Part shown: positions 1-64,000 of the stretch, in pieces
How the letters are laid out: every line of letters starts with the position of its first letter
How positions within the stretch are numbered: the first letter of the stretch is position 1
From: an uncultured virus (IMG/VR IMGVR_UViG_2872485971_000002)
Lineage: Duplodnaviria; Heunggongvirae; Uroviricota; Caudoviricetes
Direction: 5' to 3' (one strand)
IMG/VR virus record: IMGVR_UViG_2872485971_000002
Coordinates: 1-64,000 of that record
Length of the DNA: 64,000 nucleotides
Translations under genes and position numbers: made by a program
Notes under the pieces: model-generated
Seen by the model: only the letters and a program-made list of their open reading frames with translations
Databases searched by the model: none
Told to the model about the DNA's origin: nothing

Positions 1-468
1 ATGCCTAAACAGCAAACAGCAGAACTAAAACCATTTTTCCATAACAAAACAGTTTTAGTCACTGGCGGAACGGGTTCAATCGGGAGTCAAATTGTCAAAC
101 GCCTTTTGCTGCTTACACCTAAACAGGTGATTGTATTCAGCAAAGACGACAGTAAACAGTATGTCATGAGCCAAAAGTATGCGGAGGATAAGCGGCTATT
201 ATTTGTACTCGGAGATGTACGCGATCACAGAAGGGTGAATCAGGTGATGAAAGGCGTCGATATCGTCTTTCACGCGGCTGCGCTGAAACAGGTTCCGACA
301 TGTGAGGACCATCCATTTGAAGCGATCCAGACCAATCTCATCGGCGGACAAAATGTGGTGGAAGCTGCCCTTTCACACCGAGTGCAGCATGTCATTAATA
401 TCAGTACAGATAAAGCTGTATTTAATGATACTGACTACAAATATACAAAAAAGAAAGGGCTATTCTGA
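1..468 (+). pseudogene. spsM: 5' part of spsM (yodU), polysaccharide biosynthesis NDP-sugar dehydratase/epimerase, interrupted by the prophage
   Basis: TGGTGSIG Rossmann motif, FHAAALKQVP, ISTDKA. After the att core the frame runs into phage DNA and stops. Confidence 0.93.
406..421. mobile_element. SPbeta attachment core (left prophage junction)
   Basis: ACAGATAAAGCTGTAT lies exactly where spsM homology ends; matches the SPbeta att core as I recall it. Confidence 0.9.
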
Positions 469-630
469 TTTTCTCAGAGCCCTTTCAAACAAGAATTGTG
501 CGATCTCCTTATAGAACGCTTCTTTGTCATCACTACCCTTTGTTTGCTCGATAAACCTTATTGAATAATTCTTCTTATGAACAACCTTAATTGTTTTCTT
601 CTTCAGTTCTTCATATTCTTCATAAGGCAT
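460..630 (-). CDS. sprB: SprB (YotN)-like recombination directionality factor, 56 aa
   Basis: Hand-translated [29 protein letters not shown]...ALRKSE; GGGGG RBS; adjacent to att; not in the ORF track. Confidence 0.8.
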
Positions 631-1221
631 TTATCGTACCCCCGTTTTCACAGGAGTATTATATGTATGTAACGGTTTGTCTCTTGACTGTTCTTTCTTA
701 ATTAATTCTCCACAAAGCTTGTTTAAATAATATGTATAATTCACTTTCTTTTTCATCCAGCGTACTTCAGTACCGATCTCTTCACAAATCGCAATGGGAA
801 TACTGGCTTTGTTTACTTTATTCTTATATGTATGGCTCAACTGTTTTTCAGCTATGTTCTTATATGTAAGGAAATCATTAATATGTACGAAATAAACCTT
901 ATTCTCTGGCTCTCTAAATTGAAACAGAAAGCCAGGAATTATGTTCGGGTATTTAGTTGCCTCTTTTAAGTGTTTTATCTGTTGTGCCTTTATAATTTCT
1001 TCTCGAAATGCAATAGACTTGTCCTTTGTTGATTTAAGCTCAAAAGGAAACAAGTACCCCTTAAAGAACAGAAAGCAATCATATTTGTTTTTTGATACTG
1101 CTGCCCCTCTTTTCAAGAACATTGGATTAACATCTTTAATCCTGTAGAAGAACAGCTTCTGATCTGCTGCTGATTTTTCAATGTTCGCTTCAAAAACTTT
1201 CCCTTGATTGTTTGCTCCCAA
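631..1221 (-). CDS. yotM: RecU-like Holliday junction resolvase
   Basis: GKVFE, YD, FELKST motifs of RecU; syntenic position. Confidence 0.8.
   Translation of the reverse strand: MGANNQGKVFEANIEKSAADQKLFFYRIKDVNPMFLKRGAAVSKNKYDCFLFFKGYLFPFELKSTKDKSIAFREEIIKAQQIKHLKEATKYPNIIPGFLFQFREPENKVYFVHINDFLTYKNIAEKQLSHTYKNKVNKASIPIAICEEIGTEVRWMKKKVNYTYYLNKLCGELIKKEQSRDKPLHTYNTPVKTGVR
661..688 (-). promoter_or_regulatory. Possible mother-cell (sigE/sigK) promoter of sprB inside the yotM 3' end
   Basis: CATACATAT -10-like element on the minus strand; sprB is known to be sporulation-induced; -35 is weak. Confidence 0.3.
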
Positions 1222-1295
1222 TCAATCACTCTCCTAATCTATATTGAAGGTAAATAATGTATGTGCTAAAATCGTTGCTGAAAGAGGTGTACATA

Positions 1296-1538
1296 GTGAA
1301 AAAACAATGGAAACCAGTTGATTCAAGACTCAATGAGCTTATGCATGAATATAGCGTTTCAATTGAAGACCTTGTTGAACGTACTGGATTACCTAAGCAA
1401 CGTATTAATGATTATGTAAGTGGTTTTAAATCAAATATGAATATTGGAACAGCAATGACATTTGCGGATGCCATAGGTTGCTCTATCGAAGAGCTTTATG
1501 TTTGGAATTTTAAAGAGCGCAGACAATTGATCAAATAG
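1296..1538 (+). CDS. yotL: XRE-family HTH regulator
   Basis: HTH; GTG start after AGAGGTG RBS. Confidence 0.8.
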   Translation: MKKQWKPVDSRLNELMHEYSVSIEDLVERTGLPKQRINDYVSGFKSNMNIGTAMTFADAIGCSIEELYVWNFKERRQLIK

Positions 1539-1539
1539 C

Positions 1540-1734
1540 TTACCAGGTGGCACCTTTTTTGATCCACCTGATTTCCTGCATTAATTCTTCATTATTGTCA
1601 GCTAAGTTAATTAAGTTACGGTGCGCTCTTTGCAAATCTTTTTCTTCAATGGCCTCCTTTACGGTTTTCATTTGTCTATCCATCTTGTTATACAGTGTTT
1701 GAATTGAATGATATGCCTCGTTAATTTTTCTCAC
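1540..1734 (-). CDS. yotK: Hypothetical phage protein (start may be ATT at 1725)
   Basis: ORF and synteny. Confidence 0.6.
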   Translation of the reverse strand: MRKINEAYHSIQTLYNKMDRQMKTVKEAIEEKDLQRAHRNLINLADNNEELMQEIRWIKKGATW

Positions 1735-1946
1735 CCTTCATTTTTTGGTTTTTATCTATGTAATCAATAACCATTCTGCTGACTTGTTTAACGAACTGTT
1801 CATATTTCTCGTTTTCATTATCACTGTAGATAATCTGGCCCCATGAAGTCTCTAACAATTTCGCTAGAGGAGAAAAGTTGGTCTTCAATTGTACTGAACA
1901 TTGTTTTCCAATCTTTAAACTCTTTCTCAATCAGTGTTGTGTTCAT
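1721..1946 (-). pseudogene. Probable frameshifted small gene
   Basis: The RBS-supported ATG at 1946 stops at 1821 (41 aa); another frame stays open to 1721. Confidence 0.4.
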
Positions 1947-4006
1947 TATGTAAGCTCCTTAATTTGGTTTATTTTTTTAGAACAAAATTCAAATAGCTCT
2001 TCAAAGCCCTTTCCTAAGTCATAATCAAAGTCCTCCTCGAATTTGGAATGCTCATCAATTTCATAAAAAGAAATGAAAATATCACAAATACCGATAAAAA
2101 ATGTCGTGTTACGGGTGGGTATTGTCAAGTCTATCCAATCACCATCATCACTGTAGGGCCCGCAATATTCCCTTTTAATTGATAATTCTAAATTATTTTT
2201 CAATAACACCTCACAAATATAGCGTTCAATTTTTTCTAAGCTCTGCAGCTTCTTTTTATATTCTTGACATTCTTCACATCTTTTTGCTAAAGACTTTTCA
2301 ATATGCATGTGTATATTCTCATCACTTTTAACAGCATTAACAAAATCATTTAATGTAGCTCTGACCTCTCCACATTCACAAGCGTATTCATATGGCAAGA
2401 TTGCCGCTTTAATGATTTCCTTGAATTTCAAGTAATATTGCTCTTCATCAAGGTTGTGGACTTCTAGGGTGTCATCCAATTTATATTTGCAATTAAAGCC
2501 CATATAAACTTTTAATATTCCCTTTTTAATTAAAATTCTTCCTATCTGACTCCTATCCCGACATTTCCTTTTAATCCAAATACAAAGCTCCTCTTCGGAA
2601 GGTTTCTGCCAATCAAGCGTTACGAAGATGGATGGATCAGATATTTGATCTCTAATAAATTTAAGGGTTTGTTCTTCCCCTTGCAAAAATCTGCACAATT
2701 TTTCAGGACACGGAATCGGTTTAAGCTTTTCCTTATATTTAAATATCTTCTTATCGAAAACTTTAAATAATTTCTCTGCGTTTTTAAGTTTTTTTATCTG
2801 TGACCAGACATCTTCACAAACAGTTAAACATTTAAAACTATTGTAATAAAGGTAAAGACCGTTCCTCTTATAAAGAACTTCATACAAATCGTCGTTATAT
2901 TTTTTTTGCATTTCAGATAGAGTTTCAATAAAACAACGGCTAGTTTTAATTTGTTCTATTTTTAACATATCCACCAAATCTCTTGCTACGGATTCAACGC
3001 TTTTTCCTGAAGTGAAAGAACTTATTTCAATAGAATCTTTGATGGTTTCTATGTCACTGTCTAATTTTTCAACACTCGACACAGTAAACTCTATATGAGA
3101 ATTTCCAAGTGTCTTATATTTCATTGAAAAATCATTGTTGTCATTATTGAATGTCACTTTGAATTTATGAATTTCATCTTTAATCCGTTGTTCATTTTTA
3201 AATTGTAGATAATCAGTCTTTAATCCATTGCAACTTTTTTTATTCAATATTGATTCGATGATTTCTTTATCTTGTTCATTAAATGAATCAATAAGCAATA
3301 CCATTTCTTCAATACTTATTTCATCTTTTTTGTATCTAAGAACGTCTTGCCAAAACCAATCTAATTTTTCAATCCTCATTTTATATTCATTTAATTTGAC
3401 TGATTTATAGATTTCTTCCTTGTACTGCCCAATGGTTTGATGATACAGATCATTCTTTTTTGTGTATCTGCATTTCCCATCGTAAAATAAAGGAACAAGT
3501 GTATAAACTTCACCATTATGTTTAAGCCTTTTTATATCAACTTCCACAATTGTTTTATTTAGCTCTAGCCAATAATCAATATAGTCTTCAACATTCTTCT
3601 TATTGCTATATTGCATTTCAATAATAATCTCTTGGTTACACTCTGTCTTTATGCTTAAGTCGGGGTTGTATTTCCCATTAGAAAGCTTATAAACAGGTTC
3701 AATGTTGATTTCTTTACACACATATTCAATGACATCATTTGTCTTTATGTAAAATTTGTCACCAGATTCTATGAATTTATTTTTAAACCACCAGTGAACC
3801 ATTGATTCTGCATGACAACTAGATAAATCAACATGCGCAAAATGAGGTGTTACTTTCTTAGACTCAATTGCTTTTGGGATTAAACTTGATCCACAAATCG
3901 GACAGAAAAATGTACTTTTTTTATTAAATTCATTAATTTTGTCAATGGTTATAACTCTATTATCAATATCTCTTGCAAACCACTGTTTTACATTCTCAAA
4001 AGACAC
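1946..4006 (-). CDS. CoiA-like zinc-ribbon plus PD-(D/E)xK nuclease with long C-terminal extension, about 686 aa
   Basis: FFCPICG...PHFAH...ESMVHWWFK, PD...IEMQ; GTG start at 4006 has a GGAGG RBS. Confidence 0.65.
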   Translation of the reverse strand: MSFENVKQWFARDIDNRVITIDKINEFNKKSTFFCPICGSSLIPKAIESKKVTPHFAHVDLSSCHAESMVHWWFKNKFIESGDKFYIKTNDVIEYVCKEINIEPVYKLSNGKYNPDLSIKTECNQEIIIEMQYSNKKNVEDYIDYWLELNKTIVEVDIKRLKHNGEVYTLVPLFYDGKCRYTKKNDLYHQTIGQYKEEIYKSVKLNEYKMRIEKLDWFWQDVLRYKKDEISIEEMVLLIDSFNEQDKEIIESILNKKSCNGLKTDYLQFKNEQRIKDEIHKFKVTFNNDNNDFSMKYKTLGNSHIEFTVSSVEKLDSDIETIKDSIEISSFTSGKSVESVARDLVDMLKIEQIKTSRCFIETLSEMQKKYNDDLYEVLYKRNGLYLYYNSFKCLTVCEDVWSQIKKLKNAEKLFKVFDKKIFKYKEKLKPIPCPEKLCRFLQGEEQTLKFIRDQISDPSIFVTLDWQKPSEEELCIWIKRKCRDRSQIGRILIKKGILKVYMGFNCKYKLDDTLEVHNLDEEQYYLKFKEIIKAAILPYEYACECGEVRATLNDFVNAVKSDENIHMHIEKSLAKRCEECQEYKKKLQSLEKIERYICEVLLKNNLELSIKREYCGPYSDDGDWIDLTIPTRNTTFFIGICDIFISFYEIDEHSKFEEDFDYDLGKGFEELFEFCSKKINQIKELT

Positions 4007-4254
4007 CGACTCCCCTCCTCTTTCTTTAATTATTCTTGTCCTTTGCTCAACATATTCATCCCATATAGATCCGTCTATACAATAATTATCTTTCAAACTT
4101 TTTAATATTCCTTATAGTCTGTATCTTCTCCCTTATTGTGTATTTCATTCAAAATCCTCAATAGCTTACCTTCAAGTGTTTCCTTATGTAAATTGAATAA
4201 GGTTTCCACTTGTTCTCCACTAATTTTATTTTTATTCTAAATAAAAGACCGATT

Positions 4255-4932
4255 TTATGTAGTTTTACATGCCAGAAAGACTCTGTTGATTAGCTCAAAT
4301 ACTGAATCCTCACTATCTGGATTAAATCTAATTAACTTATAACCTTTTCTTTTTATGTACTCTTCTCTAACCAATTCTTTGTGTTTCGAATAACTTTTAT
4401 GTCCATGCTCATCACATTCAATAGCAACCTTCTCTTCAATGACATAATCAATATAGTAAGTTCCACACTTCACTTGTTCCTCAATACTGAATACGTCTTT
4501 AAAAGCTGTACTGATAAACGCCCCTAACTTTTTCTCTTTTGCTTTATATTCTGCATTACCAATCACTACATCTGTAAATCTTTCTGGTAATTCAAGATGC
4601 CCAACGTTTTTCTGAAATTGTCTTGCGATAATGCTGTTCCGTAAAAGTAATCCTATTCTAAGTAAACCGTATATATTAACTAAGGATAGCCTTCTTACTT
4701 TTTTAAATTTGGGCGACTGAAAAATTGCTGCTTCCTGTTTCAATTTTTTCATTTCAACTGTTCTTATTTCTGAATATTGCTGTATTATTTTCATGTTCCT
4801 TTTCAATACTGTCTTAATTGTATCTTCAGGGACTTCGAAGTAATCACTTATCATCTGAACAGTGAATTCCTTTGTTGTTAATGACATTTCTATTGATTTA
4901 ACTTGGTCAAGTATTTGTAGGTAATTGTCCAT
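4255..4932 (-). CDS. DNA-binding N-terminus plus DUF559/Vsr-like endonuclease
   Basis: YYIDY...AIECDEHGH...GYKLIRFNPD C-terminal motif. Confidence 0.7.
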   Translation of the reverse strand: MDNYLQILDQVKSIEMSLTTKEFTVQMISDYFEVPEDTIKTVLKRNMKIIQQYSEIRTVEMKKLKQEAAIFQSPKFKKVRRLSLVNIYGLLRIGLLLRNSIIARQFQKNVGHLELPERFTDVVIGNAEYKAKEKKLGAFISTAFKDVFSIEEQVKCGTYYIDYVIEEKVAIECDEHGHKSYSKHKELVREEYIKRKGYKLIRFNPDSEDSVFELINRVFLACKTT

Positions 4933-4967
4933 CCTCGTCCCCCTTTCTAAATAAAATCAACATTTTA

Positions 4968-5273
4968 TCAATAATAAAACTCCATTAACGCATCTCTTCC
5001 TGCTCTGTTCAATAATTCAATATCGAATATTACATCTCTTCCCTTTAATTCGTTGTAATGATAATTAGGGTCATGCTTTTCATTGTAATGAATGAAGGAG
5101 ACGTTATGAGAAGTATATACGTCATAACGATTTTTCAAAATAATCAACATTCCATTTATCTCAATTGCTCCGATTGAAACATTGTTTAACATTGTCCTAC
5201 TGGGTAAAGAATGACGTAGTACACTTCTAAGTTCTTCGAATTTTTCACTTCTCTTATAACCATAACTGTTCAT
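4968..5273 (-). CDS. yotG: Hypothetical phage protein
   Basis: ORF with RBS; synteny. Confidence 0.6.
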   Translation of the reverse strand: MNSYGYKRSEKFEELRSVLRHSLPSRTMLNNVSIGAIEINGMLIILKNRYDVYTSHNVSFIHYNEKHDPNYHYNELKGRDVIFDIELLNRAGRDALMEFYY

Positions 5274-5469
5274 ATTGATCGTGCTCCTTTTCTGTATAAA
5301 ATTAGAATTTTATTTTCATTAAATTGAATAACCGCCTCATGCAACACACAAAACAAAAATGGCTGTAATAGACAGGAAAGCTAGTATAAAAATACAACCG
5401 TATAAAAACCCATTTAAAAACCCATGTGTATACTCTTTTAATTTAATCACCTTCTTTTTAAATTAATGT

Positions 5470-5498
5470 GTATATTTACAAAACATCTCCACACAATA
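5470..5498 (+). promoter_or_regulatory. sigG-type promoter of sspC
   Basis: GTATA-N17-CACAATA upstream of a SASP gene. Confidence 0.6.
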
Positions 5499-5542
5499 CA
5501 ATTGAACAAGCTTGTTTACATACAACTTTAGGAGATGATTAT

Positions 5543-5755
5543 ATGGCTCAACAAAACAGATCAAACAACAGCAATGAATTACTTGTGCCTCAAGCTGCTG
5601 GTGCCCTTGAACAAATGAAGTATGAAATTGCTTCTGAGTTCGGTGTGAACTTAGGGCCTGAGACAACTAGCCGAGCAAACGGTTCAGTAGGTGGAGAAAT
5701 CACAAAACGTTTAGTTCGCCTAGCCCAACAAAGCATGAATGGCCAATTTCATTAA
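5543..5755 (+). CDS. sspC: Alpha/beta-type small acid-soluble spore protein
   Basis: [10 protein letters not shown] and [16 protein letters not shown] signatures; AGGAG RBS. Confidence 0.95.
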
Positions 5756-5760
5756 TGTAT

Positions 5761-5785
5761 GAGGGGATTACTCCCCTCTCTTTTT
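5761..5785 (+). terminator. Intrinsic terminator after sspC
   Basis: GAGGGGA-tta-c-TCCCCTC hairpin followed by a T tract. Confidence 0.75.
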
Positions 5786-5835
5786 ATGCTCCTCTTCCAA
5801 ATCCATAAGTACTACTGGCATTGTATTCACCTCCT

Positions 5836-6024
5836 TTAGTGAACAAATGTACTTCGTCTAAGCAGCTCGTCTAAAACGATTTGAAGTTTTCTTCTTTGGT
5901 CTTTTATGTATGCATTGTTATCGGTACGCAATCCATCATTAATTCTATTTTGTATGTCTGTTTTCAGTCTCTCTAAGCTTTCAATTGGTAATTTTTCTAG
6001 ACTAACTTTATATGATTGATTCAT
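5836..6024 (-). CDS. yotC: Hypothetical phage protein
   Basis: ORF; ATG at 6024 after GGGGG RBS. Confidence 0.6.
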   Translation of the reverse strand: MNQSYKVSLEKLPIESLERLKTDIQNRINDGLRTDNNAYIKDQRRKLQIVLDELLRRSTFVH

Positions 6025-6270
6025 TTTAATAGCCCCCAGCAAAAACGAGTGAAATTATCAATAACCAAAAGACTGCTCCAGAAACAGCAAGAAAGCTTTT
6101 TGCAATACTCATAAACTCTTGAAAATCATTCTTCAACGACTCTTTCACTGCATCACCTTCTCTTTAAAATACAGATTTCATTTAGATTATATCCAGCGCT
6201 CCATCACAGTAAGGACATTTGCCATTATCCTCTTCGCATGTACACATATATTTCACCTCCGACGTCCTCC

Positions 6271-6624
6271 TCAAATATCATTTAATTGTTGTTTCAGATC
6301 AAAGAATTCATCATGAATAATTTTAAATTTATCCTTATTTATGTATGCTTTGTCATCATTAAGATTAAAAAGGTCTAAGTACTTTCTTTTATTTCTTCTA
6401 ATAATTCTTAAAGCAATCGTGCAGCTAACCCATTCTTCATCTTCCAATTGGGTTAAGACTTCGCTTAATTCGAATAACAATTTAAGCTTCCCTTTGTTTT
6501 GCTGAGTTTCAAGTCTTAAAAGATCTCTCTGTTTTTCAAGTAAAGTCGTTTCTATTTGATATTTCTTTTTCTCCAAGGCTACTAGCTGTTCGTTGGTGCT
6601 ATGTATTTTGTCTCCTACCTCCAA
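6271..6624 (-). CDS. yosX: Hypothetical coiled-coil phage protein
   Basis: 117 aa ORF, AAGGAGG RBS. Confidence 0.7.
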
Positions 6625-6658
6625 TGAATCACCTCCTTAAAGTTTGACAGTTTTTCTT

Positions 6659-6928
6659 CTATTCTGAACCCTTTTTATTACAGTCTAAATGAGATTTAAA
6701 ACGTTTAACTGCTTCTTCATATACAACCAATTTATTCAAATAAACATCAAGACATACTCCATTACCTTGTAACCCATCTGAATCGTATAGGCTGTAATTG
6801 TTATTTAACTTGTACTCCAAATTGTCCAAAGCGTTACGAATACTTTTTATTTGCTCCTTTAAACGTAATTCAGCCCTTTCTTTTTCTGCCTCAAGTATCA
6901 TCAGGTTATTGTTAATTTCATTTGTCAT
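6659..6928 (-). CDS. Hypothetical protein
   Basis: ORF with GGGGAG RBS. Confidence 0.65.
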   Translation of the reverse strand: MTNEINNNLMILEAEKERAELRLKEQIKSIRNALDNLEYKLNNNYSLYDSDGLQGNGVCLDVYLNKLVVYEEAVKRFKSHLDCNKKGSE

Positions 6929-7048
6929 AAAAAACTCCCCATTCTGAATAAAATATTAGTTTTATCAAAATGCATATTTTTTGTTTTTGTATTTTAAATA
7001 AAAAACTGCTATTTCATCAACCTCTTGTTATTATATTATACATATTTT

Positions 7049-7570
7049 TTATTTTTGTCTATATTTATTTTCAAAAGTTAGGAAGGAATAATTGTATTTG
7101 TTCTTTTCATCGGCTTCATTATGTTGTTTATTAGTCACTTTCCAATGATCATCTAACATTGGGAAATATGAATCTGCTTCATTTGACTCTGAATCAACAA
7201 TTGTCAAATACACTTTATCAGCGTAGGGCAAGAATGCTTTGTAAATCATACTTCCCCCTATCACCATCACTTCCTCATCAGTGTTAACTTGACCTTGAAT
7301 GAGCTTTAAGACCTCCTCAATTGAATGATACACAAAGGATGAATAATCTGGCTTAAAGTTCTGATCCCTAGTAAGTATAATATTCCTTCTATTCTGTAGA
7401 GGCTTACCTGTCATACCGATAATTGATTCGTATGTTGATCTTCCTTGAATACATATTTTCCCCTCAGTTTTTTCTTTGAAATGTTTCATGTCAGCAGGCA
7501 CATGATACAGTAATTTGTTTTGATGTCCAATGGCCAGAGTTTTATCACAGCAAGCAATAAGAGATAGCAT
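7049..7570 (-). CDS. dfrA: Dihydrofolate reductase
   Basis: AIGxxNKL, DMKHFK, GRSTYESI, PLQNRRNIILT, VIGG, ADSYFP. Confidence 0.95.
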   Translation of the reverse strand: MLSLIACCDKTLAIGHQNKLLYHVPADMKHFKEKTEGKICIQGRSTYESIIGMTGKPLQNRRNIILTRDQNFKPDYSSFVYHSIEEVLKLIQGQVNTDEEVMVIGGSMIYKAFLPYADKVYLTIVDSESNEADSYFPMLDDHWKVTNKQHNEADEKNKYNYSFLTFENKYRQK

Positions 7571-8409
7571 TAAACCGCTACCTCAAATAAAAGCTTGTCC
7601 CCATGTTTATAGTTGATTAACTTGAAATCATCAATGGTAAAGTTATAAAAATCTTTCACTTCAGGATTGATCCATAGTTCAGGTGCTTCAAACTGTTCTC
7701 TTTCCATTTGGATTTTCAAATTGCTTATATGACGGGTGTACACATGGCAATCCCCAATGTTAAAGATATATTCACCAAGCTCATAACCTGTGACTTGAGC
7801 AATCATGCGCTGCAACACATTATACTGAAATACATTGAATGGATTTCCCAACGCCATATCATTGCTCCGTGCTCTTACCTCCAGATGGAGTTTCCCTTGT
7901 TTAACGTACCATTGGGTCTCGTATACACATGGTGTTAAGGCCATTGAGTCTAATTCATCAGGATTCCAAAGCATTGTAATGTGCCTCCGTGAAGATGGGT
8001 TGTTTTTCAATTGATGCAGAAGATAATCAACCTGATCCACTTTTTCTCCATTTAGATTTCTGTTTTTCTTGCTCAACTGAAATCCATAAGCATTTCCGAT
8101 GGTGCCGTCTTCTTGCTTCCATTGATCCCAGATATGTACACCCATTTTATTTAATTCTGTAACATCGTTCGATTTCAGCTGCCAAATCCAGAGCAACTCT
8201 TTAATGGCTGTTTTCCAGGCAACCTTTTTTGTCGTTAAAATAGGAACCTCTGAGTTGTCAAACCTCATTTGCTTACTAATCACGCTTAGTGTATGAGCCG
8301 GTGTTCCATCAGAGTCCCACTTGGTTCTTACATTAAATTCTTCGTCTGAGATTCCATTATTTATAATGTCATTTATAATTGAGTTGTATTGTTTATCGAA
8401 TTGAGTCAT
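7570..8409 (-). CDS. thyA: Thymidylate synthase (thyP3/ThyA type)
   Basis: MTQFDKQYNSII start, LTTKKV, catalytic PC, RSNDMALGNPFN. Confidence 0.96.
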   Translation of the reverse strand: MTQFDKQYNSIINDIINNGISDEEFNVRTKWDSDGTPAHTLSVISKQMRFDNSEVPILTTKKVAWKTAIKELLWIWQLKSNDVTELNKMGVHIWDQWKQEDGTIGNAYGFQLSKKNRNLNGEKVDQVDYLLHQLKNNPSSRRHITMLWNPDELDSMALTPCVYETQWYVKQGKLHLEVRARSNDMALGNPFNVFQYNVLQRMIAQVTGYELGEYIFNIGDCHVYTRHISNLKIQMEREQFEAPELWINPEVKDFYNFTIDDFKLINYKHGDKLLFEVAV

Positions 8410-8484
8410 TTAAAATTAACTTCCTTTCATTTACACACTTTGGTAAGATATTCTTAGTTATAAATTGGAAAGGGATGGTCAGTT

Positions 8485-9090
8485 ATGCCTGTTTATAAGT
8501 ATAAGCCGGAGTTTGTTAGCGAAGTTATTGAGTGTAAAACTGAAAGATTAACAGATTCCATCGAAGCTAGGTACTGTTTATCGATAAAGTTAAACAACTC
8601 TTTAGACTCCTCTTTTGTTTATATAATGTTAAATCCAAGTATGGCAGGCAGGGATATTTCTGACCTAACCATAAACAAGCTTTGTAAATTCAGCCACACC
8701 CTTAACGAAGTAGGTACAATACATATTGCCAATCTGTATCCCTTTTATGAAACCAATTCTACAATGTTATCTTCTCTAATTAAAAACTTACAACACGAAA
8801 ATACAAATTTATTTGATACAGTAATGGCAACTAATCGGCAGGTATTGAGCTCCCTTGTAAGAGACTCAAAAAAAGTCGTCTTGGCTTGGGGAGATTGCCC
8901 TGATTTATTTGATAGGCAATTCCATAAAAAACAATGTAATGACTTTATGTTGTTGCTTAAAGAAGCGAATCAAAATCAGGTTTATGTAATAAAAACTCAT
9001 TTTGACAAGCTTCTAACTGTGAAAAACTCTCCAAGACATCCTTCAAGACCTATGCTAAAAGGGCTTGAGCCGTATAATGAGTGCAGCTAA
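8485..9090 (+). CDS. DUF1643-family protein
   Basis: IMLNPSxA...DxT, NLYP, AWG, PRHP motifs. Confidence 0.75.
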   Translation: MPVYKYKPEFVSEVIECKTERLTDSIEARYCLSIKLNNSLDSSFVYIMLNPSMAGRDISDLTINKLCKFSHTLNEVGTIHIANLYPFYETNSTMLSSLIKNLQHENTNLFDTVMATNRQVLSSLVRDSKKVVLAWGDCPDLFDRQFHKKQCNDFMLLLKEANQNQVYVIKTHFDKLLTVKNSPRHPSRPMLKGLEPYNECS

Positions 9091-9098
9091 ACACAATT

Positions 9099-9512
9099 TC
9101 ACATTATATGAAAAATAATACTCAAAGCAAAGATAAGGTTCCCAAAGACATAAGCCAAATAAATATACCTACTATGGCTCACTGTTTCGCCCTCCAACAC
9201 GTCTAAAACCTTAAACATGCTTAGGACTGTGTATATAACTGACAATGCTGTCCAACAGAGTATAAGGATATTTTCATGCATGATTAAACCGTTATATGCC
9301 AAGGGGATGATTAAAGAACTCCCCTTAAGCAAAGTAAACAGGTAAATTAAATTCTTATTTCGTTTCGCATCTTCTGGAGTTGAATTATCAAGTACACTCT
9401 TTACTTTTATATACGTATTGCTTTCCCCTCGCATAATCAACCTGACCTCATTAATGTTTAATACAATTAGATAAGCTGATAGAAATAAAGTTACATATGT
9501 TATAGTCAACAT
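9099..9512 (-). CDS. Membrane protein
   Basis: Four hydrophobic segments. Confidence 0.6.
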
Positions 9513-9582
9513 CTCCTAATTTTATATTTGTGTTGGGTTGGCTTTTACTCACCCTCAAACTCTATACCGTTAATATTTGCTT

Positions 9583-9876
9583 TTATTCAAATAGCTCCCC
9601 TTTAAAACCATTCACTTGATCAACAATACTTTCTTTGATTGCATGTGGTAACTGATCAATCCCTTTTACAATCCGTTTCTGACCAGTTTTCCTGATTTTT
9701 GCAGTCATCTCTTTAAAACACTCTAAAGCAGTATCTGAGATTTCATCATATAGCCCCTGAATTTTCACTAATACACTTAAATATTCTTCGTCACTTTCTT
9801 CAAATAGTGCCAATCCCTCTTCAAGTTTATTGATCTTTTCAATACTCTTTATTATTTTATTTTTATCCTTTAACAA
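9583..9876 (-). CDS. yosV: Hypothetical phage protein
   Basis: ORF and synteny. Confidence 0.6.
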   Translation of the reverse strand: MLKDKNKIIKSIEKINKLEEGLALFEESDEEYLSVLVKIQGLYDEISDTALECFKEMTAKIRKTGQKRIVKGIDQLPHAIKESIVDQVNGFKGELFE

Positions 9877-9893
9877 TTAATCACCCACCTATT

Positions 9894-10089
9894 TTAATTA
9901 TGTTCGATCATCTTCAAGAAATTAGACGCTGCCTTTTTATATCTCAGATCTTTTTCATACTCAGCAACTTGTCTCATATGCTCAATAAATTCATCTTCAA
10001 GTCCTCGTAACGAAGAAATCCAAAACAAAGACCGTTCCTATACAGCATGTCATCATATTTTGCTTGTAAAGCTCTTTCTTTGTTGTTAA
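9894..10089 (-). pseudogene. Frameshifted small gene (yosU-like)
   Basis: AAGGAGG RBS, frame 1 TTKERALQAKYDDMLYRNGLCFGF, then LRGLEDEFIEHM...IEHN* in another frame. Confidence 0.5.
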
Positions 10090-10201
10090 TGATCTCTTTC
10101 CTCCTTATTGATTTAGATAAAAGTATTCTTTTATTGAAATCAGATCTCTCCTTTTCCCTATTTATGTTAAAATGAGTTAAAAAGGAAATTGTGGTGTATT
10201 T

Positions 10202-10816
10202 ATGCTCGACTCAGCTTTTCTCTTGCCATACTTAATGGTTCTTTATTTTTGCTTTATATTTTATAGACTCATAAGACAAGTCCTTTACAAAAAAGGCCGC
10301 CTACCCATACATAAACATATTGTTATCTTTTGTTTATTGGTTTACTTTTTCAACTTGATAAGTGTTACATTATTCCCTATTCCAATAGATACTGTTTTAA
10401 TTAAGGATATGAGGGATGACACTTATATCCCTTTTGTATCAGGAAATAACTTTATCCCGTTTTACTTTTTTGTAGACATTTATCATGAAGGTCTTCAACC
10501 CTATGTAATTAGATCAATTGGAGGAAACCTAATATTATTAATGCCAGTTGGCTTGTTGTTTCCTCTTTTATTTAATAAATTAAATGTAAAAAGGATTTTG
10601 CTAACTGGATTTTTCATATCTTTGTTTATTGAATTAATACAGCTTTCGTTTTCAGTGTATATAGGAACAATTTACAGAAGTTTTGATGTAGATGATTTAA
10701 TTCTTAACACTCTAGGTACTTTAATAGGGTATTGGTTCTTTTACATCTTAAGGATGCTTTATGGAAAATTGAATTGTCGTATTAAAAAGAACTCTTCATC
10801 AATAAACATTGAATAA
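10202..10816 (+). CDS. VanZ-like membrane protein
   Basis: NFIPF, GNLILLMPVG, IELIQ, RSFDVDDLILNTLG. Confidence 0.85.
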   Translation: MLDSAFLLPYLMVLYFCFIFYRLIRQVLYKKGRLPIHKHIVIFCLLVYFFNLISVTLFPIPIDTVLIKDMRDDTYIPFVSGNNFIPFYFFVDIYHEGLQPYVIRSIGGNLILLMPVGLLFPLLFNKLNVKRILLTGFFISLFIELIQLSFSVYIGTIYRSFDVDDLILNTLGTLIGYWFFYILRMLYGKLNCRIKKNSSSINIE

Positions 10817-10909
10817 TTTATGCATTCTCTCATATGATAATATGTACCTTGGCTGAAACCTCCATTGTTCAGATCACAGCATGAATACAGCCAAGGTTTT
10901 TAATTTTAC

Positions 10910-11338
10910 TTACTTCGTCCCCGTTGAACCGTGTCCGCCACGATCTTCATTCCCCAAATGCTCAACCTCTACCAATTCAACTGCCGGCATTTTCTTAATA
11001 ATTCTAAATTGACAAATCCGATCTCCCTTTTTAATCTCAGTATTACGTAATGCATAAGCAGGAAAGAACCAAAAATCGTTGTCTCCCTTGTACGACTCAT
11101 CAATAACACCCATTGAATTTGTTTGAATAACGCCAAAGTTCTTATATGTGCTCGACCGAGGAACGACATGTGCTTCGTAACCTTCAGGCAGCTCCATTGC
11201 TACACCTAGTGGGACAAGCTTAAATTCATCTTTTTTGATTGTTACATCTTCAGCTGCACGAAGATCGATCCAGTCTCCCTGCTCAATTTTGCTGATTCTT
11301 GTTTGTGTTTCATCTAAGTATTTGATTTTAATTTGCAT
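10910..11338 (-). CDS. yosS: Trimeric dUTPase
   Basis: [29 protein letters not shown]. Confidence 0.95.
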
Positions 11339-11388
11339 TGTTATGTAATATAGCTCCTTTTAATTTAAGTTTGTTTAAAATTACCCTT

Positions 11389-11631
11389 TTATCGTAATTC
11401 CTTTAATAACTCATCAAGTTCATTAGGCTTAAAACCAACACTTCGCTTTACTTCTTCTCCTTGATCATTCAGCAAAATGGTTACCGGTACTCCCATGACA
11501 CCAAATCTTGCTGCTACTTCTGGTTCCTGTGTAACGTCAACAGTCTCAAATTGAATATTTACTTGTTCTAAGTAATTGGACACCATTTTACATGGATTGC
11601 AATTAGGCTGCTCTAATTTAATTAATCTCAT
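11389..11631 (-). CDS. yosR: NrdH/thioredoxin-like redoxin
   Basis: CNPC motif, GVPV; follows nrdF. Confidence 0.9.
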
Positions 11632-13425
11632 TGAATACATCCTTTCTCGGTAAAAATGAAATCTGAATCCTTTAAAGGCTCCACTGTTGCTTTTTTGTAT
11701 CCATTCCCTTTAGTTGAAAAGAAGTCATGGGATTTGGTCTTAGTGCTCAATCCATTAATAACAATTGGGTTAACATCTTCTTCCTCAAACAGATGATCGA
11801 ATCCCAGGTTGTTTAAAGCTTTATTAGCATTGTATCTGATGAATTTCTTAACATCTGGAGCTAAGCCAACTTGATCATAGACATCTTCTGTATACTCTAA
11901 TTCATTTTCGTAAAGCTCCTGCAGTAAGTTTAATGCCCATTCATACAATTCCGTTTGCTTCTGTGGTGTTTGGTTCTTATATATCTCTTGAGCTAGCAAT
12001 CCGATGTATGTTCCATGTATCGCTTCGTCTCTAATACCCTTAGTTCAACCGAGTTCGCTACTATCGGTTCGTTGCCCTGTCGCAACCGCCTTACGTTACC
12101 GTAAGGAGCAGACTATATCATCATCCCTGTAGGATGCCTCCCGTTTCGATTTAAGGGGTTCTCACCCACGCCAATAGCTTGCGCCCTACTCGTTTTGCGG
12201 AATTTCGCCGCCTATGCGATAGTCGTTGAACGTTCTATGCGATCCCATAAAGTCTTCCATCTTCTTTTATGGCGAATTAGACTAACGTAACGAGGATGAA
12301 GGCTGTATTTTTCACCAGCTTCAACATTGTTCATTCCAGCAATCAAATCATAGATTAAATTTGTTGCCTCCATATTAGTGAGCTTTGACATTGAATTACT
12401 TTCTCCAGGTTGTCCTGACATTAATCCAATTTTCATTGCATGTAGAGTATTTTCTTTAGGTGTAACTATTTCTAAGTTCCGAATGTGGTTGTTTAGTTTA
12501 TTTCCATCTATGTGGTTTACAAACATTCCTTTTGGTATATCATGAATAAAATATTTTGCGACTAACCTATGTACTAAATAGTTCTGTGTTCCTTTTTTCG
12601 GATGCGTGTATCCTATCATTTCATAGCCATGTGGAGTAATAAATGTCTTTCTCGGTTTCTTTAATTTTTTTGATATGATAACTCCCGTTTCCGTTATCCA
12701 CCAAGGTGCTTCTTCGACTTCTTTCCTTATCATTTTCACCTCCTTTGGGTTCGCATAGCTTCGCTGCTGATTGTCCTAATAAGGATTTTCCAGCAATTAG
12801 AGAGGTTCACATTTGCCGTTGCCGACAAAAGGGACTATTAAATAATCAGGTTAATGATCTCTCCACTTTGCATGAGTTTCCCTTGTCCATAAAAGTAAAG
12901 TGGATAATAAAACCCTGAGTAGAAAAGGAAGCTCTCCAGAAACACAGACGCAACCATTGCTTTGAATAAGGAAATATCATCGTTTTTCTGAACTGCTTTA
13001 TAAATTGAAACAATTGTTTTTGCTTTCTTTTGAAGAAACCTATTGTTTTTCACCCATTCGAAGACTTCATTGATCTTCTCGGTTGGAGCCAAAGTTAGAA
13101 AGATGTTGCTGTAAGATTTCGCATGGACAGCATTTTCCATCATGGCCATAAAGTTTAATACTGCTTTCCGCTGGTGGCCGTCTACGTGTTCAGCCACGAT
13201 CGGCATCCCCGTATTCCCCTGCTCTGTATCAAGAAGCGTAAGTCCGGCCAGTACCTTCATATAAGTGTCCTGCTCATTTTTTCCGAGGTACTTCCATGTG
13301 AGGAGATCGCCGTTTAAAGCAATCTCTTCCGGAAGCCAGAACTGTTTCACGTTTTGGTTATAGAACATTTGGGTAAAATCGTCTTCATGCTTTGACCAGT
13401 TTGCTGCGTCATAAATTTTTGTCAA
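11628..13425 (-). CDS. nrdF: Class Ib ribonucleotide reductase beta subunit; exons 13425-12845 and 12036-11628 (329 aa spliced)
   Basis: Splicing restores [15 protein letters not shown]. Confidence 0.95.
12037..12844 (-). ncRNA. Group I intron in nrdF (808 nt) carrying an HNH ORF
   Basis: 5' exon ends in U pairing with G in P1 (GAU/UAUU..AAUAGUC); terminal G; GAUAUAGUCU S-like element. Confidence 0.92.
12212..12733 (-). CDS. yosQ: Intron-encoded HNH homing endonuclease
   Basis: VHRLVA...[11 protein letters not shown]...NLE; AGGAGG RBS. Confidence 0.92.
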
Positions 13426-13768
13426 TTAATCATGTCCTTTCAATTGAAATATTTTTTCTGAAAAAATGCAGTGAATTTAAAAGCTGAATTGACAGACTCC
13501 TATATTACTGTCAAACATTCGAAAGGAATGAAAGACAGTGAATTTTTTAAATGACCTTATATCTTTGTTAGGGAGCATCTTTGTTAGAGAGTACAGTCAT
13601 TTCAACTGGATGGTTGTATGATAGGCTTTTATCATGTTTAATCGAATATATTTTGAAGCTTATATTTGGCTTACTTTGTAACGCTCTTATGAGAAAATTT
13701 AACAAAATTAAGTGCAAACGACGTCCGGGAGATCCTGTTAATTTTGAACCAAAACGTAAACGTACCTA

Positions 13769-16120
13769 TTAAACTACACAGGACAAGCATCCCTCTTGGG
13801 TCGTATCTTTAGTTCTGGCATAATATAAAGTTTTAATTCCACGATGATGTGCGTAGAGGTCTATTCTATTTAGGTCTCTCGTCGTCATCGTATCCTTTAA
13901 GAACAACGTAAATGAAATCCCTTGGTCGACGTGCTGCTGAATAGTGGCAATAAGATCAACAACTTTAAACATATCCATGTCATATGCTTCTTTGTAGAAG
14001 AACCAATTCTGAGCTGATAAACCTGGCATTGGATAATATGTCTTACTGTTTCCGTATGTACGTTCCTCAATTCTTTCCATAATGGGCATTACACCCGCCG
14101 TAGATGATTGAACATATGAGATGCTTCCCGTAGGTGCAATAGCCTGCCTATACGAATGGTATAAGCCATATTTCATTACATCTTCTTTAAGTTTCGTCCA
14201 ATCTTTAATGTTAGGAATATGTTGATCTCCAAATAGCTTTTTAACCTTTTCAAACAGAGGGCTATAATCATTTGTTACGTACTTTTCGAAATACTCACCT
14301 GATTTATAAGTTGAACCATCAAACTTGTAGTATGTCTCCCCTGTTTCTCGTGCAATTTCCATAGAACGCTGCAGGGAGTAGAAGTTAACCATCATAAAGT
14401 ATGTATTTGCAAAATCCTTAGCTTCTTCACTTTCATAAGCAATATTATTTTGAGCTAGAAATCCATGGAGGTTCATCTGCCCTAGACCAATTGATCTCAT
14501 TAGTGTATTTGCTCTCGCAACAGCTGGAGCATTTACAATGTTTGTTTTCCTTGTGACAGTTGTCAATGAGTCAATTGCTATTCTTACTGTTGAAGCAATT
14601 GATTGATTACTCATTACATTTACAATGTTCATTGAGCCAAGATTGCAGGAGATATCTAAACCAATTTCATCCTCTTTATCGTAATCCGTATAAACTGATA
14701 CTTGTGATGATTGGAGGACTTCAGAACACAAATTTGAAAACTTCACTTTTGAAATATGTTCATTTGGATGCACTTTATTTACATTGTCAGCGAACATAAT
14801 ATACGGATAGCCAGATTCGCTTCTTAGAATGGCCAATTGCTCTAACAGCTTCCGAGTATTCCCTTTAGCTTTTCTAACCCTAGGGTTTTCGACAAGCTCA
14901 TCATACATTTCATTGATGCTCATCTCATCAAGATACTGTCCATATTCCTTGTATACTGAATGCGGATAGAACATGTAATAATCCTTGTCTTCCCTTGCAA
15001 GTTCAATAAATTTATCTGGAACAACTACACCAATAGATAATGTTTTAACTCGGACATCTTCATCAGCACTTATTTTTTTGGTATCTAGGAAATCTGTAAT
15101 GTCTGGATGGAATACACTTAGATAAACTGCTCCTGATCCTTGTCTTTGCAGACCATTCAGACGTGTTCGCTAAGCACGCCCCGCCATATGGCTGCTTCAT
15201 GTTACCATGAAGGTTAGACTATATCTTCACCCTCTAAGGATGCCTCCTGTTTCGACTGCCAATAGCTTGCAGCCTACGCCTTTCGGCTAGTCGTTGCACG
15301 TTCAAGACTTAGTCTTGCTTCGCTCATGATTGTCCCTGTAGGAGTTCCCATGAATTAAAGAGGTTTTCGATCACCATTGCTGATGAAAGGGGCCAAATCA
15401 ACCCATTTGGTCGGCATATCTGAAGGCATTATCCAATAGCTTCATGACGCCTACAACGCCTTTTGTCGCATTCTCAACATCTTTAATAGCTTCACCTTTG
15501 GCTCTTAGTTTGTTTAGATTTAATGCTACTCCTCCACCTAACTTAGAAAGCTGCATGGAGATATCAATGGCTCTAGAGATAGCATTCAAACTGTCATCCA
15601 CTTCAAGTAAGAAGCAGCTCACCATTTCACCTCTTCGCTTACGACCAGCATTAAGGAAAGTAGGTGTTGCCGGCTGATACTCTTGTTTCATCATAGTATG
15701 TACTTCCTCAACAGCTTTCTCATAATCGCCATCAGCGCAATATAAAGCCACAATTGAGACACGATCCTCGTACCTCTCCAGGATCTTTGTTTTATCATTT
15801 GTTTTCAATGCGTAGTCATTGTAGAACTTAAAGGCACTCATAAAAGAAGGGAATCTGAATTTGTAACTGTAAGCAATCTTATAGATTGATTTAATCTGTT
15901 CGAATGTATATTTGCTTAAGAATTCTTCCTCGTAATAATCATTTTTAATCAGATAGTCCAGCTTCTCTTTCAGATCATGGAAAAAGACTGTGTTTTGATT
16001 AATGTAATCAACAAAGTAACTATGTACGGCCTCCTTATCCTTTTGGAATTGATACTTCCCATCTTTCTGAATCATGATCTCATTATTGAGCTTGATCCAC
16101 TTTGGTATTGTGTTTGTCAA
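13769..16120 (-). CDS. nrdE: Class Ib ribonucleotide reductase alpha subunit; exons 16120-15401 and 15148-13769 (699 aa), no intein
   Basis: TTG start with GGAGG; splice joins YADQMG-QRQGSG; uninterrupted SNLCSE; C-terminal CLSC. Confidence 0.95.
15149..15400 (-). ncRNA. Group I intron in nrdE (252 nt, no ORF)
   Basis: Exon ends GGU, intron ends G, AAGAUAUAGUCU element; removal restores the frame. Confidence 0.92.
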
Positions 16121-16478
16121 TAAGTTGTACCTCCTGAATGATCTTCTGTAAGTCATGTTTCGTTCCACTAAGTTCAAATTTTAATAACAATGGTGTGTGG
16201 AACTTAGCTGAAAGCTTGTCTCCAGCTAAACCATAGTTATCACCCCAAACCTTGTTACCACTAACAGCAACTCCCCTTATTTTATTTTTATTCTTATTGA
16301 TAAAACTCAAAGTCCTTTCAGGTACTTCCCCAAAGCCTATCGTATATGTAATATGTATGAACTCTTGAGTGATGATCGTATCATCAGTTATTTCAATTGC
16401 CTCAATGTCTAACTCTTGTTGCAACGCTTTTACAAACCTTCTTACATTGCCAGTTTTACTCTCATATGTAATGATCAC
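16083..16478 (-). CDS. nrdI: NrdI flavodoxin (YosM)
   Basis: YESKTGNV, YTIGFG, SGNKVWG, KFELSG. Confidence 0.95.
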   Translation of the reverse strand: MIITYESKTGNVRRFVKALQQELDIEAIEITDDTIITQEFIHITYTIGFGEVPERTLSFINKNKNKIRGVAVSGNKVWGDNYGLAGDKLSAKFHTPLLLKFELSGTKHDLQKIIQEVQLIDKHNTKVDQAQ

Positions 16479-16831
16479 TAATCGTTATAGGCTCCTGTAA
16501 TTAATCTTGTAGTTGCACATTCAGCTTCATTTTCAACATGATTAAATACTTCTGATATCTCACGATTAATGTCGCCCATTTCCATGTAGCCCTGTGCCAT
16601 ACTTTCATATAAGGAACTCTTCTTAACTGGAACGTAATCATCTAGATTCTTTTCTAATTCAACAAATTGATTTCCCTGTTGGTCAGTTGCAATAATCTCT
16701 CCTTTTAATACAGGAAAAGATTGCCCATCAGCTAAATGAATATGAGTGTTCTCATCGGCTATTGTAAAGCTAATAATGTTCTTCTTTTTTACATATTGTT
16801 GAGTTGGATCAATACGTCTAGCTGCCCCCAT
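16478..16831 (-). CDS. yosL: Hypothetical phage protein
   Basis: 117 aa; C-terminal ESMAQGYMEMGDINREIS resembles the MazE/NdoAI C-terminal helix. Confidence 0.75.
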   Translation of the reverse strand: MGAARRIDPTQQYVKKKNIISFTIADENTHIHLADGQSFPVLKGEIIATDQQGNQFVELEKNLDDYVPVKKSSLYESMAQGYMEMGDINREISEVFNHVENEAECATTRLITGAYND

Positions 16832-16878
16832 TTTACATCTCCTTATTTTTTGTTTTTAATTTGAATAAAGCTGTGATT

Positions 16879-17082
16879 TTATCTAGATTTTTTGTTTGGC
16901 CATCCTTCGCCAAGAAGCTTTTTAGCCTCTTCAACATCTGTAAATCTTTCAATCTTGTGTCTATAATCATCTATCCACCGGTAAACACATACTGTATTTT
17001 CTTCAACTTTCATGACAGTGTATTGCTGCATAGGATCTTCTAAAAGGTGAAGCTTCTGATCTTTATAAAATCCTGGAATCAT
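16879..17082 (-). CDS. yosK: Hypothetical phage protein
   Basis: ORF with GGAGG RBS. Confidence 0.6.
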   Translation of the reverse strand: MIPGFYKDQKLHLLEDPMQQYTVMKVEENTVCVYRWIDDYRHKIERFTDVEEAKKLLGEGWPNKKSR

Positions 17083-17101
17083 ATAATATCCTCCTCTTCT
17101 T

Positions 17102-17236
17102 TTATTGAAGTTCTCTTACTTCATGCGGTACTCCGCTTTCTTCTTGAGCATAGACAGCATCATTATGAGCCTCAATTGCATCATCATAAGTGTTAACAAG
17201 TGTTCCCATGCAAAAAAGTCCGTATTTTTTATTCAT
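17102..17236 (-). CDS. Small phage protein, 44 aa (yosI-like)
   Basis: Hand-translated MNKKYGLFCMGTLVNTYDDAIEAH... Confidence 0.55.
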   Translation of the reverse strand: MNKKYGLFCMGTLVNTYDDAIEAHNDAVYAQEESGVPHEVRELQ

Positions 17237-17249
17237 TTTCATCATCCTT

Positions 17250-17462
17250 TTAATTTATTTTTGTGAACCTCTTAATCTCTTTACCTTCAACAGCCACATT
17301 TCCAAAGAACATTTCTTTAGGTCTTGCCCAAAGTAATCCGTCTTGGTCTTCATATGTAACCAGCTTTTCTTCTGTTTCAGTGTGAATGACCTCTCCAATA
17401 ACCTTATACAGACCGCCTTTATAATGTCTAAACCAGCAACCAACTACTTCGTATGTATCCAT
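17250..17462 (-). CDS. DUF1653-family protein
   Basis: RHYKGGLY...HTETEEKLV.Y...WARPKEMF. Confidence 0.8.
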   Translation of the reverse strand: MDTYEVVGCWFRHYKGGLYKVIGEVIHTETEEKLVTYEDQDGLLWARPKEMFFGNVAVEGKEIKRFTKIN

Positions 17463-17468
17463 TTGAAT

Positions 17469-17846
17469 TTATTGCCCCTCAAATTTCAGTTTTAGTCGTT
17501 CATATTCTAATCTTTCCTGCTCTTCTTTTTTCTTCTGGTATTCAATTTGACGAGCTTCTTCTGCTTTTTTAAGCTTCAGCTCATAATCAGCCCAATCCTT
17601 TTTTGTAATGATTTTTAGTCTATTAAGTTCATGTTTTGCATATCTGTTCTCATATAGCTCTTTTTTTGCCCGGCATTCATTAAATACAATGGTATTGGTT
17701 TGATCTTCGTCCAAATCAAAAACCTGTTTAACTATCAACACTCCACCATCTTTGGTTACGATTGTAGTGCTATCACAAAATTGGTTTGCATGAATAAATC
17801 CAATTTCTTTGCCAACCAGATCATTCGGTTCTGTTATAAAATACAT
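17469..17846 (-). CDS. Hypothetical protein
   Basis: ORF with AAGGAGG RBS. Confidence 0.7.
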   Translation of the reverse strand: MYFITEPNDLVGKEIGFIHANQFCDSTTIVTKDGGVLIVKQVFDLDEDQTNTIVFNECRAKKELYENRYAKHELNRLKIITKKDWADYELKLKKAEEARQIEYQKKKEEQERLEYERLKLKFEGQ

Positions 17847-17879
17847 TTGCTTCCTCCTTATCCCTTTAAAATCATCCTT

Positions 17880-18209
17880 TTATCCAATTTCTTTATTTTC
17901 ATCCTCAGTTAAATATTGAACAGTAAGTACAACCTTTGTTATTGGGGATTGAGAATTTTCAAACTCAACATTTGTTACTTTTAAAGCGAGGTAAAGGAAT
18001 TCTTTATGTTGGTAAATAGATAAAAATAATGGGAAGGAGCTTTTAAATCCTTTTTGAAGCTTTTTCAATTGACTATTGGTTAGATGAATAACTAATTTTT
18101 CATCCATTTCGGTTACAAAAATATCATTTAGCACTAAACATTCATCTGGCTCACACGGCAGCCACTTGTACAATCCCATATTATAAAATTTCAACTGTTC
18201 AATTTGCAC
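17880..18209 (-). CDS. Hypothetical protein
   Basis: ORF bracketed by palindromic repeats. Confidence 0.6.
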   Translation of the reverse strand: MQIEQLKFYNMGLYKWLPCEPDECLVLNDIFVTEMDEKLVIHLTNSQLKKLQKGFKSSFPLFLSIYQHKEFLYLALKVTNVEFENSQSPITKVVLTVQYLTEDENKEIG

Positions 18210-18260
18210 TTTTATTTCCCCCTGTCAAATATCTTTAAAATAAAACTTTTATTTAGATCT

Positions 18261-18683
18261 CTAAATCTCATCGGCTCTAAAGAATCTCCAGAGACGTTTC
18301 CACCAGGAAGTTTTGCACTTATCATTTTCTTCTTTAACACATTGATTTTCTTGTCTTACACACTGTTGCCATTCTTCTTCAAGTTTTGCTTGCTCTTGAA
18401 TCGCCTTTTCAAGGCTTTCTTTGTCTTCAATTGTTTTAATGATTTTATCAGTCTGATACGTCCATTCATTATTGGTGTTCCGCTGCCTATCAGTAACAAC
18501 TACATATTCATTAAAACCAGGAATGTATACTTTGCCCCCAACTTCAATTGGATCTAAGTCAATTATTCCTTCGAAGAAACAGTTGAATTCGATTTTCTCA
18601 TATCCAGAAAAACGACCGAGTGCGTCCAATCCATATGATTTATTGATTATCTTGCCTTCAAACTTAGCCTGATGTCTCCCCAC
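18261..18683 (-). CDS. Hypothetical phage protein
   Basis: ORF with AAGGAGGTG RBS. Confidence 0.7.
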   Translation of the reverse strand: MGRHQAKFEGKIINKSYGLDALGRFSGYEKIEFNCFFEGIIDLDPIEVGGKVYIPGFNEYVVVTDRQRNTNNEWTYQTDKIIKTIEDKESLEKAIQEQAKLEEEWQQCVRQENQCVKEENDKCKTSWWKRLWRFFRADEI

Positions 18684-18695
18684 TTATTCACCTCC

Positions 18696-19016
18696 TTAAA
18701 TGTAGCTCCCCATTTCATATTCTGTTATGATTCCTTGTTCAATAAAATTAGCAATAATTTCCTGCACTTTATCATTAGTAACGTATGGGAATTCAAGTTC
18801 CTCTCTTGTGCAAGCTTTCATATAGTATTGATAATCATATGGCTGTAAGTATCTTTCATCTAATACGTCAATCTCACCCTTGAGACTCTTTTTATGTATT
18901 GTTAAATTAAATGTGATGTTAGGTTGAATTGACTTTATGAAGTACCACTTTGATTTCACGTGATCCGTAAAACCAATATCCCTCATTTGTTTATCTTCAA
19001 GAATATGAAACTTCAT
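18696..19016 (-). CDS. Hypothetical phage protein
   Basis: ORF, translationally coupled to the upstream small ORF. Confidence 0.7.
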   Translation of the reverse strand: MKFHILEDKQMRDIGFTDHVKSKWYFIKSIQPNITFNLTIHKKSLKGEIDVLDERYLQPYDYQYYMKACTREELEFPYVTNDKVQEIIANFIEQGIITEYEMGSYI

Positions 19017-19138
19017 TATCTTCCCTCATTGATGATCTTCTTTAATGCTTTTAGAAGCATATTTAGTGATTTCTTGTCACCCATTTCATCCCGATTGACT
19101 TCAATAAAGTGAACTACTGACGTTAATTTATCCTGCAT
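19016..19138 (-). CDS. Small hypothetical protein, 40 aa
   Basis: MQDKLTSVVHFIEVNRDEMG...; AAAGGAG RBS. Confidence 0.55.
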   Translation of the reverse strand: MQDKLTSVVHFIEVNRDEMGDKKSLNMLLKALKKIINEGR

Positions 19139-19175
19139 TTCAGTTGCTCCTTTCACGATAAAAATTGAATTTTAT

Positions 19176-19355
19176 TTAGATAATATTGATAATTAATAAA
19201 ACTAAACTGATTAAGAATGACATTCCAGCTAGAACTAATAACCCTAAAGCGATTTGAGGTTTTATTCTCCTTTTCGATCCATATGTATCTAATGATACAA
19301 GTCCAATCAACAAAAGACCGATGAAATCAAGAATATTAATTGCAAATTGCACCAT
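19176..19355 (-). CDS. Small two-TM membrane protein, 59 aa (yosB-like)
   Basis: MVQFAINILDFIGLLLIGLV...; GAGGAG RBS. Confidence 0.6.
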   Translation of the reverse strand: MVQFAINILDFIGLLLIGLVSLDTYGSKRRIKPQIALGLLVLAGMSFLISLVLLIINII

Positions 19356-19428
19356 GTCACTCCTCGTTATTTGTTTTGATTTGTCGCATACTGCGCTTGC
19401 CCGGGAAATTAATTTCTATTTCCTTTCA

Positions 19429-19617
19429 CTATTTCAATTCCACCACTTCACACCAAGTTCTTAGTGAACTGTCTTTTTTTAAATTTAAAGCAGCTACGCC
19501 AGCTACATCTCTAAATGAAAATTCAGCAACTTTTCCATCACTGTCTAGCATTTTTCCTACATACTCTTTTCCAGCCCAAATCTCTACTGCGTACTTACTC
19601 ATACAACATCTCTCCAT
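19429..19617 (-). CDS. Hypothetical protein
   Basis: ORF; start probably MSKY. Confidence 0.5.
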   Translation of the reverse strand: MERCCMSKYAVEIWAGKEYVGKMLDSDGKVAEFSFRDVAGVAALNLKKDSSLRTWCEVVELK

Positions 19618-19636
19618 TCTCGATAAAAGGAATATT

Positions 19637-19855
19637 TTATCCTCTATTTTTGTATTTGTTATTTAGTCCTAAATGTTCTAATGTCTTCTTAACACTTAAA
19701 TTACTGCATTCATTTTTCACTCTCTCGGAATAACCCTTTGCACAGCCTTCACAACAATTGAAGTCTTCATAAGTTTTTTCATCGCTGATCCTAAGACAAA
19801 TTGTTTTTCCACTTATGTACTCTTTACAGATGTCACATATATGATTCATTAACAC
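19637..19855 (-). CDS. yorZ: Small CxxC protein
   Basis: CDIC...CCEGC; first gene after an SPBRE promoter. Confidence 0.6.
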   Translation of the reverse strand: MLMNHICDICKEYISGKTICLRISDEKTYEDFNCCEGCAKGYSERVKNECSNLSVKKTLEHLGLNNKYKNRG

Positions 19856-19915
19856 TCTCCTTTGTCCTAATGTAAATTTATTATATACATATTATTTGTA
19901 TTTGTCTATCGGTTT

Positions 19916-20098
19916 TTAAATAATTTCTTTAATATTTTTCAGCTTTGCAAAAACAGACATTATATCTTTATCACACCGCTCCCAAACACGTTTTTCTTCA
20001 GGCTTCAAAGTGTTTTCTAAGTAAATATAGAGCTTATCCAATACTCCTTCAGCAGCATCTATATCATCAATTACAAGATCTCTAACATTATCCTTAAT
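19916..20098 (-). CDS. Small phage protein with apparent ATT start (yorY-like)
   Basis: GGAGAGGG RBS then ATT AAG GAT AAT; 60 open codons. Confidence 0.5.
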
Positions 20099-20110
20099 GA
20101 TACCCTCTCC

Positions 20111-20338
20111 CTATGAAAATATGGTTATGGCTTTTCCATTGTCATTTTTTATGTACGGAGAATGATTTCGGGCAAGATAGTTCCTTGACTTTCCTTCTCC
20201 CAGACTTACATTATAAATATCCCTTACCTCATGTACTTCGTATGCTTGTTCTTTTGCATGTTCAGGTGATAGCGCCTCAATAACTAGAGACGCATTTTCA
20301 CCTTTGCTATCTTTACACCTTACATAATACTTTTTCAA
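20111..20338 (-). CDS. yorX: Hypothetical phage protein
   Basis: ORF and synteny. Confidence 0.65.
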   Translation of the reverse strand: MKKYYVRCKDSKGENASLVIEALSPEHAKEQAYEVHEVRDIYNVSLGEGKSRNYLARNHSPYIKNDNGKAITIFS

Positions 20339-20377
20339 TAAACATCCCTTTATCCTTTCATTTTTTCTTGAAACAAT

Positions 20378-20749
20378 TTAATGAATCAAGCCTTGATATG
20401 TATTTGGTTTAATATTGTGTAGATCGATTAGGTTAGTTAACCGCTCGATTTCCTTACTCATCGCATAACATTGATCAACATAAAATTTCTTTGGCATAAT
20501 CACAAACTGGCCATCTTTAAATCCTTCCGCACCGGCTTCTTGCATTGCTGCTGGAAAGATATCAATTAGACTCCCTTTTTTAAAGCTCTCAATATACTCA
20601 TCTACTGAAATAGTGTGCAAAACCCTAGCTAATACTCCATTGGTCTTTTCATCGTTATGTACGTAAATGCTTTGTGTATGTGGTTCAATAACTACAAAAT
20701 CAAGAGCGTTTACCAAGTCAATTTTTTCTTGATCAGTTAGCATATTCAC
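20378..20749 (-). CDS. yorW: Hypothetical phage protein
   Basis: ORF and synteny. Confidence 0.65.
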   Translation of the reverse strand: MNMLTDQEKIDLVNALDFVVIEPHTQSIYVHNDEKTNGVLARVLHTISVDEYIESFKKGSLIDIFPAAMQEAGAEGFKDGQFVIMPKKFYVDQCYAMSKEIERLTNLIDLHNIKPNTYQGLIH

Positions 20750-20964
20750 TCTCCTTTTAAATAAGATTTGAAAAACTCACTTAAGTTATCAGCCATAGCT
20801 GCAGCAACTTCAGAAAAGTATTTATGTCTTTTCTCCTCTGATTTCAAAAACTCAACTGTCGTTTCTGCAATTTCTTTAATCCTGTCTTCTTTGATATTTC
20901 CATTCCTAACACGCTCTTTAATCTCTTCTGTCTCTCTTTTTAAGGACTCAGGGTAACTTTCCAA
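20746..20964 (-). CDS. yorV: Hypothetical phage protein
   Basis: ORF and synteny. Confidence 0.65.
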   Translation of the reverse strand: MESYPESLKRETEEIKERVRNGNIKEDRIKEIAETTVEFLKSEEKRHKYFSEVAAAMADNLSEFFKSYLKGE

Positions 20965-21007
20965 TCAATACACTCCTCTTATTTTACATTTGTTTAAAAG
21001 ACAAACT

Positions 21008-22327
21008 TTATTCAGATTCTTTATTAACGTATGTATGTATTAATTCCTTGAATATTGACTCAAGCACAGTTACAGTAATTGAATTACCGGCTTGCTTATA
21101 TAATTGTGAGTTACTTATTCCCGCAGCAAAAGCTTTTTCAAAATCTTCGTCATCAAAAGCCTGTAGCCTAAAGCACTCTAACGGTGTTAATCTTCTAATT
21201 CTGTATTTTGGATATTCTCCAACCGCTACCCCGTGTCTGTCAATTGTGTTTACTGTAAATGCTGGTTCACCGTCATCTTTAAATCTTCTTCCATTTTGTC
21301 GCTTCTCCCCCCTTTCTGGGGTTAATACTGGCCTTACCTCAACAACTGCATTTTGTTTTTGGTTCCTATTCAATCCTCTCCAGTCAGAAGCAGAAAGCGT
21401 ATGAGATACAGCTAGTTCTCGTCCAAGCCCGCTTTTTCTGGAGTACTCAACTGCAATTTTCAGTCCCTCTCCTTTATTAGTGGTAATTGTGGGGCTTAAT
21501 CCAGATGAATTATAAACATTTCCATTCATTCCATTACCAGAGGGATTAATATTACCTACTTGCTCAACAGTAAGATTTTCATTAAGTCGACTTGTAGACA
21601 GCTCTTTGATCAAACTGTTTGTTTTATCTTCATTCAAGTAGTACTTTTCATCAACGTATTCTTCTAATAAATCTTTTAGCCTCTTCGTAGCAGCCGATTG
21701 AGCTGTCCATCTAAAATTAAAGCTTTTAATATCTAATTCTGCCAATCTCTGTTTCCCTTTTTGAAGTATATCCTTTCTTTTAAAATCCAAAGACCATTCT
21801 TCATTTTTAATTAAATCTTCTCTAATTCCAATTATGTAAAGTCGCTCCCTATTTTGTGGAACATTAAAGAATTTTGAATTAAGCAGCTCTAGGTCAATTC
21901 TGTACCCAACTTCACTGAAAGCTTCAGCCATAACATTTAATGTATTTCCTTTATCATGGTTGATCAACCCTTTAACATTTTCAAAAACAAAAAACTTTGG
22001 TTGCTTTTCCTTAAGAGTCTCAACGTATTGAAAAAACAATGTCCCTCTTGTATCTTCAAATCCCTTTCGATGGCCGGCTACACTAAAGCTTTGACAAGGA
22101 GATCCTCCAACTAAAAGATCAAATTCAGGTAGTTTTTTCTTATCAATCTTGCTTACATCTCCAAAATTTAATTGCTCATCAACGTTGTGAATTGCACAAA
22201 AAGATTTGACGGCATATTTATCAATCTCACTAAAACCAACCAGCTCATAACCAACCCCAATGTTTCTTAGTGCAGCTTCAAATGCACCGATCCCACTAAA
22301 AAGACTCATTACACGTAGTTTACCCAA
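21008..22327 (-). CDS. mtbP: Multispecific DNA cytosine-5 methyltransferase (M.SPR-like, 439 aa)
   Basis: FSGIG, GSPCQSFS, ENVKG, QNRER, tandem TRDs, YKQAGNS. Confidence 0.93.
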   Translation of the reverse strand: MGKLRVMSLFSGIGAFEAALRNIGVGYELVGFSEIDKYAVKSFCAIHNVDEQLNFGDVSKIDKKKLPEFDLLVGGSPCQSFSVAGHRKGFEDTRGTLFFQYVETLKEKQPKFFVFENVKGLINHDKGNTLNVMAEAFSEVGYRIDLELLNSKFFNVPQNRERLYIIGIREDLIKNEEWSLDFKRKDILQKGKQRLAELDIKSFNFRWTAQSAATKRLKDLLEEYVDEKYYLNEDKTNSLIKELSTSRLNENLTVEQVGNINPSGNGMNGNVYNSSGLSPTITTNKGEGLKIAVEYSRKSGLGRELAVSHTLSASDWRGLNRNQKQNAVVEVRPVLTPERGEKRQNGRRFKDDGEPAFTVNTIDRHGVAVGEYPKYRIRRLTPLECFRLQAFDDEDFEKAFAAGISNSQLYKQAGNSITVTVLESIFKELIHTYVNKESE

Positions 22328-22356
22328 TAAACAACCTCCATATATTTTATTTTTAT

Positions 22357-22384
22357 TCTAAATAAAATTGATCTTTTATTTAGA
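22357..22384. repeat. Perfect 11-6-11 palindrome, type member of a dispersed intergenic family (about 25 copies)
   Basis: TCTAAATAAAA-TTGATC-TTTTATTTAGA. Confidence 0.8.
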
Positions 22385-23027
22385 TACCCTTGTTCTTGTT
22401 ACGAATAAATTGCTTATAATCATGTAGCAGCCACTGATTAATCTTTTTTAAACTTTCAAAGTTAAAAAATCCTTTTTCAATGTACCATCGAAGCAAGCTA
22501 CTATTTTGTTTTGAGCTATTACATGTTTTACAAGCAGGCACGCAATTACTCAAATTGTTTGCGCCGTTATGTTTAACATGTTCTTTATGCAGGTCTTGTC
22601 TAAACTTTATTCTATGCTCCTTTTCAGAAAGTCCACAATAAGCACAGCTATAGTTAAAGTAATTTTTACACGCTATCCATTCATCAACAGTAATTTCATG
22701 ATTCTTGGTGTTCCGTTTCAGTGAATAGATTTTTAATCTTTCTTTGTTATTAATGTGCCATTTCCTTAGGCCACCGCTTCCCCGCCATTTTTCATTATAT
22801 TTTCGCTGCATTTCTTTAAGTTCAGGCTTATCCTTATACCTTTTTAAGTTCTTTTTAAATTGCTCTTTATTGTTTTTAATCCACGTTGTTGACTTTTGCT
22901 TGCAACAAGTTTTACAATCTGGTCTTAAATAGACATAACTCTCTCCGTTTTTCTTCCTTTTGACTTGCTTATAAAAGTGTTCGAAATCTTTTTCAGTAAG
23001 ACAAACACTACATGTCTTTTTGTTCAC
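22380..23027 (-). CDS. Free-standing HNH endonuclease with N-terminal zinc finger
   Basis: CSVC...CKTC; CAYCG...EH...NCVPACKTCNSSK. Confidence 0.85.
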   Translation of the reverse strand: MNKKTCSVCLTEKDFEHFYKQVKRKKNGESYVYLRPDCKTCCKQKSTTWIKNNKEQFKKNLKRYKDKPELKEMQRKYNEKWRGSGGLRKWHINNKERLKIYSLKRNTKNHEITVDEWIACKNYFNYSCAYCGLSEKEHRIKFRQDLHKEHVKHNGANNLSNCVPACKTCNSSKQNSSLLRWYIEKGFFNFESLKKINQWLLHDYKQFIRNKNKGI

Positions 23028-23079
23028 TGGTTTTTCTACTTAAACTCAACTCCTTTAAGGGAACATGACTAGTGCATGA

Positions 23080-23288
23080 CTAGTTTATTTTCAATACCTC
23101 TAACGTTATGCCCTTAGGAATTCCAATTACATTGTTGTGTTCATCTTGCAACGCAGTACCTAAGGAATTAAAAATCATACCCGCTTGCTGCTGAGATACG
23201 GTTCCTTGTCTTTTTCATTTACATTTATGATTTTCTTTTCGTTAACATTTCCATCTATATTTTGTAACTCAAGTAACATCCTTTTCAA
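23080..23288 (-). pseudogene. Frameshifted small gene
   Basis: GGGGGAG RBS, MKRMLLELQNIDG... stops early; another frame continues GTVSQQQAG...LEVLKIN*. Confidence 0.5.
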
Positions 23289-23316
23289 TTTTTCTCCCCC
23301 TATATTATTTGAATCT

Positions 23317-23814
23317 CTACTCAAACAATTGGATTAAATCTTCAACAATCTCATCGCTGCCCCATTGTCCTGTATCCCATGAATATGTATGTAATCCAGC
23401 ACTGCTCATAACTTCTCTGTATAACTCCAAAATTGAATCAATGTCTTTTCCTTCAATATACTCATCTCCCCGAATGCTTAACCGTTCCTTAATAACACTT
23501 GGATCAGCATGCAAGTATACAACCTTTGCTTTCAATTTAATTTTATCCTCAATAATTCTAAGCTGCTGTTCTGTAAGGATCGAGTAATCTTTGAATTTCT
23601 TTGCATATACCAAGTTAGAATAAACAAACCTGTCAATAATCACGCTGTCTTCGTCAGCTAATCTGTTGAAGTGCTCAAATAATTTCTGATTCCCGCTTGT
23701 GGCCAACTCAAAGCTTGAACCTTTGATAATTGGATACTTCATAGCTTTGCTTAGCTTTGCTGCAACTGTTGATTTAAAGCAGCAATCAGGCCCCTCCAAG
23801 ATAATTAATGCCAT
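23317..23814 (-). CDS. yorR: dNMP/thymidylate kinase-like P-loop protein
   Basis: LEGPDCCFKST, IIDRF. Confidence 0.85.
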   Translation of the reverse strand: MALIILEGPDCCFKSTVAAKLSKAMKYPIIKGSSFELATSGNQKLFEHFNRLADEDSVIIDRFVYSNLVYAKKFKDYSILTEQQLRIIEDKIKLKAKVVYLHADPSVIKERLSIRGDEYIEGKDIDSILELYREVMSSAGLHTYSWDTGQWGSDEIVEDLIQLFE

Positions 23815-23961
23815 TAATCCTCCACCTTTCTTATTTTATGAAATCCAACAACCTGGTACGTACCATCAGAATACTTCACTTCCACCTGATTGTATCGATA
23901 ATCAACTTTCGCAACAGCTCCAATCTCACCTGTAAAATCAACAATTACCTTTTGACCTTTT

Positions 23962-24198
23962 TTAAACATAAGTTAAACCTCCCTTTAGTGGTGTTAATTC
24001 ATGTTCTTTAAAGTAAGTAATGTCACCTGTTTCATCGCTAACTGCATAGTCATATGTAGCTGAATGCAAATGCTCAATAATCTTTCCTTTTCTTCCAACA
24101 TGATGAGGACAGCCATATCGTGCATTATTGTTAATTTCTACAGCTAGTCCAACAGGATAACTCCAGTATTTAGGCAATTTAATACCACCTCCCCTCAA
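23962..24198 (-). CDS. yorP: YorP-family protein
   Basis: PKYWSYPVGLAVEIN... Confidence 0.75.
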   Translation of the reverse strand: MRGGGIKLPKYWSYPVGLAVEINNNARYGCPHHVGRKGKIIEHLHSATYDYAVSDETGDITYFKEHELTPLKGGLTYV

Positions 24199-24209
24199 TA
24201 AAAAACCTC

Positions 24210-24407
24210 TTAATCTTCTGTTACTATTCTAGAAACCTGTTTTTCATTAAACCCAAGGGACGACAAGAACCTCTTAAAATCATCTAACAACAATCCAGGG
24301 ATTTCCCCTTTATGTTCTTCAATAATCGACGGTTTATAAGTCTTATTTAATTTGGTTACCTGTCCATATTCATCTGTGAATGACATTTCAATTTGAATAC
24401 ACTTCAA
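24210..24407 (-). CDS. yorO: Hypothetical phage protein
   Basis: ORF and synteny. Confidence 0.6.
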   Translation of the reverse strand: MKCIQIEMSFTDEYGQVTKLNKTYKPSIIEEHKGEIPGLLLDDFKRFLSSLGFNEKQVSRIVTED

Positions 24408-24708
24408 TTATCTCACCCTATTTTTTATTTTTGTCTTGCATTTAACTGCTTGTTGCCATAACAACATCATCAAAACGTCTTTCATCATAAGTTCCATCAT
24501 AATAACTAAGTTCTACTGTTTCTGTTTCAGGATAGATCGCTTCAATAATCCCACGCTCTCCAGTTGATTTTACCTTGGCCTCTTTATCCAAAATGAACAT
24601 CCTCTTCACTCTCTCTATGTAATAGTTTTCCTTGGGATAAATTTCATGTTATGTATTGCATCGAACGAATTGTTGAAATGTTTATACCTTTCTGTTATTT
24701 GGATTGAT

Positions 24709-25431
24709 TTACCAGCTTACTCTTACATTTTTACGACCAAATGCATTTGCTTCTTGCTCACTGTCCATCAGAATATCAATACGATTGTTTTTAATATCTC
24801 CTCCTGTATCTATTGCATATGCTTGAAAGCTATTCCCTTCATATGAAACTTGCACTAATGAATACAAAGGAATTATTTCTGGATCAACAGCGATTATTCT
24901 TTTTCCATTGTAATAGGATGTGTTTGATACATCATAGCCGGTTTTTGTTTTCCCTGTGCACCCTGTAGAACAAAACGCTGTGTAAGCAGTGGCAATCACT
25001 TCATGACTCTTCACTGCCTTTACATTAGTACTTTTTGAAGCAGATTTATCTTCACTTCTCTTTTTATTGGTTTTTTGCACTTTTTTTGTCTTTGTATGTT
25101 TTGCTGCTTTTTTATTTTCTTCTGTTAGATATGTAATCGTCGCATTAAGATACTTTTTTCTACTTTCAGCCTGCTTTTCTTCCTCACTCTTTAGCCTGGG
25201 AAGGATTCTTGGAACGTCAATTTCATGAATTAGTTTTTGGGTCACCTCTTTTTTATTTAGATAAAATGACTCTTTTATTGAGACTTGATTGTCCTGATGT
25301 GTATACAAGTTTTTAGCGCTATATACGAGCCCTACTCCTAACAAACCAATTGTAGCAAAAAGTGTCATTTTGTTAATTCTATGATATACATATTTTTTGT
25401 GTTTGTCTATAAGTTTTTTGAAAATTTTCAT
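24709..25431 (-). CDS. yorM: Membrane-anchored 3D-domain (cell wall/Stationary phase survival-like) protein
   Basis: ATAYT...IAVDP..IPL...AIDTGGDIKNNRIDI; start uncertain. Confidence 0.85.
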   Translation of the reverse strand: MKIFKKLIDKHKKYVYHRINKMTLFATIGLLGVGLVYSAKNLYTHQDNQVSIKESFYLNKKEVTQKLIHEIDVPRILPRLKSEEEKQAESRKKYLNATITYLTEENKKAAKHTKTKKVQKTNKKRSEDKSASKSTNVKAVKSHEVIATAYTAFCSTGCTGKTKTGYDVSNTSYYNGKRIIAVDPEIIPLYSLVQVSYEGNSFQAYAIDTGGDIKNNRIDILMDSEQEANAFGRKNVRVSW

Positions 25432-25453
25432 CTCTCCTATCATCAGCTAAGAT

Positions 25454-28400
25454 TTATATTTCTGCCCTTTTAGTTGTCAAACTCATATTTCCTTCATCAT
25501 CAACATTGTCTATTCTGCAGACAGTGTGATTATATATGCTATCTTTATAGACTTTCGGAATAAAATTGTTACCTCTTCTGAAACCAGTAAACATGAGCAA
25601 TGTTCCTCTGGTATACCAAGATTTCTCGACTACCTCTTTCTTTCCGCCACCAATGGATCTAGAAATCTGTTTATTGTAATGACTAAAGCTGCCCGACCAC
25701 TGTTTAACTGTAACCACCCCTGTTGGTGTTAGAAGAGTAATTGTATGTTTGTTTTTATCCCTATCTAAAACAGTGCCTATAATCCGTGTAGTCTCATATT
25801 CATAGAGAGTTTTCCCTCTCCATTGATAAGGTTTACCTTTGACCGGCTCTGCTGGCAGTTTATAAAAGTCAGCAATATCATACTTGGCAAAGTTTACACC
25901 AGAAAGCTCATGGTCATTATAATAATAGCTCAATGAATCCATTTCCCACTTACCTAATGATCCATCGGCGTATTTTTCCCACTCTTTTATTAATAAACAA
26001 TCATTCAATTTCTTCAGTGGTTCTTCTGTTGTTATCCAGGACTTTATTTTAGACATCTTGTTATCATATTCTTTTTTAAAAGCTCTTTCAGAAATGACAA
26101 GCTGCCCGTTTAACATGTCAACTACACTATCCTCACTGAAATGCTGGTTATAAAACGAAGCTGATACATCATCCAATAAAAAAAGTTTATCTTTTGGCGA
26201 CTTTAATGTTTTGTACACCTTTTTGCTGATGTAATCTTTAAAACGAAAGAATCTCACTTCTTGTGCAAATTCTGAAGGAACAATGTTGTTTTCAATTAGC
26301 ATTTTTAAATTAGACAACGTAAGCTTACTTTTTGGTTCTGATATTAAGCTAATAAAGGCCTTCATGATTTCTTGCCTGTTTCCAAAAGAATCAAAGCAGC
26401 CTCCTTTTATTAATTGGATTACTTGTCCTTTCTTAATAATGCCGCTCTTAAACATTCTTTCAATAAAGTCGTTAAAGTCACTATATGGTCTATTTAGAAC
26501 TATATGATGAATAACATCGTCTCCAATTCCATTCATTCCTTTAAGTCCAAATAAAATTGAATTGTTGTTAATATCAGTCCTAAAACCAAAATCAGCCTTA
26601 TTTATATCTGGGAGGTCTATTTTAATCCCTCTTTGTCTGATGTTTCCAATGGCTGAAGCAACTTTTCCGTAGTTTGTAGCAGCTGTCTTTTTGTTGTCTT
26701 TTGTATCCTCGGTATCTATTCCTCCGCTGTTTACCGTTAAACAAGCAGTATTCCAGTATAAAGGATTATATCGATAGTTTAAGTTCAATTCCTGTAATGC
26801 AATAATTGAATATGCCAAGGTATGAAGTAAACTAAAACTGTAGCCAAACTGTCTTTTAAATTGAACATTCCAGACATAATTCAACAGGTTATCAGAAGTG
26901 CCAATCTCCTTTCCTTTTTTAAAAAACAATTCTTCCACTTCTTTTAATACATCTTCTTTCTTTTTTGCTATGGATTTCCTAAGATAATTTGATTCTTTAA
27001 TGTCAAAGTTAGCTATATCTTTATCCATTACCATCTGCATAACCACTTCTTGAGTATCAGCAACACCATAAATGTCCTTAAGGTGCCTCTCCATTACTCT
27101 GATTTCCTTTTCGCTTAGACCGTACCGTGCCATTTCTTCATACCATTTATTAAGGTTATTTTTGTATTTAACATATGTATCTACAGGCTGTTCTTCACCG
27201 TCTGACATAAGCCTCATTAAAGAATTGGTTACTGCTGCTTCAAGTAAGTTCTTAGGTTTTACTTTGACAACTGATTGATGACCGACTTCAGTTGAGAACT
27301 GGAATAAATCCATGATCTCCCCATTACCAGCCATTTCCCATAGCTTATCATCTTCGTACTCAATTACGTCTGGATGGATGTATTTGTTGTAGGTTTCCTT
27401 TAAGCTTCCTTGCCATTCAATTTCTTTATTCTCGATTAATTGGTCTAATGTTACTCTAATCTTATCTAAAGCTTCAATTGTAAGAAGGTCAAACTTTACT
27501 GAGCCCATGGCTTCACTGTCACCCATATTAAACTGTGTAATATAAGCTCCTTTAGGAGTTTTCATCATTGCATTCGACTTTGTATATTCATCGTTAAAGA
27601 TAATTACTCCGGCTGCATGAGAAGAGCGCTTATTAGTTAACCCTTCAATTTTTAGAGCTGTTTCTTTAAGATTAGGGTATTGTTCAACCTCCCTAATAAA
27701 CTCTTTAATCGGCTTCCTGCCAGTTTCTTTGTCACCATAAAAACAATGTGTTAAAGGCCAGTTAGATCCTCTTTCAAATGGAATCATTCCACTTAAATAC
27801 TGGGATATATCATTATCGATTCCTAAGCCTCTACACGCTGTCTGAAGCGCTGATTTTGAACCCTCAGTTCCAAAAGTAGCAATTTGAAGAACACGTTTGT
27901 CTCCAAACCTTTCTCTAAGTGCCTTAAGAATTTTTTGTCTTTTTGATCCTTCAGTATCAATATCGATATCTGGAAGGTCAGGTCTCGATTTATGTATATG
28001 TCTCCAATGTGGTAAATCATATTGCATTGGATTAATTTGAGTGTTGTCGAGTAGATAATTAACTAAGTAACCTGCAGCACTACCCCTGGCTGCCCCAACT
28101 AAACTATCTCCTCCACACTCATCATCCCAAATAATATTAATGATTTCTCTGACTGTTATGTAATAAGAAGACATAGACTGATTCAGCTTTTGGCTGATTT
28201 CCCAAAGTTCTCCCAGCTCAACGTTAATCCTGTTCAATATTTTATGAAAAGCTTCTCTCGTTAGTTCGCTTGTTTTTAATTTCTCTTCAAATCCGTCCTC
28301 AATTAACTTAAGGAGATATCTATCTTGTTCATCTGCTGATTCAGACATCTTTTTTATATATTCATATTGATCATATGCTGGTTTAAATAAATGTCTTAAT

Positions 28401-29371
28401 TTAAAGTTAGGAAGCTCCATCTTAGGGATAATTGGTTCGTGCTCTATAGTATAGTCTTCAATCATCTCACCAATGAGCATTGTATTTTTTATGGCCTGAT
28501 CGATGACTTCTTTATCAATGTAGTCCATTCTCTCGTGAATTTCATCAACGTTTTGAACGAAACAGGCTTCATAAAAGGAATCAACTTCTCTTTCTCCATC
28601 CTTAGCGTTTAAAAAGGCTTGATGAATTGCTCTATCTTCTGGTCTTAGATAGTGAGCATCTGTTGTAACAATCATTTGCAAGTCATATCCGTTGGCTATA
28701 TCTATCAGCTTCTTGTTACAGTAAATCTGTTCTTCACTCAGTGCAGGTTGAAGCTCGATAAAAAACTTATCCTTCCCAAAAACCTCAATACACCAAGTTA
28801 TAAACTCATGAATCTTTAGTTTGTGCTGCTTAATTGACTGAGAATCACCAGTTTCTTCAAAAGCCTTTATCTTTAACAGGTGAATGTTTACCTCAGATCC
28901 CAAGCAAGCTGTGGTAGCAATGATGTGGCCTGGATCTTTACTTAATAGCTCCTCTACATCCTTTTTTACTGTCGGCACTCTTTCCATTGTTCCTGTATAA
29001 AATGAGTTTTCCCAGGCTTGAGAAGACAGTATTCTTAACTGCTCATGTCCTTTTGGATCAATTGCCAACATCAAGAAATGAGGAAATTTTGTCACTCCGG
29101 ATTTATAGTTATGTCGAACTTCCTCTAAAGAATCGACTAGGTACGCTTCATTGCCCAATATCAGTTTAAAATCTTCTGGCATATCCCCCTTCTTTTTCAT
29201 TTCTCTAACTGTTCGAATAGCATCTAAATGTGCTGAGAGGACTTCATGGTCTGTTATGGCCAATCCCTTATATTCCATCTTTACTGCAGTTTTGAGCAGT
29301 TCTTTAACTGAGTTTGTTGAGTCTAGAAGCCTTATGTTACTCCTATCTGTGTGGCAGTGACATCCTATCAA
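25454..29371 (-). CDS. yorL: DNA polymerase III alpha subunit (DnaE-like)
   Basis: PHP domain HCH/TDH, RGSAAG, PDIDID. Confidence 0.95.
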   Translation of the reverse strand: MIGCHCHTDRSNIRLLDSTNSVKELLKTAVKMEYKGLAITDHEVLSAHLDAIRTVREMKKKGDMPEDFKLILGNEAYLVDSLEEVRHNYKSGVTKFPHFLMLAIDPKGHEQLRILSSQAWENSFYTGTMERVPTVKKDVEELLSKDPGHIIATTACLGSEVNIHLLKIKAFEETGDSQSIKQHKLKIHEFITWCIEVFGKDKFFIELQPALSEEQIYCNKKLIDIANGYDLQMIVTTDAHYLRPEDRAIHQAFLNAKDGEREVDSFYEACFVQNVDEIHERMDYIDKEVIDQAIKNTMLIGEMIEDYTIEHEPIIPKMELPNFKLRHLFKPAYDQYEYIKKMSESADEQDRYLLKLIEDGFEEKLKTSELTREAFHKILNRINVELGELWEISQKLNQSMSSYYITVREIINIIWDDECGGDSLVGAARGSAAGYLVNYLLDNTQINPMQYDLPHWRHIHKSRPDLPDIDIDTEGSKRQKILKALRERFGDKRVLQIATFGTEGSKSALQTACRGLGIDNDISQYLSGMIPFERGSNWPLTHCFYGDKETGRKPIKEFIREVEQYPNLKETALKIEGLTNKRSSHAAGVIIFNDEYTKSNAMMKTPKGAYITQFNMGDSEAMGSVKFDLLTIEALDKIRVTLDQLIENKEIEWQGSLKETYNKYIHPDVIEYEDDKLWEMAGNGEIMDLFQFSTEVGHQSVVKVKPKNLLEAAVTNSLMRLMSDGEEQPVDTYVKYKNNLNKWYEEMARYGLSEKEIRVMERHLKDIYGVADTQEVVMQMVMDKDIANFDIKESNYLRKSIAKKKEDVLKEVEELFFKKGKEIGTSDNLLNYVWNVQFKRQFGYSFSLLHTLAYSIIALQELNLNYRYNPLYWNTACLTVNSGGIDTEDTKDNKKTAATNYGKVASAIGNIRQRGIKIDLPDINKADFGFRTDINNNSILFGLKGMNGIGDDVIHHIVLNRPYSDFNDFIERMFKSGIIKKGQVIQLIKGGCFDSFGNRQEIMKAFISLISEPKSKLTLSNLKMLIENNIVPSEFAQEVRFFRFKDYISKKVYKTLKSPKDKLFLLDDVSASFYNQHFSEDSVVDMLNGQLVISERAFKKEYDNKMSKIKSWITTEEPLKKLNDCLLIKEWEKYADGSLGKWEMDSLSYYYNDHELSGVNFAKYDIADFYKLPAEPVKGKPYQWRGKTLYEYETTRIIGTVLDRDKNKHTITLLTPTGVVTVKQWSGSFSHYNKQISRSIGGGKKEVVEKSWYTRGTLLMFTGFRRGNNFIPKVYKDSIYNHTVCRIDNVDDEGNMSLTTKRAEI

Positions 29372-29383
29372 CTTTCTTCCCCC

Positions 29384-31114
29384 TTAAAACACAAGTTCTT
29401 TTTGTTTTGTGCGAACCACCTCCAATTCATAAATCTCGATTTGAGGTGTTTTCTTGCCTTTGTATTCATTTGCCTTTGCTTTGCCAATTACATTAATGAC
29501 TAACGTTCCATTTGATGCAGTAAGCTGATTAAAGTAGTTCTCATCACTTTTAAACCTTATGTATTCAATATCGCCATGCTTAAATTTAACAGTTGTCTTA
29601 TTCTTTTTCCCTAAATGCTCAATTTGTTCGACTTCAATTTCAAGATCCGTTATAGCTATTAAGGGTTCTTCAACTTTGTAACCCCAATAGTCTTTGTAAC
29701 CATCAAGTTGAAGGATAAATTCTTTTCTCAATCGTTTTGCTGGGATCTCAAAATCAACATTCTGAATATCTTTTTCGATATCTATGTCTTTAAATTTTTC
29801 ATTCAGCACTTTGTTCACCAGGATTAAGTTCTGTCGTTTAATTGCAAAGCCAGCTGCATTTGGGTGACCTTCAACAAACTCAAATAATCCAGTATCTATA
29901 AGCTCTTTCTTAAAATCCTTTATAAACCCTTTATCATATCCTCGTATAGAGCCACTCAAGATATCTTTACCTTTTTCGGGATCGTTTCTGGCTAACAAGA
30001 CCGGCTTTTTATATTCTTCTGCAAGCTGATTGGCCACCAGTCCAGTTAGGCTTTTATCTAGAATTCCTTCAATGTAAACAATCAGTACTTTATTCGCTGT
30101 TAAACTTTTCTCCTCTATTCTATTTTTAATTTCAGCCCCAGCTGCATCTGCAATCCGTTTCTGCTTTGCTTTTAGATTTCCTAGAATCCTAACTGTGTCA
30201 TCATGTATTGACACAAGCTCAGTTTCACTTTGTCCACGTTTTTTGTAGGGTACCTTTTCTTTAGAAAGGAGGAATGCTCTCATCATTTGATCTTTTTCTT
30301 CACTGCTTCCAACCCTAATGGCAGCATTAATTAAGGGGTTAATAAAGAATTGTGTATTCTGTATGTTCTTGTCACCCTTGGTTGAAAACTCTTGCTTCTT
30401 AAATAGCTTTTTTAATAATGGATGCTTAATTTTCTTCAAACCTTCATTCATAAAATACCGGGTTTCAAGGTTTCTTGAATCAGCCGAATCTGCTATGTTA
30501 CCAATAGATACAAGGTCTAAGAATTGTTCAGCTTCATTTTTATTTAGCTTTTCATCAACTGCCTGGCAAAATTTATAGGCCATTCCTGCACCTGTCAGAG
30601 TTTTATTCGGATAATTAGGCGACAGTTGATTATTTACTACGATCGCATGTTCAGACACTCGTTCACATTCATGGTGATCAATAACAATTATTTCTGCGCC
30701 TCTCTTATTAAGAGCCTCATGTTCGTCAAATTGACTTGAACCTGCATCTGGGATTATGACTAAGTCAACATCATCAGGAATTGTATCAATAAAAATCCCA
30801 TGCTCTTTCCCATCTTGAATTCTGTAATGTATATTAGCTTTCGGACAAATCTTCTTTATGTAGTTTATAATGATTGAGCTGGATGTGTATCCATCAACAT
30901 CACTGTCTACCTGAACAAACAATTTATTTTTATTATTTAAATGCTTAATAAGACAATCTGCAGCTTTATCAATATTATTTAGCTTTGAATAATGAATAAC
31001 TGAACTTTGATCAACATTAACAAACAACTTTGGATCTTCTATGCCTCTATTTTTTAAGATAGTAGCTAAAGGATCGAAATTATAATCATTGTCGCCAATT
31101 AGTCTATACTCCAT
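29384..31114 (-). CDS. yorK: RecJ-like ssDNA exonuclease
   Basis: DSDVDG, DHH, GHPNAAG. Confidence 0.93.
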   Translation of the reverse strand: MEYRLIGDNDYNFDPLATILKNRGIEDPKLFVNVDQSSVIHYSKLNNIDKAADCLIKHLNNKNKLFVQVDSDVDGYTSSSIIINYIKKICPKANIHYRIQDGKEHGIFIDTIPDDVDLVIIPDAGSSQFDEHEALNKRGAEIIVIDHHECERVSEHAIVVNNQLSPNYPNKTLTGAGMAYKFCQAVDEKLNKNEAEQFLDLVSIGNIADSADSRNLETRYFMNEGLKKIKHPLLKKLFKKQEFSTKGDKNIQNTQFFINPLINAAIRVGSSEEKDQMMRAFLLSKEKVPYKKRGQSETELVSIHDDTVRILGNLKAKQKRIADAAGAEIKNRIEEKSLTANKVLIVYIEGILDKSLTGLVANQLAEEYKKPVLLARNDPEKGKDILSGSIRGYDKGFIKDFKKELIDTGLFEFVEGHPNAAGFAIKRQNLILVNKVLNEKFKDIDIEKDIQNVDFEIPAKRLRKEFILQLDGYKDYWGYKVEEPLIAITDLEIEVEQIEHLGKKNKTTVKFKHGDIEYIRFKSDENYFNQLTASNGTLVINVIGKAKANEYKGKKTPQIEIYELEVVRTKQKELVF

Positions 31115-32250
31115 TAAATTCCCCCTTCATCTGTGCCAATCTCAATTTTCCTTCTCATTAGCTCCTCTAGAGTTTCCTTTCCCTTGTCAGCTGGGCTGTC
31201 CTTATAATCCAGTAAGCCTTCATAATCCCACAAAACATACACACGAACATAAGGAGTAAATTTTGCTGCGAGCTTTAGAATTTTCTTCTGATATTCAACC
31301 AATTTTTCTTGATATTTCTCCTCTGTTTCATGTTCTTTTGGTGGTCGGTATTTATCAAGAGCGATAAAAACTTCTTCAACACCAAGAGACAATAAAATGT
31401 CCCGGTGAAAATTAGATATATTACTTGAACAAACAGCACAGGTAAAGTTTGATTCACCGTAAAAGTCTTGGCATTTTAATACTGATTTTTCTGATTCGAA
31501 AATCAAAACTTTCTTGAACCTTTCTATCGAATTTTTTGTTTTATGTAATCCATATAGATTCATCATTGTTTGATGGTTATATAAGATATTGCCAACTTTT
31601 AAAGGCATATATTTATAGCCTGCATCAACTTCTTCTTTAATCATTGAGCGCCTACGTATACCAATCAACCTATTATTTAAATCTCGATGAGGAATGGTAA
31701 TCCCTTCTGTATGAGGTCTAAAATAATACCCAATCTCAAACTCTTTTAATGTCTTGTGACTTATTCCCTCACCTAGCCACAATTGGTGAGGATAAGGCAC
31801 AAATACATCTAGAACCGTTTCATTAAAGCTGGGGAGCTCAATATGTATTTTTTTCTTCTTTTTGAACTTCCCCATCCATTCCCAGTCATCAATCAAATCA
31901 TTGTTTATGTATGTCTCTCTATTCCCAAATCCAAATGTTCTTCCTGCTATTTTGGCAACATATTCGATAGCCTGATTAAAAGAGATATTAATTCCTTTTT
32001 GGCTTTTTGCTCTTATAACAAGTTCGAATACATCAAAATTATCCCCACACTCTGTATAACAGTGAAACTGTTTTGCTTCATGATAGTAATACAGCTTATA
32101 GCTCCCACCAGAAGCATTGTGACAAACGGTTCTGTAAATTGGATTTCCTTGTTGATCCCACAGATTGTTCTCACTACCTAAATCTTTTAAAATCTTATGT
32201 ATATCCTCAATGGTTAGGCTTTCTTTTACTCTGTCTTTATCATACTTCAA
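31114..32250 (-). CDS. yorJ: DNA primase
   Basis: Zinc-binding CH...CYTEC; TOPRIM FESEKS, ALD. Confidence 0.85.
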   Translation of the reverse strand: MKYDKDRVKESLTIEDIHKILKDLGSENNLWDQQGNPIYRTVCHNASGGSYKLYYYHEAKQFHCYTECGDNFDVFELVIRAKSQKGINISFNQAIEYVAKIAGRTFGFGNRETYINNDLIDDWEWMGKFKKKKKIHIELPSFNETVLDVFVPYPHQLWLGEGISHKTLKEFEIGYYFRPHTEGITIPHRDLNNRLIGIRRRSMIKEEVDAGYKYMPLKVGNILYNHQTMMNLYGLHKTKNSIERFKKVLIFESEKSVLKCQDFYGESNFTCAVCSSNISNFHRDILLSLGVEEVFIALDKYRPPKEHETEEKYQEKLVEYQKKILKLAAKFTPYVRVYVLWDYEGLLDYKDSPADKGKETLEELMRRKIEIGTDEGGI

Positions 32251-32265
32251 AGGGCGCTACACCCC

Positions 32266-33780
32266 TCATCCTGCTTTTATATTCAATTTCTCAACTGTGA
32301 TTAGTTCATTGTCAAGATTTGTTGTGAAACAGTCCTTAATCCGCATGTTGCCCATATTGATATGGGAAAAGACTTTAACTTTGTCATACTCATTCCCCCT
32401 ATTTTTAAATACATGTGTAACAAAATTTGGCTCTGGATAAAATCCTTCTTTTAAGATTGGATCAATTGCATCCTTCTCTTTTTTACTTAAAGGAAGAATT
32501 ATCATTGCAGCATCTGTTTTATCTGCGATGGCTTTACTTCCTCTCAAGTAAGAAGCATCTATTACTTGTCCTTTTAACCATGCTTCTTTCCAATCACCAT
32601 TCAGCTGAGTTGCACTCATCATATAGACATCGTATTTGTTACATAAGCCTTTTAACTTATCCGACATAAGTAAAAGAATTTGGTCTTCCCTCAAGTTGAC
32701 ACCACTTTTTTTGCTCATCTCTGAAAAAATGGTTACTGATGAGTGAATATAATCGAAATAAACGTACTCTACATTGTTTTTAATGACGTTCTTTTCAATT
32801 GTTCTTTCAATCTCCTGAATATTAAAATCAGGCAGATGTTCGAACCATATGTTAGACTCTTGAAGAACCTTAGCAGCCTTACGCACAAGTTGTTTTTCTT
32901 GTTCATTGATTGTGTTTCTAAGGATTTTTTTCTCTTCTACACCACTAATGTAGGCAAGTGCTAAGCTTTGCAATTCTTCGGCCATCATTTCTGTTGAAAT
33001 AACCGTAGAACTTTCACTCCATGGGTTTGATACCCATTCCTTCTTTTTAGGATCATAAAGTTCGGTTGCACTTAAGCGACAAGCGTCAGCGACCATGTTT
33101 CTTGTTTTACCGCCACCTGTAATACTTGAGCGCAGATAGAACTTTTTCTTCCGTGATCCACGAAAAATTGAGGTGAGCATTTCGCTATTTAATGGAACTC
33201 CAATATCCGGCGACTCTTCGAATGAATCCAATAATTCATTAATACCTTCTCCGCCCTGGATTCCTACACTTTCAGATGAAGTTCTGAATTTTTCTTTTAT
33301 GTCTACAATCTTCATTTCATAAGCTGTCAAAATTTCATCAATCGACTTCTTATCAAACTGTTCTTGCATCTTTTCTTGTTCTTTTGGGTCAATCAGAGAT
33401 TCATCATATATTTCCTTAATATCGAATCCCAAGCCATCCATTTCTCTAAGTAGACTAAACTTTTTTAATCTTTTATAGTGGTAATCAAAATTTTCGACAA
33501 CTGCCAACTCTTGTATTTTTTCTATATAATCAAGACCCTTATTATCATGGAAAATTTTATATTGAATATCGTAATCCTTTAGATATCCATCTATTTCAAC
33601 GTCATTCAATACTTCAGTTCCTTGATGAAATAGGTTGCTCATGGCAAAAAATAATATTGAATGAAACCTTGAAGGAAAATCATCCGAAGTTATCTTATAT
33701 TTATTGCTCTCTGACAAGATTGTGGGATCTTTTAAAATGCTCCCTAAAACTTGAATTATTGCCTGTTTGTCTTGTAGCAA
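32266..33780 (-). CDS. yorI: DnaB-like replicative helicase
   Basis: GGGKT, STEM, FDYI, ATQLN. Confidence 0.9.
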   Translation of the reverse strand: MLQDKQAIIQVLGSILKDPTILSESNKYKITSDDFPSRFHSILFFAMSNLFHQGTEVLNDVEIDGYLKDYDIQYKIFHDNKGLDYIEKIQELAVVENFDYHYKRLKKFSLLREMDGLGFDIKEIYDESLIDPKEQEKMQEQFDKKSIDEILTAYEMKIVDIKEKFRTSSESVGIQGGEGINELLDSFEESPDIGVPLNSEMLTSIFRGSRKKKFYLRSSITGGGKTRNMVADACRLSATELYDPKKKEWVSNPWSESSTVISTEMMAEELQSLALAYISGVEEKKILRNTINEQEKQLVRKAAKVLQESNIWFEHLPDFNIQEIERTIEKNVIKNNVEYVYFDYIHSSVTIFSEMSKKSGVNLREDQILLLMSDKLKGLCNKYDVYMMSATQLNGDWKEAWLKGQVIDASYLRGSKAIADKTDAAMIILPLSKKEKDAIDPILKEGFYPEPNFVTHVFKNRGNEYDKVKVFSHINMGNMRIKDCFTTNLDNELITVEKLNIKAG

Positions 33781-33794
33781 ATGGACTCTCCTTC

Positions 33795-34265
33795 CTATAG
33801 CGTTGAGATATCAACTAGCCCTCTTTTCTTTCTCATTCCTTTTTTTATGACTAACGTAATTTCTTCTCTTTTATGATTCTTTGGGTCTTCAGCTGATTTT
33901 CGAATGGCTTTTTGTCTAATGTAATGCCGCTTTGCTTCATCATAAACAAATGGAACGATTCCAATGCCATCTCCTTCTCTGGGTTGATTATCTAAAGTTT
34001 CATAAAAGTATCTAAGCGCTAGCTCAATGCCTTTAAGCTTATACCCATATTCCTCTTGATACTCTTTAATTTGTTTCAACATCATGCCAGTTGGAGATGT
34101 AAGACCATATAGATTGCATATGTATTGAATTAACTCTTTTCTGTGATCTGATTCTTGCTTCCAGGTATTAAAACACTTTTCATGGTAATATCTTTTTTTA
34201 TAAGGAATTGCTGAGTCTTTGTCTAACTTGGTCTCGCAATAAGGACATTTAACTTGTCTCCCCAA
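33795..34265 (-). CDS. yorH: Zinc-finger replication-associated protein
   Basis: CPYC...HEKC. Confidence 0.75.
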   Translation of the reverse strand: MGRQVKCPYCETKLDKDSAIPYKKRYYHEKCFNTWKQESDHRKELIQYICNLYGLTSPTGMMLKQIKEYQEEYGYKLKGIELALRYFYETLDNQPREGDGIGIVPFVYDEAKRHYIRQKAIRKSAEDPKNHKREEITLVIKKGMRKKRGLVDISTL

Positions 34266-34307
34266 ATAATCACTCCTAATAAGGAGGAGAGAATAATCCC
34301 TCCTCTT

Positions 34308-35279
34308 TTATTCTGCTAGAAGGTCTTTTAGATCATCTAGAATTACAGACATGACACCTACTTGCTTACGGCTGCACTCAGTAACTTTTACACCCTTACC
34401 TAAATGTTTCTCTGTAATCTCATTAACTTCTTCTAAACGGCCTTCTTCATTAAGCTTCATGCCAATTTCTTTAATTTGATCCATTAATGAGTTGAAATCA
34501 AGTTCTTCTGAAGCGTTGTTTTGTTTTTGCTCTTCGTATGTAACAGCGACAATTCCTTCTGCTTGCTCCTGTCTTTCGACTGCCTCAATAATTGCTTTTT
34601 CTAAGTTTTCTGCAGTAAATTCAGGAAGGTATGTGTCAATGTAATCAAATCGGCTACGAGCAAAATGCTCTTCAGTTTCAGCTAACCAAGCACTTGATTT
34701 GATTACTTTTCTATCTTCATCAACACCATTAGAACTTAGATAAAGAACAATATCGCTGTTATCAATTACTGGAGCTAAAACTCGTTTATCCCCCTTCGGA
34801 TATACTTTGCCTTTTTTGTCTTCAGCAGCATGAGCAATAAAGATAACCGTAAATCCTACGCCAATTAATTTATTGATTTCTTCCCATACTTCAGTTTCAT
34901 ACTCTTTCCAAAGGCCAAACCCATCATTACCATCTTTAATCCGTTCTACATCATATTGCTCGCATACATATCTAGTCGCATATTTAGCAAAAGCGTCTAC
35001 TTCATCAACAATGATTGTCTGATACATTTCTTTGGCTTTTTCAGCATTTTTAGTTAACTGTTTGTTTACCTTTTTAAAATCAGCCCAACTATTGATAGGC
35101 ATGAATTGGACACCGGCAATGGCATTTAATCCTTTTTCGAATGGCAGATATAACGGTTTCTTCATCCGAGTGCTTTGCTTAGTTTTACCTAAGTTGTTAG
35201 AACCGTAGATTGTGATAACTTTTCCTTCTAATCCTTTTGCTACTACAGAAACTTGTGGGTTGAAAATATCGATTGCCAT
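34308..35279 (-). CDS. yorG: AAA_24/Sak4-like ATPase
   Basis: YGSNNLGKT, IIVDE, FIAH. Confidence 0.85.
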   Translation of the reverse strand: MAIDIFNPQVSVVAKGLEGKVITIYGSNNLGKTKQSTRMKKPLYLPFEKGLNAIAGVQFMPINSWADFKKVNKQLTKNAEKAKEMYQTIIVDEVDAFAKYATRYVCEQYDVERIKDGNDGFGLWKEYETEVWEEINKLIGVGFTVIFIAHAAEDKKGKVYPKGDKRVLAPVIDNSDIVLYLSSNGVDEDRKVIKSSAWLAETEEHFARSRFDYIDTYLPEFTAENLEKAIIEAVERQEQAEGIVAVTYEEQKQNNASEELDFNSLMDQIKEIGMKLNEEGRLEEVNEITEKHLGKGVKVTECSRKQVGVMSVILDDLKDLLAE

Positions 35280-35361
35280 TATAGTTCTCCTTTTATTTTG
35301 AATTTGTTGGGTGAGTCGGAGCTCACCCCAGTTATGTATTAGATTAATGATCTATTTTATT

Positions 35362-36276
35362 TTAGAAAGGGAGATCATCATCTGAAATTTCAACCGGCTT
35401 TGAAGGCTTGTTATTAGGAGCACTTCCACCAAAGCCAGACTTTTTATTGTTTTCATTGCTGCTTTCGTTCTTAAGTCCTTCTAGATAAGTCTCTCTTTCA
35501 GTCAATGCTTTTTTAATTACTTCTGGATTAAAAGCATTTTTACTATCTTCATCATAAGGATCGTTCCCACCTGTAACTAGATACTCTCTTTTTGTAATGG
35601 AGGTGATTTCTTTTTTGTCTTCTCCAAATGCAGCAGTTTTGGTTGTTACTTTTTGTTCTTTATAATTAATAATCTTTCCGAAGACATTAACCGTAGATCC
35701 TTTTTCATAATTGTTTTCAACATATTGAGAACCTTCCTTAGTCACTACAAATGTAAAAGGAATGACTTTCCCGCCATACAAAGGGATATAACCATTTAAA
35801 TTAACTCTTCCTGTTTCTTCTCCTTTTACTTTTTCTTCAGTTACATTTTTAACAAACAGTTCAACATCAAATTCAGCTTTAGGATTAAATTCTTCATTAG
35901 CATCCAGTCTGTTTACAAAGTTAGTGCTTAGCTGTGGGTATGCCTTTAATACTCCTTGAGAGTAATATTCATTTAATCCAATCTTACCTTGGGTGATTCT
36001 CACTTTATCAGCTTGATCTCTTCCATGTTCTGCGATGGACTTATAATCACTTATGATAGTTTGATACCCTTTGGCAATAGCATTATCTGTACCATCAGCT
36101 TTCTTATATTTTGAAAAGCCTTTAACTGTATGCACTTCGTTAGGTGCAACCTCAATATCTAATTCAATATTTAGTCCATTTCCATTTTTCCACTCAGTGT
36201 GTCTTACTTCTGCCAGAGTTCCTTCAAGTGTTACAACGTTTGATGCTTCACGTAATACCGTTTTGTTTTCTGTCAT
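35362..36276 (-). CDS. yorF: Single-stranded DNA-binding protein-like
   Basis: C-terminal [11 protein letters not shown] tail. Confidence 0.8.
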
Positions 36277-36297
36277 ATTTTTAATCATCCTCTATTT

Positions 36298-36669
36298 TTA
36301 TTTTTGTCTATTGTGATTTTTCTTTGAATATGTAATTTTGCTAAACTTGCAGTCTTTGATTCCAAGTTCTTTACTAAGTTCTATGTTCCTTCTTTTTGGG
36401 AACTTCCAATCATTTTGATCAGAAAAGCATCCTGATTTATTTACAATTTCAAATACCTGCTTTTTTCTGTTAACTTTGATTATCATATTTCCATAAGCGT
36501 ACTCTGTGCAAAATAAACGTTTTTTAACTCGCTCAGGATGAGTTTCTTTGACAAGTGAGACATTCCTTATCATCTTTAACAGTGCCTGATCAGGAGTAAT
36601 TGACTTGTTGCCTTTAACGTTTTCTCTGTAATAGCTTAATGCCTTCTCTGTTATCCCCAGTACCTCCAA
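36298..36669 (-). CDS. yorE: Hypothetical phage protein
   Basis: First gene after the SPBRE promoter. Confidence 0.75.
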   Translation of the reverse strand: MEVLGITEKALSYYRENVKGNKSITPDQALLKMIRNVSLVKETHPERVKKRLFCTEYAYGNMIIKVNRKKQVFEIVNKSGCFSDQNDWKFPKRRNIELSKELGIKDCKFSKITYSKKNHNRQK

Positions 36670-36701
36670 GTAGTTCGCCTCCTTCCCTTTAACTTGATTT
36701 T

Positions 36702-36730
36702 ATTATATACATATTTTTTATCTTTGTCTA
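36702..36730 (-). promoter_or_regulatory. SPBRE-type early promoter/operator
   Basis: TAGACA-N17-TATAAT on the minus strand. Related copies near 7037, 19884, 25385, 51931, 57456 and 59146. Confidence 0.75.
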
Positions 36731-36816
36731 TATGTTTTATAAACTTTTATATTTTTTATTTTTGTGTTTCATTCGCAATCTTTCTAATTCGAATAAAATT
36801 ATCATTTTATTAAGAG

Positions 36817-36843
36817 AAAGCCCAGTACAACTAGTGGGCTTTA
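36817..36843. terminator. Intrinsic terminator after the KAP NTPase gene
   Basis: AAAGCCCA-gtacaactag-TGGGCTTT. Confidence 0.65.
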
Positions 36844-36894
36844 TCGGGAAAATAGGGAAATAAATCGTTGTATTGCAATATTGAATTCAAGGAT

Positions 36895-38592
36895 TCAAGG
36901 TAAGTAATTACTTATTCTGTATTGCAACATTTTGTCATTGGAACAGTCTATACTCTCAATATAAGCAGCAAACTCCTCATAGAAACCCGCATTCCAATAC
37001 TTCCCTATATCTTTCATAACATACTTTATAAGGATACACCAATTCCAGTGGTCTTCTGTGATTCTACCTTTGGGGATTGAGAAAAAGAATTCATTTTCAC
37101 GAAAAGTTTGAAGTACTCTCTGTGAAATTGACTCATCTATATCACTTATTATTGATTCTTTAAAAATATCCAGGTATTTATTTTCGTTATATAAGCCCTG
37201 CATAAGACATTCTTCTATTTTTTTTAACAGGTTATCATAATACTCTCTTTCAATTGTATAGTTAATAGCATTTAATAAACTTCTCTCTTTTTCGCTTTTA
37301 ATTATAATACTATATAGGTTGATTCTATTTTCATATAGATTTTTTTCAATGTTAATTTCATTAATTATGCTTTTTTGTATTAAACTTATAATATCTTCAT
37401 CTTTCATTCCATAATCTATTGATAATACATTACACATTTCAAATGCATTCGATAGCAAAGAAATAATATCTTTAAGTTTCTCAGCACCTGTTAACTCTGC
37501 GATAAATGTCTTAGAGTAGCTAATAAAACTGTAAAGTTCTTCTTCAGATGAAAAAAAGATCCCGGCTTTATGTTTATATGAGTTGATCAAATTAATTGAA
37601 CTGATTATTTCTTCTCTAGGAAATGTTCCGTTCTCGAACCACTTCTTAATATGAAAAAATACACTTTTACACATCATATTGTCTAATGAATTTCTAAGGA
37701 CTTTATCAATTAAATACTGTATTTCCCCACTCTCTCCACCATTCTTATAGTAATCGTTGATTCTTTTATCATCTTGAAGTAAAATCATATTATTATTATG
37801 TTCGGTAACGAAAAGCACTGTCGCAAAACACATTTTATATAAATCACTTTTGGTAAACTTCTCGCTAAAGATATTTTCTCCAAGAACTTGGATTATTTCC
37901 TCAATAAATAATTTTGTTTTTTCAAATGTCCTTAAGTTCTTAAAATCAAAGCTATTACTTTTAGCAATTTCACATAATGCTTCCCAAATCTCATTCCCCA
38001 TTATTTCTACTGGTGCTTGACTTGCAAAATTTTCTATTGTATAAGTACGATCAATAGCTTTTTCTTGATAATTCATCAAGTTTTTTTTATCTTCACCTTC
38101 GAGCTGATCTATAGCAGCAATAAGCACCGTTTTAATATTATCTGTTTTTGAAAGGCTATCTACCATGCCAAGTATTTCTTTAATATTAAGTTCATCATGT
38201 TTTCTTTCTAAATCGTCTAACACAATGATAAGTTTATCTTTGCGATCTAATTCTTTATTAATAGTTTTAAATAAATTTTGTATAACAGGTAAAGATAAAG
38301 ACACTCCAAAATAAGAAATGTCCAAAGTATTTAATTTATTTCGTAAGATACTAAAATGTTTTTTTATTTTCCCTTTTGGTGCTTTTTCTATCATCAGAAA
38401 GTACAATTCTTGAAGTATGCTGTTAACATCCCTTTTTCCAAATAAAGATATATAACAAGCATTTGTATGATTCTTTATAAAGTCTGATACGTATTTTGTC
38501 TTTCCAATCCCCCAACTTCCATTAATCAGCACTCTTTTGTAACTTGACTCATTAAAAGATATTAAAACATCTACTATTTCATTTGCTTTCAT
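36895..38592 (-). CDS. KAP-family P-loop NTPase, about 565 aa
   Basis: INGSWGIGKT, YISLFG, IVLDDLER, NLRT; GGGAGG RBS. Confidence 0.85.
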   Translation of the reverse strand: MKANEIVDVLISFNESSYKRVLINGSWGIGKTKYVSDFIKNHTNACYISLFGKRDVNSILQELYFLMIEKAPKGKIKKHFSILRNKLNTLDISYFGVSLSLPVIQNLFKTINKELDRKDKLIIVLDDLERKHDELNIKEILGMVDSLSKTDNIKTVLIAAIDQLEGEDKKNLMNYQEKAIDRTYTIENFASQAPVEIMGNEIWEALCEIAKSNSFDFKNLRTFEKTKLFIEEIIQVLGENIFSEKFTKSDLYKMCFATVLFVTEHNNNMILLQDDKRINDYYKNGGESGEIQYLIDKVLRNSLDNMMCKSVFFHIKKWFENGTFPREEIISSINLINSYKHKAGIFFSSEEELYSFISYSKTFIAELTGAEKLKDIISLLSNAFEMCNVLSIDYGMKDEDIISLIQKSIINEINIEKNLYENRINLYSIIIKSEKERSLLNAINYTIEREYYDNLLKKIEECLMQGLYNENKYLDIFKESIISDIDESISQRVLQTFRENEFFFSIPKGRITEDHWNWCILIKYVMKDIGKYWNAGFYEEFAAYIESIDCSNDKMLQYRISNYLP

Positions 38593-38668
38593 CAAGGCTT
38601 GCCTCCCTACTAAAATACACAAACTAACTTAGTTTATTATACCTTATGTGTAAGGGCTAGCTTAATAT

Positions 38669-39049
38669 TTAAACAATTTCACTCCATAGCCACATATCCA
38701 TTGTTTGCAATGTAAAGCCGTCAGGCAGCTTCTTCATTTTCACATTTACATTGTATCTTCTTCCTGTTGTTTTATGTACAATAGCTAGTTCTTCACCATT
38801 AAAGAAACGTACAATGGCCTCATCAAATGCAATTGGCTGATTAATCACGTATCCCTCTTTTAATGCTCTGATAAACAAATAGGGGTCATTTTTATACAGC
38901 TCATAAAGAATGTTCGCATATTGTTCGCTTTTGTCTCTAAGTAGTTCGAAATTAATCAACGGTATGTATAAATCTTTGTCTGATAAATTTAATTTGGTTC
39001 TAAAGTATCTAATTGCTTCATCTTGTTCTACACTTAAAATATTGATCAT
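38669..39049 (-). CDS. yorC: Hypothetical phage protein
   Basis: 126 aa; synteny. Confidence 0.7.
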   Translation of the reverse strand: MINILSVEQDEAIRYFRTKLNLSDKDLYIPLINFELLRDKSEQYANILYELYKNDPYLFIRALKEGYVINQPIAFDEAIVRFFNGEELAIVHKTTGRRYNVNVKMKKLPDGFTLQTMDMWLWSEIV

Positions 39050-39099
39050 AAACCATTTCCTTTCTATTTTAATTAGAGGGAGGATGTCCTCCTCATGGG

Positions 39100-40176
39100 C
39101 TACTCAACAATTACATGTGATAATCCTGACTCTATTAATTTTTTTTCCAATAATGATATTTTATTATCTTTGTCCAATGAATTTGGAGTTGGGGCAACCC
39201 TAATTTTCTTTAAATTTTCAATTTTAAGAGGGATTTTTAAATAAAGATCATTGTTGAATCCCTTTTTATTTATTGGTATTGCTATGATTCTTGTTTCATT
39301 ATCTTGCCTAAACTCGTTGTCTTTCAAAAAGCAACATAATAAATTCATATGTGTAGTTTCTAGGATCTCTTTAGTTATAGGAGCATTACGTTTTAAGTTT
39401 ACAAGTTGCTCTTCGGTTAGTGGACTATACCTTTTAATTATTCTTTGCTCATTCATTTCATTTGTAAGAAACTCTACAATTGATTTAATATCCTCATCAG
39501 GATTAGTTATAAATTTATAGCTGTTCCTCCAGGATTTAAGCTTTAAAACGAAATTCTGGCTAACAATTTTTTGTAGTTTTTCTAACTCTTTTAATTTTCG
39601 AAGTAGGAACGTTCTTTTTTCATTATCGGTTAAATTTTCTACAGATATCTCTTGGAATGGCTTTACTGAGTTTAGCATTAATTTTTTCTCAAGTTTTTTT
39701 GAATCGAAGTATTTTATCTTTTCCTTTAATAAATAATGGTCACCATACTTATTATCAAATGGAACGTTATCAAACTCAAAAGAAATGTCTCCATAAGTAT
39801 TGTTATGAAATTCACTAAATGGTTTCTCTGTAAAACAAGTCAAATAAGAATCTTTTCTAAGTATTTCTGCAAGAACCGTCCCATTTACTTTCCCACTCTC
39901 CCATAATTCATTACTCCAATTACAATTGTGTTGGAATTGATTAAAAGAGGCTGAGCCTATATGGTTTATTGCATTAACTAAATGGTTATAGTATTCAACC
40001 GCTCTATGAGCTAAATTAAAATTTGACATATAATGATGAATCTCTTTTGAATCTGAAGTTTCTCCCACGGATTTTAACCATAATTGTTTACTTGCTAAAA
40101 TGTTACAAGCATTTTCAATTGTAGTGTGATGAATTAGCATATTGTTTTTTGACTTTTTCAATTTTTTCACCTTCAT
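39100..40176 (-). CDS. DUF2971-like protein (possible ADP-ribosyltransferase fold)
   Basis: HHTT..AxxIL..LWL...D..E, YLTCF, K..F..D/ENETRI pattern. Confidence 0.5.
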   Translation of the reverse strand: MKVKKLKKSKNNMLIHHTTIENACNILASKQLWLKSVGETSDSKEIHHYMSNFNLAHRAVEYYNHLVNAINHIGSASFNQFQHNCNWSNELWESGKVNGTVLAEILRKDSYLTCFTEKPFSEFHNNTYGDISFEFDNVPFDNKYGDHYLLKEKIKYFDSKKLEKKLMLNSVKPFQEISVENLTDNEKRTFLLRKLKELEKLQKIVSQNFVLKLKSWRNSYKFITNPDEDIKSIVEFLTNEMNEQRIIKRYSPLTEEQLVNLKRNAPITKEILETTHMNLLCCFLKDNEFRQDNETRIIAIPINKKGFNNDLYLKIPLKIENLKKIRVAPTPNSLDKDNKISLLEKKLIESGLSHVIVE

Positions 40177-40316
40177 TTTGAGCTCAATGTAATTGATAAT
40201 AACACTATTGTATCAAATATCCATCTCTTTGTATCAACAGATGTTACAAGGACTAAAAAATTTAAAACATCCTCTAATGAACTTTTTAAAACATTTATGT
40301 TAACTTTCATATTTTT

Positions 40317-40344
40317 TCTGGTTAAAATATCGTTTTTAACCAGA
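40317..40344. repeat. Perfect 11-6-11 palindrome of the same family
   Basis: TCTGGTTAAAA-TATCGT-TTTTAACCAGA. Confidence 0.75.
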
Positions 40345-40348
40345 TTAT

Positions 40349-41386
40349 TTAAAATATGTACTCGCCCATTTCTTCAAGCAATGTATTTTTATCATTGATT
40401 TTATTTATATTTAACATTAATTTCATATGTTCTTTATTATCGATTTCCCATCCTCTTTTAACAAATCGTAATAACCGCTTTGCAGAGCCAATTGGATTTG
40501 TTCCTTGTAGATTGTATATTAATTTATTTTGCTTAATTGCCTTTAGAGATTCTTCCTTAATAAAGAATTTATCTTCACTTGGATTGTAGAATGACATCGT
40601 ATGAATAAAGTCAAACTTATTTATCGTTTCAAGTGGTGATTCTCCATTATTAATTATCAATTGAATCTGAGAAGGGAAAGTGATCGCTCTTTGACTGAAT
40701 ACAATTGGCAGCATTTCATCATTGTCTTCAAAGCTTTTCACAAATTCTCTAGTCAGCCCAAGCCTTAGCTTTCCATCGTTTTCACTTTCCAAAAGGCATA
40801 ATTTATCATTTTTGTTGCTGACATGACTATTATGTAAACTGCTATAGTAATCTATTATTTCTTTTAGAGCTTCTTTGGAATCAATAAAAATATCGTAGTC
40901 TTTGGGACATTCTCCTTTAATCAAAGAAGCAATGCTTCCTCCTGAAATATACCCGTGTTTCTTTAATAATTCTTTAATACGGTTTTCTTTAATGCTCGAA
41001 GTAAAGGATTCAAGTTTAGCTTTCAGTTTAGTCTTAATCTTATTCAATTCTTCAATACTTTCATTTATATCCTTAGGCTCTGTTTCCTCAAGTGAATATC
41101 CGTAATCAGGATGCACCCAAGCTATAAAATATATATTATTATCTGATTCAAAGCTGGTCGATTTCATAAATAGATAATTAAAATACTCATATGCAGTGTT
41201 ACATTCAAACGGGAAGTTTCCAATATATTTTGTTTTCAATTCACGTTTAAAACAATTGAGATTCACTCTTCTTGAAGTATCGTAAAGCTCTACAGATTGA
41301 TCGTAAGGATCATAAACAATTGTGTAATTCTCTCTTCGATTAATATCCTCAACTTCAAATGCTTGCCTAGTGTACTTGTCTTTCAA
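40349..41386 (-). CDS. Pol-beta superfamily nucleotidyltransferase (CCA/poly(A) polymerase head-like)
   Basis: ISGGSIASL...PKDYDIF, QLI, FDF, R..RFVKRGW. Confidence 0.7.
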   Translation of the reverse strand: MKDKYTRQAFEVEDINRRENYTIVYDPYDQSVELYDTSRRVNLNCFKRELKTKYIGNFPFECNTAYEYFNYLFMKSTSFESDNNIYFIAWVHPDYGYSLEETEPKDINESIEELNKIKTKLKAKLESFTSSIKENRIKELLKKHGYISGGSIASLIKGECPKDYDIFIDSKEALKEIIDYYSSLHNSHVSNKNDKLCLLESENDGKLRLGLTREFVKSFEDNDEMLPIVFSQRAITFPSQIQLIINNGESPLETINKFDFIHTMSFYNPSEDKFFIKEESLKAIKQNKLIYNLQGTNPIGSAKRLLRFVKRGWEIDNKEHMKLMLNINKINDKNTLLEEMGEYIF

Positions 41387-41418
41387 TTCAATCCCCCATT
41401 TCTAATAAAATCTCTGTT

Positions 41419-41640
41419 TTATCTAGATCTTCTAATTTTATTTTTATCCAACAAATCAATTATGTAAGTCTCATACATGTCATCCCAATAAGGATTTGTT
41501 CTTGCTATGTACTTCTTTACTCTCCCATTCTCCTCAATCTTAAAGGTTTGCCCCTTTTGAATATCAGTGAACTTTTTCTTCCTCCAGATTCCCCTGATCA
41601 ACACTTCAACTTCTTTAACCTCTACTGTTTGCTGCATCAC
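41419..41640 (-). CDS. yoqX: Hypothetical phage protein
   Basis: ORF and synteny. Confidence 0.7.
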
Positions 41641-41707
41641 ATTCCTCCTTTTTGATTTTCATGCATCAAGCCTGTACAATATTCAAAAACCCTAAAGGAT
41701 GATGAAC

Positions 41708-42382
41708 ATGTGTGGCAGGTTCACTTTATTTTCTGAGTTTGATGACATCATTGAGCAATTCAACATAGATCAATTCTTGCCTGAAGATGAATATCACCCA
41801 AGCTATAATGTCGCTCCTTCACAAAACATCCTGACAATCATCAACGACGGATCAAACAACCGGCTGGGTAAACTTAGATGGGGTCTTATCCCTCCTTGGG
41901 CTAAAGACGAAAAGATCGGCTATAAAATGATTAATGCTCGAGCTGAAACATTGGCCGAGAAACCAAGTTTTCGAAAGCCACTCGTCAGCAAACGTTGTAT
42001 CATACCCGCTGACAGTTTTTATGAATGGAAGCGTCTTGATCCAAAGACTAAGATTCCTATGCGGATTAAGCTTAAATCATCTAATCTCTTCGCTTTTGCC
42101 GGCTTATATGAAAAGTGGAACACGCCAGAAGGCAATCCGTTGAACACTTGCACAATCATTACAACAAAGCCTAATGAGCTTATGGAAGACATTCATGATC
42201 GGATGCCAGTTATCCTTACTGATGAGAACGAAAAGGAATGGCTAAACCCTAAAAATACTGACCCTGATTATCTACAAAGCTTACTGCAGCCATACGATCC
42301 TAATGGCATGGAAGCATACCAGGTTTCATCCTTAGTGAACTCACCTAAAAACAATTCACCTGAGCTCATTCAATCCCATTAA
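41708..42382 (+). CDS. yoqW: SRAP/HMCES abasic-site processing protein
   Basis: MCGRF, NARAET, FYEW, IHDRMPVIL. Confidence 0.95.
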   Translation: MCGRFTLFSEFDDIIEQFNIDQFLPEDEYHPSYNVAPSQNILTIINDGSNNRLGKLRWGLIPPWAKDEKIGYKMINARAETLAEKPSFRKPLVSKRCIIPADSFYEWKRLDPKTKIPMRIKLKSSNLFAFAGLYEKWNTPEGNPLNTCTIITTKPNELMEDIHDRMPVILTDENEKEWLNPKNTDPDYLQSLLQPYDPNGMEAYQVSSLVNSPKNNSPELIQSH

Positions 42383-42451
42383 GTACCAGTGTCATATCGC
42401 TTTATATATCACCTTCTCTTAGCTAATATGTTCTAAGTAGGAGGTGATATT

Positions 42452-43264
42452 TTGTTTGTATCGCCAATGCTATTGCATTCAATAAAAGAGCCATTTGACG
42501 ACGAGAACTATATCACTGAGCTCAAATTTGATGGAATCAGACTCATTCTTTCTAAATTTGATAATCAGATTAAGCTATACACTCGTCACAACAACGAAGT
42601 AACAAGCAAGTTTCCAGAACTCTTGGACTTAGATATTCCAGATGGAACAGTACTCGATGGTGAAATTATTGTAGCTGCCCCAGGTGGTGCTCCTGACTTT
42701 GAAGCTGTAATGGAACGTTTTATGTCCAAAAAGTCAGCTCATAAGATTGTTTACTGTGTTTTTGATGTTATCTATAAAGACGGTCAGTCAATAGCAGCTA
42801 AGCCGCTCACTGAGCGTAAGACAGTTCTAAACTCACTTGAGCTAAATCATCCTAATGTCTTTGTAATCGAAGGAATTCAAGGTAACGGACTAGCTTACTT
42901 TAACCTGGCCAAAGAAAAGATTTTAGAGGGAATCGTAATCAAGAAAGCTAACTCCCCTTATGAGATCAATAAACGTTCGCATAATTGGCTTAAAGTGATT
43001 AATTATGATTACACTGAAGTTCTCATAACCGGCTACACGAAGAACGATATTAAATTCCTTCTGTCTTATCCTGACGGAACTGCAGCCGGGTTTATGGAAT
43101 TCATGCCACATGCAGAACGAAGTAAGTTCCACTCTATGAAACAAGTAAAATCTGAATCTGATGAATATGTATTTATTGAGCCTATCGTATGTAAGGTTAA
43201 GCACAGATTTAAGACTAAGCACGGCAAACTCCGCACACCTTCCTTCGATTCCTGGAGAGTATAA
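42452..43264 (+). CDS. ligB: ATP-dependent DNA ligase (YoqV)
   Basis: ELKFDGIR, LDGE, FD, EGIVIK, WLKV. Confidence 0.93.
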   Translation: MFVSPMLLHSIKEPFDDENYITELKFDGIRLILSKFDNQIKLYTRHNNEVTSKFPELLDLDIPDGTVLDGEIIVAAPGGAPDFEAVMERFMSKKSAHKIVYCVFDVIYKDGQSIAAKPLTERKTVLNSLELNHPNVFVIEGIQGNGLAYFNLAKEKILEGIVIKKANSPYEINKRSHNWLKVINYDYTEVLITGYTKNDIKFLLSYPDGTAAGFMEFMPHAERSKFHSMKQVKSESDEYVFIEPIVCKVKHRFKTKHGKLRTPSFDSWRV

Positions 43265-43503
43265 TCTCTCCGTTACATAACTCCTTAGAGCCTAGCCATT
43301 AAAAATCAAATGAAAATTTAGTACATGGATCAATTAGTTTTCGTTACCCCCTTTAATTAAAATAAATAGTTTATTTTAAATGACTTTTTTCTCTAAACCT
43401 TTTTAAATTTCCAAAATTCATTTCACCTTTATTACTGCAAGCAGGTTGTCATACGCTTGCCATATAAAAGAGACTGGACATTTTTGTCTCGGAGGTGAAA
43501 TAA

Positions 43504-43656
43504 ATGAAATTAATTTTAGATAATTTCGTGAATTGGTCATTTGACAAAATCATGGACTATATCTTACTTGCAGGGTTTTATTTTGTATTCAAATCAAAAT
43601 CTACACAGAATCATTATCCTGATCACTTCGAAGAAAGACGCTGGCATAGAAATTAA
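43504..43656 (+). CDS. Small membrane protein, 50 aa (yoqT-like)
   Basis: GGAGGTG RBS; MKLILDNFVNWSFDKIMDYILLAGFYFVF... Confidence 0.55.
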   Translation: MKLILDNFVNWSFDKIMDYILLAGFYFVFKSKSTQNHYPDHFEERRWHRN

Positions 43657-43729
43657 TACACTCTTTTCTGATCGTTATCGACATGCTAAATTGCTTGATA
43701 ACGATCCTTCCCTAAAATATTACTTGCTA

Positions 43730-43939
43730 TTATTTATTAAATTCTTTTAGAATCTCCTGCTTTCTTTTAACCCTTTCCCATTCTTCTTTATAGACTAATT
43801 TTTCATTTTCGCATTTTACACAAAGTATCCAACATGCATCATCCGCATCAATGGCAGCGCCTAAATTATTGTATATATAGTCATCTTTCAAGTAATGCCA
43901 TTCATGTTTGCATTTAGGTATTTTCTTTCTCCAAAACAT
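43730..43939 (-). CDS. Small Cys/His protein
   Basis: CKHEW...CVKC; GGAGG RBS. Confidence 0.65.
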   Translation of the reverse strand: MFWRKKIPKCKHEWHYLKDDYIYNNLGAAIDADDACWILCVKCENEKLVYKEEWERVKRKQEILKEFNK

Positions 43940-43970
43940 CTGTTACCTCCCTATAAAAACTATCTTTTAT

Positions 43971-44261
43971 CTAGACTTGTTCAGCTTGCCTAATAGTATC
44001 TAACAACTCTTTCTTCTTGAAATATGTCTTTTCCAAACGATCTACTTCCTTTTGCAATTCAGTAGCAGCATCATACTTCAGAATCCATTCTCCTACTCCA
44101 CATACTTCTCTTTGTTCTTTCTCAAACGTTTTTATGTGACGGCCTTCGAACCAAACTCTTACTCTTGTACCGTTTTCAAATTCATTATTAAAAGCAGCTG
44201 CTTTCTCAGTTCCCGCATAAATACATTTATACTTGCTGTCATCGACTACATAAGTGTTCAT
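43971..44261 (-). CDS. Hypothetical protein
   Basis: ORF with RBS, flanked by palindromes. Confidence 0.65.
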
Positions 44262-44374
44262 TATCTCCGCTCCTTTAAATCACGATTTTAATTTAACTTT
44301 AATGTGTATCATCTTGAGAAAATCCCCTTTAATTGGTAAACTCATACTTAACTTACATAAGAGTAGGTGATTCC

Positions 44375-44749
44375 TTGAGTAAAACAATCGGTATTACTGG
44401 ATTTTTCTTAAGCATAGTAGTGCAATCATTTTCGGCGAATGATTCGCTATCCCACAAGATCGCTACGGGTTTATTATTTGTATCAATAGCAATTTATAAT
44501 TTTGACCACGCTAAAGATTATTCCAAAGCATCCCTTGTCGTAATATGCCTCACCTTTTTCGTACTTGCCTTGGGTATTCATAAGCTTCTTTCCTTTTCGA
44601 GTGACTTATTTGACAATGTGAATATAAATTTCGGAGTAATATTCATCCTCCAAATCACATTAATAATTGGATCTGTTGCAATAGCTATCAGTATAATGAA
44701 ATTTATCTGTGATTGTCTAAAAAAGAAACCTAACGGTAAAGAGTGTTAA
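44375..44749 (+). CDS. yoqO: YoqO-family membrane protein
   Basis: TTG start, four TM segments. Confidence 0.7.
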   Translation: MSKTIGITGFFLSIVVQSFSANDSLSHKIATGLLFVSIAIYNFDHAKDYSKASLVVICLTFFVLALGIHKLLSFSSDLFDNVNINFGVIFILQITLIIGSVAIAISIMKFICDCLKKKPNGKEC

Positions 44750-44765
44750 TTCCTCTTTGCCTTTT

Positions 44766-44996
44766 TTATGCTAAATACTTCTTCTTATGTGGTCTTCTAT
44801 GTACAAAATCAAATGCTATATCAACTTTTGCATTTTCCTTCTCCTCTGCTACTCGCTCCGTAACAACGATTAGTTGTCCATTTTCCTGGCGGTCAATGCT
44901 ATGGACTGAATATCCTTTAGCAGCGTAATATTCTCCGATAATCTCATCAACGTGGTTGCTAAGCAGATTCCTCTTTACCACTTGAATACCCTCCAC
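44766..44996 (-). CDS. yoqN: Hypothetical phage protein
   Basis: ORF and synteny. Confidence 0.55.
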   Translation of the reverse strand: MEGIQVVKRNLLSNHVDEIIGEYYAAKGYSVHSIDRQENGQLIVVTERVAEEKENAKVDIAFDFVHRRPHKKKYLA

Positions 44997-45169
44997 TTAT
45001 TTTATTTTTATTCTTTATCCGTTTATATGTATTCCATCCGCAGCTGTCAAAAATGCTTATGTCCGCTCCAAGGTGCCATTTAAACCAAACTAAGTTAAAC
45101 CAGGCGATTTCAAATACGTATTTGATGAATCCTATCCTATTGCCCTCCATTCTGCATAAAGTAATCCTT

Positions 45170-45562
45170 TTAAACAAAAATCAATTCAGGCTCTTTATCC
45201 TCTTCATATCGTTTGTAGCCAATAAAATATTCCTCATCCTTTTTATAAATAAACGGTGAAATCCACTCAATAAAACTCTCAATCTCATTATCATAGTTTT
45301 TTAGATTGCATCTAATTGTCACATAGCGCCCACCTACAAGAGTATCGTTTACAATTTCGCTGTGAGTTTTTCCATCAAAATAATAGCTATCAGATTGAAG
45401 CATCCATTTCCATCTACTTCCTCCCGAAAATAGTTTATGATCTGGCAGCTCATCTGGATGCTCATCTCGTTGACCGCTCATAAACTCCAACGTTTCAATA
45501 ATGTGACTTGGTGTTTCCTTAATTAGCTCAAAAGCACATACCAATTCTGTATACATTCCCAT
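45170..45562 (-). CDS. Hypothetical phage protein
   Basis: MGMYTE...NLKNYDNEIESFIEWI; flanked by palindromes. Confidence 0.7.
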   Translation of the reverse strand: MGMYTELVCAFELIKETPSHIIETLEFMSGQRDEHPDELPDHKLFSGGSRWKWMLQSDSYYFDGKTHSEIVNDTLVGGRYVTIRCNLKNYDNEIESFIEWISPFIYKKDEEYFIGYKRYEEDKEPELIFV

Positions 45563-45611
45563 TAATACAACTCCCTCTCTTTAAAACAGTCTTTTTATTC
45601 AGTCCATGAGT

Positions 45612-45806
45612 TTACTCGTATTCAACAACAACCTCCTCATTGTCTACAAACAGATCATTCCCATTTGATAAGTGTACCCAGAAAGCTTCCTCAGGTTCTT
45701 CTCTATAGTCATAAATTGCGACCACCTTTGCATTTGATTCTTTGCTTATCGGTTTCCCGACAGTTATTTTTGTATTCTCTTCAGGTAAAATAATTGATTT
45801 AATCAT
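45612..45806 (-). CDS. yoqI: Hypothetical phage protein
   Basis: ORF and synteny. Confidence 0.55.
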   Translation of the reverse strand: MIKSIILPEENTKITVGKPISKESNAKVVAIYDYREEPEEAFWVHLSNGNDLFVDNEEVVVEYE

Positions 45807-45854
45807 TTATATCAATCCAATCCAAGTTTGTTTTACACTGTTGCCCCAAGACTT

Positions 45855-46307
45855 TCAATAACAGGATTCAATATTTTTCGTTAATATACTCGGCCCCAAC
45901 TTTTGCGTGCTAGAATTTGACAGACGCACTTGCACTTTAACATTCTTCATTTCGGCCGAAATTGTGTCAATTCTTCCCGCCCAACTAGGACTCTCTTCCT
46001 CAGGAGTAGGATAAAGTTTAAACCGCCAACTAATCTCACCTGGTTTAGTAGCAAATCCTTCGTAACTGTCGTAATTTCCAAAAGAAGAAGGTGCAGGAAG
46101 ATGGACAGCAAGAATGCTTATATTGGTTCTGGCAGCACTCGGTGGGTTCAATTGCACCTTATAGATTAACGCTACGCCTTTAGCATTTTTAAGATTTTTA
46201 TCTACCGGCTCCAGTATTACACTGCAAGGCATTGGACTGGCGTTTGTTTGAATGGGATAGGCAACAATAATACTTAATAAGGATAAAACTAAAATAAATC
46301 GTTTCAT
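45855..46307 (-). CDS. yoqH: Secreted protein
   Basis: Signal peptide ending TNA; 150 aa. Confidence 0.75.
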   Translation of the reverse strand: MKRFILVLSLLSIIVAYPIQTNASPMPCSVILEPVDKNLKNAKGVALIYKVQLNPPSAARTNISILAVHLPAPSSFGNYDSYEGFATKPGEISWRFKLYPTPEEESPSWAGRIDTISAEMKNVKVQVRLSNSSTQKLGPSILTKNIESCY

Positions 46308-46389
46308 TGAAAGTTCCTCACAATTTTTTTAGTTAATTTTCCTTATTTCTGGATTGATTATTCATTTGTATTTGATTAAATCTTCAATT

Positions 46390-46653
46390 TTATTTTGATT
46401 TAATCTCAACAATAAGACTGTCAGGATAGTTCTTCAAATCAAGTGCGTTTACATGACAGTGACCTACATATCCTTCTTTATCAACGTAATTATAATAGAA
46501 CTTTTCCCCATTATTAATGATAACTTCACCCTGATGTGTATACTCCATCTCTGATCCCTTGTACCATGTTACTTTAACTTTTGTGCCAGGTATGATTTTA
46601 TTTAAATCAAATATTGTTATTTCTTTTAGCAAAATCATTTCCTCCATTTCCAT
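46390..46653 (-). CDS. Hypothetical protein
   Basis: ORF with GGAGG RBS. Confidence 0.65.
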   Translation of the reverse strand: MEMEEMILLKEITIFDLNKIIPGTKVKVTWYKGSEMEYTHQGEVIINNGEKFYYNYVDKEGYVGHCHVNALDLKNYPDSLIVEIKSK

Positions 46654-46882
46654 TTTTGATCCTCCACTTCCTATTAAAATATTACTTTTTAAAACGATAC
46701 AAAGTTATGGCGTTTCCTTTAATACACTCTTTATTGTTGCTGCTCCTCAATAGCTCCCTTTAATCCATTATTCCTAATCACTATTGAACTTTTATTCACA
46801 AAAATTCTACATATTTTTACAGGTGTAAAGTCCAAAATGTCGAATACTTAAAAAGTAAGTTAAAAAACAAGGAGTGTGTAAA

Positions 46883-47257
46883 ATGAAAAAGCTTTTCGTT
46901 TTAATTTTTTCAGTGATTTTTACTTTGACAGCTTTTGTTTCTTCTGCTAGTGCAGCTACAACTGGAAGTGTAACTTCATCTTCGGGAACCAGCTCTAAGA
47001 TGATTACTGGTGCAGGTATGTATATGAAATTCACTTGCAAATATGCTGGAATCACTGAGGCATACGCCGGAGCCTGCCAGATAACAAGACAAGGTGAAAA
47101 TGTTGCTGTTCTAAATGTTGGGGGTGGTAGTCTTAATAAACCATTTAGATCAACCGACGTATGGTTGAATAAAAACGAAACCTACGTTCTTTCGAGTAAT
47201 TTTTTAACTGATTCTTGGTCTACCGGATCCATTACTGCCACTATTAGCGAAAGATAA
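46883..47257 (+). CDS. Secreted Ser/Thr/Gly-rich protein with two Cys
   Basis: MKK + hydrophobic core + ASA cleavage site; AAGGAG RBS; downstream hairpin 47272-47300. Confidence 0.7.
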   Translation: MKKLFVLIFSVIFTLTAFVSSASAATTGSVTSSSGTSSKMITGAGMYMKFTCKYAGITEAYAGACQITRQGENVAVLNVGGGSLNKPFRSTDVWLNKNETYVLSSNFLTDSWSTGSITATISER

Positions 47258-47366
47258 ATTACAGAATAGCTCAGGTCATCGAGAGGACTCTTGGTGACCT
47301 TCTATAATGTTTTATTCACCCATTTCCCTTTTCCACTCTCTATAAAATTTTACTTTTATCTAGAAT

Positions 47367-49565
47367 TCATTTGGCTTCCAATACCACAGTTTCTTTTTCA
47401 AAATCATTTCTCAATTTGATAATGGAAGTTGATTTTAGATACCCTCTGTCCTTTGTCTTAGCCCATGCAAAAAATCTATTATGCAAAGGAGTGTAAAGGC
47501 TTCCTGAGTTAACCATATGCTCATGTTTGTTGCTGATCTTATGCTTTACTCCCCTCATTTGTTTCCAAAAGTTATAGTAAGGGAGCTTAAGTTTTGTCAT
47601 GAAGCCAGCAGCATCTTCAATTACATAACCCTCTTCCTCAATTGAAAAATCTTGTGACACGTCCAGATACCATCTATAGAAATCTGTCCAGTTACTAAAC
47701 TCCGCAACTTGTTTTTTGCACTCAATGGATAAACACTCTGCAGTAGCTTTCACTTCACTGTAAGGGAGTTTTTCATATGACATCTGTCTTTTTACTATGT
47801 CTAAGAGGACTAGATTGTCTTGATTGTATTCAATGATATGTGGATCTTTTTCTGGAAGTATTACTTCAAAAACGAATGAAACATTATTTAGCTTCAGATA
47901 ATATTTAATGGCATTTACCGTAAATTCATCAAAGGTCTTGAAGAACAACTCCTCGACCCATTTCGCATGGTCATTTGATAATTGAGATGTAAAGGATTTA
48001 GAAGTGAATACCAACTGATCTGACAAAGAGTCATACCCCACAGTCCCTAAATATCCATTTGCCTTATCGAACACTGTTACAGGAAACTTCATTGTATCTA
48101 CGAGATGATGCATTCTTGTTTCAGATCGTTCTCCAATGTTAAAAAATTTATCATAGCTTCTACTTACAATTTCATTATTCTGGGTGTTAATAAACAAACC
48201 CCTTGCCTTAATATTTGTTTCATCCCACTTTTTCTTTCTAAATGCTTGCTTTGTAAAATTAAATGATGAGATATTGTTTGGCATCTTGTTCTCTTGGACA
48301 TATTCATGATCACGTAAGTGGGAAACCAAATCATCAATTGTTCCAACAGTTACACTATTACTCTGCACATCACTTGAACTTTGTTTAAAAACTTTATTCT
48401 TCACTTCATGGGTTTCAATTCCGTTCTCAGACAGTGTAACGACTCTAAGATGACCTCCTCTTTCCACTTGCCCTTCCAGGTTATAAGATCTTTCTGCTGC
48501 TAACACAGGTAAACGGTACATGTTTCTATGTCCATGAATCTGTACAACATTTTGGTCAGCCGTATTTTTTGCAAATTCATAATCAATATCGTCTGAATAA
48601 TCTCCAACTCCATTGATAAATTGTGTTGTTGCGGTCATCAAGAGATTTTCAGGTACGGTTGAAACTCCTCCATGAGTTACAATGTATGTAGTGTTTTTAT
48701 ATGTAAAGTAAGCTAACTGATGAAACTTCCTGGCCAACTGTCTAATGTCTTTTTTATCAATGTTGGATTGTTCGATTTCTGGCTTAGTTTTGTTGTTAAA
48801 TGTGTTGCTAGGTGTTTCTTCATCATTCCCATACATATTGATATATCTATCATGATTTCCTTCGAGAATAATCACATTTTTATAATCTTTAATTTTGATC
48901 ATGAATTCTAACAGCTGTGCATTTTCAATACCTCTGTCGATAAGATCTCCTACAAAAATGTATAGTTCATTTTCATTCAAATCACCGTTTAAGTACTCTT
49001 GAAGCACAGTATTACACCCATGAACATCTCCGAAAATATGGATCTTTTTATAATCGTCAAAACATCTCGGCTTATAAGTCATCGTGTTTTCAAACTCATC
49101 TGGTTTTAGAACAGTTACCCAAGATGGCACTTTTTCTGTTGTCATTCTTTCATAAATATTTAGAATACTGCTTTCAGGAACATGTTTATGTTCAGCCCTC
49201 ATTTTATTTCTTTTTAAGATTCTCCGAACATCCACATCAGAAAAATCAACTACATATACACGGTATCTATATTTTTGAGCTAGTGGCTTATATCTTGAAA
49301 TCATGCTTTGCTTTGAATGAGTTGCATCGATAATTGTGAATTCACCGCGATCCATCCTATCTTCAAGCAACTTTAGTAATAAATCCCACACCTTGTTGTC
49401 GTGTTTTGGAGAGATTTCGTATTTTCCACTTTTGTTTAATACAGGTGACTGAAACAGCAGTCTAATGTTGTCTGCAGAAAGAGTGTATTGCTCAAGTCCA
49501 TTTTCCTTAATCCAAGTTGATTTCCCCACTCCTGGGCAGCCTCTTAATAACACTAATGTTCTCAA
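47367..49565 (-). CDS. Polynucleotide kinase - metallophosphoesterase - Rnl1-type RNA ligase fusion
   Basis: GCPGVGKST, SADNIR; GDVHG, GDLIDRG, GNHD, HGH; ARGLF, KFFN, KANG, FE, EGYV, KLK. Confidence 0.88.
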   Translation of the reverse strand: MRTLVLLRGCPGVGKSTWIKENGLEQYTLSADNIRLLFQSPVLNKSGKYEISPKHDNKVWDLLLKLLEDRMDRGEFTIIDATHSKQSMISRYKPLAQKYRYRVYVVDFSDVDVRRILKRNKMRAEHKHVPESSILNIYERMTTEKVPSWVTVLKPDEFENTMTYKPRCFDDYKKIHIFGDVHGCNTVLQEYLNGDLNENELYIFVGDLIDRGIENAQLLEFMIKIKDYKNVIILEGNHDRYINMYGNDEETPSNTFNNKTKPEIEQSNIDKKDIRQLARKFHQLAYFTYKNTTYIVTHGGVSTVPENLLMTATTQFINGVGDYSDDIDYEFAKNTADQNVVQIHGHRNMYRLPVLAAERSYNLEGQVERGGHLRVVTLSENGIETHEVKNKVFKQSSSDVQSNSVTVGTIDDLVSHLRDHEYVQENKMPNNISSFNFTKQAFRKKKWDETNIKARGLFINTQNNEIVSRSYDKFFNIGERSETRMHHLVDTMKFPVTVFDKANGYLGTVGYDSLSDQLVFTSKSFTSQLSNDHAKWVEELFFKTFDEFTVNAIKYYLKLNNVSFVFEVILPEKDPHIIEYNQDNLVLLDIVKRQMSYEKLPYSEVKATAECLSIECKKQVAEFSNWTDFYRWYLDVSQDFSIEEEGYVIEDAAGFMTKLKLPYYNFWKQMRGVKHKISNKHEHMVNSGSLYTPLHNRFFAWAKTKDRGYLKSTSIIKLRNDFEKETVVLEAK

Positions 49566-49612
49566 ATTCTATCAACCTTTCTGATTTTTATTTGTTTAAA
49601 ATGCATCTTTTA

Positions 49613-50020
49613 TCACTTCTTTGCAGCATAGCTCTCAAAGAATTCTTCAACTGATCTTAGATAACGGTATTTATTTGGATCTTCTGGGTTTCTGAATCTC
49701 TTCGATAACACCAATGACCAATTAAACATCAATGGGGAAAATCTTGCCCATTTGCTAAAGCTTAACTGTAGGCCTTTCCATTCCCTACCCGCTAGTTCTG
49801 CTAATTCTAGAATCTGATCTTCTTTTATGTTCACTTCGTCTTCAAACATCACTTGAATTTCTTCGTATGGTTTATGCCCAAAACAACAGTGGCGTGTTTT
49901 TAATCCAATTTTGAAATTTAAAATATCAATTAAATGAATCATTTGTGTATCAAGTTCATCATATGGGATACCATTTCGGATGAATTTTTCTCTTTGGTTT
50001 GTTTTCACATTAACCTCCAA
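49613..50020 (-). CDS. yoqC: Hypothetical phage protein
   Basis: 135 aa, TRHCCFGH; synteny. Confidence 0.7.
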
Positions 50021-50026
50021 TAACAG

Positions 50027-50365
50027 TTACACCTCCTGGCCACTCCACGCTTCAAATTTTTCTATTGCAGCCTTTTGTTTATTTTCATGATTAATTTGCT
50101 CCTTTATGGAGTTTTCATAGTTAATAACTTCATTGATTGCCATCTGTATGTAATCGTAATCCCACTTTTCTTCGAAATAACTCGGAGCGAAGTCTCCTTC
50201 TCTTGTAAGACACTTGAATTTTTCTTTCCTGAAAAAACCGCGCACCTTTTTATATAAAGATACTTTGACAAAACCTTTTGAGTGTCTATCGTTTTAAATG
50301 CTAACGGCATACTCATTCCCTTCAACTGATGTCACGGGATATTTGTGCAAATGAAATTCCTTCAT
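50027..50365 (-). pseudogene. yoqB: yoqB with an in-frame nonsense codon
   Basis: ATG 50365 (GGAGG RBS) MKEFHLHKYPVTSVEGNEYAVSI, TAA at 50294-50296, same frame continues to 50027. Confidence 0.7.
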
Positions 50366-50709
50366 TCCACGTCCTCCTCATAAAGTCGTTTGTATCTTTG
50401 AACTGCTTTTCCTTTCGAATATAAAAATTCAGGTTTATATAAGATTAAAACCGGTAGTTTGTCTATGGTCAGAACAGTGTTGTCGTCCTTATCTATGACT
50501 AATTCAGCCCGTTCAATTGTTTCCTCCAACGGTACGTTACAGTGTTCAAATGCTTTTTTAATCTCTTCGTCGAAAACCTGTTTCTGTTCATCAAATGCTT
50601 TCCAAATATCATTATCCCAATTTTCAATGGGTGAAGGGTTAACCGGAAATACCTTTCCCTCTGGCGTAATCATTCGGAACTTCAATTCGTTCTTATCTTC
50701 AGGATTCAC
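50362..50709 (-). CDS. yoqA: Hypothetical phage protein
   Basis: ORF and synteny. Confidence 0.6.
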   Translation of the reverse strand: MNPEDKNELKFRMITPEGKVFPVNPSPIENWDNDIWKAFDEQKQVFDEEIKKAFEHCNVPLEETIERAELVIDKDDNTVLTIDKLPVLILYKPEFLYSKGKAVQRYKRLYEEDVE

Positions 50710-50710
50710 T

Positions 50711-50911
50711 TCACGTCCTCCTCAGCCAAAACAATCTCTCATTCGTTATTTTTTCCACTTTATAATTTATGAGATTATTATTTTTCACGTATTCCTCTGC
50801 GTATTCCAATGCAGTTTTATCATCATTGGCAACGAAACTGAAATGCTTCCAACCGAACTCAACTTCATACCAAAGCTTATATTCAATACGCTTTACTTCA
50901 GTATCAATCAC
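50711..50911 (-). CDS. yopZ: Hypothetical phage protein
   Basis: ORF and synteny. Confidence 0.55.
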   Translation of the reverse strand: MIDTEVKRIEYKLWYEVEFGWKHFSFVANDDKTALEYAEEYVKNNNLINYKVEKITNERLFWLRRT

Positions 50912-51294
50912 TCCGCGCCCTCCAATAACACACGATTTTCATAAACATTACCGCCAATGTAGCACTCTCCCCAATCCAATGAATAATCGAAGTAGGCACT
51001 ATCATCAGGGAATTTAAGTCCATAATGACCATTTTCCTTAATGACTATCATCGGTTCATCTTCTGTCATGTCAATATCTTTTTCATAAATATCTTTGCCT
51101 GTCTTATCCTTCAACCCTGTTCCCCACATGAGAGTCGAATTTTTTTGTTTGCTAGACGCAATACGGATGGGATATAGAGCTCCAACGATATTGCGATACA
51201 GCCCCCATTCTCCACCTGAGATAATAAGACTCAGCTCACCATCATCCCAATAATGCATCTTCTCGCCGTCCCAAACTCTGTATGCTGTGTTCAT
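50908..51294 (-). CDS. yopX: YopX-family protein
   Basis: YRVWD...TGLKDKTGKDIYEKDI...GNVYEN. Confidence 0.85.
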   Translation of the reverse strand: MNTAYRVWDGEKMHYWDDGELSLIISGGEWGLYRNIVGALYPIRIASSKQKNSTLMWGTGLKDKTGKDIYEKDIDMTEDEPMIVIKENGHYGLKFPDDSAYFDYSLDWGECYIGGNVYENRVLLEGAE

Positions 51295-51626
51295 TCAACT
51301 GGATCCTCCTCATCCGTATTTATGATTGCTCCAATTAGCTTAGTTAAATGAATCACTTGATCTTTATTTACAGCTGTGATTGCACCATACGGATGCTCTA
51401 TGAAACATACTTCATTATTTTCATCGGTATATAAAGTACAATTACATGTAGTACACACATAATTTTCGTTAATCGTTTGGCCTTCTAAATTAATTAAAGA
51501 CCCTACATCATGATCTAGCACTTCAATTTTCTTACCTTCTTCATAATCACTGATTTCAAGTTTTAACTCACCGAAAAACACTAATGGTTTAAGATAGAGC
51601 TTCAATTCATCTAATGATAATTCCAA
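51291..51626 (-). CDS. yopW: Hypothetical phage protein
   Basis: 111 aa; synteny. Confidence 0.7.
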   Translation of the reverse strand: MELSLDELKLYLKPLVFFGELKLEISDYEEGKKIEVLDHDVGSLINLEGQTINENYVCTTCNCTLYTDENNEVCFIEHPYGAITAVNKDQVIHLTKLIGAIINTDEEDPVE

Positions 51627-51714
51627 GTGATATCCCCCTCCAATTTGAATCTCGATAAAACTTACATTTTATCCACTAATTTTAATTTTGTTACCTTAGT
51701 GAAAATTACACAAT

Positions 51715-51909
51715 TCAATATGTACTTACTTCTTTGCCCTTACTTTCTTCTTCTCTTAACATATCTTCAGCTATATACATCCCCTCGTAAGCATAATCAA
51801 TTATTGAATGAAATTCTCCGATGACTCTTCGTAAATTTTCCTCTTCTTTGTATGCTTTTAATCGCAGAATCGTTTTCATTAATTTATCGAGCTTTTCATC
51901 AAGCAACAT
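51715..51909 (-). CDS. yopV: Hypothetical phage protein
   Basis: ATG after GGGAG RBS. Confidence 0.65.
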   Translation of the reverse strand: MLLDEKLDKLMKTILRLKAYKEEENLRRVIGEFHSIIDYAYEGMYIAEDMLREEESKGKEVSTY

Positions 51910-52020
51910 AGCTCCCTTTACCATCTCCTATATACATATTATTTGTATTTGAATAAACTATAACCCATCATTTAATATCTGTCAATTAGATTCGGCCAAT
52001 TTATGTGACCGAATCTAATT

Positions 52021-52218
52021 TTAATCTGAGAACATAAAGATCAATTCATTGATGTCATCCCTAAGCTTAACGAGGCTTTGTGGTGTAACTGAAATTGTAA
52101 TATCTAATTTCTCTCCCTTGAAACCAAGTAGGAATTGATAATGTTCTGAAGTCAGCAATTTTTTTGTAAGTCTTAGACTAACCTCTTTGTAATTATCTTG
52201 ATCAACAAATATATTCAA
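52021..52218 (-). CDS. yopU: Hypothetical phage protein
   Basis: ORF and synteny. Confidence 0.65.
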   Translation of the reverse strand: MNIFVDQDNYKEVSLRLTKKLLTSEHYQFLLGFKGEKLDITISVTPQSLVKLRDDINELIFMFSD

Positions 52219-52287
52219 AACAATACCTTCATTCTCCTCTTGCTGCTGATTACATTATGTTTAATGGAGTCTTTCTTTTTTTTATTT

Positions 52288-52506
52288 TTACTCAGGCAAT
52301 TCTTCTGTATTTGTTATTTCATATTCCATATCACTTAATTTAAAATTTTCAACTGATCCGTCAGCTTTTAAAAACGAGACTTCTTTAGATAAAAGTAAAT
52401 TTTCACAAATCCTGGTTACCAATGTTTCAGAGACTTCTGGACTATCTGCTTTGTTTTTGAGTACAATCTCCAGATTCAGTGCAATATTGTTTAAATAACC
52501 TGCCAT
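52288..52506 (-). CDS. yopT: YopT protein
   Basis: MAGYLNNIALNLEIVLKNKA... Confidence 0.75.
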   Translation of the reverse strand: MAGYLNNIALNLEIVLKNKADSPEVSETLVTRICENLLLSKEVSFLKADGSVENFKLSDMEYEITNTEELPE

Positions 52507-52556
52507 CCTCATTCTCCTATGTTCAATTTTCTGTGATAAACCCTTAAGGTGTTAAG

Positions 52557-52570
52557 GGAACGTGCGTTCT
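52557..52570. promoter_or_regulatory. Putative LexA (DinR/Cheo) box
   Basis: GGAACGTGCGTTCT fits GAAC-N4-GTTC, between divergent yopT and yopS. Confidence 0.55.
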
Positions 52571-52688
52571 GTTTTGTATAATCATTATACATAGAAAGTA
52601 GGTGTTATGCTAGTGGTTATTTATCGGCTTCGTATGGTATGATATGTATTATGTCTTTCCATAACAGAACGCAGGAGGATGTCCGATT

Positions 52689-52913
52689 ATGATTAAAGTT
52701 GAGATCGGGCAATGCTTGATACCTGAATTATGTAGAAAGAAAGACATTACAATCAATGAACTTTCAGAGATAACTGGGATTAAGAAACAGCAGCTGAGCG
52801 ACTATAATCGATTAGTTAAAGTAGATATGTCTATTCGAACTGCAAAAAGAATTGCTGCTGCTTTAGATTGTAATGTCGAAGACCTCTATGAATTCAAGGT
52901 TGAAAGGCATTGA
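52689..52913 (+). CDS. yopS: XRE-family HTH regulator
   Basis: HTH; AGGAGG RBS; paralogous to yotL. Confidence 0.85.
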   Translation: MIKVEIGQCLIPELCRKKDITINELSEITGIKKQQLSDYNRLVKVDMSIRTAKRIAAALDCNVEDLYEFKVERH

Positions 52914-53103
52914 AACGACTAAGACTTTGGTCTTGGTCTCCTCCTTAGTAAACCATATGGTTTACATGACCATCTTACTACATTTAAACATGTATTTAAA
53001 GTGATTATTTTGTCTATTTTTGTCGAAATGCGAATTTTTTCACAATTTTTTTTGAGATAAAAGAAAAATCCATTTAACCAAAATAGTCAAATGGATTTCA
53101 TAT

Positions 53104-54081
53104 TTAAATGGTCGTCTCTTTTAGACCTAGTTCTTCTGCGTAATATTTATTAACTTCTTCCTCATTAATATAATCTTGCATTGAATAAACTGCTCGATAT
53201 TTGGATTTCACTCTTAAATTAAAGTCATCTATAATCTGATACCTTACAGAGTTATCAATAACCCCTTTTTCTTTATAAAGCTGATATGCTCTATATAAAT
53301 GACCAGATCTAACAATAGTGTTTGGTGTTAAAAAGTTAATTTTAAAGAACTCAGATATATCGGTAATTAGATTAGTTATGACAAATTTGCTTGCTTGGCC
53401 GTCTCCTTTGTTGGACGTTCTTTTTGTTTTAACTACATAATCATTTTCAACTAAAAAGACTTCTTTTGTTTGGCCTTTTGCCTTCCCATTCTTTAATTTA
53501 TATTTAGTTTCCTGAGCTGCATTTAAGGCAATAACAAGACATTCACTACTTACTTTTAGTTTTCGTTCACCGTGCTTTGAATCATACAGGGTTAAAACGT
53601 TACCGTTAAGCATTGCATCCTCAACTTGCTTCTTCGTTAAACTTAGCAATTCAGAATGAGCTAAACCTGAAACCCCTTCAAACAACAGCCTTAATACAGC
53701 CTTTGATTGATAGTTAACTAATTGATTTTCCATTTCCTCTAATTCACTATAAGTAATATATAATTTTTTGTCTCCGAGACATTCATAAAGCTCTTCTTCA
53801 GAAATAGTTCTTGCCAAATTGGTTAATCCTTTACTTAACTTATATGAAATTGCCCAATCAATATACAATGACAATAATGCTAAGGTTCTTCGAACACTAC
53901 CAATAGTGGTTTGGTCGAATGATCGTATAAGTTCTAAAATTTGCATTGATGTGAAATCATAAATGTCTTTATTATATAAAGTCTCAGTAATCTCTGCTTT
54001 TGCAAAAATAGGCCTCATCTGCATAACCATACCCTCAGATAAGGTATCTAAATATTTTTCCTTAATCTCACTATTGAACAT
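53104..54081 (-). CDS. yopR: SPbeta master repressor MrpR/SroF (integrase-like fold)
   Basis: 325 aa MFNSEIKEKYL...; last gene of the sro operon; hairpin at about 53065-53098. Confidence 0.9.
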   Translation of the reverse strand: MFNSEIKEKYLDTLSEGMVMQMRPIFAKAEITETLYNKDIYDFTSMQILELIRSFDQTTIGSVRRTLALLSLYIDWAISYKLSKGLTNLARTISEEELYECLGDKKLYITYSELEEMENQLVNYQSKAVLRLLFEGVSGLAHSELLSLTKKQVEDAMLNGNVLTLYDSKHGERKLKVSSECLVIALNAAQETKYKLKNGKAKGQTKEVFLVENDYVVKTKRTSNKGDGQASKFVITNLITDISEFFKINFLTPNTIVRSGHLYRAYQLYKEKGVIDNSVRYQIIDDFNLRVKSKYRAVYSMQDYINEEEVNKYYAEELGLKETTI

Positions 54082-54104
54082 TGCAACAAACAACTCCTAA
54101 GTAA

Positions 54105-55487
54105 TTACTCGTCTATTTTTAAATTGTTAAAGAAATTCCATATCTTTTGTGGTGATTTAGCATTTCCATTCTTGTCTACTACACCTAATTCATCCCACAA
54201 TTTATTTTTCTTACTAAAGTCTATAGAGCTTAAAACATCGGTAATTTTACTTTCTAAATCATCTAGACTTACTCCATCTAACTGCAACTTCTTAGCTAGT
54301 ACAACGTAGCCGTTAAAGAACAAATAGTTGTTCACAAAACTTCTCTTTCTTTCTTTTGCTATATCACCTAAGAACTCATCCACATATTGTGTAGCTAAAG
54401 CATCAAAGAAAGATGTAAGGTATCTTGCAGTTTTTAAAATGTCTGCCTGAGTTGAAAAATCTTTTTTAGAATAACTTCTTTCAATTGCCTTTTTGAAGTC
54501 AGAAAAAGTTATAAGTAAGTTCTGATTCTGATTTACCCAGTCTCCATTTGTCTTTATATAATCACCAATTATGCTATTATCCTGAATGAACTTAACAATT
54601 TTATTAGAATAAACATTTTGGCTCATCTCAGCTACTTTAGATTTCTTCACTGGATTTATTGTGTTTTGTTGCCCAAAATGCTCTCTCGCCCTTTTTTGAG
54701 TGTAGTTATAGATGTCCACTTTAAAGGTTTCTTCAAACAAATGATCTAACTCAGGATGCTGTCTTATAGCCATAGTAATGCCTATTAGCCGGTGATACCC
54801 GTCTAAAACGTCTAAAATGGTGTCTTCAGTCACTGTAAGCGACATAGTGTCGTCATCATATTTTAATTCTTCGCCACAACTTGCGCTTCCAACACGTGCA
54901 TTAAACGTAAAAACTGATTTAATTAATTTCCCATCTAAGAACAGTTCCTTTATTTCTTCAACCGATTGTTTATTGAGCTGCGGTACAGGTATCTCAATAT
55001 CTGAGCCCTCTAGTTTTTTCGTTTTGTTCGTTCTTTGAGCATTAGGATTATAGTGCAATAACTTATTTTCAAATAGCATAAACAACTCTTTAGCAGTGAT
55101 GGGGAAGAAATAATTATCATCCGAATACTTTACAACTTGTTTGAATGTATACGGAAATTTTATATCTTCCTCCACAGATCCTTCCCATAACGTTTCAATT
55201 TCTCTCATATCCGTTTCTGTGAAGTAATTTCGTGGATTAAACCTTTCACTTTCAAGAACTGAGTATAGGGACTTGGCTAAAAAGTACATATATTCTTTAG
55301 AAATTTCGACTTCTGGATTTTCTATATCATAAATTAATTTTTGTGTTGTCCCTGGAGTAATTTTATTTTTAGCCATCTCTAATTGAATATCGTTAATAAA
55401 AGATCTTATGTGTTTATTTTTCGAGATAGCATCTTTCATTTCTGAAAGCAGTTTCTCATTTGCAGACTGATCAAAGATCACTGTCAT
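54105..55487 (-). CDS. yopQ: SroE, DndB/ParB-like (DGxHR) protein
   Basis: LDGYHR motif; 460 aa. Confidence 0.85.
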   Translation of the reverse strand: MTVIFDQSANEKLLSEMKDAISKNKHIRSFINDIQLEMAKNKITPGTTQKLIYDIENPEVEISKEYMYFLAKSLYSVLESERFNPRNYFTETDMREIETLWEGSVEEDIKFPYTFKQVVKYSDDNYFFPITAKELFMLFENKLLHYNPNAQRTNKTKKLEGSDIEIPVPQLNKQSVEEIKELFLDGKLIKSVFTFNARVGSASCGEELKYDDDTMSLTVTEDTILDVLDGYHRLIGITMAIRQHPELDHLFEETFKVDIYNYTQKRAREHFGQQNTINPVKKSKVAEMSQNVYSNKIVKFIQDNSIIGDYIKTNGDWVNQNQNLLITFSDFKKAIERSYSKKDFSTQADILKTARYLTSFFDALATQYVDEFLGDIAKERKRSFVNNYLFFNGYVVLAKKLQLDGVSLDDLESKITDVLSSIDFSKKNKLWDELGVVDKNGNAKSPQKIWNFFNNLKIDE

Positions 55488-55593
55488 ATAGCCTTTCACC
55501 TCATGTCATGTTGCTAAATTTAAAGTTACCAAAGGCAATCTGGTTAATCAAGAAGAATTATCATTTGAACTGAGTAATATACCGAAAAAATGA

Positions 55594-56670
55594 TTATCGC
55601 TCATTTACATGCTTTATAAACTTTTTTAATGTAACAAGATCAGCGTTTTCAAAAAAACTAATAAAATCCTCTTGGGTTGCTTCATATAGTGGATTTAAAT
55701 CGATTTTTTCATCCATTGTTACACCAGCAGAGTTCGCTATGTTAATCTTTCTGCTCATATATCTCTCTGTTGTTAATGTGTTTTTATGATTTCCTTGTTC
55801 TTTTGCTGCAAGTAAATCGTGACCAGAATTCTCATAGACATAGTCAATTCCTACACCCTTAAATGAGTGTAAGACTAATTCTCTTTCAGGAGGTATTCCT
55901 AACCTTTTTTTCGACCTTTTTAAGGAGTGTCGTAAAGATTGTTCCGAAAGCCCCTGAAAAACCAATTCAGTTTCGCTGTCATCCTCTTCCTTCAGCTGCA
56001 ACAATTCCTCATAAAATACCTGGTTAATGCCTGTAGACACAACCTGAGATCCTTTATCAATAACTGTTACTATATAATGGCCTGTACTTTCATCAAGCTG
56101 TATGTCTTTCCATCTTACTCGCAAAATCGCACTTACACGAAAAGAAGTTCTGATGGCGAATTTAACAAACAGCTTTTTCATTAAAGGTTTCTGTCTTTCA
56201 TTTATATACATATCCTGAGCGATTCTTTCGGCTTCTGTCTGGGTTGTTTTATCCCAGTTTTTAGTTACTGTTTTAAGCCTTTCGACAGTATTAAACACCG
56301 ACAAGTCAATATAGTCCTTATAATCATGCTCCAAATATGTATAGAGCATCTTCAAGGAGGTCATTTTTCTGTTAATACTATTATTAACTAATCCCTTTTC
56401 CTGAAGATACTTCACATAGTTGCTTAATTCGCTTTTACTTACAACTAAATCATCGGGAACTAAACTTTTGACATCTTTACCTTTAATCACACTAAAGAAC
56501 TGCTTAATATCCCCTTCATAATTCTTTCTGGTGTTCGACACCCTTCTAGTTGATGAAGGCATCATATAGTTAGAATTCCCTGAGCTACTTCTTATATCTT
56601 TATTGATTAAAAAGCCCTCGATATCATCGTAAACCGCATAATTTTTTAATTGTTTAATTTTATTTTGCAT
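55594..56670 (-). CDS. yopP: SroD, tyrosine recombinase-family protein
   Basis: SAM-like N-terminus; FRVSA, DKG, LHSFK, GNH..TTERY. Confidence 0.88.
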   Translation of the reverse strand: MQNKIKQLKNYAVYDDIEGFLINKDIRSSSGNSNYMMPSSTRRVSNTRKNYEGDIKQFFSVIKGKDVKSLVPDDLVVSKSELSNYVKYLQEKGLVNNSINRKMTSLKMLYTYLEHDYKDYIDLSVFNTVERLKTVTKNWDKTTQTEAERIAQDMYINERQKPLMKKLFVKFAIRTSFRVSAILRVRWKDIQLDESTGHYIVTVIDKGSQVVSTGINQVFYEELLQLKEEDDSETELVFQGLSEQSLRHSLKRSKKRLGIPPERELVLHSFKGVGIDYVYENSGHDLLAAKEQGNHKNTLTTERYMSRKINIANSAGVTMDEKIDLNPLYEATQEDFISFFENADLVTLKKFIKHVNER

Positions 56671-56872
56671 TATCTTCTCCTCCTTTCTCATCTAATAACT
56701 CATCAATAGAGACATTCAACACCAGAGCGATAAGCTTTATGGTTGTAACATCTGATTCATCTGGCATTTCAATGATTTTGTTTAATGTCTGCATATCAAT
56801 CATTGTCTCCCTCGACAATTCCTCTATTGTGATGCCACGTTTGACCATTAGCTGTTTTATTCGCTCTGACAT
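56660..56872 (-). CDS. yopO: XRE HTH regulator (SroC)
   Basis: HTH_XRE. Confidence 0.85.
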   Translation of the reverse strand: MSERIKQLMVKRGITIEELSRETMIDMQTLNKIIEMPDESDVTTIKLIALVLNVSIDELLDEKGGEDNAK

Positions 56873-56919
56873 GTCAACCTCCTATTTTTATGTATACTAT
56901 AGACTGCAGTGCGTATATG

Positions 56920-57237
56920 TTATGGTTGATAAATAAACTCTTCAAATTCAATTGCAATGTGTCGTTTTAAATTCTTCACAAAATGTATTAGGGATCTAAA
57001 ATGCGGATTATTTTCAATGCTTCTTTTTAATCCATCTCCACCTAATAATACTCTATTTAGATCTTTTAATAATGCTGCTATCTCTATTTTTGCACCATGT
57101 AGATCATCTTCAGTTTTTGCATTAACAATCATTTTCCTAATGTTTAGTACACTCTCTATGTAAGTTTGTTTAGCATTTAAAACAAAATCGGCATCAATAT
57201 CTTTATGATTTGTAGACCTAAGTTCTACAACATGCAT
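56920..57237 (-). CDS. yopN: YopN (SroB), lysis-lysogeny factor
   Basis: Sequence and position after yopM. Confidence 0.8.
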
Positions 57238-57239
57238 CA

Positions 57240-57440
57240 TTAATCCTCCTTGTATTCGCTTAGCAATTTCATGTATCCTTTAGTTAGTTGTTTTCGAACA
57301 TTTTCATTCTTCATTATTTTTGACTTTTCAATGCTTTTTTCATGAAAAAACAAATCATTTTTAACTAAGCTTTCAACTTTCTTTTGGTAAATGGTTTTAT
57401 GCATTGTCATACTGTTTTTTAAGTAACTAATTGCGGACAT
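57240..57440 (-). CDS. yopM: YopM (SroA)
   Basis: 66 aa; AGGAGG RBS. Confidence 0.8.
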
Positions 57441-57529
57441 ACCACCAACCTCCTATATACATATTTTTTATCTTTTGCATCTATAGCAATTGTAATGCAT
57501 TACAAAAGGGAAGTAAAGATTTTTTTAAC

Positions 57530-57610
57530 GACAAATAGCACATTCTACGCAATTTTTTTTGCGAATGTGCTGCTTTGTAATGCATTTCATTTAATTAGGG
57601 TGTATGTATT
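57530..57610 (-). ncRNA. aimX: aimX transcript region (boundaries approximate)
   Basis: Downstream of the AimR box; ends at hairpin AGCACATTC...GAATGTGCT (57537-57571). Confidence 0.55.
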
Positions 57611-57618
57611 TGAAGTTG

Positions 57619-57655
57619 ATCACTAGATGTTATTAAAACCTAATATTTAAGTGAT
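57619..57655. promoter_or_regulatory. AimR binding box
   Basis: ATCACT-N25-AGTGAT inverted repeat. Confidence 0.9.
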
Positions 57656-57671
57656 GGCCTTAAAACTACAA

Positions 57672-57703
57672 AAGACGCTTAGCTCAAAAGAGCCAAACGT
57701 CTT
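57672..57703 (-). terminator. Terminator downstream of aimP
   Basis: AAGACG...CGTCTT stem, followed by TTTG on the minus strand. Confidence 0.65.
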
Positions 57704-57767
57704 CCTTTTCTCTGTTTAATTTAATTAAATAAATAATAATACTAATAACTTTATGTGTCAATGGATT

Positions 57768-57893
57768 TTATGCTCCACGTGGCATTCCAGCAACCTCATA
57801 ATCACCTGAAGCTTGTTGGATTGAAGAATCTGCACTTATGTAAGAAGTGCCCAGTGCGCCCAAGATAACTAAAGCCATAATAAGTTTTTTCAT
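57768..57893 (-). CDS. aimP: Arbitrium pro-peptide AimP (YopL), mature GMPRGA
   Basis: MKKLIMALVILGALGTSYISADSSIQQASGDYEVAGMPRGA; AGGAGGTG RBS. Confidence 0.96.
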   Translation of the reverse strand: MKKLIMALVILGALGTSYISADSSIQQASGDYEVAGMPRGA

Positions 57894-57906
57894 TGTCTCA
57901 CCTCCT

Positions 57907-59067
57907 TTAAAGTAAAAGTAATTCTAAAAGTTTTTGATTTTCACCCATCTTTTGCAGTTCTAACAGTGGCAGCCTAATAAGGAATTTGTCATTAGACTTT
58001 TTAAAATACTCGATTGAAGAATAGAAACATGCTTTATTTTGTTCGAGTCTTCCTTTCAAATAATAATGCATTGCAAGCTCATTATCGTTGTGAACTAAAA
58101 GATCTAGTTTATCCAAAACTTCTTTTGCTTTGGAATTTTCATTAAAGTTGATAAAACAATGAGCTTGCTCCTGCAAATCCATAATTGAATCAGATTCAAA
58201 ATTAATCCACTTATTTTCTTTGCGCCATACATTATTTAAGAAGCACAAAGCCTGCTGGAAAATCATGTTGTAATTTTCATTTTGAACAGAAATGCTTAGC
58301 CCTTTTAAAAAGTTTTCTTGAGCCAATTCATAATTCGAAAATAATAGAGAGTTGCCAATAGTTAAGTAGCTGAAAACCTGAAATCTCAGGATATTTGTAC
58401 TTTCCAATGCCTTTTTAGAGTACTCTCTGCACTCCTCTAATGAATTTTCATTTAACTTTATATTAGACATTAGAACATGAACTCTTGTTTGATATGTATT
58501 TCTAATGTACATGTTCTCAGAAATCTCACTTAGGTCAATTTGTTTTATAAGTTGGGCCATCGGAGAAAAGTTACCAGTGCTTAAATAATGATAAAGCAGC
58601 AAGAGTCTTGAGAAAGAATTCATTTCAGGTGTTTTTATATTTAATTTGCCGAGTCTTTTCACTGCCTCAAATTCAGTAATAACACTGTTAGACAGTTCTC
58701 TATGTATTTTATACACTTTTCCATATTCTTTACTTTTCATATTGCTGCAAGAAATCATTGAATCTATTAAAGCATCCTCTATTTCAAAAAACATATTTGC
58801 ATCAGCATACTCCAATGCACTTCTTGCTGCCTTTGTCTTTACATCTAGGTTTAAACAGTAATCTTTCATTAATTCATATTCACGGTCTGGATACTGACTC
58901 TTAACAATGTTGACTATTGAAGAAAATTCATTAAAAGTTTTCCCATCATGGTTTAAGAAGTCATAAAGAGGATTGGGGTTTTTAAGGCCAGCTACTGTTG
59001 CCCATTTATTCATTAAAGAGTTGTCATTTTCCAAGTCTTTCTTCATAGCTATCCTTATTAACTCCAT
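57907..59067 (-). CDS. aimR: Arbitrium receptor AimR (YopK), HTH-TPR
   Basis: 386 aa MELIRIAMKKDLENDNSLM..., directly upstream of aimP. Confidence 0.96.
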   Translation of the reverse strand: MELIRIAMKKDLENDNSLMNKWATVAGLKNPNPLYDFLNHDGKTFNEFSSIVNIVKSQYPDREYELMKDYCLNLDVKTKAARSALEYADANMFFEIEDALIDSMISCSNMKSKEYGKVYKIHRELSNSVITEFEAVKRLGKLNIKTPEMNSFSRLLLLYHYLSTGNFSPMAQLIKQIDLSEISENMYIRNTYQTRVHVLMSNIKLNENSLEECREYSKKALESTNILRFQVFSYLTIGNSLLFSNYELAQENFLKGLSISVQNENYNMIFQQALCFLNNVWRKENKWINFESDSIMDLQEQAHCFINFNENSKAKEVLDKLDLLVHNDNELAMHYYLKGRLEQNKACFYSSIEYFKKSNDKFLIRLPLLELQKMGENQKLLELLLL

Positions 59068-59241
59068 TATTTCCCCTCATTTCTTTTTGTTGTCTTTATT
59101 GGTTAACTTAATAATACTATAGATCACATTACGAGTCAATTATTTTATACATATTTTTTGTATTTGTATTCTCTTTAAAATTCCTATTTTAATTAGATAC
59201 AATGAGGAATAGCTCCTCATTGCACAAAGTTAATTCCACCT

Positions 59242-59667
59242 TTAAACGCCATGTTTTAGATTGTGATAAACCTCTTCTGCGATATCTTTTACAAATTTGT
59301 CGCAGATTTCTCTATCAAAATTCCTTAAACACTTAGCAAAGTAAAGTATATTTTGTACGTGGTCATAACAATTAGTCATGGCCAATGTAGTTGCTAAAGA
59401 AAGCAACAAGTCTTTGTAGTTTATGCTTCCTGCTAATCCTTTGTAAATTACATGTTGATTATCTGTAAACACAGGATTATCCTCACTTAAAATAAAGTCG
59501 CATTTTGCAGCAACATCTTCACGTTCTTCATAAATCAATTCTTTTATTAATTCTGCAAGTTCCTTTACAGACAAATTAGAGTAACTAACTTTTAGAAGAT
59601 TGAAAGAATCAACACCTATTTCACCGTGTAGGTCTTCCCACCTAATATATAAAAATGTGTTTTTCAT
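59242..59667 (-). CDS. yopJ: Hypothetical phage protein
   Basis: Synteny; hairpin at 59200-59222 downstream. Confidence 0.6.
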   Translation of the reverse strand: MKNTFLYIRWEDLHGEIGVDSFNLLKVSYSNLSVKELAELIKELIYEEREDVAAKCDFILSEDNPVFTDNQHVIYKGLAGSINYKDLLLSLATTLAMTNCYDHVQNILYFAKCLRNFDREICDKFVKDIAEEVYHNLKHGV

Positions 59668-59700
59668 ATTAACTCCTTAAAACAATTATTTTTTTGATTT

Positions 59701-60363
59701 TCACCATAGCTCTCCATCTTCAAGTTTTAAATTGAACACGTCTAAAAAGAGGTTTAATAAATATTCACACTCTTTATCACCACCACAAAATTCTGGTGAT
59801 AAAGCTACAGTTATCATGTCCCAATTCCACATTTTCTCTTTCATGTTTAATAATTGAGTCCTTATGGCTTCTTCAGGTAATAACAAAGCATTTGAGTTAT
59901 AATCTAAGTAGTTTTTATTAAAATAATCTAAGTCCAAATCAAGAATCAAACTTGTACCTTCTGTTTCCTTGTACCAATTTTCTCTCAATACTTGTTCATA
60001 ATGATTGTATGTATATGCTTGTCGGAAATTTTCAGATTGTTCAATATATACGGTATCATCGCTAATTGTAAAACAACCTTTTAATGTGCCATTTTTTTGT
60101 GCTGGTATTATAAATTCTACAATATCTAATTGGTTAGCGATTTCGACTGCCTGACTTTCCTCTTTTATATCCGAAACATCTATTGGATTGTCACAGTAAT
60201 CTAAATGCGAATCAATATGAATTAGGGATGCCCCAGGTTGTATGTATCCCCTTAATCTTCCTATTTCCCAAGCTGCAAAAGCGAAATTATGGTCTCTTGA
60301 AATAAAAATTCTTTTGTTTGGAAAACAAATACGTAAATTACCATGCAACATTTTTTCAATCAT
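59701..60363 (-). CDS. UPF0489-family (arginase/deacetylase-like fold) protein
   Basis: DHN, HIDSHLD, LDLDLDYF, TVALSPEFCGG. Confidence 0.75.
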   Translation of the reverse strand: MIEKMLHGNLRICFPNKRIFISRDHNFAFAAWEIGRLRGYIQPGASLIHIDSHLDYCDNPIDVSDIKEESQAVEIANQLDIVEFIIPAQKNGTLKGCFTISDDTVYIEQSENFRQAYTYNHYEQVLRENWYKETEGTSLILDLDLDYFNKNYLDYNSNALLLPEEAIRTQLLNMKEKMWNWDMITVALSPEFCGGDKECEYLLNLFLDVFNLKLEDGELW

Positions 60364-60379
60364 TTTTTAACCTCTTCTG

Positions 60380-60922
60380 CTATTTTAAATTATACCTTTT
60401 TAAATCTTCTAAGACTCTATAATGATAATCAGGATCCTCTTCTAAAACATCATAAATGATCTTTGTTTTGATGAAATCCTCTGCCCAAGACATATCAAAT
60501 GTATCTTGCGAACTCACTAGTAAAATTTTTTTAATATTTTTGAAGAAAGTAATATCCTTTAATAATTCTTCTCTAAGCTTCTGTTTTGTCAGAGGCAAAA
60601 GAGGGTAAATAATTGCAAAATCCAAATCACTTGGTGTCTTATCCCATGTGCTTCTAGTAATAGTGTCAATATAAACTGTACTTCCGTTCAAATTATAAGG
60701 GACTCCTGTTTTTAAAGTTCCAGTTGCCTTCATAAACACCTTAGCATTATCTAAGCTGCTAGTTCTAAGTAAAATTCTTGATCCAACAAAATTCTCAGTT
60801 ATGGTTTTAAACACAAGTTCATGTTTCTTAAACATATTTGTTCCAGTCATTAAAGCAACTTTTTCATTTGATTCAATAAAAGAAAGAATTTTCTCAACTG
60901 CTTGACCTTTGTTATTGCTCAT
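60380..60922 (-). CDS. Hypothetical protein, possible degenerate P-loop fold
   Basis: EKVALMTGT..K; 17 nt from the UPF0489 gene. Confidence 0.6.
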   Translation of the reverse strand: MSNNKGQAVEKILSFIESNEKVALMTGTNMFKKHELVFKTITENFVGSRILLRTSSLDNAKVFMKATGTLKTGVPYNLNGSTVYIDTITRSTWDKTPSDLDFAIIYPLLPLTKQKLREELLKDITFFKNIKKILLVSSQDTFDMSWAEDFIKTKIIYDVLEEDPDYHYRVLEDLKRYNLK

Positions 60923-60990
60923 ACTTTTCACCTTCATTTTTAATTTTTAAAACGTAGTACAATTAACAATGCAGATTACTATAAAATCAA

Positions 60991-61785
60991 CTATGTTAAT
61001 TTAGCGATTAATAGTATAGTAATATCAAACACTAGATGCACTATGTATCCAATAAAAAAGTTCCCTGATCGGAAAAACAAAAAAACTTGCATTAATGTAA
61101 AAGGTAAGCCGATTAAAAAAACGCATTGAAGAACATTACCGTTATATACTGCCAAATGCGCTAGACCAAAAATTAAAATTGCAGGGATTAAAGATATTAT
61201 CACGACAATTTTATTGTTAAGTTTCACTTTTAAAAACAATAAAAAGAAAAAGTAATACACAGAATAGAACAGAATTTGCTCTGCTATGAGACCTATCGAT
61301 AAACTATAAATAGTAATACCGATTGGATCCTCAACTGCAGGATTTGCACTTGGCTTTATTCCTTTTAGTAAGAGGCCTATGTTTACCGATAGTATAATCT
61401 CCGTTAATACTCCCAAAATTATATAAATCAATATTCTTGAAAATTTCACTTTAAAGAATAAAGCTCGGTAATTGCCTTTAAAAACATAGATAAAACTTAG
61501 AAGCAAGGGAAACGTCTGAAATACAGGCAACACCAAATTTGCTATTAAGATATTCCCTTGAGATATTCTCAGTATAAAATTGCCAACATGCTCAAAATAA
61601 ATTACATAGGTGATCCATGATAATGATACAGAAAAAAGCATAAGAAGCTTCAAAAAACCTACTTTGTTTAATAATTGCTCTGTTTCAATTAATGTCCTCT
61701 TAATCGAGTTTATATTATACTTAATAAATTCTCTAAATGAATCATTATCTTTTTGATAAGAAGTTGAAGTTTGATTTACTTTCAA
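60991..61785 (-). CDS. CPBP (CAAX protease/Abi)-like membrane protein
   Basis: AEQILF, FGLAH, H..FD; multiple TM segments. Confidence 0.65.
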   Translation of the reverse strand: MKVNQTSTSYQKDNDSFREFIKYNINSIKRTLIETEQLLNKVGFLKLLMLFSVSLSWITYVIYFEHVGNFILRISQGNILIANLVLPVFQTFPLLLSFIYVFKGNYRALFFKVKFSRILIYIILGVLTEIILSVNIGLLLKGIKPSANPAVEDPIGITIYSLSIGLIAEQILFYSVYYFFFLLFLKVKLNNKIVVIISLIPAILIFGLAHLAVYNGNVLQCVFLIGLPFTLMQVFLFFRSGNFFIGYIVHLVFDITILLIAKLT

Positions 61786-61813
61786 TTTACACGTTCCCCT
61801 CAGATCCGCTTTA

Positions 61814-62115
61814 TTAGTGTTCCTCTCTCATCTTTTTGTTTAGTTTGAAGCCAATTAAGACATTGACAATAGCTGCTGGAAGATATAAAACTCCTGCACC
61901 TATTATTCCTAATGCAGTACTTGAGCTCACAATGAATGTCTGCATTTCTGTGTTTCTTGACTTCAAGCAAAGTAATACTAGGAGTCCAGCTAAAACCCCC
62001 ATAAGACGTGCAATACCTGGAATAAAGAAATCTGTTAGGACTCCAAATAATTGCCCTATAATTGATAGCACAATCCCTAAAAAGCTGGACAATAAAACTA
62101 AATTTTTAATGGCAT
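61814..62115 (-). pseudogene. Membrane protein gene with a frameshift in an A5 run near the start
   Basis: The RBS-supported ATG at 62115 hits TAG after five codons; one extra A would join it to ORF 61814-62092. Confidence 0.5.
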
Positions 62116-62126
62116 TTCACCCCTTT

Positions 62127-62258
62127 TCAAAGCCGCTTCCATTCCACATACTCAAACCGTTTATGATATAGGTCTTCAAGTATAGCAGCCCATTCAATCC
62201 AACCTTCTGCAACAATGTTTTTCTTTTCTCCATTCTCAATCCACTCTATCCAATACAC
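62127..62258 (-). CDS. yopG: Small Trp-rich protein, 43 aa
   Basis: MYWIEWIENGEKKNIVAEGWIEW... Confidence 0.6.
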   Translation of the reverse strand: MYWIEWIENGEKKNIVAEGWIEWAAILEDLYHKRFEYVEWKRL

Positions 62259-62268
62259 CTGAACACTC

Positions 62269-62484
62269 CTAACGCTTTACGACTTGAATTTCCCTTACCT
62301 CACATTGCACATTACACTTCGTTTTAAGCTCACTTGCTACCTCGATGACTTCTAACATATTATGCATTTTAGAAGCTTCATGGAGGTCGCTAGATGTCAA
62401 ATAACCACTCTCATCTAATTTAAATGCTTTAAAGTATTCCTTGTTTTCAAACTGCAGTACATAAAAATAATCAATCAAAGGCAT
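62269..62484 (-). CDS. yopF: Hypothetical phage protein
   Basis: 71 aa; synteny. Confidence 0.65.
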   Translation of the reverse strand: MPLIDYFYVLQFENKEYFKAFKLDESGYLTSSDLHEASKMHNMLEVIEVASELKTKCNVQCEVREIQVVKR

Positions 62485-62487
62485 AAA

Positions 62488-62739
62488 TCAACCTCTTTTA
62501 AATAATTTTGTAATCCTCATTGCCAATGGCAGTAAACCAATTAACATAAAAAAAGCAATCACATTAAGCTTATTTTTGAAAAACAGGCTGGCCAAATTCC
62601 TTTCCATGCCCGCTGCTGTTTCTTTATCCATGAGTTCTTTAAACTCCTCATCATAGACCTGATCAACAAAAATAAACTTAATGCCGGTCAATAATCCAAC
62701 TCCAAGCCAGATAATTAAAAAATAAGCTAATCCAATCAT
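62488..62739 (-). CDS. yopE: Two-TM membrane protein
   Basis: 83 aa; synteny. Confidence 0.7.
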   Translation of the reverse strand: MIGLAYFLIIWLGVGLLTGIKFIFVDQVYDEEFKELMDKETAAGMERNLASLFFKNKLNVIAFFMLIGLLPLAMRITKLFKRG

Positions 62740-62809
62740 TTGTTCCCTCCCTATATCGAACGAAATTTGGTATTCTTGAGTATGTTGAATAAATTATGTA
62801 GGTGATCTT

Positions 62810-62989
62810 GTGGAAGAGAATTATGAAACAAACGGATATGACACTTCAATCGTTTATGATTACAAAGAATATCCAGATGTAAAATACGGACGCTGCGATA
62901 ATTGTGATTACACTTTGTTCAAAAGCTCTGTGAAGAGTGGGATATTCTTGCGTGAATGCCGGCGCTGCGGTATGAAAAAGAGCATTTAG
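62810..62989 (+). CDS. Small zinc-ribbon protein, 59 aa
   Basis: GTG after AGGTG; CDNC...CRRC. Confidence 0.65.
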   Translation: MEENYETNGYDTSIVYDYKEYPDVKYGRCDNCDYTLFKSSVKSGIFLRECRRCGMKKSI

Positions 62990-63142
62990 ATTAATGCTCT
63001 TTTTGTTTAAAACACTTCTTTTATATTGATCCCTTTGTAATAAAAGGTGACCTTTAATTCCGCAGAAATATAGAGTCCCAAATTCAAAAATTAGACCAAA
63101 ATGCCAATGTATAAGCGTACTCCCCTCCAAATCTTCAGATCA

Positions 63143-63364
63143 TCATTTAATCCAATAAGCTGGCGGAACACTCAATACTCGATACTGTTCATCTAAGTAA
63201 GCATGTTTCCTTTCCCAATCACTTTTCTTCCACGCTTCTTGATTTGGGAATGACGGATCTATTGGCTTTGGATATTCTCCGTTCACCCATCCATCTTCAA
63301 TATGATTTAGTTTGGCTTCGTTACCTTTATCATCGTATTTGTACCAGACTGTTATCATTTCCAT
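63143..63364 (-). CDS. Hypothetical protein
   Basis: ORF with GGGAGAGGG RBS. Confidence 0.65.
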   Translation of the reverse strand: MEMITVWYKYDDKGNEAKLNHIEDGWVNGEYPKPIDPSFPNQEAWKKSDWERKHAYLDEQYRVLSVPPAYWIK

Positions 63365-63452
63365 AAGTCATCCCTCTCCCTTTAAAATGTAGTTTTATTC
63401 ATAAATAGAACGGAACAAAAATAGTGAATACAACAGACTTAATTTTATTTGG

Positions 63453-64000
63453 TCACCAAACACTATTTTCTTTATCATATTGTATTTTACAAGCTTCCTC
63501 AAAATCATATAATAACTCAGGTTTACTATTTAATTCACCAGATGCCCAAGGCTGAAGATGGTAGGGAATAGATGCATTATTCAGGTCTTCAACAAAGTAC
63601 TGCGAAGCTGCTTTACCGATAACCAGATTCTGTTCAAGCTCAATAACTGCACCGTTATGAATAGGTAATGGCAAAGTACGATCATCTTGTTTAAATAATT
63701 CATAAACTATCGCTTTTTGTAAAGTAGTAAGTTCACGCAAACGTTTTTCAGCAGTAGCATAAAACTCCTTTTGATTTTTATTTTTAGAGATTGTTTTGAA
63801 TGTTTGAATAGTTAAATTAACGATTAATATAGAAACAGAAAGCAGAAATACAAGACCAATAATGAATCCATATTTTTCTCGAAAACCAAGCATAAACAAC
63901 TTGTCTAAGAATGCTAGCGGCGAAAAAAGAAGGATACCACTTGCTATTGATATGGCTGTCATAATCGCCGCAGGTAATGTAAGAAGTTCCGTAACTTTAA
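63453..64000 (-). CDS. Superinfection exclusion B (SieB)-like membrane protein, 5' end outside the window
   Basis: Two N-terminal TMs (ILLFSP; IGLVFLLS), LxxLT..QK motif; frame open to the window end. Confidence 0.6.
   Translation of the reverse strand, partial: KVTELLTLPAAIMTAISIASGILLFSPLAFLDKLFMLGFREKYGFIIGLVFLLSVSILIVNLTIQTFKTISKNKNQKEFYATAEKRLRELTTLQKAIVYELFKQDDRTLPLPIHNGAVIELEQNLVIGKAASQYFVEDLNNASIPYHLQPWASGELNSKPELLYDFEEACKIQYDKENSVW

Follow-up and report, generated by a model that had tools for sequence, protein, structure and literature searches.

Dyad-symmetric linker sites with position-specific spacers as probable joints for in-place gene exchange in an SPbeta-like Bacillus phage

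The junctions between early genes in the window (the whole 64,000-nucleotide stretch of DNA that was analysed, part of a 124.6-kb SPbeta-like Bacillus phage) carry copies of a short dyad-symmetric element with the sense-strand consensus TCT-nn-ATAAAA-N6-TTTTAW-nn-AGA (Table 1). The arms are alike at every site and the 6-bp middle differs at every position within one genome. A site occupies a gap of ~40 bp between two genes; the TAA within the left arm often serves as stop codon of the upstream gene, and a few bases past the right arm comes the next ribosome-binding site. At 31 of 43 sites, an ORF of at least 35 codons has its stop codon within -30 to +24 of the start of the core; at 22 of 43 the stop codon lies in or directly next to the left arm (offsets +1, -3, -2). 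A Shine-Dalgarno sequence and start codon come next, no more than 150 nt on, for 33 of the 43 sites; in 13 of these 33 the distance from the core is 17-22 nt. The original prediction had described this placement, and was also correct that two copies (22357 and 40317) are perfect 11-6-11 palindromes.

Table 1. Motif copies and the yopP-like gene in the window. Fractions give the other whole genomes (n/8) or other sequences (n/15) that have the spacer; left and right, number of flank types.
Feature	Coordinates	Strand	Spacer	Evidence and genome comparison
Linker site	4241..4258		TCGGTC (sense strand)	Exact motif; 7/8; 8 left; replaced segment 4262-4944 has sites at its ends in both compared genomes
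Linker site	4951..4968		TGTTGA	Exact motif; 7/8; 6 left, 9 right
Linker site	5296..5313		TTCTAA	Exact motif; 7/8; phi3T homology stops just past site
Linker site, one arm mismatch (ATGAAA)	6164..6181		TCTGTA	8/8
Linker site, yosX leader, adjoining SPBRE-like copy	6948..6965			Exact motif
Linker site	10117..10134		GAATAC	Exact motif; six comparators break homology at 10131-10140
Linker site	11375..11392		GGGTAA	Exact motif; insertions of other genomes begin at or within 24 bp of site
Linker site, one arm mismatch (CTTTAT)	16865..16882		TCACAG	7/8; 8 left
Linker site	17866..17883		GGATGA	Exact motif; 7 left, 9 right
Linker site	18235..18252		GTTTTA	Exact motif; 8/8; 6 left, 10 right
Linker site	19158..19175		TTCAAT	Exact motif; 8/8; segment 19181-19618 swapped between two sites
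Linker site	19623..19640		TATTCC	Exact motif; core retained, upstream flank replaced in phi3T, downstream flank in SPBc2 and Goe11
Linker site, one arm mismatch (ATAAAG)	20994..21011		TTTGTC	Five comparators break at 21011-21019
Perfect 11-6-11 site, before DNA methyltransferase gene	22357..22384		GATCAA	Exact motif; different upstream flank in SPBc2 and phi3T
Linker site between yorM promoter/SPBRE and yorM	25261..25278			Exact motif, PWM 27.3; SPBRE copy at 25385
Probable chance copy (exact) within long helicase ORF	32437..32454			PWM 14.2
Linker site after terminator, upstream of yorE promoter/SPBRE	36793..36810			Exact motif; 13.5-kb homology block stops at 36811
Perfect 11-6-11 site	40317..40344		ACGATA	Exact motif; 7/8; no homology break within 10 bp in the genome comparison
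Linker site	41405..41422		CAGAGA	Exact motif; breaks at 41400-41432 in 11/11 comparators
Linker site, one arm mismatch (ATAAAC)	43357..43374			One-mismatch search, PWM
Linker site	43953..43970		GATAGT	Exact motif; 11/15, one of them a B. pumilus prophage
Degenerate copy, right arm TTTAAA	44274..44291			One mismatch; below PWM cut-off; homology of four genomes resumes at 44274, each with a site there
Linker site, one arm mismatch (CTTTAT)	45156..45173		GGATTA	One-mismatch search, PWM; one end of three events with all four ends at sites
Linker site	45581..45598		AGACTG	Exact motif; 13/15; 8 left, 6 right
Linker site, one arm mismatch (ATTTAA)	46376..46393			One-mismatch search
Linker site	47342..47359		GTAAAA	Exact motif, PWM 29.0; right-arm variants go with right flank
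Linker site	49596..49613		GATGCA	Exact motif; core retained with either flank swapped; spacer also in a Terribacillus prophage site
Linker site	51655..51672		TGTAAG	Exact motif; 11/15
Probable chance copy (exact, weak) within repressor gene	53328..53345			PWM 10.1
yopP-like Xer-type tyrosine recombinase gene	55594..56691	-		Pfam Phage_integrase, E 1.8e-10
Linker site between terminator and aimR promoter/SPBRE	59175..59192			Exact motif
Probable chance copy (exact) within long ORF	62092..62109			PWM 10.4
Linker site	63007..63024		GAAGTG	Exact motif; breaks at 63003-63030 in 11/11 comparators
Degenerate copy, possibly 5-base spacer	63381..63398			One mismatch; below PWM cut-off

The window contains 25 copies of the core motif WTAAAA-N6-TTTTAW, where dinucleotide-shuffled sequence gives a mean of 0.51 and a maximum of 5; 21 matches have one mismatch. 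All 21 exact starts of the original prediction were recovered, together with four more (25261, 32437, 53328 and 62092), and its eight one-mismatch variants are all among the 21. Its statement that no copy lies between 24.7 and 35.3 kb did not hold: the strong copy at 25261 lies there, as does the one at 32437. The copies at 32437, 53328 and 62092 have a single flank type per side and are probable chance matches; neither 32437 nor 53328 coincides with a homology break. The whole phage has 36 exact copies, 30 intergenic and 6 in ORF interiors (107 kb); across the 17,217 intergenic bases (12-nt gene ends included), the 30 copies compare with a mean of 0.2 and a maximum of 3 in 300 shuffles, in agreement with the predicted enrichment over an AT-rich intergenic background. 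The 6-bp spacing is as fixed as had been claimed, since each other spacing from N0 to N12 (N5 and N7 included) gave 0-2 copies in the window; the everted arrangement gave 0-4. Eleven other SPbeta-like sequences contain 20-38 N6 copies and 0-3 at each of N4, N5, N7 and N8. The operator of the repressor MrpR was considered as the identity of the sites and rejected: this known repressor site, SPBRE, is a different motif, with 8 copies in the window.

Comparison of 483 site instances in 16 sequences yielded 119 different spacers, with a single case of a spacer repeated within a genome. With each of eight whole genomes the phage of the window has 21-34 identical spacers in common (<1 expected), and 954 of the 955 shared spacers are collinear. 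The spacer is variable among sites and constant per genome position across related phages. This is a new finding; the earlier description of the spacer as variable holds within one genome but not across genomes, where each position keeps its own spacer. When sites were paired by their flanks alone (n = 131), mismatches per base came to 1.5% for the arms and 1.9% for the spacer, compared with 7.1% for the inner flanks. Cores stand out as islands of identity in flanks that mismatch at 39-61%, and near-identical spacers inside one genome number 2-6 where 7.5-12.4 are expected. Of 1617 pairs with the same spacer, 862 have two unlike flanks and 496 have one, 1358 in all; because the genomes share ancestry, such pair counts are not independent and their p-values are overstated. 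Since the 6-bp middle differs among positions and is constant at each position across the family, it acts as an address. Address identity is not obligatory, because the spacer differs in ~28% of pairs that share one flank (175/626) and because phi3T and genome G010 lack the DNA between the 45581 and 46376 sites, with a joint made of the 46376 left arm and the 45581 spacer and right arm.

Since the spacer is constant by position while the neighboring genes differ, the sites look like fixed gene-swapping joints. Base-level alignments show the core retained while one or the other flank is swapped, and 46 of 162 clusters of homology breaks lie within 10 bp of a core (3.3 expected), the coincidence of motif and breakpoint that had been predicted. 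Several variable genes are bracketed by sites in both compared genomes, again as proposed, and six exchange events have all four ends at sites. Breaks abut 32 of 37 early-region sites; at junctions that lack the motif the figure is 50 of 93 (odds ratio 5.5), an association inflated by accessory regions high in both site density and gene turnover. Variants of the arms and the inner 5 nt are linked to their own flank (odds ratios 5.6, 7.7, 15 and 35) more strongly than to the opposite flank (2.1, 1.9, 2.2 and 2.9), which places the exchange point between the arms, where the original prediction had put it. Comparison of the genomes shows that the cores are preferred joints for in-place exchange of gene modules. 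As an explanation of SPbeta mosaicism the sites account for part of the data: they coincide with joints, but 100 of the 201 exchange events involve no site at all, and breaks are also present at 41-50 of the 93 motif-less junctions, so mosaicism does not require them. Of 16 junctions in laboratory-made phi3Ts x SPbeta hybrids, 15 reportedly fell within long homologous stretches, which counts against exchange at the sites. The idea of mobile-cassette insertion was not supported, as positions are unchanged and only 3 off-diagonal site matches between genomes were found. Whereas the modules of integron and pdif systems are mobile, linker-flanked SPbeta modules stay in place and are swapped without relocation.

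Several observations bear on whether the sites are read as DNA or as RNA. Among 36 copies no covariation was found between mirrored variable positions, pairing being observed in 9, 6 and 16 copies against 9.2, 8.2 and 14.8 for independent columns. Ordinary copies fold as RNA at -0.2 to -1.6 kcal/mol, the same as shuffles, and stability is confined to copies with a perfect or near-perfect 11-6-11 structure (22357, -8.8 kcal/mol; 47342, -7.1 kcal/mol with a 2-nt internal loop). The one-mismatch spectrum of 12 sequences is mirror-symmetric, with 18 G.U-keeping changes and 28 mirror changes. Weak hairpins, absent covariation and mirror-symmetric mismatches together favor a double-stranded site recognized by a putative dimeric protein. 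Of the two alternatives to recombination raised earlier, protein binding to a double-stranded site fits these results and an RNA-processing hairpin fits poorly.

An intercistronic AU hairpin for processing, stability or translation of early polycistronic transcripts would suit the intra-operonic order of stop codon, site and ribosome-binding site, the frequent start codon 17-22 nt past the core, and the stability of the two folded copies with complementary outer flanks. The right flank AGAA-GGAG also resembles, in our reading, an extended Shine-Dalgarno sequence, judged against the 16S 3' end. We nevertheless consider an mRNA element improbable given the folding, covariation and G.U results above; in addition, some copies lie between a terminator and the following promoter, and the conserved position-specific loop sequence would be unexplained. 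Still less probable are dif-like or pdif-like substrates of the host Xer proteins RipX/CodV. The 6-bp spacer, the dyad arms and the two perfect 11-6-11 copies would fit them, as would a core identical across host genera if the enzyme is a conserved host protein; yet two whole host genomes contain 0 and 2 copies of the extended pattern, the two lying beside the prophage, and the modules do not relocate. The linker arms also seem unlike those of B. subtilis dif. That the motif has no function and reflects AT-rich intergenic DNA, stop codons and shared ancestry, we find hardly credible: the genome is AT-rich and the left arm contains TAA, but such an origin does not account for the excess over shuffled intergenic DNA, the strict N6 in 12 of 12 sequences and four further species, or the identity islands.

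A more serious competitor, though in our judgment rather unlikely, is a set of operator- or stoperator-like sites at which a dimeric regulator (an XRE helix-turn-helix protein or non-catalytic YopP) would bind the arms and control or insulate early-operon expression, exchange being a by-product of short repeated homology. Dyad symmetry, fixed spacing, ~40 junction copies and the signs of double-stranded recognition are all compatible with it. A site lies within 300 bp of six of the eight SPBRE promoters in the window, two sites show the order terminator-site-promoter, XRE helix-turn-helix proteins are encoded beside the repressor operon, and the MrpR authors propose additional factors for specific binding. 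The PeSLs of T4-type phages, to which the linker sites would then be likened, offer a precedent for shuffling via short repeated homology. A spacer-blind regulator, however, leaves unexplained both the per-position conservation of the spacer relative to the inner flanks and the scarcity of near-identical spacers within a genome. In MrpR ChAP-seq, all ten of the reported peaks were at SPBRE promoters, so the known repressor is not the linker-site binder.

On balance, and with modest confidence, our best explanation is that each phage genome carries a family of ~40 dyad-symmetric, double-stranded DNA linkers between its early genes. From sequence comparison, we are similarly inclined to read them as addressed linkers for in-place gene exchange. 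A dimeric protein would bind both arms of a site, and two genomes present in one cell (a phage with a prophage, or a pair of co-infecting phages) would trade strands in the central ~12 bp, pairing copies that bear the same address. A single event would swap everything to one side; two events at two addresses would swap one cassette and leave gene order undisturbed.

As for the enzyme, short-homology recombination over 18-28 identical bases, with no dedicated protein, is a doubtful second candidate. The first, which we name tentatively, is YopP, an orphan Xer-like tyrosine recombinase encoded by the phage. Against it, the protein of this phage and its close relatives has Lys at the expected Arg II. 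In lysogens yopP is reportedly expressed along with the repressor, a pattern that a regulator would show as well. In its favor, all 15 family members have the catalytic residues (R, K, H, K/R, H, Y), which line up with XerC-like and XerA structures; the passages on YopP available to us state no function; and the core is identical in four species, Terribacillus among them, whose YopP homologues have 47-30% identity.

The window is the opening 64 kb of a 124,640-bp provirus record whose shared parts are approximately 96% identical to Bacillus phage SPBc2 (SPbeta), phi3T, SPR and the Goe phages, in reversed orientation. The early region (yot, yos, yor, yoq and yop genes) lies within the window and is read on the minus strand. 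The palindrome WTAAAA-N6-TTTTAW, here called the linker site (an 18-bp core named by its start position, with two arms around a 6-bp spacer), occurs 25 times in the window compared with 0.51 expected and a largest value of 5 in shuffled sequences. All 21 exact and eight one-mismatch starts of the original prediction were recovered, and the fixed spacing it described is strict: a 6-bp spacer gives 25 copies, each other spacing from 0 to 12 gives 0–2, and the everted arrangement gives 0–4. The enrichment holds against AT-rich intergenic background, with 30 copies in 17.2 kb of intergenic DNA versus a mean of 0.2 (300 shuffles); 6 exact copies fall within 107 kb of ORF interior. Of the 36 exact copies in the whole phage, 6 fall in the late half, the other 30 lying in the first 68 kb, and a weight matrix recovers 43 sites at a threshold yielding 2.3 in random sequence. 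The region from 24.7 to 35.3 kb, thought to be free of the motif, contains a strong copy at 25261. Three weak copies within ORFs (32437, 53328 and 62092) are probably chance matches.

On the sense strand the extended consensus is TCT-nn-ATAAAA-N6-TTTTAW-nn-AGA, with TCTnnATAAAA as the conserved half-site. The predicted placement at gene junctions is borne out, with the end of an ORF of at least 35 codons within −30 to +24 of the core start at 31 of the 43 sites. The stop codon is the left-arm TAA, or abuts the left arm, at 22/43 sites, and at 33/43 a start codon with its ribosome-binding site comes within the next 150 nt, 17–22 nt past the core in 13 of these 33. Site centres are intergenic in 34 of 43 cases on a map of longest ORFs, some of which are over-extended (for example, across 25261). 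At two copies, before aimR and before yorE, the order is terminator, site, next promoter.

Across 16 sequences, 483 sites carry 119 different spacers, and a spacer is repeated within a genome only once. The window's phage has 21–34 identical spacers in common with each of eight whole genomes (<1 expected), always in the same order, and of the 955 spacers shared in 36 genome pairs, 954 are collinear. For 28/43 sites at least five of eight genomes have the same spacer, next to as many as 8 different left flanks and 10 different right flanks. In 1617 same-spacer pairs, the flanks are unlike on both sides in 862, on one side in 496 and on neither in 259. When sites were paired by their outer flanks alone, so that the spacer had no part in choosing the pairs (n = 131), the mismatch per base was 7.1% in the inner flanks (5 + 5), 1.5% in the arms and 1.9% in the spacer. 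Apparent spacer drift in pairs with 2–5 flank mismatches was set aside as a class, 7 of the 8 pairs with differing spacers being chance pairings of unrelated positions. Within a single genome, near-identical spacers are ~3-fold rarer than in a composition-matched model (2–6 versus 7.5–12.4); P values for individual genomes, which are non-independent, run from 0.008 to 0.17. Unlike spacers occur in 175 of 626 pairs sharing one flank (about 28%). Judged from these sequence comparisons, the spacer is a position-specific address, a point absent from the original prediction. The notion of cassettes as mobile modules fared less well: cassettes stay in place, with three off-diagonal matches against 11 comparators, one of which begins at a site.

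A common long leader, TTAGAATAAAAATAAAAT, followed by a ribosome-binding site, lies at 4259–4285 and 22380–22406 (minus-strand sense), directly after sites 4241 and 22362, before unrelated downstream genes. In phi3T and Goe11 it follows the copy corresponding to 41405. By its sequence, TTAGAATAAAAATAAAAT is a second reusable 5′ leader piece.

We compared the first 68.5 kb with 11 SPbeta-like sequences (parts of SPBc2, phi3T and Goe11 and eight whole IMG/VR proviruses). Chained BLAST alignments gave 201 distinct replacement or indel events and 162 break-point clusters. Breaks fall at the motif in part: a core is no more than 10 bp away for 46/162 clusters, versus 3.3 under uniform breaks, and 100/201 events touch no site. 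A break lies within 10 bp at 32 of 37 early-region sites (the exceptions being 25261, 32437, 40322, 53328 and 64053). Gene junctions without the motif are often broken too (41/93 at 10 bp and 50/93 at 30 bp), so the excess at sites is moderate (odds ratio 5.5). The junction-level test is weaker with three comparators only (15/25 versus 32/93, p = 0.037).

In base-level alignments homology ends at the borders of the 17–18-bp core, and at 19623, 22362, 36793 and 49596 the core is retained with its upstream flank swapped in one phage and its downstream flank in another. The match of Goe12, SPbetaL2 and Goe13 to SPBc2 115900–117300 (12900–14300 of the SPBc2 part, L002) stops at query base 532, the final base of the SPBc2 copy of site 19623. 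In six events all four ends fall at sites. One of these is a clean deletion between 46376 and 45581 in phi3T and one comparator genome (G010), the joint of which consists of the left arm of one site and the spacer and right arm of the other. Arm variants and inner flank bases are tied much more strongly to the flank on their own side than to the one across the site, placing the exchange point between the arms. Presence or absence of introns and inteins in the nrd genes provides an internal negative control, with breaks far from sites.

The ribonucleotide-reductase genes differ among these phages at 12009–12857, 14725–14728 and 15148–15402, none near a linker site. Stretches of ~830 bp and 253 bp are present in the window and missing in some relatives, and ~1150 bp present in SPBc2, phi3T and two comparator genomes (G005 and G008) are missing in the window. 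These differences are probably intron, intein or homing-endonuclease polymorphisms.

A site that acts as an RNA hairpin was weighed against one read on double-stranded DNA. The variable mirrored positions 0/19, −1/20 and −3/22 do not covary, pairing in 9, 6 and 16 of 36 cases versus 9.2, 8.2 and 14.8 for independent columns. Folding energies of ordinary copies range from −0.2 to −1.6 kcal/mol, no lower than those of shuffles; two of the six copies examined gave stable folds, namely the perfect 11-6-11 copy at 22357 (−8.8 kcal/mol) and the near-perfect copy at 47342 (−7.1 kcal/mol). The one-mismatch spectrum in 12 sequences is mirror-symmetric (for example, A>G at position 3 occurs 12 times and its mirror, T>C at position 16, 20 times), and in the same number of sequences changes that would keep a G·U pair on the sense RNA are not favoured (18 versus 28 non-keeping). 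Between 4 and 23 kb no promoter or terminator signal was found at sites, with 57 promoter-like sites versus 72.9 in shuffles and 9 terminator-like sites versus 7.8. The lack of covariation, the weak folding, the mirror-symmetric mismatches and the absence of promoter or terminator signals together point to two sequence-specific half-sites on double-stranded DNA, read by a predicted dimer. Two raw-read RNA runs yielded no reads on this DNA, and a ribosome-profiling run placed 490 sparse reads on it, with no read ends at sites, too little to bear on RNA processing.

The repressor operon encodes MrpR (YopR), the master repressor, together with YopQ (DndB/ParB-like), YopO (XRE HTH) and YopP (Phage_integrase family). 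No tyrosine recombinases other than YopP and MrpR are present. Residues R185, K213, H275, H302 and Y311 are kept in 15 members of the YopP family, and position 278 is K or R; in the window's phage this second catalytic Arg is Lys. The family profile aligns with the catalytic R, K, HxxR, H and Y of a XerC-like protein (E = 1e-10) and of XerA (4e-9), and matches IntI4 weakly (E = 9e-4). In the passages of the published SPbeta papers that concern it, YopP is an integrase-domain protein without an assigned function, and the SPbeta integrase is SprA. We infer that YopP may act on linker sites.

Between yopP and the repressor gene lies a YopQ-like gene (54105–55499, minus strand) with a Pfam DndB match (E = 6e-16). 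The DndB family, ParB-like and DNA-binding, is associated with DNA-sulfur modification, and a passage of the arbitrium paper calls YopQ ParB_N_Srx-like. YopQ is a candidate for a further DNA binder in the operon.

The strict 28-bp pattern occurs in 62 stretches in IMG/VR, 40 of which have a BLAST match to SPbeta-like references; six of these matches span 69 bp or less, three of the six comprising only the ~30 bp of the site itself. In four large proviruses that are more distant, 4–12 cores are present, versus 0–1 for a control pattern. YopP-like and MrpR-like genes are both present in three of the four, and the fourth, a 63%-complete fragment, has neither, so that gene presence does not tell the two apart as binders. 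In 20 kb around YopP homologues there are 7 exact cores in B. pumilus, 8 in B. glycinifermentans, 4 in Bacillus sp. T33-2 and 5 in Terribacillus aidingensis, where other spacings give 0–1. The core is identical around YopP homologues of 47–30% identity, so covariation of motif and YopP cannot be read. The B. pumilus locus has five spacers in common with the window's phage. Searched with the extended pattern, two whole host genomes gave 0 and 2 occurrences. One of the two perfect extended sites of T. aidingensis (table) has the spacer GATGCA, that of site 49596, and that of the other, GGTCAA, differs by one base from the spacer of site 22362; we take this pair to lie ~45–55 kb from the YopP homologue, on an assumed contig identity. 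Addresses may be kept across genera.

A mechanism can be proposed from the dyad, the strict 6-bp middle, the placement between genes, the ordered position-specific middles and the joints between arms. A dimeric protein would bind both arms, and strand exchange would take place in the central ~12 bp between same-address copies of two co-resident genomes. A single exchange would recombine the two genomes in register and two would swap a cassette, while unlike addresses would guard a genome against internal deletion. That YopP carries out a dedicated site-specific reaction at linker sites is a tentative proposal, one we would hold at rather less than even strength. In laboratory phi3Ts × SPbeta hybrids, 15 of 16 joints lie in long homologous regions, according to passages of a preprint (10.1101/2020.05.06.055103), which counts against a dedicated enzyme. 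In the hybrid Hyb2 the switch from phi3T-like to SPbeta-like sequence falls within ~970 bp that start at a site; these ~970 bp are identical in both parents, and the crossover therefore cannot be placed within them. Exchange might instead proceed by short-homology recombination, through the phage's Sak4-like and RecJ-like proteins or the host's, the dyad having another purpose such as regulation; we hold this at nearly the same strength as the reaction by YopP.

The fullest form of the site-specific proposal is a natural multi-site cassette exchange, in which ~40 heterospecific sites would have the same arms and each its own 6-bp overlap as address, and YopP would join same-address sites only, between SPbeta-like genomes. 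We regard this as possible but doubtful. If true, any gene module could be swapped in register with the genome shielded from internal deletions, a natural counterpart of engineered lox/FRT cassette exchange. In heterospecific lox/FRT designs the arms are identical, the spacer sets which copies recombine, unlike spacers prevent intramolecular deletion, and two sites bracket a cassette. Linker sites match this logic in their common arms and in a spacer that is unique to each site and shared with the partner site only. The lox/FRT systems are, however, laboratory designs with a proven recombinase, whereas linker sites have a candidate recombinase only, and the pairs with one shared flank and unlike spacers do not follow the rule.

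Other tyrosine-recombinase sites, the Xer dif/pdif sites of Acinetobacter plasmids and integron attC, bound gene modules in arrays of promoterless small genes. Linker sites have the Xer dif/pdif geometry (~11-bp arms, a 6-bp centre, two perfect 11-6-11 copies), with arms that we take to differ from those of B. subtilis dif. They do not have the mobility of pdif modules, since theirs stay in place (954 of 955 shared spacers collinear). The integron attC type was rejected, the linker core being a fixed 18–28 bp rather than a long palindrome of variable length, with no intI/attI platform. Stoperators occur in tens of copies in short intergenic gaps and are asymmetric, bound by an immunity repressor monomer and oriented with transcription. 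They are described as sites of Cluster A mycobacteriophages (PMC9283540). Linker sites, too, are numerous in the short gaps between genes of a temperate phage, but are mirror-symmetric dyads, and the peaks of the known repressor in the passages describing them lie at a different element, SPBRE; this type too was rejected.

The nearest described system is the promoter-early stem-loop (PeSL) of T4-type phages (Arbiol et al., 2010, PMC2839356; Comeau et al., 2014, PMC4122927), a sigma-70-type promoter with a terminator hairpin, in which any copy can pair with any other to give mini-circles. As portrayed there, PeSLs and linker sites are both short conserved intergenic repeats among small accessory early genes, at which insertion, deletion and replacement between related phages end. 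Linker sites differ as 18–28-bp dyads with a position-specific middle kept across genomes, whereas PeSLs as described have no addresses; linker sites also have no promoter or terminator signal, and their ordinary copies no stable fold.

The fixed gene order of tailed phages amid free exchange is an old question, framed as modular evolution and 'linker' sequences. To our knowledge there are few concrete sequence-level answers to it. Linker sites are defined, countable joints in a tractable system, B. subtilis with SPbeta or phi3T, and make a sharp prediction, that the arms govern recognition and the middle governs partner choice. If an enzyme is involved, a core family gene left without a function in the relevant literature passages would gain one, and the sites would form a natural orthogonal set of recombination sites; if none is involved, 18-bp addressed repeats would be enough to channel mosaicism. 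An addressed site-specific mechanism, if real, would be categorically new; otherwise the sites would stand among phage modular-exchange linkers. No description of the motif was found in the literature searched, which included two SPbeta papers and excluded the 1999 SPbeta genome paper.

SPBRE is a known repeated element of SPbeta, predicted in 1999. Passages of Kohm et al. (2023, PMC10516654) show that it is bound as the target of MrpR, a master repressor with a tyrosine-recombinase fold. The ten MrpR ChAP-seq peaks reported in those passages all lie in promoters previously identified as SPBRE-containing (PMC10516654). The sequence AAAWAATATGTATA lies within an element common to the yorE, yorZ, yosX, aimR, yopM and yopV promoters, and with at most one mismatch this core occurs 8 times in the window (table) versus 0.39 expected, at positions that differ from those of linker sites. 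By comparison with SPBc2, the seven minus-strand copies are at the promoters of yosX, yorZ, yorM, yorE, yopV, yopM and aimR, all of them names in the MrpR paper. A linker site lies within 300 bp of 6 of the 8 copies, some only 30–90 bp away. Both are repeated intergenic elements of the SPbeta family, but SPBRE has about ten loci versus about 40 and overlaps early promoters. With different sequence and different positions, identity of the linker motif with SPBRE was rejected, and annotators should keep the two apart.

Coordinates of SPBRE copies in the window and of perfect extended linker sites in Terribacillus aidingensis (G016, contig C3)
Feature	Sequence	Coordinates	Strand	Basis
SPBRE copy	window	725–738	+	AAAWAATATGTATA match, ≤1 mismatch
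SPBRE copy	window	7037–7050	−	AAAWAATATGTATA match, ≤1 mismatch
SPBRE copy	window	19884–19897	−	AAAWAATATGTATA match, ≤1 mismatch
SPBRE copy	window	25385–25398	−	AAAWAATATGTATA match, ≤1 mismatch
SPBRE copy	window	36706–36719	−	AAAWAATATGTATA match, ≤1 mismatch
SPBRE copy	window	51931–51944	−	AAAWAATATGTATA match, ≤1 mismatch
SPBRE copy	window	57456–57469	−	AAAWAATATGTATA match, ≤1 mismatch
SPBRE copy	window	59146–59159	−	AAAWAATATGTATA match, ≤1 mismatch
Extended linker site	G016 C3	295135–295160		perfect extended site
Extended linker site	G016 C3	305833–305858		perfect extended site

The longest yorM-like ORF (24709–25443, minus strand) spans both an SPBRE promoter (25385) and linker site 25261. 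In the phi3T annotation the yorM-like gene is shorter, and a gap of 85 bp follows the polymerase gene. The true yorM-like start is probably downstream of site 25261, and the yorM start in the SPBc2 RefSeq annotation may be too far upstream.
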